IMG/VR virus record: IMGVR_UViG_3300025141_014484
Location: 545-64,544 of that record
DNA: 64,000 nucleotides
Source: a virus
Taxonomy: Duplodnaviria; Caudoviricetes
Strand: one strand, 5' to 3'
The notes under the pieces are model-generated. The model was not told the origin of the DNA and ran no database searches. It saw nothing but the letters and a program-made list of their open reading frames with translations. Shown here one piece after another: positions 1 through 64,000 of this stretch (position 1 is its first letter; the number at the start of each line of letters is the position of its first letter). The translations under genes and the position numbers were made by a program.

Positions 1-114
1 TATAATCGTTTTAAGATTAATTTTATAGCAACAGTATTTTATACTAGTATAGGAACTTGGGAACTTGAGCCGTAACACGAAAAGGAATATTATGACAAAT
101 CGAGGTAGCAGAAG

Positions 115-633
115 ATGATGGATAAGAAAAAAACTATATGTGTATCAGGAGGGTTTGACCCGGTTCATATCGGCCACCTTAGAATGATGCAAGAGGCCGC
201 TCAATATGGCGAAGTCGTTGCTATTGTTAACTCTGACCAGTGGTTGATGCGAAAGAAGGGATATATTTTTATGCCCTTTGAAGAACGCTGTGAAATTATT
301 AGAGGCTTTAAGTGTGTGACGGCAACCTCTTCTGTAGGTGATGATGACGGCACTGTGTGTGAGGCCCTGCGGCGCCTTAAGCCAGATTATTTTGCCAATG
401 GCGGTGATCGCAAAACTGATAATACACCGGAAATGGACGTTTGCGAAGAATTTCAAATTGAATTATTATGGGCCGTCGGGGGCAACAAAATTCAAAGCTC
501 TTCTACATTAGTTAATGACTCGGGGGTAGTCTCTCCTTCTATAACAGTCACGGAAATCGATGGTGTAGATCTTACTCCCAGTAGGGTAGATATCATCGCA
601 TGCGGAGATATATCAAAGAATGGAGACTATTAA
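115..633 (+). CDS. Cytidylyltransferase-like nucleotidyltransferase (HIGH superfamily; TagD/RfaE/RibL-like)
   Basis: N-terminal SGGFDPVHIGHL (HIGH motif); ERCEIIR and PDYFANGGDR segments; C-terminal SSS motif typical of the family. Confidence 0.85.
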   Translation: MMDKKKTICVSGGFDPVHIGHLRMMQEAAQYGEVVAIVNSDQWLMRKKGYIFMPFEERCEIIRGFKCVTATSSVGDDDGTVCEALRRLKPDYFANGGDRKTDNTPEMDVCEEFQIELLWAVGGNKIQSSSTLVNDSGVVSPSITVTEIDGVDLTPSRVDIIACGDISKNGDY

Positions 634-642
634 AACAACGGC

Positions 643-653
643 CTATTTAATAG
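643..653 (+). promoter_or_regulatory. Putative phage late-promoter motif (CTATTTA)
   Basis: CTATTTAATAG in the intergenic gap, 26 nt before the ATG at 669; the same core precedes the genes at 36453, 57813 and 62663. Confidence 0.45.
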
Positions 654-668
654 TGATAAAGAATCTAT

Positions 669-1985
669 ATGAGCCGTAAAAAAATCTATGTTTTAGATAC
701 TAGTGTTTATCTAACAAATGCAGAATGCATATACGCTTTTAAAAATAATGATATTCATGTTCCTTTGAAAGTATTCGAGGAAATAGATAAACATAAAAAA
801 CGTCAAGATGCGGTCGGGGCCCAAGCGAGGAAGATTATTCGTATTTGGGACGGCCTACGTGCACGTGGATCTCTAGCAAAGGGATCCCGAATCCGGAAGG
901 GTTTAGGGTTAGTTCAGTCCATTAGTGCGGCTGGTATTACCCCCCAAGATCTTCCATATGACCTTGATATGAAGGTCCCCGATCATTTGATTATTGCTAC
1001 CGCCCTGAAAGCGCAACGAGAAACCGATCGTAAAGTTATTTTAGTATCGCGGGACATCAACATGCGTGTTATTGCGGATGCAGTTGGTCTCACATCAGAA
1101 GACTTTCAAAATAATCAGGTTGTTGATAATAGCGAAAACATATATGAAGGCTGTGCAACCGTTTTAGTAGACGATCAAACAATTGATAGGTTTTACGAAA
1201 GGCAGAGCGTGTATTTAGAGAACAAAGGTCTCTATTCTAATCAATATGTTATGATGGTTTCTAGTGCCAATGAAAAGAAGACAGCTTTAGGCCGCTATAC
1301 AAGTGATTCAATGCCCGTACGGCAACTACTAAAAAGTCAAAAGATTTGGGGAATTAAACCACGAAACAAGGAACAACAGTTTTTGATGGACTCTCTAATG
1401 GACCCTACAGTCCAAATTGTCACAGTCATTGGCAAAGCAGGTAGCGGTAAGACGATCTGTGCGATCGCTGCAGGCCTTGAACAGACCATAGACGAGACCA
1501 CACAAGACTACACGCGCGTAATCGTTTCTAGGCCCATACAGCCCCTCGGAAAAGACATCGGTTTTCTTCCCGGGAGCCTAGAAGAGAAGATGACCCCTTG
1601 GTTGATGCCCATCCAAGATAATTTGCAGTTTTTAATGGGAAATGATAAATTAACCCTTGACATTTATATACAAAAGGGTACAATAGAGATAGAAGCATTG
1701 ACTTATATTCGTGGGCGCTCAATCTCAAACGCCTTTATCATAATAGATGAGGCACAAAACTTGACAACTCACGAATTAAAGACTATAATAACAAGAGTGG
1801 GAGAAGGAACCAAAATTGTGTTGACCGGGGACGTAGAACAGATCGATAATGTTTATATCGATGCGACGTCCAATGGTTTGACACATGCTGTGGAAAAGTT
1901 CAAAAAGTTTGAACTGGCGTCACACATAACCTTACACAAGGGCGAACGCTCTAAAGTTGCAACCTTCGCCGCTCAGAATTTGTGA
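669..1985 (+). CDS. phoH: PhoH-family ATPase with N-terminal PIN domain (PhoH2/YlaK type)
   Basis: PIN motifs VLDTSV, EEID, PDHLII, SRDINMR; P-loop GKAGSGKT; GFLPG, YIRGRS, IIDEAQN, GDVEQID. Confidence 0.93.
   Translation: MSRKKIYVLDTSVYLTNAECIYAFKNNDIHVPLKVFEEIDKHKKRQDAVGAQARKIIRIWDGLRARGSLAKGSRIRKGLGLVQSISAAGITPQDLPYDLDMKVPDHLIIATALKAQRETDRKVILVSRDINMRVIADAVGLTSEDFQNNQVVDNSENIYEGCATVLVDDQTIDRFYERQSVYLENKGLYSNQYVMMVSSANEKKTALGRYTSDSMPVRQLLKSQKIWGIKPRNKEQQFLMDSLMDPTVQIVTVIGKAGSGKTICAIAAGLEQTIDETTQDYTRVIVSRPIQPLGKDIGFLPGSLEEKMTPWLMPIQDNLQFLMGNDKLTLDIYIQKGTIEIEALTYIRGRSISNAFIIIDEAQNLTTHELKTIITRVGEGTKIVLTGDVEQIDNVYIDATSNGLTHAVEKFKKFELASHITLHKGERSKVATFAAQNL
1761..1789 (+). promoter_or_regulatory. 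Perfect-consensus sigma70 promoter internal to phoH
   Basis: TTGACA (1761-1766), 17-nt spacer, TATAAT (1784-1789). Confidence 0.6.
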
Positions 1986-1992
1986 GAATAAA

Positions 1993-2232
1993 ATGGAAAA
2001 TGAAAACCCTGATTTAGTGCTACCGGTCGCCGCTACGACACCCTTGAAAGATATGGTGGTTAATTATATTGGCGAGAGGCTTAACCCCAAAGATGGAAAT
2101 ATAACAGTGGAGATGGCAGTTGACGTTTTTGCAGCTGAATTTCCTGAATTTTTAATGGCAATTGCTGAAGAAAACTTTTTACGAGGGTATCAGCAAGCAA
2201 TTAATGATGTTGAAAATACTACAAAAGAGTAA
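1993..2232 (+). CDS. Hypothetical protein (79 aa)
   Basis: ATG 1993 just after the phoH stop; its stop overlaps the next ATG (TAATG). Confidence 0.75.
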   Translation: MENENPDLVLPVAATTPLKDMVVNYIGERLNPKDGNITVEMAVDVFAAEFPEFLMAIAEENFLRGYQQAINDVENTTKE

Positions 2233-2852
2233 TGGAATATTATATATACAACATCCCGGTCTTTGTCATTAACGAACCCGATGAGTCGGTTGACATACCT
2301 ACATTTTGTGTAGAAGTAGAAGAACATATACCACAAAATATGCTTCACAATGTTGAAGTAGTATATATCGGACAATTTCGAGAATTAAAAGATCGTAATG
2401 CCATGTATAATAATGGTGGAATTTATATAAGCTCCATGGAACCAACTAATTTTGATATGTTAGAAAACTTTATTCATGAAGTAGCTCACTCATTAGAATC
2501 GAATTATGGAATGATGATTTATGACGAAGAATTAGTTCGAGAATTTAAAGGAAAAAGAAGTAGGCTCCATCACTTACTTAAAGCGGAGGGATATCATATA
2601 AATCCCATTTTATATTCTTTTACAGAGTATAACAAAAAATTTGATAACTTTTTGGCAAATGAGGTGGGGTATCCCATGCTTCTTTCCTTGACAATAGGAT
2701 TATTTGCGTCCCCTTACGGGGCCACCTCTATTCAAGAGTATTTTGCAAACGGATTCGAGAAGTATTTTCTCGACAACCCACGAACGGTGAAAAATATATC
2801 ACCAGTTCTGTATAGAAAGATTGAAGAAATAATTAATGACGACGAAGCGTGA
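2232..2852 (+). CDS. Putative zinc metallopeptidase (HExxH; anthrax-LF/PPEP-like fold)
   Basis: FIHEVAHSLE plus downstream SPYGATSIQEYFANGF (Tyr and third-ligand Glu pattern). Confidence 0.6.
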   Translation: MEYYIYNIPVFVINEPDESVDIPTFCVEVEEHIPQNMLHNVEVVYIGQFRELKDRNAMYNNGGIYISSMEPTNFDMLENFIHEVAHSLESNYGMMIYDEELVREFKGKRSRLHHLLKAEGYHINPILYSFTEYNKKFDNFLANEVGYPMLLSLTIGLFASPYGATSIQEYFANGFEKYFLDNPRTVKNISPVLYRKIEEIINDDEA

Positions 2853-3618
2853 ACACATATCATATTCTGAATTGAAAGACTGGGCACAATGCCCCCACTA
2901 TCACAAGAAAGCCTGGATTGAAAGAGTTGCCCCGTTTGAGGGTAATGAATATACAGCCTTTGGAAGTGCCATACATGATGTATGTGAAAAGAAGCTCCTA
3001 AAAGAAGACATCAATGAAGGAGAAGTATTCCAGCTCGGCTTTGCTAAAAGGCTGCAGGAACTCCTAGAAAAAAATATTGAGTTTAATGGGTCCAATGTCC
3101 AACAAATGAAGACAGCCGGCCCTGCAATTTTAGCCGAGGTCGATGATGCACTGAAAGAATATTTTGGTGACTATGAAGTTTTTTCCTCTGAGGAAATGTT
3201 ATATGTCCCAATTGAAGATTTCAACATTAATTTTAAAGGGTTTGTTGACGCAGTCGTAAAGGTGGGTGATACATATCATCTATTTGACTGGAAGACTTGC
3301 TCCTGGGGTTGGGACTCCCGAAAGAAAGCGGAAAAGTTGGTTACGTATCAGTTGACTTTATACAAGCATTTTTTCTGTCAAAAGCATAAAATTGACCCAA
3401 AAAATGTGGAAACCCACTTTGCTTTATTGAAAAGAACAGCTAAAAAAGACCGTGTAGAGATATTTAGAGTAACGAGCGGCCAGCAAAAAACTGAAAATGC
3501 TCTTAAACTTCTCTATCAAGCAATCTATAATATCACTAAAAGATTTAGCATCAAGAATCGACTGAATTGTCATAAGCCGTATCCCTGTAAGTTGCTGAAC
3601 ACTAAACATTGTACATAA
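2836..3618 (+). CDS. PD-(D/E)XK exonuclease, Cas4/AddB-like
   Basis: HISYS...CP, FGSAIH, GFVDAV, FDWKT, QLTLY; three C-terminal Cys plus one N-terminal Cys (Fe-S staple pattern). Confidence 0.85.
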   Translation: MTTKREHISYSELKDWAQCPHYHKKAWIERVAPFEGNEYTAFGSAIHDVCEKKLLKEDINEGEVFQLGFAKRLQELLEKNIEFNGSNVQQMKTAGPAILAEVDDALKEYFGDYEVFSSEEMLYVPIEDFNINFKGFVDAVVKVGDTYHLFDWKTCSWGWDSRKKAEKLVTYQLTLYKHFFCQKHKIDPKNVETHFALLKRTAKKDRVEIFRVTSGQQKTENALKLLYQAIYNITKRFSIKNRLNCHKPYPCKLLNTKHCT

Positions 3619-3627
3619 GGAATTCAT

Positions 3628-4878
3628 ATGTCTGAAAAAATTAAGATTTTTACAATCAGTGACCATCCCCTATCCCCCTCGGGCGTTGGCACTCAAACAA
3701 AATATATTATTGAGGGGATGTTAAAAACGGGAAAATATGAGTTCGTCTCCTTTGGGGGGGCAGTAAACCACCCCCAACACCAGCCTCAAAAGACCGAACA
3801 ATGGGGCGACGACTGGATCATCTGGCCCATCGATGGGTACGGGAACAAGGATCAAGTCCGGTCCATGATCCATCAGCAAAAACCAGATATTTTATGGTTT
3901 ATGACAGATCCAAGATTTTTTACATGGCTTTGGGAAATAGAGCACGAAATTCGAGAGCACATTCCTATGGTTTATTATCATGTATGGGACAATTACCCGG
4001 CTCCAAAGTTTAATAGACCGCTCTATCTCTCTAATGACCACGTGGCGTGTATTTCACGCTTAACACATGATATTGTTCAGACGGTCGCTCCGGAGGTAAA
4101 GAGTTCATATGTCCCGCATGCGGTTGATTCAGAAATATTTGCTCCCATTGGTCGCGAGGGAAAGGAACAGCTTAAGGAGACTCATGGCCTGAAAGACAAG
4201 TTCGTGTGTTTTTGGAATAACCGCAACGCGCGCCGAAAGCAGTCGGGAACTTTAATTTGGTGGTTTAAGGACTTTTTAGATCGAGTGGGACATGACAAAG
4301 CAACACTTATTATGCACACAGATACAAAGGACCAACACGGTCAAGATTTGGATGCAATTATAGCTGAGTTAGGTCTCACAGATGGCCAAGTTATGTTTTC
4401 AAGAGCTAAAGTGCAACCATCAGACATGGCCGGCCTTTATAATATGTCAGATGTGACAATTAATATTTCCGATGCCGAAGGTTTTGGTTTGGCGACCTTA
4501 GAATCCTTATCTTGTGGGACCCCCATATTAGTCAATATGACCGGAGGCCTCCAAGACCAAGTAACCGATGGGGAAAACTGGTTTGGTATCGGATTAGAAC
4601 CGTCGTCGAAAGCCATAATCGGCTCCCAACAGGTGCCTTACATTTACGAAGATCGTCTTAATAAGGACGACTTTTTAGATGCATTAAATAAGTTATATGA
4701 TATGAATTCAGTAGACAGAGATAAGCTGGGAAGTGCCGGCAGAGCTTGGGTAGAAAAAAAGTTTAATTTTGATGATTTTATTAACACATGGGATACTTTA
4801 TTTACTGAGTTAAATGAATCAGCCGGCTCCTGGGACGATCGAGAAAATTATACACCATACGAAATGAGGGTCTTTTAA
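3628..4878 (+). CDS. Glycosyltransferase family 4 (GT-B)
   Basis: SGVGTQ, HAVD, NRNARRK, AEGFGLATLESLSCGTP. Confidence 0.9.
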   Translation: MSEKIKIFTISDHPLSPSGVGTQTKYIIEGMLKTGKYEFVSFGGAVNHPQHQPQKTEQWGDDWIIWPIDGYGNKDQVRSMIHQQKPDILWFMTDPRFFTWLWEIEHEIREHIPMVYYHVWDNYPAPKFNRPLYLSNDHVACISRLTHDIVQTVAPEVKSSYVPHAVDSEIFAPIGREGKEQLKETHGLKDKFVCFWNNRNARRKQSGTLIWWFKDFLDRVGHDKATLIMHTDTKDQHGQDLDAIIAELGLTDGQVMFSRAKVQPSDMAGLYNMSDVTINISDAEGFGLATLESLSCGTPILVNMTGGLQDQVTDGENWFGIGLEPSSKAIIGSQQVPYIYEDRLNKDDFLDALNKLYDMNSVDRDKLGSAGRAWVEKKFNFDDFINTWDTLFTELNESAGSWDDRENYTPYEMRVF

Positions 4879-6851
4879 TGAGAAAAAAAATTATAGTCAA
4901 AGCCCCGGCGCTATCACGCTCTGGTTACGGGGAGCAGAGTCGTTTTGCTCTACGCGCGCTCCGAAGTCGAGATGATCTATTTGATATATATCTAGTTAAT
5001 ATTCCTTGGGGCCACACCGGGATGATAACAGAGAATGATGAGGAACGTCAGTGGATTGATCAAACAATTTTGAAAACTGGCGCGCAAGCCCAGAACGACA
5101 CTTCCTATGATATGTCTCTACAAATTACGGTACCGAACGAATTTGAACAAATGGCGCCAGTGAATATTGGATATACTGCCGGCATTGAAACAACTAAGGT
5201 CGCCCCCGAGTGGATTGCGAAATGTAACGAGGTTGTCGAGAGGTTGATCGTTGTTTCTAACCACTCGAAAAAAGTATTTGAAAGCACGAAATACAATGTA
5301 AAAGATGATCAGGGAAACGAACACCCGGGCTGGGGCCTTCACAAGCCTGTTTGTGCAGTGAACTATCCGGTAAGAAAAACAGACCCAGAGCCCTTAGAAA
5401 TAGAATTTGAAACAACAAATAATTTTCTTGTTGTTTCCCAATGGGCAATCCGCAAGAATATAGAGAATACGGTAAAATGGTTTATCGAAGCTTTCCGTGA
5501 CGATCCAGACGCCGGTCTTGTATTAAAGACAAATACGGCCGCCGATTCTATTACTGACAGAGAATTTACAGCATTTAGATTAAAAGAGCTGTTGAAATCT
5601 TGCGGCGAATATAAATGTAAAATTTATTTTCTTCATGGCACAATATCTCCGGGTAATTTAACATGGTTATATAAGCACCCTACTATGCGCGCCTTAATTA
5701 ATATTGGCCACGGAGAAGGATTTGGCTTACCATTATTTGAGGCTGCTTATGCTGGGCTCCCGTTAATCACGGTTACATGGAGTGGCCATATGGATTTTAT
5801 TTGTAAACCAAATAAAAAAGGAAAAGAAGTGCCTAAGGTAATGCGTGTTGATTATGATTTAAAGACTGTCCAACCTGAGGCCGTTTGGAAGGGAGTAATC
5901 AACGACGATTCTATGTGGGCATATGCCAAAGAGGCCTCATTTAAACGCGCCTTAAAAGAGGCGATAAGCAAAAAAGCCCACTGGAAAAAAGAAGCAAAAC
6001 TTCTTCAGAATCATATCCTTGAAAATTTCACTACAGAAAAAATGTATGATGAGTTTGTTAGGGGGGTTTATGGAGAAGAAATAACCGCACAAGTAGAAAC
6101 AGAACAACTTCCAAAAATCTCGTTGATAACATCAGTTTATGATGCCGGTGACCATATTGATCAGCTTATGGAAGACATAACCCAGCAAACTATTTTTGAG
6201 GACAAATGTGAGTGGATTATTCTTAATGCCAATAAGACTGGCAATGACGCCGAAGAAGAAACAATTCTAAAGTATGTTGATAAGTACCCTAATAATATCA
6301 TATACAAACGTCTCGAAGAGGATCCGGGCGTATATGGGGTGTGGAACCAGGGTGTACACATGTCCACAGGAGAATATATTACAAATGTAAATTGCGATGA
6401 CCGGCGACATCCTAAATGTTTAGAAAATCAGTCAAAGCTTCTTTATTCGGACGACGAGACAGATCTTGTGTATATCGATTCGTATGTCGTCCAGGAGCCA
6501 AACAAACAGTGGAAAGATGTAGACTCACAGACACAACGCTATAATTTTGAAGAATTCAGTGTTGAAGCTATGTTGCGTGGGAATCTCCCACATAACAATC
6601 CCATGTGGAAGAAAACTCTTCATGACCGGTTCGGTTATTTTGATGAAAATTACCGTTCTGCAGCCGACTGGGATCTATGGTTGCGCTGCGCAATTGGTGG
6701 AGCAAAGTTCAAAAAGCACCCGCAAATTATGGGAGTGTATTATTTTAGTCCAACCGGGATTTCAACAAACCCAGAGAATAATGTCTGGAAGAGAAAAGAA
6801 GAAAGAGATGTCTTCCAAAAACACCTTGTGGAATATCAGAAAAGTCAGTAG
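4878..6851 (+). CDS. Two-domain glycosyltransferase (GT4 + GT2 fusion)
   Basis: N-half has SGYG...GEGFGLPLFEAA (GT-B); C-half has ISLITSVY, NVNCDD, AADWDLWLR (GT-A). Confidence 0.85.
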   Translation: MRKKIIVKAPALSRSGYGEQSRFALRALRSRDDLFDIYLVNIPWGHTGMITENDEERQWIDQTILKTGAQAQNDTSYDMSLQITVPNEFEQMAPVNIGYTAGIETTKVAPEWIAKCNEVVERLIVVSNHSKKVFESTKYNVKDDQGNEHPGWGLHKPVCAVNYPVRKTDPEPLEIEFETTNNFLVVSQWAIRKNIENTVKWFIEAFRDDPDAGLVLKTNTAADSITDREFTAFRLKELLKSCGEYKCKIYFLHGTISPGNLTWLYKHPTMRALINIGHGEGFGLPLFEAAYAGLPLITVTWSGHMDFICKPNKKGKEVPKVMRVDYDLKTVQPEAVWKGVINDDSMWAYAKEASFKRALKEAISKKAHWKKEAKLLQNHILENFTTEKMYDEFVRGVYGEEITAQVETEQLPKISLITSVYDAGDHIDQLMEDITQQTIFEDKCEWIILNANKTGNDAEEETILKYVDKYPNNIIYKRLEEDPGVYGVWNQGVHMSTGEYITNVNCDDRRHPKCLENQSKLLYSDDETDLVYIDSYVVQEPNKQWKDVDSQTQRYNFEEFSVEAMLRGNLPHNNPMWKKTLHDRFGYFDENYRSAADWDLWLRCAIGGAKFKKHPQIMGVYYFSPTGISTNPENNVWKRKEERDVFQKHLVEYQKSQ

Positions 6852-6863
6852 CGGAACAGGCTG

Positions 6864-7868
6864 ATGGAACTGTCTCAAAATATTTTAATAACAGGCGGCG
6901 CGGGGTTTATAGGGCACCATATTGTTGAGTATTTACTTAAAAATACTGATCACAACATTATATCACTAGACCGAATAGACACATCTTGTACTCTTGGTCG
7001 CTTAAGCCAGATTTTATTAGAAAACCCGGAATATCGACCACGACTTAAAATTGTTTGGCATGATTTAAAATCTCCAATTAACACCCACGTGACTGAAGAA
7101 ATTGGTTCCGTAGATTATATTTTACATTTAGCTGCTGGTTCACATGTTGATCGAAGTGTCAAGAACCCAATGGGTTTTGTGATGGATAATATTGTGGGCA
7201 CCGTCAATTTATTGGAGTATGCTCGCCACGAATTAGCAGCAACCCTTAAGATTTTCTTAAATTTTAGTACAGACGAGGTTTACGGCCCTGCGATTGAAGG
7301 GATTAAATTCAAGGAGAACGATCGCCACAACCCATGCAACCCGTATTCGGCCTCGAAGTCCGCTGCGGAGCACATGTGCAACTCGTATTTCACTACGTAT
7401 GGAGTACCAGTTATAACAACCCACACAATGAATGTTTATGGTATAAGGCAAAGCAATGAAAAATTTATCCCTCTTATTATCAATAAGGTGTTGAACGGCG
7501 AAAAAATACAGATTCATACCGACGAAGAGGGGAATGTGGGCTCGCGAAAATATCTTAATGCGGCAGATGTAGCTTCGGCTATATTATTCTTATTAGAAAA
7601 AGGTATCGTCGGGGAGAAGTATAACATAGCGTCAGATGAAGAGATTTCAAACCTCCAACTTGCTGCCACAATTGCGGAGATTATGGGAGAGGCCCTGGAT
7701 TATGAATTAAAATATCCTAAAGAAACCAGGGGGAAGAACGATACTCGATACTCAATTTCTGGACAGAAACTTCGTGCCTTGGGCTGGCGGCAGAAAATTT
7801 TCTTGCAAGATGGTTTAAGAGAGGTGGTTAGGTGGCATACCGCCCACGCCATGGTCGGCGGTCGATGA
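6864..7868 (+). CDS. rmlB: dTDP-glucose 4,6-dehydratase-like (RmlB)
   Basis: TGGAGFIG, HLAAGSHVDRS, STDEVYG, PYSASK, EKFIP. Confidence 0.85.
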   Translation: MELSQNILITGGAGFIGHHIVEYLLKNTDHNIISLDRIDTSCTLGRLSQILLENPEYRPRLKIVWHDLKSPINTHVTEEIGSVDYILHLAAGSHVDRSVKNPMGFVMDNIVGTVNLLEYARHELAATLKIFLNFSTDEVYGPAIEGIKFKENDRHNPCNPYSASKSAAEHMCNSYFTTYGVPVITTHTMNVYGIRQSNEKFIPLIINKVLNGEKIQIHTDEEGNVGSRKYLNAADVASAILFLLEKGIVGEKYNIASDEEISNLQLAATIAEIMGEALDYELKYPKETRGKNDTRYSISGQKLRALGWRQKIFLQDGLREVVRWHTAHAMVGGR

Positions 7869-7869
7869 A

Positions 7870-8664
7870 GTGGACTTATGTACTGTAATAAGCGAGAGGT
7901 TTATCCCCCAGGCTCTTAATTTAATAAAGAGCTATAAGATACACTCATATGATGCAAAGGTGTATGTATATTATTTTAATACAGATGTTGAAAAACTAAA
8001 AATTTTTAATTACTTATTTGGTGACCAAGTGGTGCTCAAACCAGTTGAAGAAGTTTGTCCTCATGCATACAACCCCCGCGCGTTCTTCTATAAAACATAC
8101 GCACTTTATGACGCGCTAGTAAATCAATCCGACGCTGTTGTTTATTCAGATTCAGCATCTTGCTTTATTGGAGATGCCACCAATATTGGGGCTGACCTGA
8201 TAGATGACTCACTGTTTATGGTATATACAAACCCCCAGCTCATTAACAAGAAATGGACCACCACTGCGTGTTTGGAAGCACTCAACGCCCCCGGCGCAGA
8301 GTTTATGCCCCAGTATTGGGCCGGCTTTCAGGCATACAATCGCACAACAGAAAATTTATCTTTTGTAACGGAAATGTATGAAAACATGAAAAATCCAAAA
8401 GTTGCTTTACCTCCAGTGGGCATATCTTATCCGGATGGGCAAGACACAGCCTGTATAGAACACCGATGCGATCAGTCAGTTTTGTCGATCCTGATCCACA
8501 AGCACAACAGACACCAATCGTACGATACTGTGAAAAATGCGAAATATGGTGATTGGCAAACTATTGTGAGCTTTGATGGATCTTATGTTATTCCAACAGA
8601 ACAAATGGTATTATCTCCGCGCGAGTCTAAAACTGGCCAGTTTAGGTTTTTAAAAAATGCTTGA
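7870..8664 (+). CDS. Putative GT-A-type glycosyltransferase-like protein
   Basis: GTG start; YSDSA (DxD-like) and EHRCDQSVLSIL motif seen in nucleotide-diphospho-sugar transferase-like proteins; gene context. Confidence 0.5.
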   Translation: MDLCTVISERFIPQALNLIKSYKIHSYDAKVYVYYFNTDVEKLKIFNYLFGDQVVLKPVEEVCPHAYNPRAFFYKTYALYDALVNQSDAVVYSDSASCFIGDATNIGADLIDDSLFMVYTNPQLINKKWTTTACLEALNAPGAEFMPQYWAGFQAYNRTTENLSFVTEMYENMKNPKVALPPVGISYPDGQDTACIEHRCDQSVLSILIHKHNRHQSYDTVKNAKYGDWQTIVSFDGSYVIPTEQMVLSPRESKTGQFRFLKNA

Positions 8665-9508
8665 TATCTTGATATTAGGGGGAAATCGATTTTCTGGGAA
8701 GTTGGTCACAGAAAAATTATATAATCAAGGGCACAATATAACAGTTTTAAACAGGACAGGTACAGCCCCTGTGCCATGTAAAATTATACAAGGTGATAGA
8801 AATGACGAGAGCTGGCTAAAATCTGCGCTTCAAGATAAATTTTTTGATTGCATTGTTGATATGTGTCTATATCGTTTGGAACAAGCGAAAAAATCTATAC
8901 CAATATTTGAAAGCAGCACAAATAGATATGTTTTTATTAGTAGCATCGCCGCGTATCAACAAAGTGAAGTGTTTCCCATTAACGAGAACCACCCGTCCGG
9001 TCCTTGGCCTATACACGGGGACTATGGAATAGAAAAATTAAAAATAGAGCGTTATTTGCCATCATTTAAAGGCCTTTCCTATGTCATCTTGCGTCCAACA
9101 TATGTTATAGGAAAAAATAACCACCATAACAGGGAAGGCTATTATTTTGATAAAATATTAAATAATGAACCAATTGACATTGAGGGCGATGGAAAAGCAA
9201 TATTATCATTTGTGTTTGTAGAAGATGTTGCTAATATCATTGTTATTCTTGCGACATCAAGCAAGCTGCCTAAGGAGGTATATAACATCTGCAATGATGA
9301 GTTTATCACCATAAAAGGGTTCATTGAACTACTATCTGGTGTAATAGGAAAATCCGTCCCCCTTAATACTGTTGATGAAGTGGTGTCGTTTAAGAATGAG
9401 CACTGTTTTTTTTCGAACGAGAAAGTAAAAAAGTATTTGAATTATAAATTTAAATCATTAAAACAAGGAATATCAGAATTATATGAGCACGCATATAAAA
9501 TACCCTAG
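8657..9508 (+). CDS. NAD-dependent epimerase/dehydratase family (atypical SDR)
   Basis: ILGGNRFSG, FISSIAAY, YGIEK (YxxxK), LRPTYV. Confidence 0.85.
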   Translation: MLDILILGGNRFSGKLVTEKLYNQGHNITVLNRTGTAPVPCKIIQGDRNDESWLKSALQDKFFDCIVDMCLYRLEQAKKSIPIFESSTNRYVFISSIAAYQQSEVFPINENHPSGPWPIHGDYGIEKLKIERYLPSFKGLSYVILRPTYVIGKNNHHNREGYYFDKILNNEPIDIEGDGKAILSFVFVEDVANIIVILATSSKLPKEVYNICNDEFITIKGFIELLSGVIGKSVPLNTVDEVVSFKNEHCFFSNEKVKKYLNYKFKSLKQGISELYEHAYKIP

Positions 9509-10598
9509 AGCAAAACCTTATTTTTCAGATAAGTCGAAACAAAAAGCAGTTTTTTATTTTAAGGAAATATTAGATACTGGTAATCTAATTCAAGGAAAAT
9601 ATGTCAAAGAATTAGAGGACAAGTTTGCGAATTTTATTGGTACGAAATATGCTATAGCCACCAATTCTTGTACATCTGCATTGGAGATAGTGATTAAGGC
9701 ATCAGGAATAAAAGATAAAAAAATTCTTGTTCCATCACAAACATTTGTCGCGACGGGAAATGCAGTAATAACGTCTGGAAACACCCCGGTATTTGTCGAT
9801 ATGCATGAAGATACCTTGTGCATGTCTTTCGAATCAATTAAAAAGAATATGACCTCAGATGTCGCTGCTATTATATTAGTTCATATAGGCGGCCTGATAA
9901 CTCCAGAATATTATGAAATTAAATCATATTGTGATGAGAATAACATATACTTATTTGAAGATTCAGCGCATGCGATAGGCTCGAGCATCGATGGAAGAAG
10001 GTCTGGCACCCTCGGAACCGCGTCATGTTTTTCTTTTTATCCCACAAAGATAATGACTACCGGTGAGGGAGGAATGATAACAACTGATTCTGAAGAATTG
10101 TCCGATCTATGTCGAATTTACAGAAATCATGGTGGCGATGGAAGAAATTTCTATTATAACGCGTCGAACCACAGAATGACAGAGATAAGCGCCGCCATAG
10201 GACTAACACAGATTAGTGAAGTTGGTATGTTCATAGAAGACAGGAACAGAATCGCCTCGTCATATATCAGCCATTTGTCTGGTGTTGAGAACATTAGACT
10301 ATTACCCATTTATGAACACATATTTAATTGCTATTGGAATTTTTATTTTATTTTAGATGACAGTATCGACCGAGAAGATTTTAGAATAAAATTGTTGAAA
10401 CATGGCATACAAACAGGAGATGCATACTCTCCTCCTTGTCATCTACAAAAGGTATTCAATTCATACATAAGTTCGAATCAAGATTTTTCGGTCACAGAGA
10501 GAATTTTAAAAAACCATGTGTCCTTACCAATGTATACTGAACTGCAAGAGGACGATGTTAAATATATTGTTACTAGGGTAAAGGAGGCCTTAAAATAA
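9483..10598 (+). CDS. DegT/DnrJ/EryC1/StrS PLP-dependent sugar aminotransferase
   Basis: NSCTSAL, EDSAHAIG, FSFYPTKIMTTGEGG, SLPMY. Confidence 0.92.
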   Translation: MSTHIKYPRAKPYFSDKSKQKAVFYFKEILDTGNLIQGKYVKELEDKFANFIGTKYAIATNSCTSALEIVIKASGIKDKKILVPSQTFVATGNAVITSGNTPVFVDMHEDTLCMSFESIKKNMTSDVAAIILVHIGGLITPEYYEIKSYCDENNIYLFEDSAHAIGSSIDGRRSGTLGTASCFSFYPTKIMTTGEGGMITTDSEELSDLCRIYRNHGGDGRNFYYNASNHRMTEISAAIGLTQISEVGMFIEDRNRIASSYISHLSGVENIRLLPIYEHIFNCYWNFYFILDDSIDREDFRIKLLKHGIQTGDAYSPPCHLQKVFNSYISSNQDFSVTERILKNHVSLPMYTELQEDDVKYIVTRVKEALK

Positions 10599-11194
10599 TG
10601 AAAATAGCAATCCACCAGCCAGAACATTTTCCTTATATGGGATTTTTTCAAAAAATGCAATCAGTTGACGTGTTTGTGGTATTGGATGATGTCCAATATA
10701 CGAAGGGCGGCTGGCAAAACCGTAATAAATTTTTGAATAAGAACGATGTAGACGAATTCTTTACAGTGCAGGTCGAGAAAGGCGCCAATAAAAAATTAAT
10801 AAAAGATGTTGGTTTGGTGGACGGCCCCTGGAGAAAAAAAATAATAAAAAAAATACAACAGAATTTTGGCTTTGATTTATCTTACATATACAATAAAGAT
10901 AGTTTATTAGAAATGAATATGCTTTCTATTGAGTGGGGTAGGGACAAGCTTGGTATTAACACTGAGATGATTATGAGCAGCGATTTAGGCATTAAATCCA
11001 CAAAAACCGAAAGAATATTAGATATCTGTAAAGAACTAAATGCAGATGAATATGTTTGCGGACAAGGATGTCTAGATCAGAGATATGGCGCCTATCTGGA
11101 CACCGCGATGTTTAGTGATATTGAGTTGACAGTCCACAAGCCATCGCTAAAAAATTATTATTCCGTCATTTATAATGTATCGGAGACTAAGTGA
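10598..11194 (+). CDS. WbqC-like protein (putative aminoacyl/glycyl transferase for amino sugars)
   Basis: AIHQPEHFPYMGFF, FVVLDDVQY, WQNRN, ERILDICKELNADEY. Confidence 0.88.
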   Translation: MKIAIHQPEHFPYMGFFQKMQSVDVFVVLDDVQYTKGGWQNRNKFLNKNDVDEFFTVQVEKGANKKLIKDVGLVDGPWRKKIIKKIQQNFGFDLSYIYNKDSLLEMNMLSIEWGRDKLGINTEMIMSSDLGIKSTKTERILDICKELNADEYVCGQGCLDQRYGAYLDTAMFSDIELTVHKPSLKNYYSVIYNVSETK

Positions 11195-11853
11195 AATTTT
11201 TAGGTTATGATAATGTACTGTGCTTATCTCCACATCCGGATGATATTGAATATAGTATGATGGGCACCATTATGAAATATAGTGACACATCTTTTACGGT
11301 TTTGTGTCTAACTGGTGGAGGAACGAAGTTTTTAAAAGCAAAGTGTCTTAATTCTGGATATACAATAGATCGCCAAGCAGAAGTTAGAAATTCTTGGAAA
11401 GAGAATAATATAGATAATGTAAAAATACTTTTTTCTGATTGTGAATATCTGGAAGAAAAAGATAGAGACCCGGGTTGGATTAATTATTTAGAAAATGAAT
11501 ATACTAAAAGATATGATTATGATTGTATTTTAATGCCAACAAGAGATGATTCTATGTTCGAACACAGATTCGTTAATGGATTGGCCCCCGCGTTGACTAG
11601 ACACCACCCTATATCAATCGTGGAATATCGTACCCCAAGCACATTAAATTCTTGGAGTGCAAATATGTTTGTGGATATTAGTGCCCTTTACGACAAAAAA
11701 ACAAAAGCATTGAAATGTTTCGAGTCACAACAAGAAAAATCTTATTTTTCAAAATTAGCATTAGAAATGTTTCATACAAATTTTCAATGTGGAAAAAAAG
11801 GTATGATAAAAACAGAACAATTTAAAATTATAGAACTTTTTGTAAAGGAGTAG
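11191..11853 (+). CDS. PIG-L/LmbE family deacetylase-like protein
   Basis: LSPHPDDIEY, R.AE, C-terminal FVDIS...KKTKALKCFESQ. Confidence 0.8.
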   Translation: MKFLGYDNVLCLSPHPDDIEYSMMGTIMKYSDTSFTVLCLTGGGTKFLKAKCLNSGYTIDRQAEVRNSWKENNIDNVKILFSDCEYLEEKDRDPGWINYLENEYTKRYDYDCILMPTRDDSMFEHRFVNGLAPALTRHHPISIVEYRTPSTLNSWSANMFVDISALYDKKTKALKCFESQQEKSYFSKLALEMFHTNFQCGKKGMIKTEQFKIIELFVKE

Positions 11854-11861
11854 TAAAAAAT

Positions 11862-12734
11862 ATGAAAAAATACACAGTAATGTCGGCAGACTCAAATCCA
11901 GAATATTTGTTTTTTGTCCCATTGGCGTGCGCCTTTTGGAAAGATCTTGGTTATAATCCATACGTGATCCTTGTAGACAATGATGATATTAATCACAATA
12001 TTTTAGACCTAGTTTTGGAGACGTCTAAAAACGTAGGAGCACACGTAAATCATTTTAAACACATCAGCGGCTATAGAACTTCTACTGTTGCGCAAATTTC
12101 AAGATTATTTGCCGCCGCGGATCCTTTATTCAAAGATGATGATTATATTATAACAGATGATATTGATAAGTTTGTTATATCTTATCCATGGTTTAATCAA
12201 CAAAATTTTTCTAAAGATATTCATATCTTTGATATAGACGAAACAAATTATACGCGCCTCAAAATTGGGTATATAGGTATGCAGGCCCGGATCTGGAAAG
12301 AGGTTATGAATGTTTCGGATTCAAGTCTCGGAGAAAATGTTGAGAAATGTTTGGAAGAACATCTTTCAAAAGATTCTTATAAGAACGGACAAAGACTCTC
12401 TCAATTTGAAAAAGAAAGAGATGACGCGTGGAATCTAGATGAGTATTTATTAACAAAATCTGTCTTCAATAGTCAATATTATCCGGATAAATGTCAGATG
12501 ATTGAAAGAGGTGGTAACCATTTGGGACTTAGAAATGGCAGAATTGACAGGACTTTCTGGAAAGAAACCATGTCTATGTACCTTAGAGCACAACTAATAG
12601 ATGTTCATTTGCATCGAGATCCATATCAGGACTGGATGTGGAAAGACATAAAATTGATTATGTCGACAGTATTTTCTCCAAAGGAAATAGAAACCTTTCA
12701 GGAATATAAAGATAAATTTGTGGAGTTATTATAA
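11862..12734 (+). CDS. Hypothetical protein, probable glycosyltransferase-like
   Basis: YLFFVP, AQISRLFA, ITDDID (DxD), WNLDE, RIDR; gene context. Confidence 0.5.
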   Translation: MKKYTVMSADSNPEYLFFVPLACAFWKDLGYNPYVILVDNDDINHNILDLVLETSKNVGAHVNHFKHISGYRTSTVAQISRLFAAADPLFKDDDYIITDDIDKFVISYPWFNQQNFSKDIHIFDIDETNYTRLKIGYIGMQARIWKEVMNVSDSSLGENVEKCLEEHLSKDSYKNGQRLSQFEKERDDAWNLDEYLLTKSVFNSQYYPDKCQMIERGGNHLGLRNGRIDRTFWKETMSMYLRAQLIDVHLHRDPYQDWMWKDIKLIMSTVFSPKEIETFQEYKDKFVELL

Positions 12735-12735
12735 G

Positions 12736-13581
12736 ATGGAAAATTTTTTAGAGCATAATATCGATATTCATGAATATATCACTGGTAATCGGTTTATAGA
12801 TATATGCGAAACATTACAAATTACTTTTTGTAAAACTGATTATTTGAGCGACTATACGAATACGGAACAAAGTATATTTGTAACACATAATAGCGATTAC
12901 CACATAGAAAGAAATAGATATTCAATTAAACCAAGGAAAATAAAAAAATGGTTTGCACTGAATAAGGACTATGATGACAATAATATAATCTCTATACCTA
13001 TAGGAGTAGAGAGCATGAACTTTAGGATTAACCCCACAAGTCATATGGGGAAGTATTCTTCTAGAGGAAACGGCAAGGACTCTTTTGGGAAGGCAATTTA
13101 TTTAGACAAATTAGCAAAACAAAAAATAAAGCACGATAAACTGATATACTTGAATATGAATCCCGACACATTCAGGCTGGAGAGACAGCATGTTTTAGAC
13201 TTATTCGGTGAGGACCCACGCGTTACAAATAGAAAAAACCTCATATGGAAGGAATATTACGAAGATCTGGCGTCACATAAATTTGTTATTTCGCCTCGCG
13301 GAAATGGCGTTGATTGTCATCGAACATGGGAAGCACTTTATTTGAGAACCATCCCAATAGTTAGAAGAAGTGTGTGTATGAATGAATTTGAAGACCTTCC
13401 GATTTTATATATTGACAAATGGGAAGAATTATGTTATACTAATTTACAAGAGAAGTATGAAGAGATGGTCTCTAAGAAATACGATCTAGGTAAAATGAAA
13501 ATAAGTTACTGGGAAAAGAGGATCGCAGATGCAGCAGGCAGAGTTAATGAGTGCCAACCTCTTCCTGGCGCGAGGCTATAA
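12736..13581 (+). CDS. Exostosin/GT47-like glycosyltransferase
   Basis: HKFVISPRGNGVDCHRTWEALYLRTIPIV signature; ATG 12736 follows the upstream stop. Confidence 0.75.
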   Translation: MENFLEHNIDIHEYITGNRFIDICETLQITFCKTDYLSDYTNTEQSIFVTHNSDYHIERNRYSIKPRKIKKWFALNKDYDDNNIISIPIGVESMNFRINPTSHMGKYSSRGNGKDSFGKAIYLDKLAKQKIKHDKLIYLNMNPDTFRLERQHVLDLFGEDPRVTNRKNLIWKEYYEDLASHKFVISPRGNGVDCHRTWEALYLRTIPIVRRSVCMNEFEDLPILYIDKWEELCYTNLQEKYEEMVSKKYDLGKMKISYWEKRIADAAGRVNECQPLPGARL

Positions 13582-14298
13582 ATGAAAGAGATTAAATATC
13601 TTGAAACGGATGATGTGTTTAAAATTTTTCACGAACACGTTCTTCCTAATTTAATAGATGAATGGAAATATTGTCCTCTCCCGATGGAGAGAAACGTTAA
13701 AAATTGGAAGTGGGAAGGGAAAGACTTGCCAAGAGTAATTTCACTTCTAGAATTCGATGAGTTTATTCAAAACAATAATTTATCTTTCAAAAAAGCCTTA
13801 TGTATAAATGGTCGCGACGACCCGGAGTATGAATATGTGTCATGTTCTGATGGTCTTATAGTTAATTTCGAGGATGATTGTATAAACCACGATGTTCAAC
13901 GACTTGATATCGAAGAAAAGGGTTTTGATTTTTGTATGTTGAATCAAACCCTAGAACACCTCTATGATCCACTGAGCGCTCTTTGCCACATTTGTGACCA
14001 CATGTGCCCGGGCGGAATCTTATATTTTAATGTTCCGGTAATTAATTTACCACATGGAATTCCTTTTCACTTTTATAGCGGATTCACCCCCACGGGTATT
14101 GGCACACTTTTGGAGAGAGCCGGATTCGAGATACTAACAATAGGACAATGGGGCAATAAAGAATATATAAAGATTTTATTCGAAGAATATGATTGGCCTG
14201 ATTATAGAAAATTGATTAATCCCGGATTCAGTGATCGTGACCACCCTGTTATAGCTTGGGCATTTGCAAGAAAGCCCTGTACAAAAGGAGAAAAATGA
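13582..14298 (+). CDS. SAM-dependent methyltransferase (type 11-like)
   Basis: FDFCMLNQTLEHLYDP, MCPGGILYFNVP, FTPTG. Confidence 0.75.
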   Translation: MKEIKYLETDDVFKIFHEHVLPNLIDEWKYCPLPMERNVKNWKWEGKDLPRVISLLEFDEFIQNNNLSFKKALCINGRDDPEYEYVSCSDGLIVNFEDDCINHDVQRLDIEEKGFDFCMLNQTLEHLYDPLSALCHICDHMCPGGILYFNVPVINLPHGIPFHFYSGFTPTGIGTLLERAGFEILTIGQWGNKEYIKILFEEYDWPDYRKLINPGFSDRDHPVIAWAFARKPCTKGEK

Positions 14299-15041
14299 GT
14301 AATTTATATGTGATATCGACCGGCAGAAATCCGAATCATTTCCTGTATCGTTGTGTTTATTCACTCCAGACTCAATTGGCCCACCCAACAGAGCATATTG
14401 TTATCGATGACGTCAGCGATGATGGTACTCCGGACCTTATAGCCAAATTGCCGGAGTATGAGAATGTGAGTATAATACAAAACAAAGAAAGAAAATATAG
14501 ATTAAAAAATATATATGAACATGCAATTGATAAAGATCCTGAAGATATTATCTGCCTAGTAGATACAGATGATTATTTATCTGATGTTTATGTTTTAGAT
14601 CTTATCAAAAAGGGCTATGAAGAAAACCCACATGTAGAATATATTTACAGCCAATATGTTCTTTCTACCGGTGAGATCGGCTGCAGTAGAAGTATTCCAG
14701 ATCCTACATGGGATCCCTACACGGGGCCCTGGATAACAAGTCATTTGTGTACTTTTAAGGCTAAAGCCATTCAGGGGATTTCGATTGAGAATTTTCTTGA
14801 TTGGAACGGAGAATGGTTTAAAATTGCTACAGATCATGCTTTAATATTGCCGGTTATACATCGTCTCAAGCAAAAAACAGGAGACTATTCAACAATAGGG
14901 TTTATTAATCGTCCCACTTATGTGCATACTTTTCATGGAAACCCTTCCAAGCCAAGGAGTGGCACTCCGGAGGCGGATGCGCGAGCAGCCTTGGCTGTTA
15001 AGTGTTCCACATATATTAAACAAAGAGGATACATAGAATAA
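14295..15041 (+). CDS. Glycosyltransferase family 2
   Basis: VIDDVSDDGT, LVDTDDYL; AAGGAG RBS before ATG 14295. Confidence 0.85.
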   Translation: MSNLYVISTGRNPNHFLYRCVYSLQTQLAHPTEHIVIDDVSDDGTPDLIAKLPEYENVSIIQNKERKYRLKNIYEHAIDKDPEDIICLVDTDDYLSDVYVLDLIKKGYEENPHVEYIYSQYVLSTGEIGCSRSIPDPTWDPYTGPWITSHLCTFKAKAIQGISIENFLDWNGEWFKIATDHALILPVIHRLKQKTGDYSTIGFINRPTYVHTFHGNPSKPRSGTPEADARAALAVKCSTYIKQRGYIE

Positions 15042-15042
15042 A

Positions 15043-15465
15043 ATGAAAAAAATATATTCATTAGTAGATGAAGAAAGGTTGCTTCATATAATTTTAAGAG
15101 GTAAAGAAGTTACAACGGAGAGACTAAATGTTGTTGATGACGAACAGTTTTTACAACTAGCAGCAATGAGGTTGCCTAAAGGAAAAACCTTTAAGCCCCA
15201 TAAACACGTTATTTACCCAAAATTAACAAATATTGCTCAAGAATCTTGGGCTGTGATGAGAGGTAGCGTAAAAGCTATTTTATATGATATCGATGATGAG
15301 ATTATAGCAGAAGAAGTGTTGAATGCTGGTGATTGCAGTATTACGCTCTATGGTGGCCATACTTATGAAATTTTAGAAGATGATACCTTGGTATATGAAT
15401 ATAAGACGGGCCCCTATTTGGGCGTTGAAAGAGATAAAGAGTTTATAGAGAAATGTTTTAGATGA
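15043..15465 (+). CDS. Cupin-fold protein (WbuC/sugar isomerase-like)
   Basis: PHKH...QESW...GGHTY...EYKTGPY cupin metal-binding pattern. Confidence 0.75.
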   Translation: MKKIYSLVDEERLLHIILRGKEVTTERLNVVDDEQFLQLAAMRLPKGKTFKPHKHVIYPKLTNIAQESWAVMRGSVKAILYDIDDEIIAEEVLNAGDCSITLYGGHTYEILEDDTLVYEYKTGPYLGVERDKEFIEKCFR

Positions 15466-16007
15466 TTAAAATAAATATGGGTTGCGGATGGCGTAACTTT
15501 GGCACTGATTGGGTCCATATTGATGGGGGCGACTATAAGCACTTGGATGCACACGATATTACAAAGCTTTCATATGATAATGATTCGGTGGATTTGATTT
15601 ATGCATCTCATGTGTTAGAGTATTTTGATTGTGAAGAAGCTTTAGAGGCATTGGCAGAATGGAACCGGGTATTAAAGCCTGGGAGCACCCTGAGGCTAGC
15701 GGTACCGGACTTCGCGTCAATGGCGCGCCTCTACACAACAGAGAACCATTCCTTAAGTTCGTTTCTAGGTCCGCTCTACGGAAAGATGAAGATGTCCGAT
15801 ACGATGATTTATCACAAAACAGCATATGATATGATAACCTTAAAATCACTTTTGGAACGTACAGGATTCAAAAACATAGCGCGCTATGACTGGAGAGATA
15901 CCGAACATAGCCACATCGATGATCACTCTCAGGCGTATCTTCCTCATATGGATAAAGAGACGGGGACTTTGATAAGCTTAAACGTAGAATGTAAGAAAAA
16001 TCTTTAG
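15462..16007 (+). CDS. SAM-dependent methyltransferase domain protein
   Basis: INMGCG, VDLIYASHVLEY, RVLKPG, LAVPD. Confidence 0.85.
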   Translation: MIKINMGCGWRNFGTDWVHIDGGDYKHLDAHDITKLSYDNDSVDLIYASHVLEYFDCEEALEALAEWNRVLKPGSTLRLAVPDFASMARLYTTENHSLSSFLGPLYGKMKMSDTMIYHKTAYDMITLKSLLERTGFKNIARYDWRDTEHSHIDDHSQAYLPHMDKETGTLISLNVECKKNL

Positions 16008-16037
16008 AGCATTCAGTAAAAAGGAGGCAGCACTATA

Positions 16038-16643
16038 ATGAGAGAAGTAGATAGATTTTTTGCAGATGGTGGAGATGATGCCCTATTGTTTAATTATGAT
16101 TTGGACTCTGATAGCATAGTGTTTGATATAGGTGGCCATGAAGGGGCCCTTACTGCCGGTATGTACAAAAAGTTTGGTTGTAATGTATGTGTCTATGAGC
16201 CCATAGCAGAATTTTATAGAAACCTTAGTCTAAGATTTTTAGGAGTAGAAAAAATTAAAGTTTTTAATTATGGGGTGGGATGTAAAGATGAGCAAATTCG
16301 ATTTAATATGTGGGGAGAATCAACTTCTGCATTCGATCGCTCCGATAAACACCAGGGTCCAATAGAAATAGCAGAAGTAAAATCTTTTGCTACTGTTTTT
16401 AGGGAATCGAATTTAAATATGATTGACGTTTGTTCTATAAACATAGAGGGAGGAGAATATGGGCTGCTGTCTCATATCATAGATGAAAATTTATCTCCGC
16501 AAATAAGAAACTTTCAAATTCAATTCCACGATTTTATTCCAAACGCACCGAAGAAAAGAAAAGAAATTCAGAATATGCTCAGCGCCACTCACAAGATGAC
16601 GTTTAGTTATGATTTTGTGTGGGAAAATTGGACACTAAAGTAA
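16038..16643 (+). CDS. FkbM-family methyltransferase
   Basis: VFDIGGHEG, VYEP, INIEGGEY, QIQFH; AAGGAGG RBS. Confidence 0.88.
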   Translation: MREVDRFFADGGDDALLFNYDLDSDSIVFDIGGHEGALTAGMYKKFGCNVCVYEPIAEFYRNLSLRFLGVEKIKVFNYGVGCKDEQIRFNMWGESTSAFDRSDKHQGPIEIAEVKSFATVFRESNLNMIDVCSINIEGGEYGLLSHIIDENLSPQIRNFQIQFHDFIPNAPKKRKEIQNMLSATHKMTFSYDFVWENWTLK

Positions 16644-16653
16644 AAAGAGCCAC

Positions 16654-17523
16654 ATGACAACGATAAATATTGTAGGGTATGATACTTGGTATTCGGAAAG
16701 ACCTTGGTGCCGAGGTCTCTCTCAGAATCAAGAATTTAGTGTGGTTTTTAATGAGAAGAAAGAAAATGAGATAACATATTTTATACGAGACGGAATCCAT
16801 GAGGTGGACAACGTTGAGTCAAAAATTAAGGTGGCTCTTCTAACCGAATGTCGGCCATTTGATATACAAAATAGATGCGGCTTTATATCTAAAAATGCAC
16901 ATAAATTTGACCACATTGTCACATATGATGATAAATTAATTGGTGAATTGCCAGATAAGGCATGCCCGACCCCAGAGGGCGGCACATGGGTATGGCCTCA
17001 AGAGCGACAACAACTGTACGAAAAGAATAAGCTATGTTCTTATATAGTGTCGGTTAAACAGTCGACTGAAGAGCAAAAAATGCGAGTAAAGTTACTTCAA
17101 CTTTTTTATTCTCTCAAAAATCAATTCCCCACAATAGATCTCTATGGCCGCGGCCACAACCCATTTCCAGAGGATCATGATAACGATTATGATGGGAAAT
17201 CATTAATTTTGAAAGATTACGCTTTCTCTATTGCATTAGAAAACTGGATCCAGGACAACTATTTTTCTGAAAAAATTATGGATTGTTTTATGGTTGGAAC
17301 GGTTCCGATTTATATGGGAGCGCGAAAGATCGGAGATTATTTTAATAGTGATGGTATAATCATTGTTAATTCAATCGAAGATGTTTTAAAAGAGGTTAAT
17401 ACTTTATCGTTTGAAAGGTATAATAAAATGATCGATGCAGTCAAAGAAAATTTTGAAATTGCTAAAAAACATTATGATACGGTAGCTTATTCATATAACA
17501 AATTTATAAAGGATAAAAAATGA
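16654..17523 (+). CDS. Glycosyltransferase family 10 (alpha-1,3/4-fucosyltransferase-like)
   Basis: YAFSIALEN...NYFSEKIMDCF..GTVPIYMG fucosyltransferase motif. Confidence 0.85.
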   Translation: MTTINIVGYDTWYSERPWCRGLSQNQEFSVVFNEKKENEITYFIRDGIHEVDNVESKIKVALLTECRPFDIQNRCGFISKNAHKFDHIVTYDDKLIGELPDKACPTPEGGTWVWPQERQQLYEKNKLCSYIVSVKQSTEEQKMRVKLLQLFYSLKNQFPTIDLYGRGHNPFPEDHDNDYDGKSLILKDYAFSIALENWIQDNYFSEKIMDCFMVGTVPIYMGARKIGDYFNSDGIIIVNSIEDVLKEVNTLSFERYNKMIDAVKENFEIAKKHYDTVAYSYNKFIKDKK

Positions 17524-18341
17524 CAGATAAAGTATTGAGCAATTTTGTAGACAAACATTTGGGCAAGAGAATTTTTATTTTTGGGACCGGTCCAGGCTTA
17601 AATGATGTTACACCTGAGCAACTGGCCCATATAGAGGAAAATGAAATTTCCATAGGTGTTAACTTTACACCATTTCATGTTACGCCCACTTATTGGGTAG
17701 CAGGAGGTCATGCTACTTATACTGCCTTTGCGATCGAACACCTTAGTGATAAGACGACTGGGATTTTTCATCATGATCCAGGTGCGCGCAGTATGTATCC
17801 GTCGTCTGAAAAAATAGTATATACGGACGACAGCATCGCGCCTGACCACGGAAATCCAATCCCCCCCGACAAGATACCCTCGACACTTATTGGGGGCCAC
17901 AATATTTTACTCAGCGCGTCTCATTTGGCATATATACTGGGGGCGTTTGAAATTGTTTACATAGGATTCTCACAAGTTAATCGACTACACTTTTATAATT
18001 TGTGGAGCGAAGAACGACAAGAAGAATTAAAAAGTAAATTACGTAATTTAGCTGAAAAATATAAAGATAATGCTTCAATCGTGGAGTGTGTAAATGAAAT
18101 GTTAAACATAGACGAGGATGATGAACAACGCTGGTGCCATTTCAAGCCTGTTGATGTTTGTAAGAACCTCTCATTCAAAAAAGAGGGGAAAGCCCATCAC
18201 AACTATCCTATATTTAAAAATTACGTGGACCAATTCAAGGGAGAGGCGATTAGAGTGCTCACCACAGCCACAGAGGGAATATGCGTTGACGCCGGCGCAG
18301 GAATAGTGAAATTGGAAGATATTATTGGAGTAGGAAAATAA
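17520..18341 (+). CDS. Maf/DUF115 (MptE-like, WaaZ/CstII-like) putative CMP-ulosonate transferase
   Basis: IFIFGTGPGL, IGVN, LAYILGAFEIVYIGF, HFY; lies directly upstream of neuB/neuA. Confidence 0.6.
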   Translation: MTDKVLSNFVDKHLGKRIFIFGTGPGLNDVTPEQLAHIEENEISIGVNFTPFHVTPTYWVAGGHATYTAFAIEHLSDKTTGIFHHDPGARSMYPSSEKIVYTDDSIAPDHGNPIPPDKIPSTLIGGHNILLSASHLAYILGAFEIVYIGFSQVNRLHFYNLWSEERQEELKSKLRNLAEKYKDNASIVECVNEMLNIDEDDEQRWCHFKPVDVCKNLSFKKEGKAHHNYPIFKNYVDQFKGEAIRVLTTATEGICVDAGAGIVKLEDIIGVGK

Positions 18342-18342
18342 A

Positions 18343-20721
18343 ATGAAAAAAGTTGTAATTATTGGGGCCGGCCCGACTGGTTTAGTAACCGCTCATTCTT
18401 TGAGTGAAAAAACAAATTATGATATTAAAATATTTGAAGCAAATTCATTTGTAGGCGGATTAGTCGGTAGTGGCGAAATAGATGGCATGACTTACGATTA
18501 TGGTCCTCATATATTTCATTCTGCACATGATGACATCACAGATTTTTGGAAAAGTAATTTTGGAGATTTATTGCTTGAAAAACCTTTTTATTATAAAAAT
18601 TATAAAAATGGTATTTTATATGATTATCCTATATCTTGGGAATCTATTGAGAAATTTCCCAATGATATAAAAAAGAAGGTAAAATATGAAATAGAGAATT
18701 TAAAACCAGAAAATTTAAAACGCTCAAGAAACTTTAAGGAGTGTGTTGAAGAATTAGTCGGCCCCACGTTGCAAAGTATTTTTTTTGAAAAATACACCGA
18801 AAAATTGTGGGGTATTTCACCAGAAAAAATGTCTTCTAATTGGGCACCAAAGAGGATTCATTTAAGAAAGAAGCACAAAGCATTTTGGTCAGGTCAGTAT
18901 TCGGCATGTGGAAAATATGGTGCAGGAAAAATAATGGAAAGACTTTCCAAAATGTCAGAGGATAATGGAGTTAGTGTTCACCTCAATCATAGGGTTGTCG
19001 GTGCAAAGACAGATGGCTACACGATTACTGATCTAATATTTGATAATGGAACATCCTACGATGTTTCTGATTCAATTATTGTATCTACAATACCATTAAA
19101 TGTAGTTTGTAAAACCTTAGATATCCCTTGCAGTTTGACTTTTAATTCAGTACGACTCGTGTACATGGTATTTTCGAAAGAAATAGTTTTACCTAAAGAC
19201 GTTCATAGCATTTATTATGCACAAGATGATTTTCACTTTCATAGAGTTACAGAACAAAAGCAATATTCAGATTATGGATATCCTAAAGACAAAACTCTTT
19301 TAATTTTTGAAATTTCTTATACTGCAAGAAAACACTTAGGAGAGATTTCAGATGAACAAATAATCAGTGAAGTGCTTGAACAGTCTTGTGAACTTGGTCT
19401 CGTAGAGAAAAAAGATTTTGTGAAAGGTTTTAGTAAACGTTTACCATATGTTAATCCTGTAATGATTACAGGGTATGAGAAAGAATTATCAAAGATAAAT
19501 TCAGAATTAAGTAGATATAACAATCTTCACGTTGCCGGCGGCTCCGGAGAATTTATGTATGGTGATGTTCAGACAATGGTGGCACGAGGCTGGGATATGG
19601 CTGATTTGTTGTCATCTAAGCATTATGAAATTAATAAAAATCTTAAACGTGGCGCCAAATTCAAGTTTAATGATGAGGTTGAATTATTCGGTTATAAAAT
19701 TGGTAAAAAACATCCCACTCTTATTATTGCGGAGATCGGGATTAATCATAGAGGAAATCTTCAGTTTGCCAAAGATTTAATAAAAGAAGCTAAAGAGAGT
19801 GGTTGTGAGATTGCTAAATTACAAACATACAGTGCAAAAAATCGTGTATCAGATAAAACGATGGAATCTAAATATGCCGATAGAACACTTGGAATGGAAG
19901 AATCAACAAGCGAAATGTTTAGTAGATTTGAGCTAACTTATGATGAACATTTAGAGTTGATAAATTATGCCAAGGAGCTTGAAATACCTTTAATTTCAAC
20001 ACCGTTTGATGAGGAAAGCGTTGATATGCTTCTGGATCTGGGAGTACAAGCATTTAAAATAGCTTCATTTGACATTGTTAATTTACCGTTTATTAGGTAT
20101 GTAGCGTCAAAAGGTTTGCCAATTATTCTATCAACTGGTATGAGTCAAATGAGTGAAATTGAAGATGCAATAGATGCTATTTCACAAGAACGAAATCCTA
20201 ATCTTGTTTTGCTTCATTGTGTGAGTGCCTATCCGTGTGATATATCAGACGTAAATTTGAAAGTAATTGATACCATGAGAAAATCATTTGGTGTGCCCGT
20301 AGGATACTCCGACCATACTGTTGGTACATTGGCAAGTAATATGACATTTACGTTAGGGGCGGATATGCTAGAAAAACACTTTACACTTGATAAATTGATG
20401 GAAGGACCAGACCACGTACTGTCTGCTGACCCAAAAGAAATGAAAACTATTGTATCAGATAGAAATAAAATATTTATTGCCCTAGGAGATGGAATTAAAA
20501 GACCGACACCAATTGAATATCGTCAAATAAATTCACAGAGAAAGTCCATTTTTGCAAAAATACAAATTAAAAAGGGGGAAATCTTGACACTTGAGAATAT
20601 TACAGTTAAAGGTCCTGGTCTTGGCTTGCTCCCGAAATATTTATCAATTATTTTGGGCAAAAAGGTAACGAAGGATATTGATAGTGATTTACCAATAACC
20701 TGGGACGCAGTCTTAAGTTAG
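18343..20721 (+). CDS. Fusion: FAD-dependent oxidoreductase (UDP-galactopyranose-mutase-like) + nonulosonate synthase NeuB + SAF domain
   Basis: IIGAGPTG, GGLVGS, DYGPHIFH, YTEKLWG in the N-half; IAEIGINH.G, AKLQT, STPFD, FKIAS, ILSTGM, LLHCVSAYP, GYSDHT, EKHFTLD, GPDH in the C-half; RKSIFA...KGPGLG SAF tail. Confidence 0.88.
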   Translation: MKKVVIIGAGPTGLVTAHSLSEKTNYDIKIFEANSFVGGLVGSGEIDGMTYDYGPHIFHSAHDDITDFWKSNFGDLLLEKPFYYKNYKNGILYDYPISWESIEKFPNDIKKKVKYEIENLKPENLKRSRNFKECVEELVGPTLQSIFFEKYTEKLWGISPEKMSSNWAPKRIHLRKKHKAFWSGQYSACGKYGAGKIMERLSKMSEDNGVSVHLNHRVVGAKTDGYTITDLIFDNGTSYDVSDSIIVSTIPLNVVCKTLDIPCSLTFNSVRLVYMVFSKEIVLPKDVHSIYYAQDDFHFHRVTEQKQYSDYGYPKDKTLLIFEISYTARKHLGEISDEQIISEVLEQSCELGLVEKKDFVKGFSKRLPYVNPVMITGYEKELSKINSELSRYNNLHVAGGSGEFMYGDVQTMVARGWDMADLLSSKHYEINKNLKRGAKFKFNDEVELFGYKIGKKHPTLIIAEIGINHRGNLQFAKDLIKEAKESGCEIAKLQTYSAKNRVSDKTMESKYADRTLGMEESTSEMFSRFELTYDEHLELINYAKELEIPLISTPFDEESVDMLLDLGVQAFKIASFDIVNLPFIRYVASKGLPIILSTGMSQMSEIEDAIDAISQERNPNLVLLHCVSAYPCDISDVNLKVIDTMRKSFGVPVGYSDHTVGTLASNMTFTLGADMLEKHFTLDKLMEGPDHVLSADPKEMKTIVSDRNKIFIALGDGIKRPTPIEYRQINSQRKSIFAKIQIKKGEILTLENITVKGPGLGLLPKYLSIILGKKVTKDIDSDLPITWDAVLS

Positions 20722-20773
20722 GTCAACAGAAATATTTAAAAATACGAAAACAGTTATGATCGGAGAAAAAACA

Positions 20774-21355
20774 ATGGAAGATTTAAAAGTTTTGGTCATC
20801 ATTCCAGCAAAAGGAGATTCGACAAGATTACCTAAAAAGAATTTACAAGAAATTAATGGCAAGTCTTTAGTTGAGTTAGCGATAGATTATGCAAAAGAGT
20901 GTCCATATGTTGATGAGATTATTGTTTCAACAGAAAATAATGATATTATGAGTGTGGCTATAGAAAATGGTGTAAGAGGTGTAATAAGAGATGAATTTTT
21001 GTGCGGAGATACTGAAGTTGTGGATGTTTATATTGATGTGATTAATAATATTAAAGAGAGATATGATTATGTAGTAGGATTGCAGCCAGACCACCCAGAT
21101 AAGAGTCGATCTTTATCATATTGTTTGGAATATATGATTGAAAATTATTTTGATGATTTAATCACAGTCACGCCAGAAGCTGAAAGAAATGGTAGTGTTA
21201 GAATATTTAAATATAATCATTTAGTAGCTGGTCACGTGAGTAAGAGAATAGGTTGTGTGAAGGATACAGCCACAGACATTCATTATGAAAGGGATTTAGA
21301 ATTAGTTAGAAAAAAATATAAATTCTCGACTGAAAGTGTTAAAATAAATAAATGA
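20774..21355 (+). CDS. neuA: CMP-nonulosonate synthetase (acylneuraminate cytidylyltransferase)
   Basis: IIPAKGDSTRLPKKN, IVSTE, LQPD.P, DIH...D; adjacent to NeuB; alternative start at 20756. Confidence 0.85.
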   Translation: MEDLKVLVIIPAKGDSTRLPKKNLQEINGKSLVELAIDYAKECPYVDEIIVSTENNDIMSVAIENGVRGVIRDEFLCGDTEVVDVYIDVINNIKERYDYVVGLQPDHPDKSRSLSYCLEYMIENYFDDLITVTPEAERNGSVRIFKYNHLVAGHVSKRIGCVKDTATDIHYERDLELVRKKYKFSTESVKINK

Positions 21356-21409
21356 TATGTATATCTGTGATAAGTCAATAAATTGCGATAGTTTTTTTAA
21401 GGAAGAGGG

Positions 21410-22135
21410 ATGACAGAAAAAGTAAATTATACATCTTGGCCACTAGGTCGCATACCCGAAGAGTGGCACCGACCTGAATTGGGCCAACTTAGGGACGCTG
21501 GCTATGAATGGGAGGACCCACGCGACGCAGTCGATCTATTTGAACAAAAGGTAGCAAAGTTTGCCGGCGCCCAATATGGGGTGGCCCTTGATTGTTGCTC
21601 TAACGGGTTGTTTTTGGCACTCAAATATCTTCAAGCTAAAAAAACAGTTACTATTCCGGCGCAGACATATGTGTCAGTGCCAATGCAGGTTATTCATGCG
21701 GGCTGTAAGATAAGATTTGAGGACATTGAATGGTCCGGGATATATCAGCTTAAGCCATACCCGGTGTATGATGCCGCAACGCGGTTTACAAAAGGAATGT
21801 TTGTGGGAGGGGACGCCCTTCAGGTCCTGTCTTTCCAAATTAAGAAGCGACTTCCGATCGGCCGCGGCGGCATGATTTTAACAAATAGCGAAAAAGCCTA
21901 TAATTGGCTAAAAAAAGCCTCTTACGACGGCAGAGATCTAGAAAAGTATTACCCAGAGGACGAATTCGAGCTCCTAGGATGGCATATGTATATGACTCCG
22001 GAGGACGCAGCAAGAGGGATTTTGCTCATGGATCAGCTCCCAGAAGAAAATGAAGACTCTGGAGGTAACGAAAACTACTCAGTTTTGTCAGATAAACGGG
22101 TATTTCAAAGATATATTGATGAACAGGAGAAGTAA
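21410..22135 (+). CDS. Short DegT-family PLP-dependent aminotransferase
   Basis: FEQKVAKFAG, DCCSNGLFL, YDAA, SFQIKKRLPIGRGG; only 241 aa. Confidence 0.8.
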   Translation: MTEKVNYTSWPLGRIPEEWHRPELGQLRDAGYEWEDPRDAVDLFEQKVAKFAGAQYGVALDCCSNGLFLALKYLQAKKTVTIPAQTYVSVPMQVIHAGCKIRFEDIEWSGIYQLKPYPVYDAATRFTKGMFVGGDALQVLSFQIKKRLPIGRGGMILTNSEKAYNWLKKASYDGRDLEKYYPEDEFELLGWHMYMTPEDAARGILLMDQLPEENEDSGGNENYSVLSDKRVFQRYIDEQEK

Positions 22136-23104
22136 ATGACGAAAAGAGCACTGATTACAGGTATTGCCGGCCAGGATGGTAGCTACCTGACGGAATATTT
22201 ATTAGAGTTGGGGTATGAGGTATACGGTATTGTCCGGCGTAGCTCTGTTGCAGAAAACCAAGACGCGCGCGTGGCCCACATTAGACATAAAATAAAAACA
22301 TTTTATGGGGATTTAACTGATTATCCGTCACTCGTACGAATTGTGAGTGAGGTACAGCCACATGAAATCTATAACTTAGGGGCGATGAGCCATGTTCGTA
22401 TCAGTTTTGATATGCCCTCTTTTACCATTCAGACCAATGCTATGGGTGTTTTAAACTTGCTTGAAGTTTGTCGTACAATTGTCCCCCAGGCTAAATTTTA
22501 TCAAGCAAGTTCCTCAGAAATGTTTGGAAATTCAGTAGACGATGACGGATCTCAAAGACTTACAACGCCAATGAATCCGGTGAGCCCCTATGGGTGTGCG
22601 AAAGTAATGGGATATAATTTGGTGCGACACTATAGAAATGCATACAAGATGCATGCCTGTAATGGAATCCTCTTTAATCATGAATCGCCCCGCCGAGGGT
22701 CTAATTTTGTTACCAACAAGGTTGTTAAAACCGCGGTACAGATTAAGAAGGGGCTTGTTGACCAGCTAGAGCTTGGCAATTTAGACTCCCAGCGTGATTG
22801 GGGCCATTCAAAAGATTACGTACGCGCGATGCACATGATCTTAAACCACCACACCCCAGATGAGTTTGTGGTGGCAACGGGACGTACACATTCGGTTAGG
22901 GATTTGTGCGAACATGTCTTTACAAGATTGGACATGGATTATCGAGATTACGTCGTTCAAAATCCAAAGTATATGAGGCCTGAAGAATTACGCTATCTTA
23001 AAGGGGACTCTTCTAAAATACGCGAAGTTTTAGGGTGGGAACCAGAATACACATTTGAAACTATGATGGACGAGATGGTAGATTACTGGATGGAAATTTT
23101 ATAA
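22136..23104 (+). CDS. gmd: GDP-mannose 4,6-dehydratase
   Basis: ALITGIAGQDGSYL, YQASSSEMFG, SPYGCAK, GILFNHESPRRG, LGNLDSQRDWGH. Confidence 0.96.
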   Translation: MTKRALITGIAGQDGSYLTEYLLELGYEVYGIVRRSSVAENQDARVAHIRHKIKTFYGDLTDYPSLVRIVSEVQPHEIYNLGAMSHVRISFDMPSFTIQTNAMGVLNLLEVCRTIVPQAKFYQASSSEMFGNSVDDDGSQRLTTPMNPVSPYGCAKVMGYNLVRHYRNAYKMHACNGILFNHESPRRGSNFVTNKVVKTAVQIKKGLVDQLELGNLDSQRDWGHSKDYVRAMHMILNHHTPDEFVVATGRTHSVRDLCEHVFTRLDMDYRDYVVQNPKYMRPEELRYLKGDSSKIREVLGWEPEYTFETMMDEMVDYWMEIL

Positions 23105-23106
23105 AA

Positions 23107-23916
23107 ATGATCACATGCGATATCATAGGAGCGACCTCGTCTAATCCGGGCCTGGGAAACCAGCTCTTTATTATCGCGACCACGTTATCATTGGCGCTCG
23201 ATAACAACACGACAGCCGTATTTCCAGACTTACTATATCCTCCCTATACTTTTTATGGCAATACTATCTTTTCACAATTGGATCCTGGGGCCGACAAAGC
23301 CTTTGTTAGGCATGTGCATCAGGAAGAGCCGTATACGAGCACCATTTATAATAAGGTGCCATACAAAGAGGGCATGATACTTCGTGGACATTTCCAATCC
23401 TATAAATATTTCTATCACAATATCGACCACATTAGAAAATTATTTCGGTTGCCTCAATTTATGACAGACTCTATCGATCAGAAGTATCGAGATATTTTGC
23501 AGCTGCCAAATACAGTATCACTTCATGTGCGCCGCGGCGATTATGTTGCCTTAACAGAGAATTATGCAACCTTGACAGATGAATATTATGAAGCAGCTCT
23601 AAGCAGGATTGAAAATTTTTCCAAAATTATTGTTTTTAGCGATGACATTTCGTGGTGCAAAGAGAATCTTCTACAAAATAGAAAAAAAGATCTTATTTTT
23701 ATAGAAAACGAAATGGACGTTATGAGCATTTATCTGATGAGCAAGATGAAAAATAATATAGTAGCAAATTCCACTTTTTCTTTGTGGGGAGCTTTTCTGA
23801 ATGAAAATGAAAATGCGACAATAGTGGCCCCGCGACCATGGTTCGGCCCGGGCCGTACTGCCGACAACGATAGAGAAACGGCCGACCTAATACCTCCCCA
23901 CTGGATGAGAATATAA
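23107..23916 (+). CDS. Glycosyltransferase family 11 (alpha-1,2-fucosyltransferase)
   Basis: GLGNQLF, GHFQSYKYF, SLHVRRGDY, VFSDDISWC, NSTFSLWGAFL. Confidence 0.92.
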   Translation: MITCDIIGATSSNPGLGNQLFIIATTLSLALDNNTTAVFPDLLYPPYTFYGNTIFSQLDPGADKAFVRHVHQEEPYTSTIYNKVPYKEGMILRGHFQSYKYFYHNIDHIRKLFRLPQFMTDSIDQKYRDILQLPNTVSLHVRRGDYVALTENYATLTDEYYEAALSRIENFSKIIVFSDDISWCKENLLQNRKKDLIFIENEMDVMSIYLMSKMKNNIVANSTFSLWGAFLNENENATIVAPRPWFGPGRTADNDRETADLIPPHWMRI

Positions 23917-23917
23917 A

Positions 23918-24835
23918 ATGAAGCGCATACTGGTAACTGGTGGAACCGGCATGGTGGGTCACGCCCTTCAGGAGGCAATTCCCGGTGCAACGTTTGTGTC
24001 TTCAAAAGATGCAGATCTTAGAGTGTCCGACCAAGCCAACACTTTGATAGGAGAGGTCCAGCCTACCCATGTCATACATCTGGCAGCGCGCGTTGGAGGA
24101 GTTAAGGCTAATATGGATAATTTAGGCAGCTTTTATTATGATAATATCATGATAAATACGAATGTCCTCGAAAGTTGCAGGATTCATCGGGTACAGAAAG
24201 TACTATCACTATTGAGCACATGCGTGTATCCAGATGGTGCACCCTATCCTCTTCAAGAAGAATCAATGCATATTGGAGCACCTCACACATCTAACTATGG
24301 ATATGCTTATGCAAAGCGGATGGTTGATGTGCAGTCACGCGCCTATAGACAACAGTATGGATCTAATTTTATAACCGTTATCCCAAATAATCTTTTCGGT
24401 GAAAATGATTATTTTCATTTACACAACTCGCACGTAATTCCTGCGATGATAAGAAAGATATATGAAGCCAGAGAAAATGATACGGATGCAGCCTTGTGGG
24501 GCACAGGGATGGTATATAGAGAATTTACGTATGCTAAAGATCTAGCAAAAATACTTTTTTTGTTATTGGATAATTATAATGAGGCCTCCCCCATTAATGT
24601 GGGGGCGCCCAAAGAGCACTTGATAAAAGATGTGGCAGAAAAAATTTGCTCAATTTTTGATTTTAAAAATGATATCATATGGAATGCCTCAATGCCCAAG
24701 GGGCAGTATAGAAAACCTTCGGACGACACAAAGCTAAGAACTATAGGGTACAGCGACTATACAGAATTTGATGTTGCCTTACAGAATACGTGCGATTGGT
24801 TTGAGACAAATTACGAAAACGTGAGAGGACGATAA
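23918..24835 (+). CDS. fcl: GDP-L-fucose synthase
   Basis: TGGTGMVG, HLAARVGG..AN, STCVYP, YAYAKR, SHVIPAMI, WGTG...REF. Confidence 0.92.
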   Translation: MKRILVTGGTGMVGHALQEAIPGATFVSSKDADLRVSDQANTLIGEVQPTHVIHLAARVGGVKANMDNLGSFYYDNIMINTNVLESCRIHRVQKVLSLLSTCVYPDGAPYPLQEESMHIGAPHTSNYGYAYAKRMVDVQSRAYRQQYGSNFITVIPNNLFGENDYFHLHNSHVIPAMIRKIYEARENDTDAALWGTGMVYREFTYAKDLAKILFLLLDNYNEASPINVGAPKEHLIKDVAEKICSIFDFKNDIIWNASMPKGQYRKPSDDTKLRTIGYSDYTEFDVALQNTCDWFETNYENVRGR

Positions 24836-24837
24836 AT

Positions 24838-25692
24838 ATGCAAAAAGTTTTAGTAACAGGGGGCCTAGGATTTATTGGGTCAAACTTGGTAGACTTACTG
24901 ATGCTTACAGGAGAATATGATGTTACTGTAATAGATAATTTAATTTCCGAGTCGAGCAGCACCGACTATAAAAGAGAGAATGTTAAATATTGGGAAGCGG
25001 ACATAAGAGACGTTAATCAAGCAAAATATATTCAAGACTTTGATGTTGTATTCCACTTGGCTGCGCTGGCAAGAATCCAGCCCAGCTTCAAAAATCCACT
25101 AGAAACCATTAGTGTAGACACCTACGGTACCGCTACCGTTTGTGAGTTTGCAAGAAAATGTGGAGCAAAAATCGTGTATGCGGCCTCCAGCTCTTTTTAC
25201 GCGGGCCCACATTTGAATCCCTATGCTTTTGCTAAATGGCAAGGAGAAGAAATTTGTACGCTCTACTCTGGTTGCTTTGGCATAAGTACGGCAATCGCCA
25301 GATTTTTTAATGTCTATGGGCCAAGACAACCGAAGACAGGAGATTATGCTACTGTAGTTGGGGTATTTGAAAGACAATATGCCGAGCACGCCCCTCTAAC
25401 GATCACCGGGACAGGAGAGCAGAGAAGAGACTTTACTCATGTTTCAGATATTTGTTCGGGCCTCATCGCCATCTCAAAGGGAAGCTATGCGGGTGAAAAG
25501 TTTAATTTAGGATCAGCCAAAAATAATTCAATTAATGAGTTGGCGACGATGTTTAATACGGAGATAAAATATATACCAAGTCGGCCTGGTGAAGCAGAAA
25601 ACACATTAGCCGACATTACAAAAACCACAAAACTTACTGGGTGGTTACCAGAACATAACTTACAACAATATGTGAAAGGAATTACAAAATGA
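24838..25692 (+). CDS. NDP-sugar epimerase/dehydratase (GalE/WbpP-like SDR)
   Basis: TGGLGFIGS, FHLAA, PYAFAK, RFFNVYGPRQ, GEQRRDFTHV. Confidence 0.9.
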   Translation: MQKVLVTGGLGFIGSNLVDLLMLTGEYDVTVIDNLISESSSTDYKRENVKYWEADIRDVNQAKYIQDFDVVFHLAALARIQPSFKNPLETISVDTYGTATVCEFARKCGAKIVYAASSSFYAGPHLNPYAFAKWQGEEICTLYSGCFGISTAIARFFNVYGPRQPKTGDYATVVGVFERQYAEHAPLTITGTGEQRRDFTHVSDICSGLIAISKGSYAGEKFNLGSAKNNSINELATMFNTEIKYIPSRPGEAENTLADITKTTKLTGWLPEHNLQQYVKGITK

Positions 25693-25901
25693 AGTTATCA
25701 AATCAAGCAGTTGGCGCCCTGATGATGGCGCTCCAAAAATCTCTAATGGAGCAGAGCGATATTGTCCCTCTTCTTCAGGAGATGAACCTTCAGATCGACC
25801 CGGAGGATCAATCACACACTGTTTTAGTAGTGACGAACCCACCGGTGGTTTCACTTGAAGGAGTCGAAGTTAACTTTGATGAGGAGGAAAATGATGTTTA
25901 A
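25689..25901 (+). CDS. Hypothetical protein (70 aa)
   Basis: ATGA overlap with the upstream stop; AAGGA RBS. Confidence 0.7.
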   Translation: MKLSNQAVGALMMALQKSLMEQSDIVPLLQEMNLQIDPEDQSHTVLVVTNPPVVSLEGVEVNFDEEENDV

Positions 25902-26058
25902 TAAAGAAAATACTAAATCAGGTCTTAGTCGCAGCGCTACGAAAGAACTTGTGGAGACAATCGTAAGAAAAGCGATTAGTGAGCAAGCGCGCGCATTAGA
26001 AGAGCACCTTACAGCTATTCATAATAGACTAGTAGAACTTGAACGAAAACCGCGGTAA
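25894..26058 (+). CDS. Hypothetical small coiled-coil protein
   Basis: GAGGAGG RBS before ATG 25894; fills the gap in the operon. Confidence 0.65.
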   Translation: MFNKENTKSGLSRSATKELVETIVRKAISEQARALEEHLTAIHNRLVELERKPR

Positions 26059-26059
26059 T

Positions 26060-26308
26060 ATGCCGCGATATAGGTATCGTTGCATTCAATGTAATCAAGA
26101 GACAGAAATATTTCATCTCTCAGATGAGGTTGTGTCGGAGTGCCCTAAATGTGAGATACCTGAAACTTTGATAAAAATCTTAACAGGTTTTACAACCAGC
26201 AAGAAAACAACTCGAAAGCCTCGTACTGGGGAAATTACTGAGGATTTTATTAAAGAAGCTACACTAGACTTGAAACAACAGAAAAAAGATTCACTGGACA
26301 AAAGATGA
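26060..26308 (+). CDS. FmdB-family zinc-ribbon protein
   Basis: MPRYRYRCIQC...ECPKC. Confidence 0.8.
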   Translation: MPRYRYRCIQCNQETEIFHLSDEVVSECPKCEIPETLIKILTGFTTSKKTTRKPRTGEITEDFIKEATLDLKQQKKDSLDKR

Positions 26309-26658
26309 CAATAAACTTGCTCTTCTTTATGTCCGCATGCTTAAATGTGTTTTTGATGTGGTATATCGCAAAATTGTTGAAAAAATTTATGTTCATGTCT
26401 AGCAATTTGACTGATTTATATTTTACAACCCGAGCTTTTGAAATTTTTATTAAAACACTTTATACTATGAATAGTTATCATGGAGACCCTATTCTGGAAG
26501 AGTTGGTGTTTAAAACAAAAATTGTTTTGGCTGAAGTTGAAAATTTTAGAGAAGTTTTTGAATATACACTTGATGAAGAATTGGAGGAAGAGTTTAATGC
26601 CGCGGAAGCCGAGGAACAAGAAGACAAAAAAGAACCATTATTTTACGATCGTCCATGA
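26305..26658 (+). CDS. Hypothetical protein with N-terminal transmembrane segment and acidic tail
   Basis: Hydrophobic first ~25 aa; Glu-rich C-terminus. Confidence 0.65.
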   Translation: MTINLLFFMSACLNVFLMWYIAKLLKKFMFMSSNLTDLYFTTRAFEIFIKTLYTMNSYHGDPILEELVFKTKIVLAEVENFREVFEYTLDEELEEEFNAAEAEEQEDKKEPLFYDRP

Positions 26659-27295
26659 AGAGGCGATAATAAAATATTCTAACACTGAAGACAGAGAACT
26701 AAGATCAAAATTATACATTGAATATATCCAACCAGCCTTTGATCAGATGGTTGATAAAATAATTTATACTTATCGATTTACAACATTACCTAATATTGAT
26801 TATTTAAAGGCCGACTGTAAGGTATGGCTCACAACTATTTTAAATAAATATGATCCCAGTAAGGGCTCCAAGGCCTTCTCGTATTTTTCCGTCGTTACTA
26901 AAAACTGGTTTATTCATAAAGTTAAAAAAACCCAAAAAAGAAATCGAACCGAAGTTTTTATGGAGGACGTTTTAAATGAACTCGAAGAAAACTTAATCTC
27001 CACTGTGCCCACATATGCTCAAAAAAGAGCAGAGATAGAATTTTGGGCCTCTCTACATCAGGAAATTGATACGTGGGATTCGTTTATGCTTAAGGAAAAC
27101 GAGAAAAAGGTCCTAATGGCTGTGCGCATTCTGTTTGATTCGGCAGATCAAATAGAAATTTTTAATAAAAAAGCTATTTACTTATACCTTAGAGAGATTA
27201 CTGGCCTCAACACAAAGCAGGTAGTAAACAATCTTAATAAGTTAAGGAAAAGGTATAGGACTTTTAAAACGAAATGGCAAAACGGCGAAATTTAA
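26597..27295 (+). CDS. Phage sigma-factor-like protein (T4 gp55-like late sigma)
   Basis: NHYFT, then KYDPSKGSKAFSYFSVVTKNWF, which resembles sigma region 2 (gp55 NPFAYFT type); C-terminal HTH-like LREITGLNTKQV; GGAGG RBS. Confidence 0.7.
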   Translation: MPRKPRNKKTKKNHYFTIVHEEAIIKYSNTEDRELRSKLYIEYIQPAFDQMVDKIIYTYRFTTLPNIDYLKADCKVWLTTILNKYDPSKGSKAFSYFSVVTKNWFIHKVKKTQKRNRTEVFMEDVLNELEENLISTVPTYAQKRAEIEFWASLHQEIDTWDSFMLKENEKKVLMAVRILFDSADQIEIFNKKAIYLYLREITGLNTKQVVNNLNKLRKRYRTFKTKWQNGEI

Positions 27296-27588
27296 ATCTT
27301 GATGAATATTTAGAGGAGACCACCAAAAATATTCGAGAGGACCGCGCGATGGCAAAGACTCTTCTTATGGATGTTATGTCTGACATGAAGTTATCCTCCG
27401 CGGAGCGCCGTGAGATGGGCCCAATAGCAGCAAAGTTTATCGAAGGACTACAGCGCTCAAACGAACAGATGGTAAAGTTAGCTTCCATTCTGCAGAGACA
27501 AAAAACAAATCAGTTGGGCCTTACTGGCGAAGATAAAGAACAAATATTTGATTTGCTAAATGGAGGAAGTGACGATGGCGAACACTGA
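27274..27588 (+). CDS. Hypothetical helical protein (104 aa)
   Basis: Overlaps both neighbours in the operon; coiled-coil-like LQRSNEQMVKLA. Confidence 0.7.
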   Translation: MAKRRNLNLDEYLEETTKNIREDRAMAKTLLMDVMSDMKLSSAERREMGPIAAKFIEGLQRSNEQMVKLASILQRQKTNQLGLTGEDKEQIFDLLNGGSDDGEH

Positions 27589-28948
27589 AGGAGCAGCGGC
27601 CGCTGAAACCAACGGCCTTGAGGAACTCGTAGTTAAATATTCTGGTGAACGTGAAGCAGCTGCAAATGCTTCTTATGGCAAATCTATTGACACGAGGTTT
27701 GAAACTCCCTTTAATATTGTTTCTGAAGGAGTTAGAAGCTCTTTCGTGGATAGTATACTTGGTTCCAGTGATACAATAGAGGGCATCGTATTGAGGGTTG
27801 ATGAACCCCTGCAAGTAGCACCTTCGGATCCTGCCTCTACTCCTGATGCTGGCCTTATGGCCTCATTGATGAATCTCCTAGGACTAAAAGACAAAGTTAC
27901 TATGGCCAATTGTCGTGTCTTGGTTCTCAAAACCAAGCACACAGAACTAATGCCCATCCCCAAAACTTACGATGAGACGGTTGAGGATTTTGAGATTATT
28001 GGTAAATATCCTCTGTTTGCCTATAGTCCTGAAATTACCCCCATCCCAACACCGGGCACATGGATTCGTGGAGTCTTTAATCTAAAAACTTATAGGTCTG
28101 GAGTTATTACCGAAACCTTAAGTCGAGAGGCTCAAACACTTAAAGCACCAGCTTCGCCCCTCGCAGGTCTTTTTACTAACCCCTTTAATATAACTGACAC
28201 TGGAGGCCTAGGAAGCTCCCCGTCATTCGGCGGAGAGACCCCCAACGCCAATCGTTTGAGGTTTATGATGAACCAATTGTCGAACGAAACCGGTACCGGC
28301 GCTATAATAAGAGAAAAGGTTAAAATAGCCGGCGTTGGAAGGGACGAGATAGCTTCAGCAGATGGAAAATACGGAGAAAGCCAAACCGTAGGAGAAATTT
28401 CAAACGGCGGGGATATAACTCGAGAGATGGAACGCGCAGCCTCTACACTGCTCCAGGCACTCGTCAAAAATATACCTGAACTTACGAAAATACGAGTTGT
28501 TGGGGGAAACGATATCTACCATTGGGATATTATTAAGAAGAAGGGCGGCTATAAGAGTCGCCACTGCTACGGCCGCGGAGTGGATATTACAGTCCACCCA
28601 AACACCCCTGCTATTATTGCTAAGACAGAAATGATCTGCAGAAGCCTGTGCGCCGGCTCAGCTCCTAATTTTAGATATTTAAACGAGTATACCAATCCTA
28701 CGAAGTTTGCCTCCGGGGATCACTTTCATTTCTCGTGGGGTGTCGGGACGGAAGCACAGAATAATCTAGATACATCTTTGGCCATGGCCGCGGCCGGCCA
28801 ACTTAAAGCCATTTCCATAGACACCGGAGTGGAAATCGTAGATGTTCCTGACCCGTTCTCGCCAGAAGAGCCCTCTGAGGGCGGCTCTAGTTCTATCGAC
28901 GACCCGGCCCCCGGCGCCGGCGGACCCCCGTGGGACCAACCAGGATGA
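27575..28948 (+). CDS. Putative baseplate hub/tail-associated lysin with C-terminal peptidase M15-like domain
   Basis: SRHCYGRGVDI and DHFHFS match the H-x6-D...H zinc ligands of M15 peptidases; GGAGG RBS; first gene of the baseplate block. Confidence 0.6.
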   Translation: MANTEGAAAAETNGLEELVVKYSGEREAAANASYGKSIDTRFETPFNIVSEGVRSSFVDSILGSSDTIEGIVLRVDEPLQVAPSDPASTPDAGLMASLMNLLGLKDKVTMANCRVLVLKTKHTELMPIPKTYDETVEDFEIIGKYPLFAYSPEITPIPTPGTWIRGVFNLKTYRSGVITETLSREAQTLKAPASPLAGLFTNPFNITDTGGLGSSPSFGGETPNANRLRFMMNQLSNETGTGAIIREKVKIAGVGRDEIASADGKYGESQTVGEISNGGDITREMERAASTLLQALVKNIPELTKIRVVGGNDIYHWDIIKKKGGYKSRHCYGRGVDITVHPNTPAIIAKTEMICRSLCAGSAPNFRYLNEYTNPTKFASGDHFHFSWGVGTEAQNNLDTSLAMAAAGQLKAISIDTGVEIVDVPDPFSPEEPSEGGSSSIDDPAPGAGGPPWDQPG

Positions 28949-29928
28949 TAAAAACAAACAAATATTTTAAGCCGGAGACAATCCCTTCTACGGTGCCTCT
29001 TAAACGAGTTAGCTCAAAAGTGCGAAAAGAGTTCCGTTCCGAAGGAATTACCGGCTTTCCTGGACGTAGCGGCTTCGCTCATTCTCCCACTTTAGGCCCG
29101 GTGCCCACTTTGAACCTAGGGACTGGTGCTAAAGTATTTAAAAACGACTCTCTTAATGCTTATATAAAATTTGATAATGATAGTATTACAGAAGAAGGCG
29201 AGTCTAGCCTTGCGAAAGGATACGGCGGCATCGGTATTTCATCTCCTACAATTGATATCGCAGTGGGCATCGGCGGTGCATATGCTCGTGAGGAAGATGA
29301 TCAGGGCGAAAGACTACTAGCTAACGCAAACAACAAGATTGATGCAGCTAGACTCTATATTACCGCAATGTCTGATTCTGACGCTGCTTTTAGTTTGCCG
29401 GAAGGAAAGGTCGGCGATATGCGCGCCATGTCGGCTGTTGCTATGGGAGCAGATGCCGTACGGCTCGCCTCGTGGGGCGAAGGCGGTGTTAAAATTGTCG
29501 CTAATCCCCGACCGCGTAGCAATAGACCAGGAAGTAACAGAAATATAGAGACACCCGGTATTGATCTTATTGTTGGAGACGGAGAAGACTTGCAGCCGGT
29601 CCCAAAAGGTACCAACTTGCTAGAGTGTCTTGCGGTGATGAGTAAAGAAATAGATGATAATAGAGAACTTTTTAGTAAGTTCGTCAGATCGCAAGGGGAG
29701 TATAATGATAAAATTTTAATGCATAGTCATAATAGTGCCTTTTTTAATCTTCCGGGTGCACCGGCGTATAACGTTATGTTTGCTGGTTTTAAACAAATGT
29801 TTGATAGAGTTGCAGATGTCGAGGCTGGCTGCATTCAAAGTATCGTGAAAAAAGCAAGTAACAATAGCAACTACTTTAATCCACTTAATGAAAAATACAT
29901 TTTGAGTGCATTGGTGCACTCATCGTAA
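28945..29928 (+). CDS. Putative baseplate spike/gp5 C-terminal-like protein
   Basis: DAARLYI, ADAVRL..GGVKIV, LQPVPKG.NL, HSH near the C-terminus; sits between the lysin and gp25. Confidence 0.45.
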   Translation: MIKTNKYFKPETIPSTVPLKRVSSKVRKEFRSEGITGFPGRSGFAHSPTLGPVPTLNLGTGAKVFKNDSLNAYIKFDNDSITEEGESSLAKGYGGIGISSPTIDIAVGIGGAYAREEDDQGERLLANANNKIDAARLYITAMSDSDAAFSLPEGKVGDMRAMSAVAMGADAVRLASWGEGGVKIVANPRPRSNRPGSNRNIETPGIDLIVGDGEDLQPVPKGTNLLECLAVMSKEIDDNRELFSKFVRSQGEYNDKILMHSHNSAFFNLPGAPAYNVMFAGFKQMFDRVADVEAGCIQSIVKKASNNSNYFNPLNEKYILSALVHSS

Positions 29929-29941
29929 GAGTAAAAAATCT

Positions 29942-32900
29942 ATGCCGTTAGAGAACTTAAGAAACTGGTACAATCGTCGGGTTGAGAAGCCATATGAGCA
30001 CACTCATGATATGGGCGACGTCTTCCATATTAATTTAGAGACAACACCGGCTACCCTATCTACGGCACAACAGTCGGCCGTCGACGAACAACTTAAAACA
30101 CAAGGCGCCAATTTAATATTAAATTATTATGGAAAAGTTTCCCTCGCAGAATCTGGAACCCTTCAGCTTTCTGATGTCTCTATAGACGAGAGATACGTCC
30201 CTAAACGTGCCTATAGCAGCCCCATTGTTCAGGTGACAATAAGCAAACAATTGGTAGAGGACGAAGAAGATATACTTTTAGGCGACAATCTTTCAGGGGA
30301 GGAAGTATTAATAAATACCAAAGCTATTAAACCCTTTCTCACACATATTACGACATCGTTTAAAATATATCAACAACAATTAAAATTTTTTAATGGTTCA
30401 ATCCAGCCACATATAAATTTTTTGGACCTACTGGATAAAGTAAAAACCTTTTTTGAAAATCTTGAAAATTATGTTTCCTTTAATGGATATAAGCTGAGTG
30501 AGTATAAGTCTATAAGAATTGCTTTTACAAGTGCTTATAAAGTAAGTGGTATAATTTTAGTTGCTCCTGATCTCAGCCTCACCCCTCTTGCTAAAGGAAA
30601 CGATTATTATTTTTCTACACTCAAGCAAGGAGGTAATTCGTTTGTAAACGAAATAGTATCTAATTTTGATTCAATATTTCTTAATAGAAAAAGCCAAATA
30701 AACTGGACGCAATTTTTGGGCAACTTCATGCCAAATTCTCAAATAGACGTAAACTATTATGGGAAACCAAGAACAGAAACCCTCGCCGACGAAATGAGAA
30801 AACAAGATGAGGATAGCGATTTCGGACCAGCCGGCATCTCGCCGGCCCAGAAAAAAGCAAACGAAAGAATACAAAAAGATCACAACAATATTCTCCGAGC
30901 CTTTGACGAGGCGCAAAAGTCATTGGAGAAATCCTCCGAAACACTAGACAAGAGGCTTAGTAAAATTGTAGCCAAGATGGAAGAGATCACCGGCGAAGTC
31001 GACCGAGTTCTGCTGATAATGGAGAAATATAATATTACTACTCTTATTGAAGCAGCGCTGGAATGTATGCTGTATAAGAGTGGTTTTGATGGCGCGATGC
31101 CAGACTTCATGCCGGGAGTAAGCCCCTTTGATCCCAATCCTCCTAAATTTTCAATAAAGTTCCCGCCCCTACCAGAGATCAAGTTTCCCCCTATTATTAA
31201 TATTAATAAGGAGCTTCAGATTCAAATTGAAGAAGGTCTTAAAAGGGCCGCGCTATCCGCCGTGATGTCTGTTATCCAAACTATTGCAGAGCTGATAAAA
31301 GAGCTATGTCTTAAGGAGATAGAAGAGACCGGAACGGCCCCAATTCCTGATATTATCGAGCAATTTTTAAATGATGGAGTCCCAACCGAAACAATGTATG
31401 ATTGCTTTGCTGATTTTGGATTTTTAGGCACCCCATCAGATCCGGTTTATGAAACACCGGCCGGAAGTTCTACCTATCAAACATTGTTTATTTTTTTGGA
31501 AGCGGTCTCACCGCTTATAACACCGAGAGAACTGTGCGATCTTTTTAATGGAACGGCATCTGATGATGTTTTGCAGGTGATCAGCAATTTAATTGATGTA
31601 GATTACCCCGATATGCGTATGCATTTTCCTGATAACGAAGCGGTAGAACAATTCTTTATATGTCTCGGCAGCCTGATGGGCCCACAGTACTGCGAAGAAG
31701 TATATAATAATCTTAGTCCAGAAATTCCGGATATAGATCCGTGTACTATAGAAGATCTGCAACCATTTCAGGATATCGTTGATCTCTTGGAAAATATCGA
31801 GCTTTATGCAACTCCCGATATGTCCTGCGGCGCTGGCATTGTCCCCGCGCTAGCTGAGATTGAATCCTATAACAGCGCCGTCACCCGATTGATAGATTCG
31901 CTCACTGCCCCGGTCCAGCAAGCTTTTGTTAATGATTTGGGCAACTACAAGGCGATCATAACTCAGCCAGATCCCTTGTCAGCAAAAGACCAGAAGAGGG
32001 TAAGAGATTACCAGGAACAATTAGGCAATTCGCAAAGCATGCAGGACGGCGATACGGCCGCGTCGCCGGCCGGCAAGGCCTTCTTAAAAGGACTGATTCC
32101 GGATACTTTACAAAACGAATTTGGATCAATGATGCAAATTGGACAAACCCTATCTAATTTAGCCGACAACACAGCTACAACGAATTTAAATAATATTTTA
32201 AACAGTCGCACCTTCCGAGTCGCCCCAGAGACCAAAGAATTCTATGAAAATATAGAAGACAACTTTTTAACTTCCCGACTATTTGACGACGATTATGCGG
32301 CGATCGCTAACGATCCACAAAATGCCGCAAAATATTATTCATTTCTTACGTCGATAATTCTTAAAGCAGACAATGCCTTCACAGACTATGGTCGCACTAT
32401 ATCATATATTATGATGGGACGCCCCTTCGACGATATCATAAAAATATATGATATGCCGTTGCCCTCAAGTGTCCCACAGCCTTCCGAGGACTTGGATTAT
32501 GATTTCGCCGGCCTTGAGACAGGCATACAGCCTGCGTACTTGCGATCCGAGGAGGCCAAAGACTTCAGAGACGTGGTTACGAACTTCGCGACCGCCGTAA
32601 CCGGGAACGACAAAACACCTCTTACGGCAGACTTCATTACCAAACTTTATCCCTTTGCATATTTTTCTTTGATTAATTCTTTTGCATATCAGATAGCAAC
32701 CTCTGAACTGTTTGATACCGAAAAGATGAATAGTTTATCTTTATTCCCAAAATTATGTCAGGATGGATCAATCAGTAATGCTGATTTGTTGGATATTGAG
32801 AAAATTAAACAAGAATCGTTGCAGGAATTTGTTGATAACTCTTGTGTTGATAGAGAATTTGAATTAGGCCCCGTCCGAGATGCCGCTATCTTGGCACTAG

Positions 32901-35900
32901 TAAATGTTTATCTGCAGACCGCGATCGCAGATCTCATGTTAAAGAATATTTTTATAGTTGAAAAATTTGGTGTTTCTTACCTGGGCAATAATACAAATAT
33001 TGTTAACGAACTCCTTAGGCAGATGACCAACGAATTTCTTGTTTATTATGGCGGCTCCTCACTCTCGTATGGTGAGTCTTATAGTTTCCCTGGTATAGTA
33101 AAAAAGGCCGCGGCAGTCACAGTTAAAAAGATAATAGATCGCGACCCTGCAGGCTTTAGATATCCAATAACGGGAGATCTCACAAATCAAAATCAGATTG
33201 ATTTAATAGAAGCTAATACTAATTTCGCGAGTGTAGATATTACTAGTGTTACATTGCAAGATATAGCCGTAAGATATTTATTTGAAAAGAGATTGATGGA
33301 GACTCAAGAAATAGTAAAAGAATTTTTTAAGGTTAAAGGCTCCAATACAATTGAAAACTATCTATTGGAGGGTATCCCTTATGGTAATATCCCCGATTTC
33401 GAGAACCTTAATCTCCCGACCGGCTGGAGTACAGTATCGGACAGCCTAGACAGCGTCGCCGATAAATCAACCAATCGTAGATATATCACAAAAAACAACA
33501 ACCCCACGGGCCGCTGGAGTTTCGAGGCCTTCTTTACGGCCTTTGATTATCTAAGGGGCGGCGAAGAATTTTTTCAAAAATGGGCAGAAGACATTACCAC
33601 GCTGCACCAAGCGGTCGACAAGTCTTCGCTCGCCAAAGAAATAGACTCTTATATGAAATATGGCGCCTTCTTGGCAGAGAAATATATTGAAGTAGATTAT
33701 TCTCGCGACCGGTTGCAGGATTTAATAGATGAAGCGAACGCGTCCCCTATTACAGCTTTCGCTCCTATTTTGGAAGCAGTTAAAGACTTTTTTGATGATC
33801 AAACCCCGCTTAGTTCAACATCAACAACCGGGCAGGCTGAGGGCAATACATCCATGGATGTTGGCGTCAGCTTCGCTAGCCCCGACGGCCCTGCCGCAAC
33901 GACCTCCCCCCAATCTACCGGATCTTCGAAAAGATATATTTTAAGCTTTGATGCTTTTTCAAATGCTATTGAAATAATCATGGAGCTTTTAACTGTTGCT
34001 GAATCTATGAAGAATGGCGGCTCTTTCCCGGTTCCTTTTGCGCTGCGAGGGCGCGATGCTCAATGGTGGTCCAAGTACTATTGGCCCGCCGGCGATGGCA
34101 ACTCTTCGAACCCGTGCAACGCCCTCGGGACTCACGACGTCCCACCCGGGTTCGACACCGCCCGTGGCTTATTCATTCAATTCTCATCAGAGGACGAGGA
34201 TTGGGGGATAGGCGACAACGGCTCCGATCCCAGAAAACTTTCAGACTATGCCCTCATTAGAAATTGGGTGAAAGATGTTCAGGGATCGAACCGGCCGCCT
34301 TATCTGTCGGATGTTCCCGTCGCCAACAAGTCCCGTTTCTCCTGCGAGGACATCCCCAGCAGAACATTCGAAACTCCGATTCGAGAAATACGTCATGTGG
34401 ATAAGTTCGGCGAGTTTGACTTCGATTCACCGACGTCAGAATGGGGAGGTGAATTCACGAAACTTAAAGTTAGAGCGCTTAAGGGAATGATCAGCAAAGG
34501 CCTGCTCGAGGATCCTGATGCGATGGTGGATAGGCTCACCGATGCCCATGGCAACGTCGCTCCGCACACTTTCAACGAGATCAACGCCTGGGGCCATGGC
34601 AGCGGCGAGAACGAGTGGGCTTATGAAGAGCTACTTGTATATAGTCTTAAGAAGCCGACGATGACGATGGAACACGGCGGCGCGCACAAGGGCGGTTCAA
34701 CTTACGCAGGCTACGGCCGGGTCGTCTTTGAGTCAAAAAGTTTTTATGTACTTGTGCGCGCAGAGACCCCCTTTTGGGCTCAAAAGGGGGCCGGCTTCAG
34801 CGTGACCACCGAACATCACCTAGAAGAGATTGTTAACTTTTATGTTTATTTGGTTCTCAAGAAGAAGAGTCTCCTTAGCGAGACAAACTCCAACATAGCT
34901 CTTGCCAAGGGTTACAACGCCTATTCTCCGTTCATGGACTTTGAGAATGCCGTGGTGGCCAACGAATCAGAAGATTATCGCGAAAACTTTAATCTTATGA
35001 AAGCGATTTTTAATCAATTTCCAACAGAGGCCGACCTAATGGATGGCTTGAGTGAACTGATAATGGGGGAATCACTTACTGAAAATACATCAACCTCTTT
35101 CGGTCGATTCGCAGCTGACGACGATGACGATACCACAGCCGATACCAGTGTGGGCTACGCCGGGCCCGGTTCCGAAACCGCGGTCGACGACGACGACCCA
35201 GACCTCCTTGACCTTCCGGATGTCCCCGAGAATTCCTATTTGAAAGACTTTATGAAATCTATTTTTCCAGGAGTCAGGATGATGACCAGATTAGCCTATA
35301 TGACCCCGGCCTCTCCAACAGCTCATTTCCATACTTATGACGCCTCCGAAGACTCTGCAGCAGCCCCAATTAGTAATTTTATGCTAACATACGAAGAGAA
35401 TGTTAAAAGATACAAATCCTTCTTTATCTATGGGGGAGGCGGCGCGGGAGCCGGCGCCGCTTTTGCTCATATAGCCACGGACAAAAAGGCCTCTGTCAAT
35501 CTAACTGACATTTTGTTTGAACAAAATGAATTTCAAAAGTTTATTAACAGTGGTGGCGGTTCAAATAGCTTTCCTCACTTTATTGATGATCTGTTTAAGA
35601 AGAAGAAACTCACACTAGCCCGGGCCATGGCATCCCAAACAGAGGATATTTTCGGACCGGGCAAGATGGTTGACCTAGATAGGATTCTACAATACCTTTA
35701 TATTACTGGGGAGCTTAAAACTTATTATAGTTTGTTTATAGGGCAAGACAAGGATATATTTGTTGACACTAAACAAACCATAATCTTGGCCCTTCAAGCC
35801 GCCTTTGGCGAAGAATCTTCTGACTGTGCCCCAGGAGACTTGGATAATGCTTTATTAAATGGCGCCATCTCGGCTGCCACTCCACTCGCGAATATAGGCA

Positions 35901-36406
35901 CCTCTATGGCTAATAAGATGCTTAAAGAAACCCCTTACTATATTTTGAAGGGCATCGTGGAAATTTGCGAGCCTCATGTTATTATTAGTAAAAAGATAAA
36001 AGAAGTGTCGGCGTTTGTATTCGACCAGATGGCCAAAGGCCTCGACATGGCCCAGATGGGCGCCACCGCGGGCACCGCCATGGCCGCCCTAGGTGCAGGT
36101 CAAATTCGAGAGGACTGCGGCGACGAGATAACAGACGATGGGGAGACCATAACACCAGTTGATTTACCAGATATGGATCAAATCATTCGACTCATAAATA
36201 CAGGGATAAACGAAAAGTATCCAGCTCTCCTTCCACCAGAGTTCAAACCAAGTGTAGCCAGAACTGGTATAGACCTCGAAGGCACCCTCCCCTACTCATT
36301 TATTGTTCCTCCACTGACTCCTTTTGGAATTTTATACTTAATTCTTAAATTAGCCGATTTTGGTACTACGCCGCTAGAAGTAGAAGCCTGTGTTGATAAT
36401 GATTAA
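29942..36406 (+). CDS. Very large putative virion structural protein (~2150 aa)
   Basis: Uninterrupted acidic ORF within the baseplate block; no recognisable catalytic motif. Confidence 0.7.
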   Translation: MPLENLRNWYNRRVEKPYEHTHDMGDVFHINLETTPATLSTAQQSAVDEQLKTQGANLILNYYGKVSLAESGTLQLSDVSIDERYVPKRAYSSPIVQVTISKQLVEDEEDILLGDNLSGEEVLINTKAIKPFLTHITTSFKIYQQQLKFFNGSIQPHINFLDLLDKVKTFFENLENYVSFNGYKLSEYKSIRIAFTSAYKVSGIILVAPDLSLTPLAKGNDYYFSTLKQGGNSFVNEIVSNFDSIFLNRKSQINWTQFLGNFMPNSQIDVNYYGKPRTETLADEMRKQDEDSDFGPAGISPAQKKANERIQKDHNNILRAFDEAQKSLEKSSETLDKRLSKIVAKMEEITGEVDRVLLIMEKYNITTLIEAALECMLYKSGFDGAMPDFMPGVSPFDPNPPKFSIKFPPLPEIKFPPIININKELQIQIEEGLKRAALSAVMSVIQTIAELIKELCLKEIEETGTAPIPDIIEQFLNDGVPTETMYDCFADFGFLGTPSDPVYETPAGSSTYQTLFIFLEAVSPLITPRELCDLFNGTASDDVLQVISNLIDVDYPDMRMHFPDNEAVEQFFICLGSLMGPQYCEEVYNNLSPEIPDIDPCTIEDLQPFQDIVDLLENIELYATPDMSCGAGIVPALAEIESYNSAVTRLIDSLTAPVQQAFVNDLGNYKAIITQPDPLSAKDQKRVRDYQEQLGNSQSMQDGDTAASPAGKAFLKGLIPDTLQNEFGSMMQIGQTLSNLADNTATTNLNNILNSRTFRVAPETKEFYENIEDNFLTSRLFDDDYAAIANDPQNAAKYYSFLTSIILKADNAFTDYGRTISYIMMGRPFDDIIKIYDMPLPSSVPQPSEDLDYDFAGLETGIQPAYLRSEEAKDFRDVVTNFATAVTGNDKTPLTADFITKLYPFAYFSLINSFAYQIATSELFDTEKMNSLSLFPKLCQDGSISNADLLDIEKIKQESLQEFVDNSCVDREFELGPVRDAAILALVNVYLQTAIADLMLKNIFIVEKFGVSYLGNNTNIVNELLRQMTNEFLVYYGGSSLSYGESYSFPGIVKKAAAVTVKKIIDRDPAGFRYPITGDLTNQNQIDLIEANTNFASVDITSVTLQDIAVRYLFEKRLMETQEIVKEFFKVKGSNTIENYLLEGIPYGNIPDFENLNLPTGWSTVSDSLDSVADKSTNRRYITKNNNPTGRWSFEAFFTAFDYLRGGEEFFQKWAEDITTLHQAVDKSSLAKEIDSYMKYGAFLAEKYIEVDYSRDRLQDLIDEANASPITAFAPILEAVKDFFDDQTPLSSTSTTGQAEGNTSMDVGVSFASPDGPAATTSPQSTGSSKRYILSFDAFSNAIEIIMELLTVAESMKNGGSFPVPFALRGRDAQWWSKYYWPAGDGNSSNPCNALGTHDVPPGFDTARGLFIQFSSEDEDWGIGDNGSDPRKLSDYALIRNWVKDVQGSNRPPYLSDVPVANKSRFSCEDIPSRTFETPIREIRHVDKFGEFDFDSPTSEWGGEFTKLKVRALKGMISKGLLEDPDAMVDRLTDAHGNVAPHTFNEINAWGHGSGENEWAYEELLVYSLKKPTMTMEHGGAHKGGSTYAGYGRVVFESKSFYVLVRAETPFWAQKGAGFSVTTEHHLEEIVNFYVYLVLKKKSLLSETNSNIALAKGYNAYSPFMDFENAVVANESEDYRENFNLMKAIFNQFPTEADLMDGLSELIMGESLTENTSTSFGRFAADDDDDTTADTSVGYAGPGSETAVDDDDPDLLDLPDVPENSYLKDFMKSIFPGVRMMTRLAYMTPASPTAHFHTYDASEDSAAAPISNFMLTYEENVKRYKSFFIYGGGGAGAGAAFAHIATDKKASVNLTDILFEQNEFQKFINSGGGSNSFPHFIDDLFKKKKLTLARAMASQTEDIFGPGKMVDLDRILQYLYITGELKTYYSLFIGQDKDIFVDTKQTIILALQAAFGEESSDCAPGDLDNALLNGAISAATPLANIGTSMANKMLKETPYYILKGIVEICEPHVIISKKIKEVSAFVFDQMAKGLDMAQMGATAGTAMAALGAGQIREDCGDEITDDGETITPVDLPDMDQIIRLINTGINEKYPALLPPEFKPSVARTGIDLEGTLPYSFIVPPLTPFGILYLILKLADFGTTPLEVEACVDND

Positions 36407-36425
36407 TAAAGATAATTATTTCTTA

Positions 36426-36435
36426 CTATTTATAG
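36426..36435 (+). promoter_or_regulatory. Putative phage late-promoter motif (CTATTTA)
   Basis: ACTATTTATAG in the intergenic gap, 27 nt before the gp25 ATG. Confidence 0.55.
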
Positions 36436-36452
36436 TGAGGTAATAACTTATC

Positions 36453-36854
36453 ATGATTGGATACTCACCAAAATTTCCTTTACAACTTGATAATTATGTA
36501 GGGGCTTATAGTTTAAACACTACTCTTTTAGCGGTAGCAAAGCAGAATTTTATGAACGTATTGTTGACATCCCCCGGCGAAAGGTTGATGGATCAAGATT
36601 TTGGTGTTGGACTGCGTCAGTATTTATTTGAACCAAATACACCAAGCCTACATGCTTCTATCGCAACCAACATACAGAAACAAGTAGGCAAGTATACTCC
36701 GTATATTCAGTTAGGTACTATCCTATTTAATCAAAGTAAGTTACTTAATGGTTTCGAAGACCAAATTTTAGAGGTATCGCTCACTTTTTCTGTTCCTTCT
36801 ACCGGAGCAGAGAGTGAAACAGTAATAATTGGCGAAGGCGCCTCTGCTTTATAG
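36453..36854 (+). CDS. Baseplate wedge subunit, gp25/GpW-like
   Basis: KQNFMNVLLTSPGERLMDQDFGVGLRQYLFEP. Confidence 0.9.
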   Translation: MIGYSPKFPLQLDNYVGAYSLNTTLLAVAKQNFMNVLLTSPGERLMDQDFGVGLRQYLFEPNTPSLHASIATNIQKQVGKYTPYIQLGTILFNQSKLLNGFEDQILEVSLTFSVPSTGAESETVIIGEGASAL

Positions 36855-36866
36855 GAACACATCAAT

Positions 36867-38684
36867 ATGGCTGACGACAGAGCAAATAATAGTACAAAGA
36901 CACAAAAGATAGTAAACTACTCTTCACGGGACTTCAATTCTATCAGAAATGGTCTTGTAGAATATGTAAAACGATATTACCCTGATTCATTTAAAGATTT
37001 TGCGACCGCTGGGTTCGGATCGTTGGTGCTTGATAGTGTTTCTTATGTAGGCGATGTATTATCGTTCTACATGGATTATCAGCTAAACGAGACCTTTTTA
37101 GACACCGCAAGTGAATATGATAATGTGGTCAAGATCGCGCGACAACTCGGTTATAAGTATGCTGATAAATTCTCATCAGTTGGAGCAGCCCAGTTCTTTA
37201 TTGCAATTCCAGCCGGCGCAGGAGGTGCACCCGACGAAGACTATATGCCGATCCTTCAAGCTAATTCAACTTTTACCACCTTAGCTGGCCAGAATTTTAC
37301 TTTAGTCGAAGACGTTAACTTTGCCACCACAACAAATCAGATTATTGTTAACAAAATAAACGAAACCACTGGAATGGCATCAGAGTATGCTGTAAAGGCT
37401 ACAGGAAAAGTTATTTCTGGTAGGGTGGAACGTCAGGAGATCTTGATCGGCCCGTTTGAAAGGTTTAGAAAAGTTCAATTGGCAGATCCAGATCCTATAG
37501 AAATTCTGAGTGTTAGAGATTCCGCCGGCCATAGATATTATCAAGTAGATCATCTGGCACAGGAAATTGTTTTCAAAGCAATTAGGAATAATAATTCGGA
37601 TAAAAAAACTGTCCCCTCGATTTTGAAGGCTATTCCGGTAACCCGTAGGTTCGTATTGGAACGAGATAGAACTACAGCGTATCTACAATTTGGATATGGT
37701 TCGGAGACAGAACTTACTAATGAATCAGTAGTGGATCCGAGTAAAATCACCCTGCAATTGCACGGCCGTGATTATGTAACACAGCAAGAGTTCGACCCCA
37801 CCAATTTAACTGAGACTGATAAGTTTGGTGTGGGCCCATCAAGCACCCGACTGACCGTAATTTATCGTGTGAATGATTCCACAGATGTTAATGTGGCAAC
37901 AAGCACTCTTACTCAAGTCGGCCTCCCTTTATTAAAGTTTCCCAACAGGCAAAGCTTAAATGCAACGACGCGTCGCGTAACCGCGGCCTCCCTCGAAGTA
38001 ACAAATGAGGACCCTATAGTGGGAGATATATCTGCGCCGACCACCGCTGAATTAAAACAAAGAGTCTTTTCACATTACGCTGCCCAGAATCGGGCGGTTA
38101 CAATTGAAGATTATAAAGCAATATCATATGCTATGCCACCTAGTTTCGGGGCCATATCAAAGTGTAGTTTCGAAAGAGATTTCGACTCGTTTAAAAGAAA
38201 TTTAAATATGTATGTGATGTCAACCGACGCGTCAGGGTTTTTAGTAGCTTCTTCAAAAACTATCAAGGAAAACTTAAAAACGTGGCTAACGCAATATAAA
38301 ATGATTAACGATACAATTGATATTCGAGATGCCAAGGTAGTAAATTTTGGTATTAATTTTTCAATTGTAGCGGATTACGAGGAAAACAAGTTTAACGTTG
38401 TGAACTTGGCAACCCAAAGATTGCAAAACTATTTTCAAAGACAAAAATATGATATATCGGAGCCACTCTACATAGTGGATATCTATAAAGAGTTAAATCG
38501 CGTCCCGGGCGTCGTCGATACCGTAGATGTTCAGATATTGCACAAACAAGGCGGCCGCTATTCTCAGGCTGATTTTGATTTTGACACTGCTTTGTCGGTT
38601 GATGGTCGTTACCTTGGCGGTGAGATTGATACAATTTTTGAAATCAAGTATCCCTTTACAGACGTTCAGGGAAGCGTTACCTAA
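36867..38684 (+). CDS. Baseplate wedge subunit, T4 gp6/baseplate-J-like
   Basis: NYSSRDFNSIR, YVGDVLSFYMD, NETFLDTA, ARQLGY, LQFG, AQNRAVTIEDY. Confidence 0.88.
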   Translation: MADDRANNSTKTQKIVNYSSRDFNSIRNGLVEYVKRYYPDSFKDFATAGFGSLVLDSVSYVGDVLSFYMDYQLNETFLDTASEYDNVVKIARQLGYKYADKFSSVGAAQFFIAIPAGAGGAPDEDYMPILQANSTFTTLAGQNFTLVEDVNFATTTNQIIVNKINETTGMASEYAVKATGKVISGRVERQEILIGPFERFRKVQLADPDPIEILSVRDSAGHRYYQVDHLAQEIVFKAIRNNNSDKKTVPSILKAIPVTRRFVLERDRTTAYLQFGYGSETELTNESVVDPSKITLQLHGRDYVTQQEFDPTNLTETDKFGVGPSSTRLTVIYRVNDSTDVNVATSTLTQVGLPLLKFPNRQSLNATTRRVTAASLEVTNEDPIVGDISAPTTAELKQRVFSHYAAQNRAVTIEDYKAISYAMPPSFGAISKCSFERDFDSFKRNLNMYVMSTDASGFLVASSKTIKENLKTWLTQYKMINDTIDIRDAKVVNFGINFSIVADYEENKFNVVNLATQRLQNYFQRQKYDISEPLYIVDIYKELNRVPGVVDTVDVQILHKQGGRYSQADFDFDTALSVDGRYLGGEIDTIFEIKYPFTDVQGSVT

Positions 38685-40252
38685 TGGCTATTCTAAGATA
38701 TTCTGCTAGCGCAGACACCACCATAACAAATGCATTCAAAGCTGACCTGACCAATAGAGGTACTGGCTCGAATATGGGCTATGCTGATTCCTTAGAAATA
38801 TTTTCTATATACGCTCAAACTTCTGGCTCAAGCACCGGCCGCTCGGCCGAATTGTCTAGGACCCTTGTTCAGTTCCCTGTTTCTAGGGTTATTTCTGATC
38901 GCGCCGCAGGCACCATACCTGCCTCCGGAAGTGTATCTTTCTATCTGAGAATGTTTAATGCAGAACACCCATTTACACTTCCTCAAGACTTTACTCTAAC
39001 CGTTGCACCCGTCTCACAATCCTGGGTAGAAGGAAGCGGCCTTGATATGGATGAGTATAAAGACCTGGGCTCCGCAAACTGGATGCAGGCAAGAGTATCG
39101 GCATCCACAGATGGTGGCGCCTGGAGCAAAGTAGGAGGCGATTATTTAACAGCTTCTAATCAACAGGTGTATTTCCAGCGGGGGTTTGAAGATTTAGAAG
39201 TTGATGTGTCAGATACTGTCGAGCTTTGGATTGCTGGAGTCGACCCTGCCTTCGCTACCAACTATGGCTTCGGGGTTCACTTAACAGCAAGCCAGGAAGC
39301 CTATCACTCTAGTTCTACTGGGCTCGATGGTCCCGCAACCGGAGTTATTCAAAATACGTCTGGTTCGACAGATTCCTACTATACAAAGAAATTCTTTGCT
39401 AGGTCTTCACAATACTTTTTTAAACGGCCGGCCCTAGAGGCCCGATGGGACTCTCGGGTTGAGGATGATAGAGAAAATTTCTTCTATTCTAGTTCTATAG
39501 CCCCCGCTGCAGATAATTTGAATACACTTTATTTGTATAACTATATTCGTGGCCAGCTTGTGAACATACCTGGCCTTTCGGGGGATAATTTGTCGGTATC
39601 GTTTTATTCCTCTTCTGCGGCTGCCGCCCCGGATGGGCCAAAGATTGTGCTCGCCGGAGGCGGTGATATTGTAGCAGATCTCGATTTGAACGCGACGGCA
39701 AGTTTGGTTAGCGGCAAGACGGGTATTTATTCTTGTGATTTGGCGATAACAGCCGCCGCCGGGACTGATATGCTCGAAGCAATACATGATGTTTGGCACT
39801 CAGGCGGCGTTGAATATTTCACTGGGTCTTTCTATCCGGAGAAGTTTCCTGTTTATGATGTAGCTCCAACATTCACCAGGGTGACTAGTTGCAGAAATCT
39901 TAAGAAATCGTATTCTCCACTAGATAAGGCGCGCTTTAGATTTTTTGTGCGTTCTAGAGACTGGAGTCCTACAATATACACGGTCGCAACGGCTAATAAT
40001 CCAACGGATATAATAACTAGCGCGTCATATAGTATAGTGAGAGTAACAGATAATTATCAGGCCGTAGCTTATGGCACTGGTTCCGATCTTAGCACCTATA
40101 TGTCTTATGACAAAGATGGAAGTTATTTTGATTTAGACATGTCGCTACTTGAGCCGGATTATATGTATGAAATTAAATTATCTTATTATAATGATAGTAT
40201 AGGAGATTGGCAGGAGCAACCACAAACGTTTAAATTTAGGGTTGAAGAATAA
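38684..40252 (+). CDS. Putative virion structural protein (Ser/Thr/Gly-rich)
   Basis: Translationally coupled to gp6; beta-rich composition; many TGS/SGS/TAS tripeptides. Confidence 0.7.
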   Translation: MAILRYSASADTTITNAFKADLTNRGTGSNMGYADSLEIFSIYAQTSGSSTGRSAELSRTLVQFPVSRVISDRAAGTIPASGSVSFYLRMFNAEHPFTLPQDFTLTVAPVSQSWVEGSGLDMDEYKDLGSANWMQARVSASTDGGAWSKVGGDYLTASNQQVYFQRGFEDLEVDVSDTVELWIAGVDPAFATNYGFGVHLTASQEAYHSSSTGLDGPATGVIQNTSGSTDSYYTKKFFARSSQYFFKRPALEARWDSRVEDDRENFFYSSSIAPAADNLNTLYLYNYIRGQLVNIPGLSGDNLSVSFYSSSAAAAPDGPKIVLAGGGDIVADLDLNATASLVSGKTGIYSCDLAITAAAGTDMLEAIHDVWHSGGVEYFTGSFYPEKFPVYDVAPTFTRVTSCRNLKKSYSPLDKARFRFFVRSRDWSPTIYTVATANNPTDIITSASYSIVRVTDNYQAVAYGTGSDLSTYMSYDKDGSYFDLDMSLLEPDYMYEIKLSYYNDSIGDWQEQPQTFKFRVEE

Positions 40253-40259
40253 TTAAAAC

Positions 40260-43200
40260 ATGAGCCTCGCAGGACTTTTTAAAAACATCGCTGTAACAAA
40301 AATAGTCGATGATAAAACAGCAGAGGAAATAGGCCGGATTGTCGAATCGTCCGACTATCATAAAGCTGACATAATCGACGAGAAGCGGTATGTTCCGCTT
40401 ATTGATTTTTCTGAACCTAAAAACTTTGCTAAGTATGGTTCCGCGGAAAAATACTATGAAGACTCCTTTACCTATGTTTCCTCCCTTTATCCTTATGATG
40501 GTTCGTTGGCTGAAAAGCTGCAGTGGAAGAACAGCGGCTCTTATCTAGACATTTATATATTTGATAGGGAATACCCCCGAACCAATGGTTATATAAATCT
40601 TTCGTATGATACCTGGGGGACACCCGCCTATGTACCAACTCTTGCAGCCTATGATGGGTATGGAATCCCCAATGCTAGCACAGATTATGAATATATTTCG
40701 GTTGACGGTGGCCCTGGTTTGGGAGGTGGGCCCCAGGCACAATCAGCCAACATTTATGATCCTGCTAATAATCGCGAATCTAATCTAGAGTTCGACTTAA
40801 CAAAGGGTGTCACTGTCGAATGCTGGTTAAAGAAGTCTGCGTTTAATACATCTAATACCGAAAAAGAAGTTTTAATTGATTTATGGAACAATGAGCTTAG
40901 TAGTTCTAATAGCTACGGGCGCTTTAGATTAGAGTTGACTGGCACCACAGCTTCCCCGGCATGGACGGCAACAGTTTTGTCCGGCTCGGACCCCACAGTT
41001 AATGGATTTCAGTGGCAAACGTTTGGTACAGGAAGTAGTTCAGATATTGCTGACGATCTGTGGCACCATTATGCATTTAGTTTCTTGTCGGCTTCCGCCG
41101 GCGTAACAGCCAAATATTATATCGATGGCAGCCTGCAAACCACGGAAAATCTAGGAACGGTAGGGATAAATAAGATCACCGGCTCGATGCAGGCGTATAT
41201 TGGAGCTCTGATAACGAAACCATCTGGATCCACCGCGCCATCGTCAGCGATAGCGAAATCCGGCAAAATGTCAGCATCTCTAGACGAGTTCAGATATTGG
41301 AAGACACAACGCAGCTCTGAGAAAATAGGGAAATACTGGTTTACACAAGTAGGTGGCGGCACTAACACTGATTTAGCCAACACCGATCTAGGTGTTTATT
41401 ATAAATTCAACGAAGGCATTACAACGACCGCTTCTGTTGATAGTGTGGTGTTGGATTATTCTGGTCGTGTTTCTAATGGTACGTGGACTGGATACTCCTC
41501 CGGGGCGCGAAATACGGGTTCGGCCATAGTAGAGGCTAGCGCGTCTGCGACCGAGTTTAAAGATCCCATAATATATGAAGCTCACCCCGACGTACAATCA
41601 AAACTCGCCACTCTTAAACTAACGGGGTCGGTACATGATAACGACAACTCTTCGCTGCTATTTTCCTATTTTCCTTCCTGGATGCAATCGAGAGATGTTG
41701 AGGACGGCTCAGAACTTAAAAAACTAACTCAGATAATGTCAAGCTATTTTGACACCCTGTATCTTCAAGTAGAAGATTTTGCAAATATAAAGAATATTAG
41801 ATATGTAACAGGGTCTGTTCTTAAAGAAAATACGTTAGGATCGCGCCTATTGGCTTCCAAGGGGCTGCTTGCACCGGAGTTGTTTTTAGACGCTGATATT
41901 TTAGAACAACTGGGTGATCGAAGCCTTGAGAGAGAATATAGAGATAGTCTAGCTAACATTAAGAATTCAATATATCAAAACATTTATAACAACTTATCAA
42001 ACATTTATAAGTCCAAAGGAACGAGGCAGTCATTTCGAAACTTATTGAGGTGCTTTGGGGTTGATGAAAAAATATTTAAACTCAATGTTTATGGCAACAA
42101 CGTTCAATATGATATAAGAAACAACAGGGAACTGTATAGTTCTAAAAAAAGATATGTTGATTTTAGCGTTAACGCCAGGTTTGATGCTACTCTTTTTCAG
42201 CAGACATCTAGTCTAGATTCCAACACGGTTGGGTTTATAACTGGTTCGTCCCAGCTGACCGGTGGCTTTGCTACTACCCTGGAAACATATGTGCAATTTC
42301 CTCACAAACCGGATCCATTTGAAAAGAAATATTCTGATTATGAGTTTAATTATTTAACATCCTCATTGTTCGGTGTTCACACAGTCGACCAGGCCCATCC
42401 TGAGCTATTAAGCTGGAATAGTCCAGATAATACCAATTTTCAAGTTTATGCTATTCGTGATGAAATGAATTCAACAGATGCTTGCTTCATTTTATCGAGC
42501 AGCGCCGGCGGCCTCATCCCGACTCTGTCTTCCTCCTATTATGACGATGTTTATTCAAATACAAATTGGGTTTTTGCTGTTACAGTGAAACCAGAAAAAT
42601 ATCCTCTGGTAAATTATATAACTGGATCCCATGAAGACATCGACAACAATGAGTTTTATATTGTGGAATTTAAGGGCACTCAAGTTGAAGCCGGCCTAGA
42701 AGTCAATTCATTTTTTGTTAGTGCTAGCGTAAACTGTTCGCTTGTACAGGGCGACGGTCCGGGCTTCGTAACCGGCTCTAAAAGAGCATATGTCGGCGCC
42801 CACCGTCAAAATTTCACCGGATCGGTCCTGCACAAGAGTGATGTCAGGGTTGGGTTCTGTAGGTATTGGCTTGATGATATAGTCCCCTCACAACTTGTTG
42901 CTCATGGTATGGATATCCATAATTATGGTACGGAAAATCCATCTCGAAGCCCATATCTCTTTCAAAATAATTTAGAATTCAATATTGATTTTGTAGAAGA
43001 AGACACGCTAGCTCTTAATTGGGACTTCGAAACCCTGACAGGCTCGAACTCTACGGGCACCTTTACGACTATAGACTTTTCATCAGGGTCCACGATCATG
43101 CAATCAGAGCAGTTTGGGATATTGGGTGATATTCTGGGCGCCCAACATTCTGGATATGGTTATGGTTTCCCAGTTAACACCACGAGCTCGATCTCTGTCG

Positions 43201-46200
43201 ATTATGTTTTGGCGTCCGAAATACAAGATTTTGAAAAACTCAACGCGTCTGACATGATCTCGGTTTTAAATACCCAGGATGACATTCAGTTCACCAGAGA
43301 GTCTCGGCCAATTAATTACTTATTTGCTATAGAAAAAAGCATGAACCAGACAATTTCGGAGAATATGATAAAGATGTTCTCGGTTATAAATGATTTCAAT
43401 AATATTGTTGGGGAGCCTGTAAACAAATACCGAGACAACTACAAACAACTCCGTGTATTAAGACAGAAATTTTTTGATAGAGTTGGCAACACGCCGGACC
43501 TAGATAAATATGTTGAATATTATAAGTGGTTTGATAGTGCACTTAGCAAGTTAATCGAGCAGCTTATACCCGCTTCTGCTGAATTTTCTAAAGATGTTCG
43601 GACTGTTGTAGAAAGCCATATTCTAGAAAGAAACAAATATCAATTTAGATTCCCCACAATGGATCTTAAGGGCGGCGAATATTCCGGAGATGTTAGGTCA
43701 CCCCTCCCGCTAAGCCCGGGCTGGCAATTTACGCACCATCCTGTTAATGACCAACAGGACACAAATTCCAATTATTGGAAGACATTGGCCTCCCGAGATA
43801 AGGGCCTTCTAAAAACAGACGATAATCTGCTTAATGCTAATAAACAAATAACATTTGATAACACTGCTGCTAGTACTAGAGCGAGGAAAGAAAAAAATAT
43901 TTATCGTTTCGTTACGACGAAGTCGAGGGTCATTAAGGCCGGGAACAATTATAGTCCAAGAAAAGTTCAAAATTATGTTTTCCCGGCAACAGCGCCATGG
44001 GGCCCTAATATTCTACACTCTAACGTACCCGAGAACATAATGTTGAGTTTTGCAAGTGACGTTGAAGATTTTAAAGACACGGTTGACGTTTTGAATCCTT
44101 CTGAAAAGAAGAGAATGAAGTTTGGAATAGACCCAACAATTAACAAAAGCGTTAATGTATCTGACAAAGCGGATGGCAATACTCTTGCTCCCTTTAGTTT
44201 ATACAGTTCCTCTACGGCAACGGGATATAACGCGGAAGTTAGCACTTATTATTCCGCTAGCGTTGAATTAACAAATCTGCATGAAGATATAGTAGGAAAC
44301 AGCGATACACGACCGCTTCAAGGCCCTTTCACTGAAAAGTTTGTTGGAGGCCGTTTTTATCGCCACACAGAACTAAATGATGGTAACGACACAAGATTCA
44401 CACGCGCCGAAGGCTTTAGATTACAGCTGGGCGGCTTGGCTTTAGATGGGTATCCCGGGGCCCTAGGAATTGTTCCGCCTAACTATCCTTTTCTTGATTC
44501 CCCTCCGGGCTCTGCACCCGAAGGTTTCCTTCCGGAATTAAAGACAGCACACCGACTTCGAGACGAGAACTCCAAGCGCCCAGTTAATATTAAGAACATA
44601 TTGATGACAACAGCGTCAGCTGACACACGCCTAAGCGGAACGATACTTCATAGTAAGATCGGCAACTACAGCAAAAACTATCAAGTTGTTCAAACAGCCG
44701 GCCGCACAATCAATGATCCGTTTTTCCAAGACCAGTCATTTGATTTTGCGCTGAATCCACAGAGCCCATACCCTCGGCTGCCGACTGTAGATCGTCACCC
44801 GGCCCAGAACATCAGAGTTAGAAATACTACGGCCATCTCAATTGATACGACCAGTAATACATTTAGGTTTGATGCTGATGCAGTACCGGCGATGAATACA
44901 AACAAACAAGAAACGTGGTCTTTTTGGCTTAATTGCACCAACCCGGGATCCGTACAGTTCTTTATAGTCGGCGACAACTCAGACGATAGGGTCATGGGTC
45001 TCACTGCAGCCAATAAATTAATTTTTCAAGCATATTTCACCGGCGACAATGGCCAATGGACTACGGACTTGGCTGTCACCACCGGCAACGAATGGATACA
45101 CGTTGCGGTGGTTTATGATGGCTCTTCGGACGCCAACGACCCACAGATGTTTGTAAATGGAGCTGAAGTTGCGCTTGACCCAGTCGCGACCATTAGGCCC
45201 ACTAACACTCTTAACGATTATACTGGTTGGATTTCTCTGGGGCAGGCAAACCTCACTAGATTTACAGGGTATATCTCAGACATTGCTTTCTACAATAAGA
45301 CGCTTACGAATAAGGAGATAGCCGCTGTTTATGGCAATTCTACGTTAGATTTAAAGAATTATGGACCACCACGCGTCGAGTCAAACCTCCTGTTATGGTA
45401 TCGTTGCGGCAACGGCCCGGGCGACAGCACCTCTGCTATTATTGATCAGATGGGTAACACAAACTTGGTGGCTGTGAACTCGCCTTCTCTTATTGATATC
45501 TCTCCCGGTGACTGCCTGGTTACTGCTAACGACAACAACTTCGCTCTCCCCGATCGTTCTGGCGCCAACTCGAATAAGACGGTATTCGTTAACAGATTCA
45601 GCGCACCGGGCAGCTATGAAGCCCTATCGCGAGGCTACCTCGACCCAGCACACGAAGAGAAATCAGTTTACAACGTGCTTCCTTACCGCAATCTATCTGT
45701 GCTTAATTACGGGACGGAAGCGTCCACCAGCGCAGATCCAACGATTGCAAATGCCATAGTTGTCAACGACTCTGTAGTTAGCCGCGCGCGAGGGCTGAGA
45801 CAAAGACAAACCGTTCATAACGCACAATTTGGTTATGATGGTGTATATACAGACAGCCCAGCTGCCTATAAGGTTAACAGGAACCGTAAGCTCCGCGTCG
45901 AAGACCACTATAACAGCTCTTTTGTTACAGCCTCAGTTTATGATAACTGGTTCAGCCACCGACCGATCCCGCGGTCTGAACAACAGTATTCATGGATAAC
46001 GGCCTCAATGGACCCAGAGAAAATTATATATGGATACAGCGAACTTAGCGGCGGCTATTTTGTTCAGAGTTTGCCCTTAATCTCCTCATCGTATCTCTTG
46101 GATGCCACCACCCCCGGATTGACGGTCGGAGTTGCCGACTTTGTTGGCATGAATAGGTTTGTTTTTGAGCCTCTTACTGGGTCCACGAATACATTGGGAT

Positions 46201-49200
46201 ACCCCGTTTCGGCCCCCCTTTCTAGTTATAGAAATACGTTTAAACTGCAACCCGGGTCGATCAGTACCCCGGACATCTTCAATACAGTATTGTTAAGCCG
46301 CAACGGCCCCTATGGGTGGCCCACCTGGAAACAGATACGTGTGGGCGAAAACCCGGTTAGGAGATATCACGAAAGAAACAGCATCTTGTCTGTGCGCACA
46401 AAGACAGCAACTGATACCAGAGTCGGCTCGCAGAAAGGAAATACCATAACTCAGTTTACTGAGCCTCAAGTATATTCTAGTGAAATTCCAATTGTTCATA
46501 AGATGACTACTGGCATACCTGGCACAACGGTCACAGTTCCCTCTGTGTTTAAGAGTTCGTTTGGCAATAAGCTTATACATCTTGCTAACTATGAGGCCAA
46601 CAATCTGCTTAATATCACAAAAGATTATCAATCTTCTGATCTTTATTTTAACAGAATCAATTCCATGATTCTGAAAGACCAAAACAACGATGCCACTGTA
46701 GCAGGGTCTCTATCGCAAATTAGTGCCATTTATGCGCAGACGGTATACCCAGCAGGCTATAATGCTAACCTGAATCGAACCAGAGCTCGAGAGAACTATA
46801 CAATAGCAGATATTTGGGATAATACAAGAACCTCACGCTCAACTTATAGCGGCACAACCAACTCTCAAGGTACTACTATAGTGAGCGCCAGTATCTGGCC
46901 CCTTGATGGCCATAATCATTATGAGACCACTAGTTCGGTGGGGCAAACTGGCTCCGCGGGAGCCCTCATCTACGACAGCGACGGCGCGGGTGAACTACAG
47001 AATGGATATTCTCGATACTTCCAGAGTGGCTCCGGAGGAACAATGAATTACCTGGCGCCAGCGGCTACCTACGCTTCTAGACTGCCACTTGGATCAACTG
47101 GTTCCTTCGATGTATTTGGTGGCGACGTCGTTTGGCAAGCCGGCGCCCAATCCGGCCTAGGCCTAGTGCCATATAAAACATATGAACAATATGCAGAGTA
47201 TCTGAGACTTGTCGGTAAAGACTATTCAATTGTTCCGGAGTTTAGAATTAGCAACCATGTTGGCAGCTACATTCTCAATAATAACCCCACGTCTCTTACT
47301 TCTAGTGTTGGGCTCTTTGATTTAACGGGCTCCGCATACGAAAACTCCTCAGAAACTGGATTTTATAAGACATATGCGAATTCTGATTTCATGAAGATGT
47401 TTGAGGTTGTTGAAGAGGCGTATGAAGGTCAGGAGCTTGTTGATGGGTCTAAGATGTCCATGGATACCATCGCCCTAAGGTGCAGCGCCCTATGCAAGTT
47501 CTTACCATACAAAGGTTTTTATCCGGCCGAAAGAACTTTAGAGCTAGCTACATTATTATCACAATCGTATGGTGATTCTCTTGTGCTCAACAGCCTTAGC
47601 GCCTCCTCGGCGACTGGTCCCATCAATGGAGACACAGCAGTTTATCGCGCTTTGTTGGAGCCACTCTTTGCCCCGGGCATTATGTATAACACAATCAAGT
47701 CAGGCCTAGCTGTTAGTAATTTTGTAGTAACTTGCACTGCAAGTGCCCCGCTGGAACCGTCCAGCCCCCCGAGCACCGGAAAGCCGGCGTCTGTATCGGC
47801 ATCTTTCATGGGGGGGTCGCATTCTACTGTTGTTGATAACCTGCCAAACCCAACTGCATTACCAGAGGGGGATGTTTGGTTTGAGCAGATGCTGTATTTT
47901 CCAGTTGACGTTCTTAATGATGGTCCTCGGGGAACGCCCGGAACAACGATTGCTCAAGGCGCCAGTACCAATGGGTTTATATACCAGAAGGTGCCATTTG
48001 AGGCCATTAAAACTCCTTCAAATTATTTAAGCAATCGTAATTTGAGAACCGAACTGGGCGGATCTGGTAGAATTTATGATAATGGTCTCGGAAGCGCTAG
48101 TCTAGAAGACTATAATGAATCTAAATTTAATTATGTTGAATTTAGTGGCGCCGGGGATAAGAGATATGAGTTTGCGGTGGATAATTTCCTTTGCGAAACT
48201 GTAAATTTCTTTGAAAATGGACTAACATCAATTTCTTCGAAACGTGAAGATGAATTTAAAGAAGTTCTTTCCGGCTCAACCTATTCCATGAGTTTAACTC
48301 TTCATCGACCAATATCCGGACCTTCTGATCTTTCTGGCACTTCTAATTCTGCAATGCAGCACCCTCCCAATCTGACCGGTCCGGCCAACCGAGATGCCTT
48401 TGAAATGTATCGTAGAGTTTCTGCATTCGGGCCGCCTCTAGCATCCATTGATATAGAAGACCCGGGTTCCGGCGAGTTTAGTGCGAGTTATTCTCACCTC
48501 ACGCCGGCGTATTTTGCTGGCACAGGATCTGCTCACCTAGCTTTTACTGCTCCGTACGATGGGATCCCAGCATTGGCCGATATTTTTGCCAATACCATTG
48601 TTACTTATACCCGCCATGAGACTACACCTCTTTACATAAAGAACAACGGATCCGGCGAAAATCAGTCAGCCCCAACTGAGTTTAGGGTGAATGTGGATGA
48701 TTCGTTTGATCTGTTTGGTTCCGTCGATATTGTCTCCGAGGGAACAACAGCTGGTGTTAAACGCTGGTTACTACAATCAAAGTTTGAAACCCCGATCTTG
48801 AATTTTGCCAACTCCACATCTAGTATTTATCCTCCGTCTACGGACCCGCGGTATGTAGGAGGCACAGCCGTCGCCACCACCGATGCAGGAGGGCTCACGG
48901 GCTCCGGGATGTGGCACACATTCGGAGAACTTGCAACCGGCAGCAACGGGGTTTTTGCAACAGTGACGGCACCTCGACGAAACTCGCTCGCAGACATTGT
49001 TGGAATCCCGGTGGGATCCCCTCAGAGAATTGGCGAAATAAAACAGCGTGGCCAATTACAGGAAGCAGTTGTAGCTGTCCCGTTTGTTATGGGAGAAGAC
49101 GGGAGGAGAAAGTTTTATAAACTACAGGCTGACGACCTAGACGCGAAGAAAAGTATAATGGGACATTTAGGAAAATATGTTTTCCCACCAAGATTTGATT

Positions 49201-49691
49201 TCATGCGCTATAAAGAGATGGATCCTGTAGCCATGTATGTATTTGAATTTGGAGTGAACATTACTCAAGAGGACCTCGCGAGAATGTGGCAGAACTTGCC
49301 GCCTTCGGTCGGAGAAACATTCACTAAAAAAGAAGCTACGGTCGAGCATAAATTACTGAAAGAGCATATGCTAAATAAAACCAATAGAAAAATTACTGAG
49401 GACTTAAGGTGGCTCGTGTTCAAAGTAAAGATAAGAGCTCAGCAGGGATATGACAGATTTAAAGTAAAGAATTTGGCTTCTGATCCTGATGGCATTCCAA
49501 GCTATATTGGGGACGCTCCCTATTCTTACAACTGGCCTTACGATTATTTCTCTCTCGTTGAGCTAGTTAAGATTGATGAAGCATTAGGGTTTGAGTCAAC
49601 GGCGCCTCCCGACTCTACAACACAAATAATTGGGACCGTGAACGTTGACATACCAAATCCTATTATAACAACGCCACTGAGTGACACATAA
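40260..49691 (+). CDS. Giant baseplate/tail protein with LamG-like domains and a gp7/gpI-like wedge motif (3143 aa)
   Basis: TVECWLK...WHHYAF...YIDG...LDEFRYW and WSFWL...WIHVAVVYDG...FVNG...ISDIAFYNKTL (LamG); IYKSKGTRQSFRNLLRCFG. Confidence 0.75.
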   Translation: MSLAGLFKNIAVTKIVDDKTAEEIGRIVESSDYHKADIIDEKRYVPLIDFSEPKNFAKYGSAEKYYEDSFTYVSSLYPYDGSLAEKLQWKNSGSYLDIYIFDREYPRTNGYINLSYDTWGTPAYVPTLAAYDGYGIPNASTDYEYISVDGGPGLGGGPQAQSANIYDPANNRESNLEFDLTKGVTVECWLKKSAFNTSNTEKEVLIDLWNNELSSSNSYGRFRLELTGTTASPAWTATVLSGSDPTVNGFQWQTFGTGSSSDIADDLWHHYAFSFLSASAGVTAKYYIDGSLQTTENLGTVGINKITGSMQAYIGALITKPSGSTAPSSAIAKSGKMSASLDEFRYWKTQRSSEKIGKYWFTQVGGGTNTDLANTDLGVYYKFNEGITTTASVDSVVLDYSGRVSNGTWTGYSSGARNTGSAIVEASASATEFKDPIIYEAHPDVQSKLATLKLTGSVHDNDNSSLLFSYFPSWMQSRDVEDGSELKKLTQIMSSYFDTLYLQVEDFANIKNIRYVTGSVLKENTLGSRLLASKGLLAPELFLDADILEQLGDRSLEREYRDSLANIKNSIYQNIYNNLSNIYKSKGTRQSFRNLLRCFGVDEKIFKLNVYGNNVQYDIRNNRELYSSKKRYVDFSVNARFDATLFQQTSSLDSNTVGFITGSSQLTGGFATTLETYVQFPHKPDPFEKKYSDYEFNYLTSSLFGVHTVDQAHPELLSWNSPDNTNFQVYAIRDEMNSTDACFILSSSAGGLIPTLSSSYYDDVYSNTNWVFAVTVKPEKYPLVNYITGSHEDIDNNEFYIVEFKGTQVEAGLEVNSFFVSASVNCSLVQGDGPGFVTGSKRAYVGAHRQNFTGSVLHKSDVRVGFCRYWLDDIVPSQLVAHGMDIHNYGTENPSRSPYLFQNNLEFNIDFVEEDTLALNWDFETLTGSNSTGTFTTIDFSSGSTIMQSEQFGILGDILGAQHSGYGYGFPVNTTSSISVDYVLASEIQDFEKLNASDMISVLNTQDDIQFTRESRPINYLFAIEKSMNQTISENMIKMFSVINDFNNIVGEPVNKYRDNYKQLRVLRQKFFDRVGNTPDLDKYVEYYKWFDSALSKLIEQLIPASAEFSKDVRTVVESHILERNKYQFRFPTMDLKGGEYSGDVRSPLPLSPGWQFTHHPVNDQQDTNSNYWKTLASRDKGLLKTDDNLLNANKQITFDNTAASTRARKEKNIYRFVTTKSRVIKAGNNYSPRKVQNYVFPATAPWGPNILHSNVPENIMLSFASDVEDFKDTVDVLNPSEKKRMKFGIDPTINKSVNVSDKADGNTLAPFSLYSSSTATGYNAEVSTYYSASVELTNLHEDIVGNSDTRPLQGPFTEKFVGGRFYRHTELNDGNDTRFTRAEGFRLQLGGLALDGYPGALGIVPPNYPFLDSPPGSAPEGFLPELKTAHRLRDENSKRPVNIKNILMTTASADTRLSGTILHSKIGNYSKNYQVVQTAGRTINDPFFQDQSFDFALNPQSPYPRLPTVDRHPAQNIRVRNTTAISIDTTSNTFRFDADAVPAMNTNKQETWSFWLNCTNPGSVQFFIVGDNSDDRVMGLTAANKLIFQAYFTGDNGQWTTDLAVTTGNEWIHVAVVYDGSSDANDPQMFVNGAEVALDPVATIRPTNTLNDYTGWISLGQANLTRFTGYISDIAFYNKTLTNKEIAAVYGNSTLDLKNYGPPRVESNLLLWYRCGNGPGDSTSAIIDQMGNTNLVAVNSPSLIDISPGDCLVTANDNNFALPDRSGANSNKTVFVNRFSAPGSYEALSRGYLDPAHEEKSVYNVLPYRNLSVLNYGTEASTSADPTIANAIVVNDSVVSRARGLRQRQTVHNAQFGYDGVYTDSPAAYKVNRNRKLRVEDHYNSSFVTASVYDNWFSHRPIPRSEQQYSWITASMDPEKIIYGYSELSGGYFVQSLPLISSSYLLDATTPGLTVGVADFVGMNRFVFEPLTGSTNTLGYPVSAPLSSYRNTFKLQPGSISTPDIFNTVLLSRNGPYGWPTWKQIRVGENPVRRYHERNSILSVRTKTATDTRVGSQKGNTITQFTEPQVYSSEIPIVHKMTTGIPGTTVTVPSVFKSSFGNKLIHLANYEANNLLNITKDYQSSDLYFNRINSMILKDQNNDATVAGSLSQISAIYAQTVYPAGYNANLNRTRARENYTIADIWDNTRTSRSTYSGTTNSQGTTIVSASIWPLDGHNHYETTSSVGQTGSAGALIYDSDGAGELQNGYSRYFQSGSGGTMNYLAPAATYASRLPLGSTGSFDVFGGDVVWQAGAQSGLGLVPYKTYEQYAEYLRLVGKDYSIVPEFRISNHVGSYILNNNPTSLTSSVGLFDLTGSAYENSSETGFYKTYANSDFMKMFEVVEEAYEGQELVDGSKMSMDTIALRCSALCKFLPYKGFYPAERTLELATLLSQSYGDSLVLNSLSASSATGPINGDTAVYRALLEPLFAPGIMYNTIKSGLAVSNFVVTCTASAPLEPSSPPSTGKPASVSASFMGGSHSTVVDNLPNPTALPEGDVWFEQMLYFPVDVLNDGPRGTPGTTIAQGASTNGFIYQKVPFEAIKTPSNYLSNRNLRTELGGSGRIYDNGLGSASLEDYNESKFNYVEFSGAGDKRYEFAVDNFLCETVNFFENGLTSISSKREDEFKEVLSGSTYSMSLTLHRPISGPSDLSGTSNSAMQHPPNLTGPANRDAFEMYRRVSAFGPPLASIDIEDPGSGEFSASYSHLTPAYFAGTGSAHLAFTAPYDGIPALADIFANTIVTYTRHETTPLYIKNNGSGENQSAPTEFRVNVDDSFDLFGSVDIVSEGTTAGVKRWLLQSKFETPILNFANSTSSIYPPSTDPRYVGGTAVATTDAGGLTGSGMWHTFGELATGSNGVFATVTAPRRNSLADIVGIPVGSPQRIGEIKQRGQLQEAVVAVPFVMGEDGRRKFYKLQADDLDAKKSIMGHLGKYVFPPRFDFMRYKEMDPVAMYVFEFGVNITQEDLARMWQNLPPSVGETFTKKEATVEHKLLKEHMLNKTNRKITEDLRWLVFKVKIRAQQGYDRFKVKNLASDPDGIPSYIGDAPYSYNWPYDYFSLVELVKIDEALGFESTAPPDSTTQIIGTVNVDIPNPIITTPLSDT

Positions 49692-50791
49692 TGCAGTTTT
49701 TTGATGATAAAGAAGAAGTAATGGATGTTATCCTTACCCCCTTTGGAAAGCACTTGCTTTCGCAAGGACGTCTGGATCCCACATATTATGCTTTTTATGA
49801 TGATGGCATACTATATGATTCTGCTTGGGCTTCTGGGTCCAATGAAGTGCAAAACAATATTGAGACAAGAATTCAAAATGATACACCAAGAACAAAACAA
49901 CAATCTGTTTTTAGTGGGGTAGAAACGAATGTAAAGGTGAGGAATGAATTAATACGAAACGCACTGAGCGCCTCGGGGTGGTCTCCGATCGACGGCCTAG
50001 GCGACACCCAGAACACCCCATATGTTGCACAAGATACTGAGAACAATAAAATTTATAATCAAGAAGCGCTCCAGCAAACCGGTGATAGGTTTGACTTTAT
50101 GAATCTACCCCTCGGCCGTTCTGCGATCAATTCTAAAAAGTTGCCCGCGTGGAACCTGAGTATGCTTAAAGGGGAGATCTCCGGCAGCTCAGGCTCTGTC
50201 GCGACCACTTCTGGCTTTGAACAAATTCCACAAATGAATATTACCATGAAATATAAGATATATGTTGATGAAATGGGAAACAACCAACCGGCCCTGGCTT
50301 CCAATAGTACAACTGTAGCTTATAGTAACACTATCTTCCCCACTCCAGAAACAACGCCACCCTTAAACGTAAGCGGCGAAATAAGTCCAGATCAATTTAC
50401 AGAAATAGCTTCTCTCATATTTGATGATCAAACGTATTTTTCGATTCAAAATGGTAAGATAATTATTGATCTTTTGGAAGAAAATGTTGATTTCAAAAAA
50501 GAGAACTTTGATATCCAAGTTTTCATAAGCGGTTCAACATTTGATGGTAGCGACGCCCAGCCTATGCAGTTGTATTATATAGCAGATGAGTTCGCCCCTC
50601 CTCAGGTTGATGATGTGGAAAAATATTTAACCATAAGAACCGATAAACAAATTTCAGATTCCCGAATCAGCTTCTCAAACCTTAAGACAACCACGGGCCT
50701 ATTAACAGATAGCAGCACCACAAACGTGATCAGCACTCGGGAATTCTTAATTAAGGATCTTTATGGGCCCGAAGAGGATATATGTGACTAA
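49691..50791 (+). CDS. Putative baseplate/tail structural protein
   Basis: N-terminus (DVILTPFGKHLLSQG...YYAFYDDGILY) is paralogous to the 57813 gene. Confidence 0.65.
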   Translation: MQFFDDKEEVMDVILTPFGKHLLSQGRLDPTYYAFYDDGILYDSAWASGSNEVQNNIETRIQNDTPRTKQQSVFSGVETNVKVRNELIRNALSASGWSPIDGLGDTQNTPYVAQDTENNKIYNQEALQQTGDRFDFMNLPLGRSAINSKKLPAWNLSMLKGEISGSSGSVATTSGFEQIPQMNITMKYKIYVDEMGNNQPALASNSTTVAYSNTIFPTPETTPPLNVSGEISPDQFTEIASLIFDDQTYFSIQNGKIIIDLLEENVDFKKENFDIQVFISGSTFDGSDAQPMQLYYIADEFAPPQVDDVEKYLTIRTDKQISDSRISFSNLKTTTGLLTDSSTTNVISTREFLIKDLYGPEEDICD

Positions 50792-53700
50792 TGAACCTAT
50801 TAATCGGCTCCAGCTCTGAAACACTGAATATTAACCAGACTATTGTTAATAAAGATAGCACCGGATATACCCTGGATATAAAGGTTGGTGTTGTGTATTC
50901 TAACCCCGCAAACACATTTGCGGGCAAAAATTTGTTTATAATTGCTTCCACTAGTGATGGGATGACAAACGAATTTATGACTAACCCGAACGCGGCCATA
51001 CCGTATATGAAAGGACTAAAGCAAAGTCAAGAGATTATGGTGCAGTCTTATGGTATGGGAAGCAGTGGTCAGTCTCTTCCGACTACTCAACCATCTATGG
51101 GTTATCTTATTAAGAGTTTTACAAAAAGAATAGAAATAAACAAAACAAATATTGATGATCTAACAATCTTTGCCGGCATCTATAAAGTTACACACAAAAA
51201 AGTGGGCGATATATATTCTATTATTGCAAACGATACCCTAAGAATTTTTAAAGACGGAAATGTGCCCGAACAGAACTTGGTTTTATTTGAAAATGAGGCA
51301 CGAACCAAGCTATGGATTGGCAACGCATTTCAGGCCACCTCGGGTCTCTGGTATAAGTCTGCATCTGGTCCCGTTAAAGAGTCCAATCAGCTCCATGTCA
51401 AAATGGTTCCTAACACAAAAGTCACGTATGAAAGTGACATAGCAGAAAAAGTACTACAGCTCTCAAAAAGTAATTTATTTAACCTGAATAAACTTGTGAA
51501 TTCAAAACAAGCAATAGTGAATAAACTAAAGTCCGAAACAAGAAACTATTTTTCACCTCTTTACTATGCCAAAACACGAAGTTTATCTCTTCCGTTATCA
51601 TTTTCGTTTAATCGACTAGCGTTCTATAGGAATAATGGAGCGTTTTCACATCTTATAAAAAACGATGCATCACTTATAGAATCACTAGACATTGTTGCCA
51701 CGAGGATCCTGCGTAAGAGGGTGACGGTAAATCGTCCCCAAAATCGGCTAACTGCAGTTGGGCCAACAAAGGACTTTGATGGTATTGAAAGTGTTGTAAC
51801 CAACAGTCCGGATTATGTTAACTTTTTACAAAGTACAAATATCATTGATATAGTAGCCGACGACAAAGAGATGAACGATATTACTTATGGATTATATGCA
51901 TACGGGGTAGAATTAACAATTCTCGACAATACTCATAATAAGTTACAAAGTGTTTTAAACCAAAATCAGATAGGCCTTCGTCCTCGTGTTTCCCAAATAG
52001 AAGATATTTATCTGGAGATGATACAACCTGGGCACTACAATGCATATAGTGATTGTTTAACAGAGGAATATAAGAGTCTTTATACTACATCTGACCGCGA
52101 AACAAACGTCATAGAATGTATAAAATCATATATAAGCGCCCTCTCTTTGTTCCACGCTAACTTCGCGTCCGGGTTTGGCTCCACGCCCGACCTTCTGGCT
52201 GTTCAAATTTATTCAATGATAAACCCCTTAACCAATGGCCCTGTGGCTCTCTCTGGTTTAATAAAGCTAGTTAAGGATTTAATAAGCCAAATTAGTAGAA
52301 AGATATATGCTGGAAATGTTCCTTCATCCACGGCACAAAATGTTACCACTAAAAGTTCCAAATTGGGTTCGGGAGCAAGACTTATCAAAGTAAAACACTA
52401 TTTTGACAGTATTGTGGATGCCGATGACCTTACTAATAAGGGCTATGATTATTTTTCTACGAGCGAAGAAGACGTAACAAATCCTGTTTATGCACCATTT
52501 AGATATATCTCTTATGATAATTTCGCCAATATTATCACCCTAGAAGAGGAAAAATATAATGATTTTACTTTTACAGCTGCTGATGTGATAGCTATTACAC
52601 CCAATTATTTTAACCTGGGGGGTAGTGATATAAAAATAAATTCAAATGATGCGAATCAAGATAGTCTTAATTCTCTTGTGGGAACTTCGATTCTAGCAGC
52701 CAACAAGTACATGAATTCGCCAATAGACTTCCAGCAATTCTCCATAAATAATAACTCTACGTCTAAGAGCACAACCTCTCTATCAATTTTAAATAATCAG
52801 TTAAAAGTCATGGAAAAACAAAATTGTGTGGTGTCGGTTGACACAGGGGGAGATAGTTTATTCTCCTCGCTATCGCCAGGAAGCTCTCTATCAGACAGCG
52901 CTCTGCTCGATATAGCAGAAAAATTTGATGAATCATCACCGCTTATAATCAATAAGGGAGGGTACGCCTCTTTCTCTAGTTTTTTTAATAGCGTAAACAA
53001 CAACAACTCGGGGGAGAAATTCAATAAGTTTGTAGGTAATCTTAATGAGAATATTTTAACCTATTTAATTCAAACGGATTATTTCGCGGCCCCAGCAGGC
53101 CCAACAACTCCTAGAATGGCTATCAAAAATTTTACTGATAAGAAAGTTTTTACTTCTAAAAACTCCACTATTGCGACTTTTAAAGCGGACGCTGCAAAAA
53201 ACACTAATATCGGAAGAAGCCGCGGCGCACAGATAGTTGCCACAGCTCTGATCGGCGGCCCCGTGACCACCGGGCCCGTGCTTCAAACTCTTAGTTATGG
53301 AAACTTATTTGATACGCCGGTTTCAGCGTCCCTAACGACAACAGCTGCCATTAAATATGGAAATGTTAAAAAAGTTCAATATTTTGCTGGTTATAGAAAA
53401 CAAAATAATTCTATATTTATGAAGGATCCTGTTTGGATCGATTTAACTGGTACCACGTTGGCCAACGCGCAGTCATCCGGGCGTCAACTTTTATGTAGGA
53501 TTGCGGAATCATATTCTGAGTTTAGTAAATATGCTGGTATAGAATCACCAGTGTATGATAGAATTTTTATTATAGGCCTCCAGCCGACTTTGCCCTCGTC
53601 GTCGCCCACTAGCGTTGCCGGCTTTACTACTTTGCCAGAAGGTAATTTTAGTTCTATGGAAGATATGATTGAAATGGATCAAAGTATGTTACAATATTCG

Positions 53701-54015
53701 CAGGCGTCCAACGGTGACTACAATCCTGATCATCCTCAGGAAAATGGAAATGGCAATGGAAATTCCAGCCTGTATACAAACGGGGGCGACTTCTTGCTTC
53801 CGAATGGTGACCAATATATTGGTTTCTATCATATTTATTATATGGCAAGCGAAAATAAAAATATTGCAATGGTTGGGCCCACACATTCTTCTGCCCCACA
53901 TGAAAAACTGGCGCCTGTGTCGAACAAAGCGCGGCGACTACTTCGAGATACCCCACCTCCGGGCCAGACTTCAGACCAAGGAGGCACAGGCCCAACCGGA
54001 ATGGGAGGGTACTAA
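50791..54015 (+). CDS. Putative virion structural protein (1074 aa)
   Basis: Coupled ORF in the structural block; discrete C-terminal LYTNGGDF...YIGFYH...GPTH module. Confidence 0.65.
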   Translation: MNLLIGSSSETLNINQTIVNKDSTGYTLDIKVGVVYSNPANTFAGKNLFIIASTSDGMTNEFMTNPNAAIPYMKGLKQSQEIMVQSYGMGSSGQSLPTTQPSMGYLIKSFTKRIEINKTNIDDLTIFAGIYKVTHKKVGDIYSIIANDTLRIFKDGNVPEQNLVLFENEARTKLWIGNAFQATSGLWYKSASGPVKESNQLHVKMVPNTKVTYESDIAEKVLQLSKSNLFNLNKLVNSKQAIVNKLKSETRNYFSPLYYAKTRSLSLPLSFSFNRLAFYRNNGAFSHLIKNDASLIESLDIVATRILRKRVTVNRPQNRLTAVGPTKDFDGIESVVTNSPDYVNFLQSTNIIDIVADDKEMNDITYGLYAYGVELTILDNTHNKLQSVLNQNQIGLRPRVSQIEDIYLEMIQPGHYNAYSDCLTEEYKSLYTTSDRETNVIECIKSYISALSLFHANFASGFGSTPDLLAVQIYSMINPLTNGPVALSGLIKLVKDLISQISRKIYAGNVPSSTAQNVTTKSSKLGSGARLIKVKHYFDSIVDADDLTNKGYDYFSTSEEDVTNPVYAPFRYISYDNFANIITLEEEKYNDFTFTAADVIAITPNYFNLGGSDIKINSNDANQDSLNSLVGTSILAANKYMNSPIDFQQFSINNNSTSKSTTSLSILNNQLKVMEKQNCVVSVDTGGDSLFSSLSPGSSLSDSALLDIAEKFDESSPLIINKGGYASFSSFFNSVNNNNSGEKFNKFVGNLNENILTYLIQTDYFAAPAGPTTPRMAIKNFTDKKVFTSKNSTIATFKADAAKNTNIGRSRGAQIVATALIGGPVTTGPVLQTLSYGNLFDTPVSASLTTTAAIKYGNVKKVQYFAGYRKQNNSIFMKDPVWIDLTGTTLANAQSSGRQLLCRIAESYSEFSKYAGIESPVYDRIFIIGLQPTLPSSSPTSVAGFTTLPEGNFSSMEDMIEMDQSMLQYSQASNGDYNPDHPQENGNGNGNSSLYTNGGDFLLPNGDQYIGFYHIYYMASENKNIAMVGPTHSSAPHEKLAPVSNKARRLLRDTPPPGQTSDQGGTGPTGMGGY

Positions 54016-54021
54016 TAAATA

Positions 54022-57000
54022 ATGTCTCGCCATATTATACTTTTTGATCGTAATTCTCTCGTTGGGGTGGCTCGAAAAACCCGGCGTTCCGGCTGGGAAC
54101 TCACCACAGATGCCGCCAGAGGCCATCCGATGATTAGTCGGCAATCCCCCGCGACCGCAGATTACTTTAGGAAATCTGCGGCACTATATTATAGTTGGGA
54201 TGAGGGCACCAGGCCCGGGGACTATAGTAAATTACGTATTTTAAGTGGCCGAGCGCGCCGCGGCGAGCTTTGGCGGCTTGGCAGTGTCAACGAGACAGTT
54301 GGGCTTAATGTAACAAACCAAGTCGATTTTGAGTCGAATATACTTTTGCCGCCGCTCGCGACAGACTTACAGGAGGCCTTCGATTCCTTCGCTCAGAGCG
54401 CTTGGGCCACTTGGGGCAACGCAGGGGCGCAACTGGACATTCTTTTTCGAGCTGGCAACGGATCAGCATGGGGAGAAGACATAGTAGTAAAGATCCAAGG
54501 AGATAATAGTGCGTGGGTGCAGAGATCCAACTATGCCGGAGTTTCTGGGGTCTTAAGGGAGCTGTTTAATGAGCCTTATTGGTCTAATTGGCAAGCTTAT
54601 GTGATGGGTGGCTTGGCCCTAGGGGACAATGATGAAACAGAACAGGATATAGAGGGCGGACATATTGATCGCTCCGGCATCCCGGGCGTCTTCGGCCCCG
54701 ACATGGTCAATAGACCTTATCTTGATCACAATACTAAAATTAATTTAATGTTGCCCCAAGACATAAGCACGAGCGCCACTTATGGATATTATAGTGCATT
54801 TTTTGATCAATTGAAAAATAATCCAAACGTGAAGGAAGTTTACATTCCCAATTTTTATTTGGTAAGTTCTATTCTATCAGCGGGAGGTAACTATTCCTAC
54901 CCAACCTTATATAATAATTATAATCAGGATCAGTCACCCGTCGCCCCCTTGCCGGCGTCTGTTAGTAAAGTAAAAGAACTTCTATCTGAAGCCGTAGCAT
55001 CGTCCCATCCCAGTGGCGATGATGTTCTAGACTCGTCTGTACCGCTCACGATTAATAATATTCAGATATCCCCCCAGACACCAAATTCCTTACTATCCCG
55101 CTTCGCGCGCGCCGACTTCACCGCAACTAGTTCTCTTGTCGCGGTAGAAAATGCAAATAAACATATTGGCCTGACAGCCCAGATGGTGAAATCGCAGGAG
55201 ACCACACAGACGTCTATAGTATCGGATATGAATGTGCAGGATAATATTTACCCCTGTTCTATAAATATACAATTTTCATCGCCAACGGCCGGCACTGAGG
55301 AACCCGAGATAGTGCAGTCCTTAAGCTTAGATGGCAATGATTCGCGTGAGACCTTCTATAATTTTGTATTGTATGAGGTTATGAAAGCCAACATCTTGAA
55401 CTATAAAAATGAGCCTGCGGACGCTGCTGTCCCGCTCTATGAAGAAATTCCTTTTTCTGCGAAGATCGTATACGACGCGGACATTCGCTATAGAGGCATT
55501 GATTGGACGGGCACCGGCCCATGGGAGCAACAATCGCCGGGGAACACAGCCCGGGAGGAGTATCCACTTCGAACTATCGATTTTGCAAATATGTTTAGAA
55601 ATATATATCAACAACAAGATTATAATTTTTATGGTTCCGGATCAAACTATAATGGATTTATAGGGCAAACAGAGGCATATAATGTTGTGGATGGAAAAGG
55701 AATTATTGTTGGCCAACGGTATAAGCCGATCGGCCCGACCGCGAACGGGAATTTCGCCGAACCGGGCGCCATCGATTTTCATAATGCCGCCTTCGGCCTT
55801 CTGGGCGCGGCCAACTCAATCGAATTCTACACGGATCTTGCAGGTTTTACTAACGAAAAGATGCGATCAGTTTATGATATTTTCAGTCATACATACGCGT
55901 TCGCTGAACCACTCGTTTTTAAATTAGATAAACACGAAGTCTTACCTAATGGCGACGTAAAAGGGGAGCCGATCCAAAGTATTTATATACCAAAAACAGG
56001 CGATGTAGTAAAATACAAAGATACACAGGTTTTTGCTGGTAAACAATACAAGTATAAGTTCTACTCTTATAATTTAGTAGAAGGGAACAGCTATTTATAT
56101 GATTCTCCACAGGTATACCCAACGATCCAGGGGGCATATCCAAGTCAACTTGGGCGACGTTTGGGCTTCTATACGGACCAAAGCCCCGGCGGAGTCAATG
56201 TAGGCAGAATCTGGAATGATCTGGGTCAACAGGACCTTGTTAAAAATGTATATGTTGGGAAGCTACTAAATTTCACCGGTGAACACACCCACAGCGTTAA
56301 GCATTTGGATGACAGCGACGCGGCTTTATATTCAGACCTTCCCGCTTCCCCCTACTTTGTAGATGTCCAGCGCGACGATATCAGTACCAATATGGTGGGG
56401 GTCGAAGTCTCGGACCCCGGCCCCATGGAGTCGCAGAAGGTGCACATCCCCTTCGGCCCTCAGGACAATCCGACCTACCTCGGGTTCACCACCATTGATC
56501 GACAACCCGAAGGCCTTATCCTCTCCATCGAAAACGCCTTAAATGCCACCTCTACGGGCAATCCCTGGAAGGTAAGGTTCTTTGTCGATAAGGACAATTG
56601 GGGCCAAGGAAGATTCGTGATCGCCCACCGCAGCGCCCTCGTGCTCTCCACCGCCGACCCCAACCTCTTCGCCCACCGCAGGGGTCTCTGGGAGGCCCTT
56701 AGCTGGTCCCAAGAGTATGAAGACTTAGCTCCTACCTCCGGCCAATTCCACCTGCCCGACGGTTACCTCTGGAGTAATTATTTGGATTTATTCGGCTTAG
56801 GCACAGCGCGACATTCGGTTTTGTCAGGCGGCCCTGGCCCTCGATACAACCTGATGTTTGGAACCGGCCCACATAGCCCCAATCCTACCATTCCATGGGA
56901 TGAAAACGAAGCTCAAGAGAGGGGAACCGCCAAGGTTACCGTAAAAAATCGAAAGTCTCTAAAGATAATTGAATTAGAAATTGGCGAAACTAATCCCGTA

Positions 57001-57771
57001 GCAGTTACAGACTTGCCGCCCCAGTTCCCTAATGTGGATATTTTCCCGCTCAGAGGAGTCAACAACAAAATTAAAATACTCTTGAACGAATCCAATCATA
57101 CAGATTCCTATGTTCCTATTATTATTAATGCTTCTGATGAACAAATTTTTGAAGATGTCAGAATTGCTCAAGGGCGCAACATTGGCGAAGGCCTTCTTTT
57201 TGGGTCAGACGATAGCAAGATTCAATTTGAAATTTATCGAATCGAAACAGAACCAACTTCTTATGCTGATTTTTCTGGTCATCGAAGCCATAATCTTGAT
57301 ACTGTGACACCGTCGGGTATAAGCGTCGAAAGCGCTAGCACTGTGGACATAATTCAACCTAATACAGTATATTATTATTGCTTTAGGACTGTGGATAAAA
57401 ATGGTTATATTTCCAACCCTAGTCCTGTTCTAAAGGTACAAATGATCGACGATAATGGTCGTATTTACCCCATAATAGAGCCATATACTGTTGAGCCGAA
57501 AGAAATCAGAAAGACAGAAAAATCTTTTAAAAGATATCTAGAGATAGATGCCTCCCTAGAGGAGAAAAATATTAATTTAGGATCCCCGCCAGATCTTTCG
57601 TCGGCTGGCTCGTTGGTGTTCCCTCCAACCGTGGAAATGGGAGACGTAATATGGGGTAGCGCAACCACCTTTAAGGTAAGGATAATTAGCAAAGACACGG
57701 GAAGAAAATTGGACTTGAATATAGATTTTGATATAGAAGCAATACCTAATCCTAAATTACAAGGAAATTAA
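54022..57771 (+). CDS. Putative virion structural protein (1249 aa) with FN3-like segments
   Basis: YKDTQV..GKQYKYKF and IQPNTVYYYCFRTVDKNGYISNPS (fibronectin-III-like strand patterns). Confidence 0.65.
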   Translation: MSRHIILFDRNSLVGVARKTRRSGWELTTDAARGHPMISRQSPATADYFRKSAALYYSWDEGTRPGDYSKLRILSGRARRGELWRLGSVNETVGLNVTNQVDFESNILLPPLATDLQEAFDSFAQSAWATWGNAGAQLDILFRAGNGSAWGEDIVVKIQGDNSAWVQRSNYAGVSGVLRELFNEPYWSNWQAYVMGGLALGDNDETEQDIEGGHIDRSGIPGVFGPDMVNRPYLDHNTKINLMLPQDISTSATYGYYSAFFDQLKNNPNVKEVYIPNFYLVSSILSAGGNYSYPTLYNNYNQDQSPVAPLPASVSKVKELLSEAVASSHPSGDDVLDSSVPLTINNIQISPQTPNSLLSRFARADFTATSSLVAVENANKHIGLTAQMVKSQETTQTSIVSDMNVQDNIYPCSINIQFSSPTAGTEEPEIVQSLSLDGNDSRETFYNFVLYEVMKANILNYKNEPADAAVPLYEEIPFSAKIVYDADIRYRGIDWTGTGPWEQQSPGNTAREEYPLRTIDFANMFRNIYQQQDYNFYGSGSNYNGFIGQTEAYNVVDGKGIIVGQRYKPIGPTANGNFAEPGAIDFHNAAFGLLGAANSIEFYTDLAGFTNEKMRSVYDIFSHTYAFAEPLVFKLDKHEVLPNGDVKGEPIQSIYIPKTGDVVKYKDTQVFAGKQYKYKFYSYNLVEGNSYLYDSPQVYPTIQGAYPSQLGRRLGFYTDQSPGGVNVGRIWNDLGQQDLVKNVYVGKLLNFTGEHTHSVKHLDDSDAALYSDLPASPYFVDVQRDDISTNMVGVEVSDPGPMESQKVHIPFGPQDNPTYLGFTTIDRQPEGLILSIENALNATSTGNPWKVRFFVDKDNWGQGRFVIAHRSALVLSTADPNLFAHRRGLWEALSWSQEYEDLAPTSGQFHLPDGYLWSNYLDLFGLGTARHSVLSGGPGPRYNLMFGTGPHSPNPTIPWDENEAQERGTAKVTVKNRKSLKIIELEIGETNPVAVTDLPPQFPNVDIFPLRGVNNKIKILLNESNHTDSYVPIIINASDEQIFEDVRIAQGRNIGEGLLFGSDDSKIQFEIYRIETEPTSYADFSGHRSHNLDTVTPSGISVESASTVDIIQPNTVYYYCFRTVDKNGYISNPSPVLKVQMIDDNGRIYPIIEPYTVEPKEIRKTEKSFKRYLEIDASLEEKNINLGSPPDLSSAGSLVFPPTVEMGDVIWGSATTFKVRIISKDTGRKLDLNIDFDIEAIPNPKLQGN

Positions 57772-57783
57772 AAGATAGAGAAA

Positions 57784-57793
57784 CTATTTATAA
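57784..57793 (+). promoter_or_regulatory. Putative phage late-promoter motif (CTATTTA)
   Basis: ACTATTTATAA in the intergenic gap, 29 nt before ATG 57813. Confidence 0.55.
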
Positions 57794-57812
57794 TGAACAA
57801 GGATATAATATT

Positions 57813-58751
57813 ATGGCTTTTTTAGATAACTCGGGCGACATTATTTTGGACGCTGTGCTAACAGATACTGGGCGATTGCGCCTGGCAAAGGGTAACGGCA
57901 CCTTTAATATTGTGAAGTTTGCCTTAGGGGATGATGAAATAGACTATGGACTATACGACAAGAATAACGCCGGCGGTCAGACATACTATTCTCTTACCAT
58001 TTTACAAACACCTGTTTTGGAAGCTTTTGCTAATAACTCATCAAGCATGAAATATAAATTGCTCTCTTTAACAAGAAATGACTTTTTATATTTACCGATA
58101 ATCAAGCTTTTTGATGATGGTAATAGCGCTCGCCATGGATCCGGCACCTCCGCTAAATATATTGTAGCAGTTGACAAGAACACAGTTGACACAATAGTAG
58201 GAACCGATCAGGTGCTGACAGCCGGTGTACTAAATGGGTTTCAACCTGGCCAAAGCGATCATTTGATAATCACTGATCAGGGCCTAGATACAAGTGCAAT
58301 TTCGCAAGATGTACCACTTGATTCAGATTTGATTGAGACACAGTATCTGGTTGAAATGGATAATCGATTGGGTAGCCTCGTCTCCCCGGTGGGCTCATCA
58401 CCTATAAATGCATCTCAAAGTTTTGTTGATGATGATAACATAGCGTCTTATATCATGACCTTAAATACAGACAGCGATTATGTAACAGAGTTGCCTACGG
58501 TTATCGATTCCTCCACTGGTGGCACGAAGATCAGCGGCCCCGTGGGAACGCGATTGCGCTTAAGAATGGCTGCATCAACCGGACTACGAACAACAGACTA
58601 CTTATTTACGGTCCTTGGCAACACTGGAACCGAAGCTATTGGAAATCTAGCTTCTGCGACCTATAAATACATTGATACAACAGTGTCTATTTCTGGTCAG
58701 ACTACAGGGTACCGCCTTGATCTACCGGTTAGATATGTTAAGAAGATATAG
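57813..58751 (+). CDS. Putative baseplate/tail structural protein
   Basis: ILDAVLTDTGRLRLAKG...IVKFALGDDEIDY resembles tail-fibre/baseplate attachment N-termini. Confidence 0.7.
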   Translation: MAFLDNSGDIILDAVLTDTGRLRLAKGNGTFNIVKFALGDDEIDYGLYDKNNAGGQTYYSLTILQTPVLEAFANNSSSMKYKLLSLTRNDFLYLPIIKLFDDGNSARHGSGTSAKYIVAVDKNTVDTIVGTDQVLTAGVLNGFQPGQSDHLIITDQGLDTSAISQDVPLDSDLIETQYLVEMDNRLGSLVSPVGSSPINASQSFVDDDNIASYIMTLNTDSDYVTELPTVIDSSTGGTKISGPVGTRLRLRMAASTGLRTTDYLFTVLGNTGTEAIGNLASATYKYIDTTVSISGQTTGYRLDLPVRYVKKI

Positions 58752-58761
58752 GGAATAAAAA

Positions 58762-59841
58762 ATGGCTAGTATATATAAATCTTTCACCTCCAACGATATT
58801 ACAACTGTAAGGGACATGCTGCATGAAGCGGTGCCTTTGACGGGCACTATTGTATCTGGAACTTATAATGATGGGAATATTAAAGTATATTCTCATGATA
58901 TGTTTGAGTCTGTTTTCGACTATCCGTATCTGAGTTCGTCGGCCAATCATATTTTTGATTTGACAAATGGCTATTCAAACAACTCCGCTCTCTCAGGAGC
59001 AACGACGGCTTATAATGAAAGTAAAAAAATCAACGTGTATAATGAAATGGCTCAAATTCTTGCAGGATTTGATGAAACTGGTGCAGTTCGAGAGTTTGAC
59101 CGCGATGGAGACCTGACTGGCGGGGACAAGATTCAGGATGCCTTCTTCGTTAACTTTGCGAGATTACTAACAAAAGACGAGATTAAAAAACAATCTTTCA
59201 CGCTTCAGGTGCTTACAGGTAGCATGGTAACTTCCTCAATGGATGTGTTAACAATTTCCGATTATGGGGCCCTAACTTCATATAAAACCAACTCGCCAGC
59301 CGGCGAATATGGAATCCTGTATACTGGTTCTGCCGCGGCCGAAAATTCCGGCGTAGGACTTATTTACTATCAGGCCGGCATCGCGGTGCTAACTGCCAGC
59401 ATATTTGATGGCGACAATTTAACTTCAGCGCGCGGCGCGACTGGATACAATATCGGCCCAAATATGGCCAATGATGCGACAGTTTCGGATAATTATGATA
59501 ATGTTTCGCAACTGTTTGTTTCTGGCTCAATTTCCGGTTCAGCCGACGCCTTCAGAAATAGATTATATAATATTTCTTTCAATAACACAATTGAGATAAA
59601 TTCAACCATCTACTTTGCCCGGGCAAACAATAATGAGTTTAACTATTCAAGTAACCCAACTTATTTATCGTCTAGCACAATAGTGGTAAAGAACAACGCT
59701 CAAGAGCTCCCTCTGTCGTTTGTGACGTCGGTCGGCCTTTATTCAGCCGACAATGAACTATTGGCTAATGCAAAGTTGTCCGAACCTCTAGAGAAAAATC
59801 CCACAGATGAGTTTGTACTAAGAGTAAGATTAGATTATTAA
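58762..59841 (+). CDS. Putative baseplate/tail structural protein
   Basis: C-terminal FNYSSNPTY...VGLYSADNELLANAKLSEP...RVRLDY is shared with the next gene. Confidence 0.7.
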   Translation: MASIYKSFTSNDITTVRDMLHEAVPLTGTIVSGTYNDGNIKVYSHDMFESVFDYPYLSSSANHIFDLTNGYSNNSALSGATTAYNESKKINVYNEMAQILAGFDETGAVREFDRDGDLTGGDKIQDAFFVNFARLLTKDEIKKQSFTLQVLTGSMVTSSMDVLTISDYGALTSYKTNSPAGEYGILYTGSAAAENSGVGLIYYQAGIAVLTASIFDGDNLTSARGATGYNIGPNMANDATVSDNYDNVSQLFVSGSISGSADAFRNRLYNISFNNTIEINSTIYFARANNNEFNYSSNPTYLSSSTIVVKNNAQELPLSFVTSVGLYSADNELLANAKLSEPLEKNPTDEFVLRVRLDY

Positions 59842-59850
59842 GACAATGCG

Positions 59851-61209
59851 ATGGCTTATATTTTTAAATTCAAAAGCAGTGATAAGGTCATCAACCTTGT
59901 AAAGACTTTTCCAAAAGCTTCTTTTGCATTTTACGGCGGTAACTCTTATTACAATAATCAATATTCCCTAAGCGGAGCTTTTACTAGCTCAATTCTCGCT
60001 GCCCCTTCGGGATATATTTCTTTATACGAGCAAAGTGTTGACCGTGATGGAACGATAAATTTTGACTCTTCTCTGCTCCTTAACGCTCAGGTCAGAGATC
60101 CTTTTGGGTATGCGGTTTCCGCGTCTGTCGATCCTACAACCTTTTATATTGGGAATAACCCAACTTATGCTGTCTTTAAAGTAAAAGACGGAACGCGTAT
60201 TAATTTTAAGACAGTTTCAAAAGCCGAGTTCAACACAACAGAGGGTGGAACGCCGCTATATAGTACCTATCCCCTAACGGCATCATTACAAAAGCATTAT
60301 TATACTGCAGCAATGTCAAGGCATACAAGATCTTATTTGGACCTGGGGCCCAACACCAACCCGCTCGTCATCGCCGATGACTTGCCTGTCACTGGTTCAG
60401 TTACTTATTTGTATGCTCTTAAAAACACGATGAATTATTACTCTGTTATGAGCAGAAATTATCAATTTTCCTCCTCGGTGAGGGACCTTGGCGCAAGCGG
60501 CTCATCCCCGGGCGCAACAGAGGTTGGCCTCGTTACAATTCCCTCTATTTTTTATGGTGATAATATTGACAAGGGAACTGTTAATCTTAAGTTTTATGTT
60601 ACGGGGACACTCATCGGCGAACTTCAAGACACAAATCGAAATGGAGACCTAATCCAAATAGGACCACAATCTTCACAGGGTTCTGGCTCTGTTGCTGGAG
60701 TCGTTTTATATAAAGAAGGGTTTATAGTTTTAACCGGCTCCTGGGACCTGTCTAGTGGAGCACACACCGAGAACTATGGAACCACCACCAATGTTCCATC
60801 GTGGCTGACCTTTGCTCAAACCATTTCTTCCTCAGCGCCACTTGCGGTGAGTTCTAGTTGGGCACTAGATTTTAACGGGTCACATAAGGTTCCCACAATG
60901 ACTTTATTTGCGCATGCTAAAAAGGGTGACCTGAACCACTCGAACAACCCGACCTATGTGAGCAAGAATACTCAAATTTTATTAAGCTCAGGATCCGAAG
61001 GATATACACAAAACCCAGAAGCCGCTATAGCGAATGTGGTAAGTTCTTCTTTCCCCGATCCAACTGGATCATTCGTAAAGACAACTTACATATCAAAAAT
61101 TGGTATTTACGATAAAAATAAAAATCTAATTGGAATTGCAAATTTGGCAAAACCAGTTAAAAAGATGCCGCACCGAGACTTTACTTTTAAGATTAAGCTG
61201 GATATCTGA
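59851..61209 (+). CDS. Putative baseplate/tail structural protein (paralog of the upstream gene)
   Basis: LNHSNNPTY...IGIYDKNKNLIGIANLAKP...KIKLDI. Confidence 0.7.
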   Translation: MAYIFKFKSSDKVINLVKTFPKASFAFYGGNSYYNNQYSLSGAFTSSILAAPSGYISLYEQSVDRDGTINFDSSLLLNAQVRDPFGYAVSASVDPTTFYIGNNPTYAVFKVKDGTRINFKTVSKAEFNTTEGGTPLYSTYPLTASLQKHYYTAAMSRHTRSYLDLGPNTNPLVIADDLPVTGSVTYLYALKNTMNYYSVMSRNYQFSSSVRDLGASGSSPGATEVGLVTIPSIFYGDNIDKGTVNLKFYVTGTLIGELQDTNRNGDLIQIGPQSSQGSGSVAGVVLYKEGFIVLTGSWDLSSGAHTENYGTTTNVPSWLTFAQTISSSAPLAVSSSWALDFNGSHKVPTMTLFAHAKKGDLNHSNNPTYVSKNTQILLSSGSEGYTQNPEAAIANVVSSSFPDPTGSFVKTTYISKIGIYDKNKNLIGIANLAKPVKKMPHRDFTFKIKLDI

Positions 61210-61215
61210 TAAAAT
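61207..61215 (+). promoter_or_regulatory. Possible extended -10 promoter (leaderless start) for the resolvase/primase genes
   Basis: TGATAAAAT (TGn + TAAAAT) ends 7 nt before ATG 61222; no SD visible. Confidence 0.3.
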
Positions 61216-61221
61216 ATCAAA

Positions 61222-61755
61222 ATGATATTAGGCTTAGACATTTCAACCAGCATTACTGGTTATACAGTATTGGACCACGGAGGCAAGATCCTCGCATGCG
61301 ATCATATTGACTTACGAAAAGAAAAGAACTTCTTCAAGAAAATACAAATTGTATGTGATCGTCTGGAATCGTTGGACGATACATATAGCATAGAACAGGT
61401 ATATGTTGAACAATCTCTCCAATCCTTTCGCTCCGGCTTCTCATCAGCACAAACCTTATCGCTTTTGTCAAAAATAAATGGCATTGTTTCGTGGTTGTGT
61501 TATAATATGTTTTACGGCGAACCCAAGTATCTCGCCGCCACCTCTGCCCGCAAGTTATGCGGCATCAAAGTTCCCAAGGGCCAGAAAGCAAAAAAGGTTT
61601 CTTTGCAGTTTGTTGTTGACAACGTGCCTGGTTTTGAGGTAGAATACACTAGACATGGAAATCCCAAGGCTGGTTATGCTGACCGGTCCGATAGCTATGT
61701 GATCGCAAAGGCAGGCTGGATCCGTGAAAGAGAAGAAGCTAAAGATACTGACTAA
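61222..61755 (+). CDS. RuvC-like Holliday junction resolvase
   Basis: MILGLDISTSITG, VYVEQ, DRSDSYVIA (RNase H-fold D-E-D-D). Confidence 0.85.
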   Translation: MILGLDISTSITGYTVLDHGGKILACDHIDLRKEKNFFKKIQIVCDRLESLDDTYSIEQVYVEQSLQSFRSGFSSAQTLSLLSKINGIVSWLCYNMFYGEPKYLAATSARKLCGIKVPKGQKAKKVSLQFVVDNVPGFEVEYTRHGNPKAGYADRSDSYVIAKAGWIREREEAKDTD

Positions 61756-62659
61756 TGTGTTGGGTGCCGGCTACCGGACCAACAATGAGTATCTTTTTAA
61801 ATGCCCCTACTGCGAGCACCACAAGCGCAAATTCTCCGTAAATCTAGATAAAGGTTACTATAAGTGCTGGGTGTGTGACACTCGAGGCAAGAACCTATAC
61901 CGTGTCGTTCGCCGTTTTGGCACGAACCACGACAAGTCGCAGTGGCGAGACTTCACTTCCGAGATTGATTTTGGTCAACTCGAAGATTTATTCGGCGAGA
62001 AAATAGAAGAAAAACAGATACTTGAGATGCCCGAAGGGTTCATCTCTTTGGCAAATAGGGGGATGCCTCCTACCGGATTTGCAGCCATGAACTACCTACG
62101 ACAGCGCGGGATCACCAAGCAAGACATTGTTTGGTGGAAGATGGGCTACTGCACCAAGGGAGAATACGAAGGCAGAATCATAATTCCATCGTTTGATGAC
62201 GAGGGAGACTTGAGCTATTTTGTATCCCGATCTTATGATAGATCCTATTATCCTAAGTATAAGAACCCTCCGGCAAGCCGTAATATTATATTCAACGATT
62301 TGTTTGTGGATTGGAGTTCGGACATTATCTTGGTCGAAGGAATATTTGATGCGATTAATGCAGGCCGTAACGCGGTCCCTATTCTCGGCTCTACACTAAA
62401 TCAGAACTCTGTTCTGCTTCGTAGGATCGTCAAAGAGGATGCAGGGGTTTATGTGGCACTCGACCCGGACGCAACGAAGAAAGAGCTTGAGATTATCAAG
62501 ACTTTACTGGATTTTGATATTGAGGTTTGGAAGGTAAATATCGGCGACAACGAGGATGTTGGCTCGATGAAAAAGGAACAATTCCAGAAATGCTTGGAAA
62601 ATGCGACGCTTATCACTCCAGACAACTATTTATTGTTGACGCTTGCGATGTCAATATGA
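61724..62659 (+). CDS. DNA primase (zinc finger + TOPRIM)
   Basis: CPYC...CWVC, YLRQRG, RIIIP, YKNP, LVEGIFDA, ALDPDA; GTG start. Confidence 0.88.
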   Translation: MKEKKLKILTNVLGAGYRTNNEYLFKCPYCEHHKRKFSVNLDKGYYKCWVCDTRGKNLYRVVRRFGTNHDKSQWRDFTSEIDFGQLEDLFGEKIEEKQILEMPEGFISLANRGMPPTGFAAMNYLRQRGITKQDIVWWKMGYCTKGEYEGRIIIPSFDDEGDLSYFVSRSYDRSYYPKYKNPPASRNIIFNDLFVDWSSDIILVEGIFDAINAGRNAVPILGSTLNQNSVLLRRIVKEDAGVYVALDPDATKKELEIIKTLLDFDIEVWKVNIGDNEDVGSMKKEQFQKCLENATLITPDNYLLLTLAMSI

Positions 62660-62662
62660 AGA

Positions 62663-62806
62663 ATGAAAGAGAACTATTCAAATCTACTAGCTGAGTTCAA
62701 GTCACTGATCCAGCAAGAAATGTGGAAACGACAGCTCATTCACGAAGCTAAAGATACGTTCGGAAAAAGGAAGAAGCCAAATGAAGATAAGCAAAACAAG
62801 ACTTAA
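62663..62806 (+). CDS. Small hypothetical protein (47 aa, MKENYSNLLAEFKSLIQQEMWKRQLIHEAK...)
   Basis: Translated by hand; fills the gap after the primase; ACTATTTAT at 62625 upstream; not in the supplied ORF track. Confidence 0.5.
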   Translation: MKENYSNLLAEFKSLIQQEMWKRQLIHEAKDTFGKRKKPNEDKQNKT

Positions 62807-63173
62807 AGAGATTATCAAGGAAGAACTAAGCGGCTTTGACGGCGAGTCAAACCAGGACGCAGAAGTAAGACTACAGCAAGTAGTCACCTCCTTGGGTGCC
62901 GGCGAAGACTTTGTGCACAAGATCCGCGATGCTATCGCCGAGGCTGCAGCCACTCAAACTCGGGCTCGAGCCCTAGAACTTATGATAGAAGCTCTGGAGA
63001 TGCTGTCTCCTATGCAAGAGGCAGATACCCCCGACGAAGAAGAATCCGAAGAGGAAGAAGCTTTGGTGCTCCCCGACTTGGGAGCAGCAGGGGTCAAGAA
63101 ATCACGTGAGCGCATGAAGCATCGCGCGAACGAACTAGAGCGCCAGAAAAAACTAAGGTATAAAAACAAATGA
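62781..63173 (+). CDS. Acidic protein with MKISKTRLKEIIKEEL leader (family member 1)
   Basis: N-terminal motif shared with the next two ORFs. Confidence 0.75.
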   Translation: MKISKTRLKEIIKEELSGFDGESNQDAEVRLQQVVTSLGAGEDFVHKIRDAIAEAAATQTRARALELMIEALEMLSPMQEADTPDEEESEEEEALVLPDLGAAGVKKSRERMKHRANELERQKKLRYKNK

Positions 63174-63559
63174 AAATCACCAAAACAAGACTAAAAGAGA
63201 TTATTAGGGAAGAGCTTTCTACTGTTCGCGAGAGCGAGCCCCCCGAACCCGGCTTGCCCGCGTGGGAAGGCGAACCCTTTGGAGAGTACGATCTAGAGGC
63301 AGAGAACGAGAAGGGCAGACTAGCTGCGGCAGAAGCGCTAGGAGTAGACCCCGCAGATCCATCCCTCTGGCAAAAAATCCTAGCTGCAGTCGAGAAAGCT
63401 AACATATTCCCCCGAACGGAGGGACTGGGAGAACCCGGAGACACTCCCCCCCGCGATAGATTCGGCGCTGACGACGATGGATACCCCCCAGAACGCCCAC
63501 CCCCCAGGTCTTGGGTTGACGGCAAGCCCCCGAAACCACCAGCCAAAAAAGTAAAGTAA
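63170..63559 (+). CDS. Acidic Pro-rich protein with MKITKTRLKEIIREEL leader (family member 2)
   Basis: ATGA overlap with the upstream gene; shared leader. Confidence 0.75.
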   Translation: MKITKTRLKEIIREELSTVRESEPPEPGLPAWEGEPFGEYDLEAENEKGRLAAAEALGVDPADPSLWQKILAAVEKANIFPRTEGLGEPGDTPPRDRFGADDDGYPPERPPPRSWVDGKPPKPPAKKVK

Positions 63560-63560
63560 A

Positions 63561-64000
63561 ATGAAGATTTCAAAAGCAAAACTACGCCAGATCATCAAGG
63601 AAGAGCTTTCCACAGTTCGCGAGAGCGACTGGTATGATGATGAAAACGAGACGCGGGCAGACAGGAAGTATGCCGACCGCGACGCCGGATTGGGAGACCT
63701 CCAGTCGGACGAAAAGTTCACCGGCGGCTCACCCGAAGAGCAAATGCTTAGGCGTATTAAAGCAAGAGAACTTCTTGCGGCAATGAGTAAGGAAGAGTTG
63801 AAAGAACTCAGTCTTAGCCTAGACGCCGAGACTGTTGCTGAGCTTCGCCACCTTCTCGCCAATCCGATGTACACCCCCATGGAGGAGAGCATCACTCCCG
63901 GAGTACAGCAGCTGATGAAGCACTACCCCCACGCAGCAGCCAAGATTAAGAAACTCGCCGGTAATGGCTATCGTGCGAATGAAATCAAGCGAATGCTGAA
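63561..64000 (+). CDS. Acidic protein with MKISKAKLRQIIKEEL leader (family member 3; runs off the window)
   Basis: Translated by hand: MKISKAKLRQIIKEELSTVRESDWYDDENE...; open to the end of the window. Confidence 0.75.
   Translation, partial: MKISKAKLRQIIKEELSTVRESDWYDDENETRADRKYADRDAGLGDLQSDEKFTGGSPEEQMLRRIKARELLAAMSKEELKELSLSLDAETVAELRHLLANPMYTPMEESITPGVQQLMKHYPHAAAKIKKLAGNGYRANEIKRML

Follow-up and report, generated by a model that had tools for sequence, protein, structure and literature searches.

An ordered Ser/Thr tripeptide in virion proteins of a T4-related marine phage lineage, a candidate O-glycosylation sequon

Five structural proteins of an uncultured marine phage, a member of the RM378/immuto-like branch of T4-related phages, carry dispersed copies of the tripeptide [S/T]-[G/A/S]-S far in excess of expectation. 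The motif is real and ordered, is specific to the lineage, keeps its positions between orthologues, lies in loops, and is dispensable for the fold of the proteins that bear it. The chances are about even that it constitutes a surface O-glycosylation sequon on outward-facing virion proteins that is served by the lineage's own pair of GT4 glycosyltransferases. The analysis covered a window (the whole stretch of viral DNA analysed, 64,000 nucleotides) and its relatives in culture and in metagenomes.

The tripeptide in the structural proteins of the window

The motif-bearing genes lie downstream of a baseplate gene that serves as internal negative control:

36867..38684, + strand: gp6-like baseplate wedge protein (PHROG baseplate wedge match); 1 copy against 1.34 expected
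38684..40252, + strand: p522, 522 aa, directly after gp6 in the baseplate module; 15 copies; homologue is a 386-aa protein of Mel-JY01
40260..49691, + strand: p3143, giant structural protein, 3143 aa; 51 copies; homologues of 1265 aa in immuto and 1336 aa in Mel-JY01
49691..50791, + strand: p366, 366 aa; 5 copies
50791..58751, + strand: three structural genes (1074, 1249 and 312 aa); no excess (4 against 4.92, 3 against 3.15 and 1 against 1.24 expected)
58762..59841, + strand: p359, 359 aa, paralogue of p452; 8 copies
59851..61209, + strand: p452, 452 aa; 13 copies

Counting on the translated open reading frames (ORFs) showed that the by-eye counts of the sequence-only reading (about 15 in p522, about 13 in p452, roughly 50 in the giant and about 1 in gp6) were exact. 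Its expectation that the enrichment exceeds Ser/Thr/Gly composition was borne out by composition-preserving shuffles of each protein (2000 per protein, 500 for p3143), with z between 3.7 and 10.5 across the five proteins. The 15 copies in p522 compare with 3.56 in shuffles (z 6.1), the 51 in p3143 with 13.65 (z 10.5) and the 13 in p452 with 3.09 (z 5.7), and none of the 2000, 500 and 2000 shuffles, respectively, was as high. The 8 copies in p359 compare with 2.15 (z 4.2; 2 of 2000 as high) and the 5 in p366, the weakest of the five, with 1.13 (z 3.7; 9 of 2000 as high). All eight copies in p359 follow a hydrophobic residue, and when such a prefix is required the expectation for this protein falls to 0.67 (z 9.5). 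Overall, the motif stands at about four times expectation in the five proteins, and at about twice the expectation of a first-order Markov model (92 copies observed against 46.8).

No excess was found in eight neighbouring structural ORFs (p462, p332, p2166, p133, gp6, p1074, p1249 and p312; z -1.3 to -0.1). The 28 ORFs between 115 and 25692, comprising the sugar-island enzymes and four ORFs upstream of them, together hold 11 copies against about 10.5 expected. The interval 38684-61209 also spans the three non-enriched genes at 50791-58751. The products of two of these, p1074 and p1249, are putative distal fibre proteins, which thus carry no excess, and the orthologues of all three in the related contig G003 are likewise without it. 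Searches of the five motif proteins against PHROGs and Pfam gave no match except a Laminin_G_3 domain in p3143 (Pfam, residues 1545-1688), which contains zero copies; the copies in p3143 cluster at residues ~90-975, 1316-1451, 1890-1973 and 2209-2893.

The consensus is a hydrophobic residue followed by [T/S]-[G/A>S]-S, with Ser less frequent than Gly or Ala in the middle. In an unbiased scan of all tripeptides TGS ranked highest (25 observed against 2.9 expected), and SGS, SAS and TAS were also high. The order of residues is strict: across the five proteins the 25 copies of TGS compare with 4 of SGT, 1 of GTS, 5 of STG, 7 of GST and 3 of TSG, and TAS (11) compares with SAT (2). The third position is confined to Ser, since TGT (4) and TGD (2) stand at expectation and the shuffle test showed no enrichment of [ST][GAS]T. 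Of the 92 copies, 62% follow a hydrophobic residue (background 32%), as the earlier reading had supposed, and A, V or I is frequent directly after the motif. That reading had also described the copies as dispersed and varied in codon usage, and this holds: copies are scattered with varied flanks and are not tandem, codons are mixed at all three positions, and Ser is encoded by both TCN and AGY. A DNA repeat was rejected because of this codon diversity, and internal domain duplication in p3143 because self-BLAST of the giant revealed no repeats.

The general O-glycosylation sequon of Bacteroidota is D-[S/T]-[A/I/L/V/M/T]. The motif differs from it: Asp is absent from the six commonest residues at -1, and the definition of the motif fixes +1 as G, A or S. 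A cyanobacterial phage carries the motif as well.

Conservation of the sites and orthologues without the motif

The sites are conserved in position among orthologues, while T/S and G/A/S interchange within alignment columns. Twelve of the 15 sites in p522 retain the motif in 88% or more of its 120 best metagenome homologues, and z exceeds 3 in 119 of the 120 best homologues of p452; in all, the pattern was replicated in 239 of 240 metagenome homologues. At most of the conserved sites, 67-100% of rows have Ser in the third position. Some sites are kept across paralogues (e.g., after NPTY), and the motif-bearing proteins include some without detectable mutual similarity, among them the outer domains of the sheath. 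Homologues are very common in ocean metagenomes (3484 and 5112 at E <= 1e-5 among the candidates scored).

Among 48 relatives from IMG/VR, the motif stands at 3.2-3.4 times expectation in ORFs downstream of gp6, at 0.7-1.0 times in upstream ORFs and, in two identity groups, at 0.46 and 0.86 times in gp6 itself. The enriched set in relatives is a virion-surface set that includes the tail sheath, a neck protein and a head-decoration-like protein. Every site in the tail sheath of relatives falls in its N-terminal variable part, with zero in the conserved C-terminal core. An ordered excess is present in immuto (TGS 28 against 0-9 for the permutations), Mel-JY01 (16 against 2-9) and RM378 (21 against 5-9). 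The signal in LR756508 is weak and unordered (6 against 2.3, 4 against 1.1 and 5 against 1.4; TGS 2 and SGT 2), and this record has one GT4. T4, S-PM2, Ma-LMM01 and HTVC008M show no ordered excess, and the same four lack the GT4. The mild excess in HTVC008M was set aside as unordered S/G/T richness (TGS 11, SGT 18, GST 24).

True orthologues of p522 and the giant that lack the excess are found in one or two sub-clades. In contigs G012, G022, G026 and G028 these orthologues (35-39% identity for p522, 30-33% for the giant) have the motif at 0.85-1.45 times expectation. Of the 30 N-terminal sites of the window's giant, G022 keeps the motif at a single one; 23 have charged or polar residues instead, 2 are gapped and 4 carry other residues. 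Motif-rich orthologues contain about 10% Ser against 6%, with charged loop residues replaced. Because orthologues of the same fold lack the motif, it is not required for the fold.

An AF2 model of p452 (mean pLDDT 71.8) places the sites in loops at strand ends, and the seven sites in 10-residue blocks with mean pLDDT >80 fall in loops or at strand ends. Foldseek found no PDB match to this model at E <= 0.001, and the model of p522 is poor (mean pLDDT 57.4). The secondary structure of the p452 model, together with the residues that replace the motif in motif-poor orthologues, points to sites in exposed loops. The claim of the sequence-only reading that this is a selected recognition motif is well supported by the strict order, the Ser-only third position, the conservation of sites and the existence of motif-free orthologues.

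The GT4 pair and the sugar island

The candidate modifying enzymes are encoded 33 kb upstream of gp6, and the glycosyltransferase genes lie about 30 kb from their candidate targets:

3628..4878, + strand: GT4 glycosyltransferase, 416 aa (Pfam Glycos_transf_1 and GT4-conflict); first of the pair, candidate modifying enzyme
4878..6851, + strand: GT4-GT2 fusion, 657 aa (Pfam); second member of the pair; relatives conserve its GT4 half only
6864..25692, + strand: sugar-nucleotide synthesis and tailoring island (Pfam: dehydratases, aminotransferases, methyltransferases, GT2, GT10, GT11, NeuB, cytidylyltransferase)

Homologues of the 416-aa GT4 are present in immuto, Mel-JY01, LR756508 and RM378 (29-33% identity) and in 19 of the 29 IMG/VR contigs searched (51-74%). 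The ten contigs without a match are all fragments, and in the five that were checked (G002, G006, G011, G013 and G018) the place where the GT4 would be expected lies, or may lie, beyond the end of the contig. The set offers no contig free of the GT4 for comparison. The GT4 half of the fusion has 34% identity in immuto and Mel-JY01 and 42% in G012. An adjacent pair of GT4-type genes occurs in the window, immuto, Mel-JY01, G012, G026, G028 and G003; in RM378 the second GT4 is a weak match only, and LR756508 has one gene. Both phage GT4s keep the E-x7-E motif. An island is found at this position in G003, immuto and Mel-JY01 too, but its gene content differs. No flippase, polymerase or polyprenyl-phosphate transferase was matched by Pfam among ORFs 115-29928. 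The GT4s are, judged by sequence comparison, generic: the best PDB matches are BshA (1.1e-9) and PBCV-1 B736L (1.3e-7), and no NCBIfam model matches at its cut-off.

The C-terminal domain of p359 (~230 aa) is common to proteins of Mel-JY01, immuto, RM378 and LR756508, and the phage records that contain it are the same seven that give the seven best GT4 matches. The hosts of these seven records range over Flavobacterium, Rhodothermus and Microcystis, a breadth that favours an enzyme encoded by the phage over one supplied by the host. Distant homologues of the GT4 also exist in the actinophages phiPsal1, where they adjoin capsid genes, and TJE1; neither phage shows a motif excess, which says little about the GT4 family of the window. 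DNA is a weakened candidate as target of the GT4, since nucleoside analysis of immuto DNA found that fdPreQ1 replaces dG, and the term 'glycosyl' does not appear in the accessible part of the published text on these nucleosides.

The sequence-only reading had linked the motif to the glycosyltransferases of the same window. The link stood insofar as the GT4 pair is present in every relative with an ordered excess whose record reaches far enough (weakly for the second gene of RM378), a lineage-wide co-occurrence that is phylogenetically confounded and does not count as independent. It does not hold strictly in the other direction. GT4 is kept in G012, G026, G027 and G029 (at most 53% identity) and in G028, where the p522 and giant orthologues have no excess, so GT4 presence alone does not predict the motif in these proteins; G012, G026 and G028 were confirmed to carry the second GT4 gene as well, so the two do not correspond one-to-one. 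The motif-poor sub-clades keep both GT4 genes without a sugar-synthesis island where the contig reaches far enough: the island is absent in G026 (by Pfam) and G012 (by ORF layout) and minimal in G028 (by Pfam). The five contigs with a GT4-to-gp6 distance of 11-15 kb have motif ratios of 0.85-1.45, and the 15 contigs with a distance of 18-36 kb have ratios of 2.5-4.1. Expansion of the motif into p522 and the giant thus goes with the presence of the sugar island, a contrast that comprises only one or two evolutionary transitions on the gp6 tree.

Explanations of the motif and comparison with known systems

As a glycosylation sequon, the motif would be modified as follows. The two soluble GT4s, encoded side by side behind a PD-(D/E)XK nuclease gene, would start the glycan on virion proteins, folded or still folding, inside the host cytoplasm. 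That the motif is modified at all, that the adduct is a sugar, that the GT4 pair attaches it and which of the two hydroxyl residues receives it are inferences, with a serine as the proposed acceptor. The variable downstream sugar island would then supply and elaborate the glycan, and the virion would end up with a glycan coat covering the baseplate periphery, short fibres, outer sheath domains and neck.

The position of the sites at strand ends in the p452 model would also suit a structural or assembly motif that caps beta-strands or makes inter-subunit hydrogen bonds in the baseplate and fibre architecture of the lineage, with no covalent change. The strong conservation of position within orthologue families fits such a role, as do the sites shared by paralogues and the hydrophobic residue before the motif with A, V or I often after it, as expected at strand boundaries. 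However, orthologues of the same fold have charged residues or deletions at the sites, and a turn should tolerate T, N or D in the third position, where neither T nor D is enriched. Ala is also unusual in the middle of a tight turn. The presence of the motif in proteins without mutual similarity, including outer sheath domains, and the lack of an excess in the baseplate and fibre proteins of T4, S-PM2 and Ma-LMM01 are further against a generic beta-turn or strand cap, and this explanation is considered unlikely.

The data reveal an ordered, selected and exposed motif without naming its reader, and the G012-type phages keep both GT4s without excess in two target proteins. Both observations would agree with recognition by another factor (phosphorylation, acylation, ADP-ribosylation, an assembly chaperone or a protease) unrelated to the glycosyltransferases. 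This is quite unlikely given that the 64-kb window, from a phage of roughly 150-190 kb, showed no kinase, acyltransferase or similar lineage-core candidate and that the motif has expanded in step with the sugar island. Selection for small, uncharged, hydroxyl-rich surface loops (low stickiness, protease resistance), with the tripeptide as an unmodified by-product, would account for the higher Ser content and the replaced charged loop residues of motif-rich orthologues. Such a composition effect should not separate TGS from SGT, GST and STG, which differ from it here 4- to 25-fold, and HTVC008M displays the unordered richness that would be expected instead; this explanation is very unlikely. 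The five proteins are Ser-rich (9-12%), but chance, amino-acid composition or dipeptide bias retains a negligible probability, already refuted by the shuffle and Markov controls and by replication across metagenome homologues and 48 contigs.

For the glycosylation sequon there are partial parallels. In mycobacteriophages, phage-encoded glycosyltransferases are thought to decorate the virion's own structural proteins in the cytoplasm (Freeman et al. 2023, cited in PMC12619734), and PMC12619734 reports glycans on the C-terminal ends of the subunits of capsid and tail tube. Like that system, the window encodes GT4, GT4-GT2, GT2, GT10 and GT11 enzymes along with sugar-nucleotide enzymes and, by Pfam, no membrane-transfer genes. 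Unlike it, the candidate sites, predicted from sequence, are dozens of dispersed internal loops of baseplate, fibre and sheath marked by an ordered tripeptide, and the glycosyltransferase genes are far from their targets rather than beside the capsid gene (the capsid and tube genes are outside the window).

GtfA/GtfB and SdgA/SdgB are adjacent GT-B/GT4-type pairs that O-glycosylate serines in short Ser-x-Ser-type contexts in the cytoplasm before export. In Gram-positive bacteria the former pair acts on serine-rich-repeat adhesins and the latter on SD-repeats (PMC6973325 and PMC7948813). The phage lineage similarly conserves two adjacent GT4-type genes together. GtfB is reported to be non-catalytic, whereas E-x7-E is intact in both phage GT4s. 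The phage copies are dispersed in folded domains whereas the substrates of GtfA and SdgA are long tandem low-complexity repeats. The phage GT4 shows no significant membership of the GtfA or SdgA families, matching GtfA/Gtf1 (4pqg) at only E 0.0093 over 64 residues and the SdgA model at 18.1 bits against a cut-off of 800. The capsid of chlorovirus PBCV-1 is glycosylated by virus-encoded cytoplasmic glycosyltransferases at non-canonical sequons, which are N-linked and on one capsid protein. The phage would share with this eukaryotic virus a virus-encoded, membrane-independent machinery with its own sugar genes, directed at virus-specific sites of virion proteins. Among solved structures, B736L ranks second in similarity to the window GT4. 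The sites in the bacteriophage differ in being candidate O-linked ones on many tail proteins, as predicted from sequence.

A broader proposal, to which we give a little less than even confidence, is that an abundant, largely uncultured marine and freshwater T4-related lineage runs its own sequon-directed O-glycosylation, in which two conserved cytoplasmic GT4s recognise loops of the form hydrophobic-[T/S]-[G/A]-S on folded virion proteins, a hypervariable island builds strain-specific glycans, and the number of sequons on the baseplate giant tracks sugar capacity over evolution. Literature searches found no description of the motif or of virion glycosylation in the RM378/immuto-like lineage. 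If the proposal is true, it would give bacteriophages their first defined O-glycosylation sequon and amount to a programmable 'glycocalyx' on the virus particle. Glyco-engineering, too, would gain a useful tool in a short sequon read by a pair of soluble enzymes. The question is directly testable, since relatives are in culture: immuto (Flavobacterium), Mel-JY01 (Microcystis) and RM378 (Rhodothermus). Sugar genes of marine phages are usually read as tools that change the surface of the host. Were the motif a sequon, tens of kilobases of them would dress the virus particle instead, which would matter for adsorption, for evasion of host defences or grazers and for how sticky particles are in the sea.

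Motif counts and motif form in the window

A single 64.5-kb virus contig makes up the entire assembly, and the + strand carries every large ORF of the window. The nearest named phages by gp6, at ~30% identity, are Flavobacterium phage immuto, Microcystis phage Mel-JY01 and the uncultured phage LR756508 (484 kb), while Rhodothermus phage RM378 is linked to the group via the C-terminal domain of the 359-aa protein. The gene order after gp6 is common to the window, immuto and Mel-JY01. The window is laid out as follows:

3.6-25.7 kb, + strand: GT4 gene, then GT4-GT2 fusion, then ~19 kb of sugar-nucleotide and tailoring enzymes (the sugar island; Pfam)
from 27.5 kb, + strand: structural genes, comprising a 2166-aa protein and gp25-like and gp6-like baseplate wedge proteins (PHROG)
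after gp6, + strand: proteins of 522, 3143, 366, 1074, 1249, 312, 359 and 452 aa (no PHROG match)
downstream of the 452-aa gene, + strand: RuvC-like gene, then primase

Laminin_G_3 in the 3143-aa (giant) protein is the sole Pfam match among the eight post-gp6 proteins. Across the ORFs from 115 to 29928, Pfam matched no flippase, polymerase or polyprenyl-phosphate transferase. Upstream of a nuclease gene that precedes the GT4 gene, Pfam identifies a small cytidylyltransferase-like gene (115-633) and a 438-aa fusion of PIN-domain and PhoH (669-1985). The stretch that separates the sugar island from the structural genes (26305-27295) holds two overlapping ORFs of 117 and 271 aa, each with only ~1% glycine; the 271-aa ORF has no Pfam match.

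The sequence-only reading had counted the tripeptide [ST][GAS]S by eye, and its counts are exact, including the single copy in gp6. The comparison with composition-shuffled proteins that it proposed bears out an excess in five proteins.

Motif copies in five post-gp6 proteins against composition-preserving shuffles
Protein; observed; expected; z; shuffles reaching observed count
522 aa; 15; 3.56; 6.1; 0/2000
3143 aa; 51; 13.65; 10.5; 0/500
366 aa; 5; 1.13; 3.7; 9/2000
359 aa; 8; 2.15; 4.2; 2/2000
452 aa; 13; 3.09; 5.7; 0/2000

The same shuffles gave no excess in eight other structural ORFs (z -1.3 to -0.1), three of which (1074, 1249 and 312 aa) lie inside the reported range of 38684-61209. 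Few copies had also been noted in the enzymes, and this holds: the 28 ORFs at 115-25692 (the island enzymes and four ORFs upstream) total 11 against ~10.5 expected. A first-order Markov expectation, which already includes the motif's own dipeptides, is 46.8 for the five proteins vs 92 observed. The 1074- and 1249-aa proteins (50791-57771) are flanked by motif-rich genes yet lack an excess, as do their orthologues in the related contig G003. They are probably distal fibre or receptor-binding proteins; relatives match the 1249-aa protein by BLAST only over its C-terminal ~270-310 residues.

In an unbiased scan of all tripeptides across the five proteins, TGS ranked top (25 vs 2.9 expected), and SGS (18 vs 4.1), SAS (15 vs 4.1) and TAS (11 vs 2.9) were also high; the same scan of the control protein set gave nothing comparable. 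Order matters, as TGS far outnumbers the tripeptides of identical composition (SGT 4, GTS 1, STG 5, GST 7, TSG 3) and TAS outnumbers the reversed SAT (11 vs 2). With other third residues, TGT (4 vs 2.3) and TGD (2 vs 1.9) stay close to expectation, and none of the five proteins has an excess or deficit of [ST][GAS]T; the third position must be Ser. As the sequence-only reading had observed, a hydrophobic residue precedes the motif (62% of copies; background 32%) and codon usage is varied, being mixed at each motif position and drawing on both serine codon families. A, V or I is common directly after the motif, and the giant protein has no internal repeats at E <= 1e-3. Order, the Ser-only third position, the hydrophobic prefix, mixed codons and the lack of internal repeats thus define a directional motif at the protein level, hydrophobic-[T/S]-[G/A>S]-S.

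Spread in the lineage and relation to the fold

Most syntenic post-gp6 proteins of immuto and Mel-JY01 carry a like excess (z 2.6-11, counting the motif with or without the hydrophobic prefix); 4 of the 21 do not, nor does gp6 of either phage. Among ORFs of at least 150 aa in immuto, Mel-JY01 and RM378 the genome-wide median z is about -0.4, and z exceeds 3 in 9/114, 13/155 and 7/95, respectively. The tail sheath is enriched in immuto and Mel-JY01 (10 vs 3.9 and 11 vs 3.0), with all sites confined to residues 62-443, none reaching past the beginning of the conserved C-terminal sheath domains. Mel-JY01 also has an enriched neck protein and an enriched head-decoration-like protein, and immuto an enriched 373-aa protein (17 vs 2.9). 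Among the 120 best metagenome homologues, enrichment is seen in 119 for the 452-aa protein and in all 120 for the 522-aa protein. In 48 IMG/VR contigs collected through gp6, the downstream ORFs carry 1670 copies vs 528 expected in the closer group and 512 vs 152 in the distant one. The corresponding figures are 113 vs 155 and 38 vs 38 for the ORFs upstream of gp6, and 29 vs 63 and 20 vs 23 for gp6 itself.

Outside the lineage, seven T4 proteins (gp6, gp7, gp10, gp12, gp18, gp34, gp37), the S-PM2 giant proteins and the large Ma-LMM01 proteins have a slight excess at most and no order asymmetry. HTVC008M shows a mild excess (12 vs 4.6 and 24 vs 9.9) that is unordered (TGS 11, SGT 18, GST 24). 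None of these four phages has a homologue of the window GT4 at E <= 0.01. From these controls, the motif is not a general feature of phage fibres.

The positional conservation of the sites is compatible with a structural role no less than with a functional one. For the 522-aa protein, at least 88% of 120 homologues carry the motif at 12/15 sites; for the 452-aa protein, at least 62% of the 120 best homologues do so at 11/13 sites. Position 1 varies between T and S and position 2 among G, A and S, whereas position 3 is Ser in 67-100% of rows at most of the conserved sites. Against a structural role stand three motif-poor contigs (L110, L121, L127) with true orthologues of the 522-aa protein (36-39% identity; 1 vs 0.9, 2 vs 1.5 and 1 vs 1.4 copies) and of the giant protein (31-34%; 3 vs 3.5, 8 vs 4.5 and 14 vs 11.6). 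In motif-poor 522-aa orthologues sites are replaced by, for example, 'eaa', 'ege' or 'igg', and a three-site loop is missing. At the 30 window sites that fall within residues 1-1500 of the giant protein, motif-poor G022 has 1 motif, 23 charged or polar replacements, 2 gaps and 4 others, and G012 has 0, 17, 7 and 6, while motif-rich L107 (37% identical) keeps 15. Since true orthologues carry charged or polar residues or gaps instead, the fold can evidently do without the motif, whose sites appear to behave like exposed loops. An AF2 model of the 452-aa protein (mean pLDDT 71.8) agrees, predicting 7/7 well-modelled sites (within a 10-residue block of mean pLDDT >80) in coil or at a strand end; the 522-aa model was too poor and was excluded from site placement.

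Glycosyltransferase pair and sugar island

The C-terminal domain of the 359-aa protein occurs in the phage collection in immuto (4 records), Mel-JY01, LR756508 and RM378, and the seven best matches to the window GT4 are exactly these records. The next matches are weaker (21-27% identity; six records, four siphophages). In immuto and Mel-JY01 both GT4 genes are adjacent, behind a nuclease gene as in the window, and a small sugar island follows; in all three, variable sugar genes always come after this trio. RM378 has the first GT4 gene and a weak match to the second.

Order PD-(D/E)XK nuclease, GT4, second GT4 (Pfam)
window: 2836-6851
immuto (L205): 7965-11884
Mel-JY01 (L206): 7376-12303

GT4 was found in 19 of the 29 IMG/VR contigs searched (51-74% identity); the other ten are fragments, and in the five that were checked the place where GT4 should sit lies, or may lie, beyond the end of the contig. 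The co-occurrence of GT4 and motif that the sequence-only reading asked about holds for the relatives with the ordered excess wherever their records extend far enough, but no member of the lineage is known without GT4, so it carries little independent weight.

By sequence the GT4s look generic. The best solved relatives are BshA (E 1.1e-9) and PBCV-1 B736L (E 1.3e-7), GtfA/Gtf1 matches only at E 0.009, and no NCBIfam model came near its cut-off. The E-x7-E motif, which marks active GT4 enzymes, is present in both GT4 domains. For immuto DNA, a preprint on 7-deazaguanine DNA modifications found by LC-UV-MS that fdPreQ1 replaces dG, and its available text holds no word starting 'glycosyl'; this makes it less likely that the pair's conserved role in immuto is to glycosylate DNA. 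In RM378 a UDP-galactopyranose-mutase-like gene (Rm378p124) lies a few genes downstream of the 359-aa-like protein in the same cluster (L013 12383-16924), which hints that galactofuranose may be part of whatever glycan this phage makes.

Motif-poor contigs keep GT4 wherever they are long enough (G012, G026, G027, G029, G028), with an intact second GT4 gene in G012, G026 and G028, and have no sugar island. Immediately after the pair, G026 has an unknown ORF and an amidase-bearing homologue of the window 462-aa protein; in G028 (L196) the GT4-GT2 gene is followed only by a sulfotransferase-like ORF (14330-14977) and two ORFs without Pfam match. Motif-rich G003 has ~20 kb of sugar genes at the same place (L203 537-19340), including GT9, a B12/radical-SAM enzyme, transaldolase, class II aldolase, PfkB kinase and an RpiB-cytidylyltransferase fusion. 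This content is very unlike that of the window, confirming that the island is swapped between relatives.

GT4-gp6 distances were read by hand from contig coordinates. At 11-15 kb (5/20 contigs) the motif ratio in the 522-aa and giant orthologues is 0.85-1.45, and at 18-36 kb (15/20) it is 2.5-4.1 (Spearman 0.75, 20 contigs). In a gp6 tree, all motif-poor contigs but G028, whose branch lacks a resolved placement, group in one supported clade; because motif-rich lineages and outgroups fall outside it, the motif-poor state looks derived, having arisen once or twice. Orthologues of the 359- and 452-aa proteins are still enriched despite membership of motif-poor clades (G022 8 vs 1.4 and 4 vs 0.7; G026 7 vs 2.0; G028 6 vs 1.6). 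There may thus be a core target set wherever the GT4 pair exists, with the motif spreading to the 522-aa and giant proteins in phages that can make sugars themselves. We read the pattern in this way from very few independent events.

The motif as a candidate sequon

Taken together, the data describe an ordered motif under selection, specific to the lineage, apparently exposed and not required for folding. An O-glycosylation sequon is the best available reading of the sequence data, and we hold it at about even confidence. Several observations weigh against it. LR756508 has one GT4 gene and a motif signal that is weak and unordered; the 359-aa-like protein of RM378 has a single copy, in a phage that does have other enriched proteins (8 vs 1.8, 6 vs 1.2) and a genome-wide TGS asymmetry. 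No motif excess is seen in the actinophages phiPsal1 and TJE1, whose distant GT4 homologues are encoded next to capsid genes. The generic character of the GT4s and the lack of enrichment in the likely distal fibres also count against a sequon.

Precedents exist in part. Mycobacteriophage-encoded enzymes are described as glycosylating the virion at the C-termini of capsid and tail tube subunits (PMC12619734), and paired GT4-type proteins as carrying out cytoplasmic serine O-glycosylation of serine-rich repeat adhesins (PMC6973325, PMC7948813). Both systems differ from this lineage in sites, substrates and sequence similarity, and no literature was found on the motif or on virion glycosylation in this lineage. 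The sequon reading is testable in three cultured phages, immuto, Mel-JY01 and RM378.
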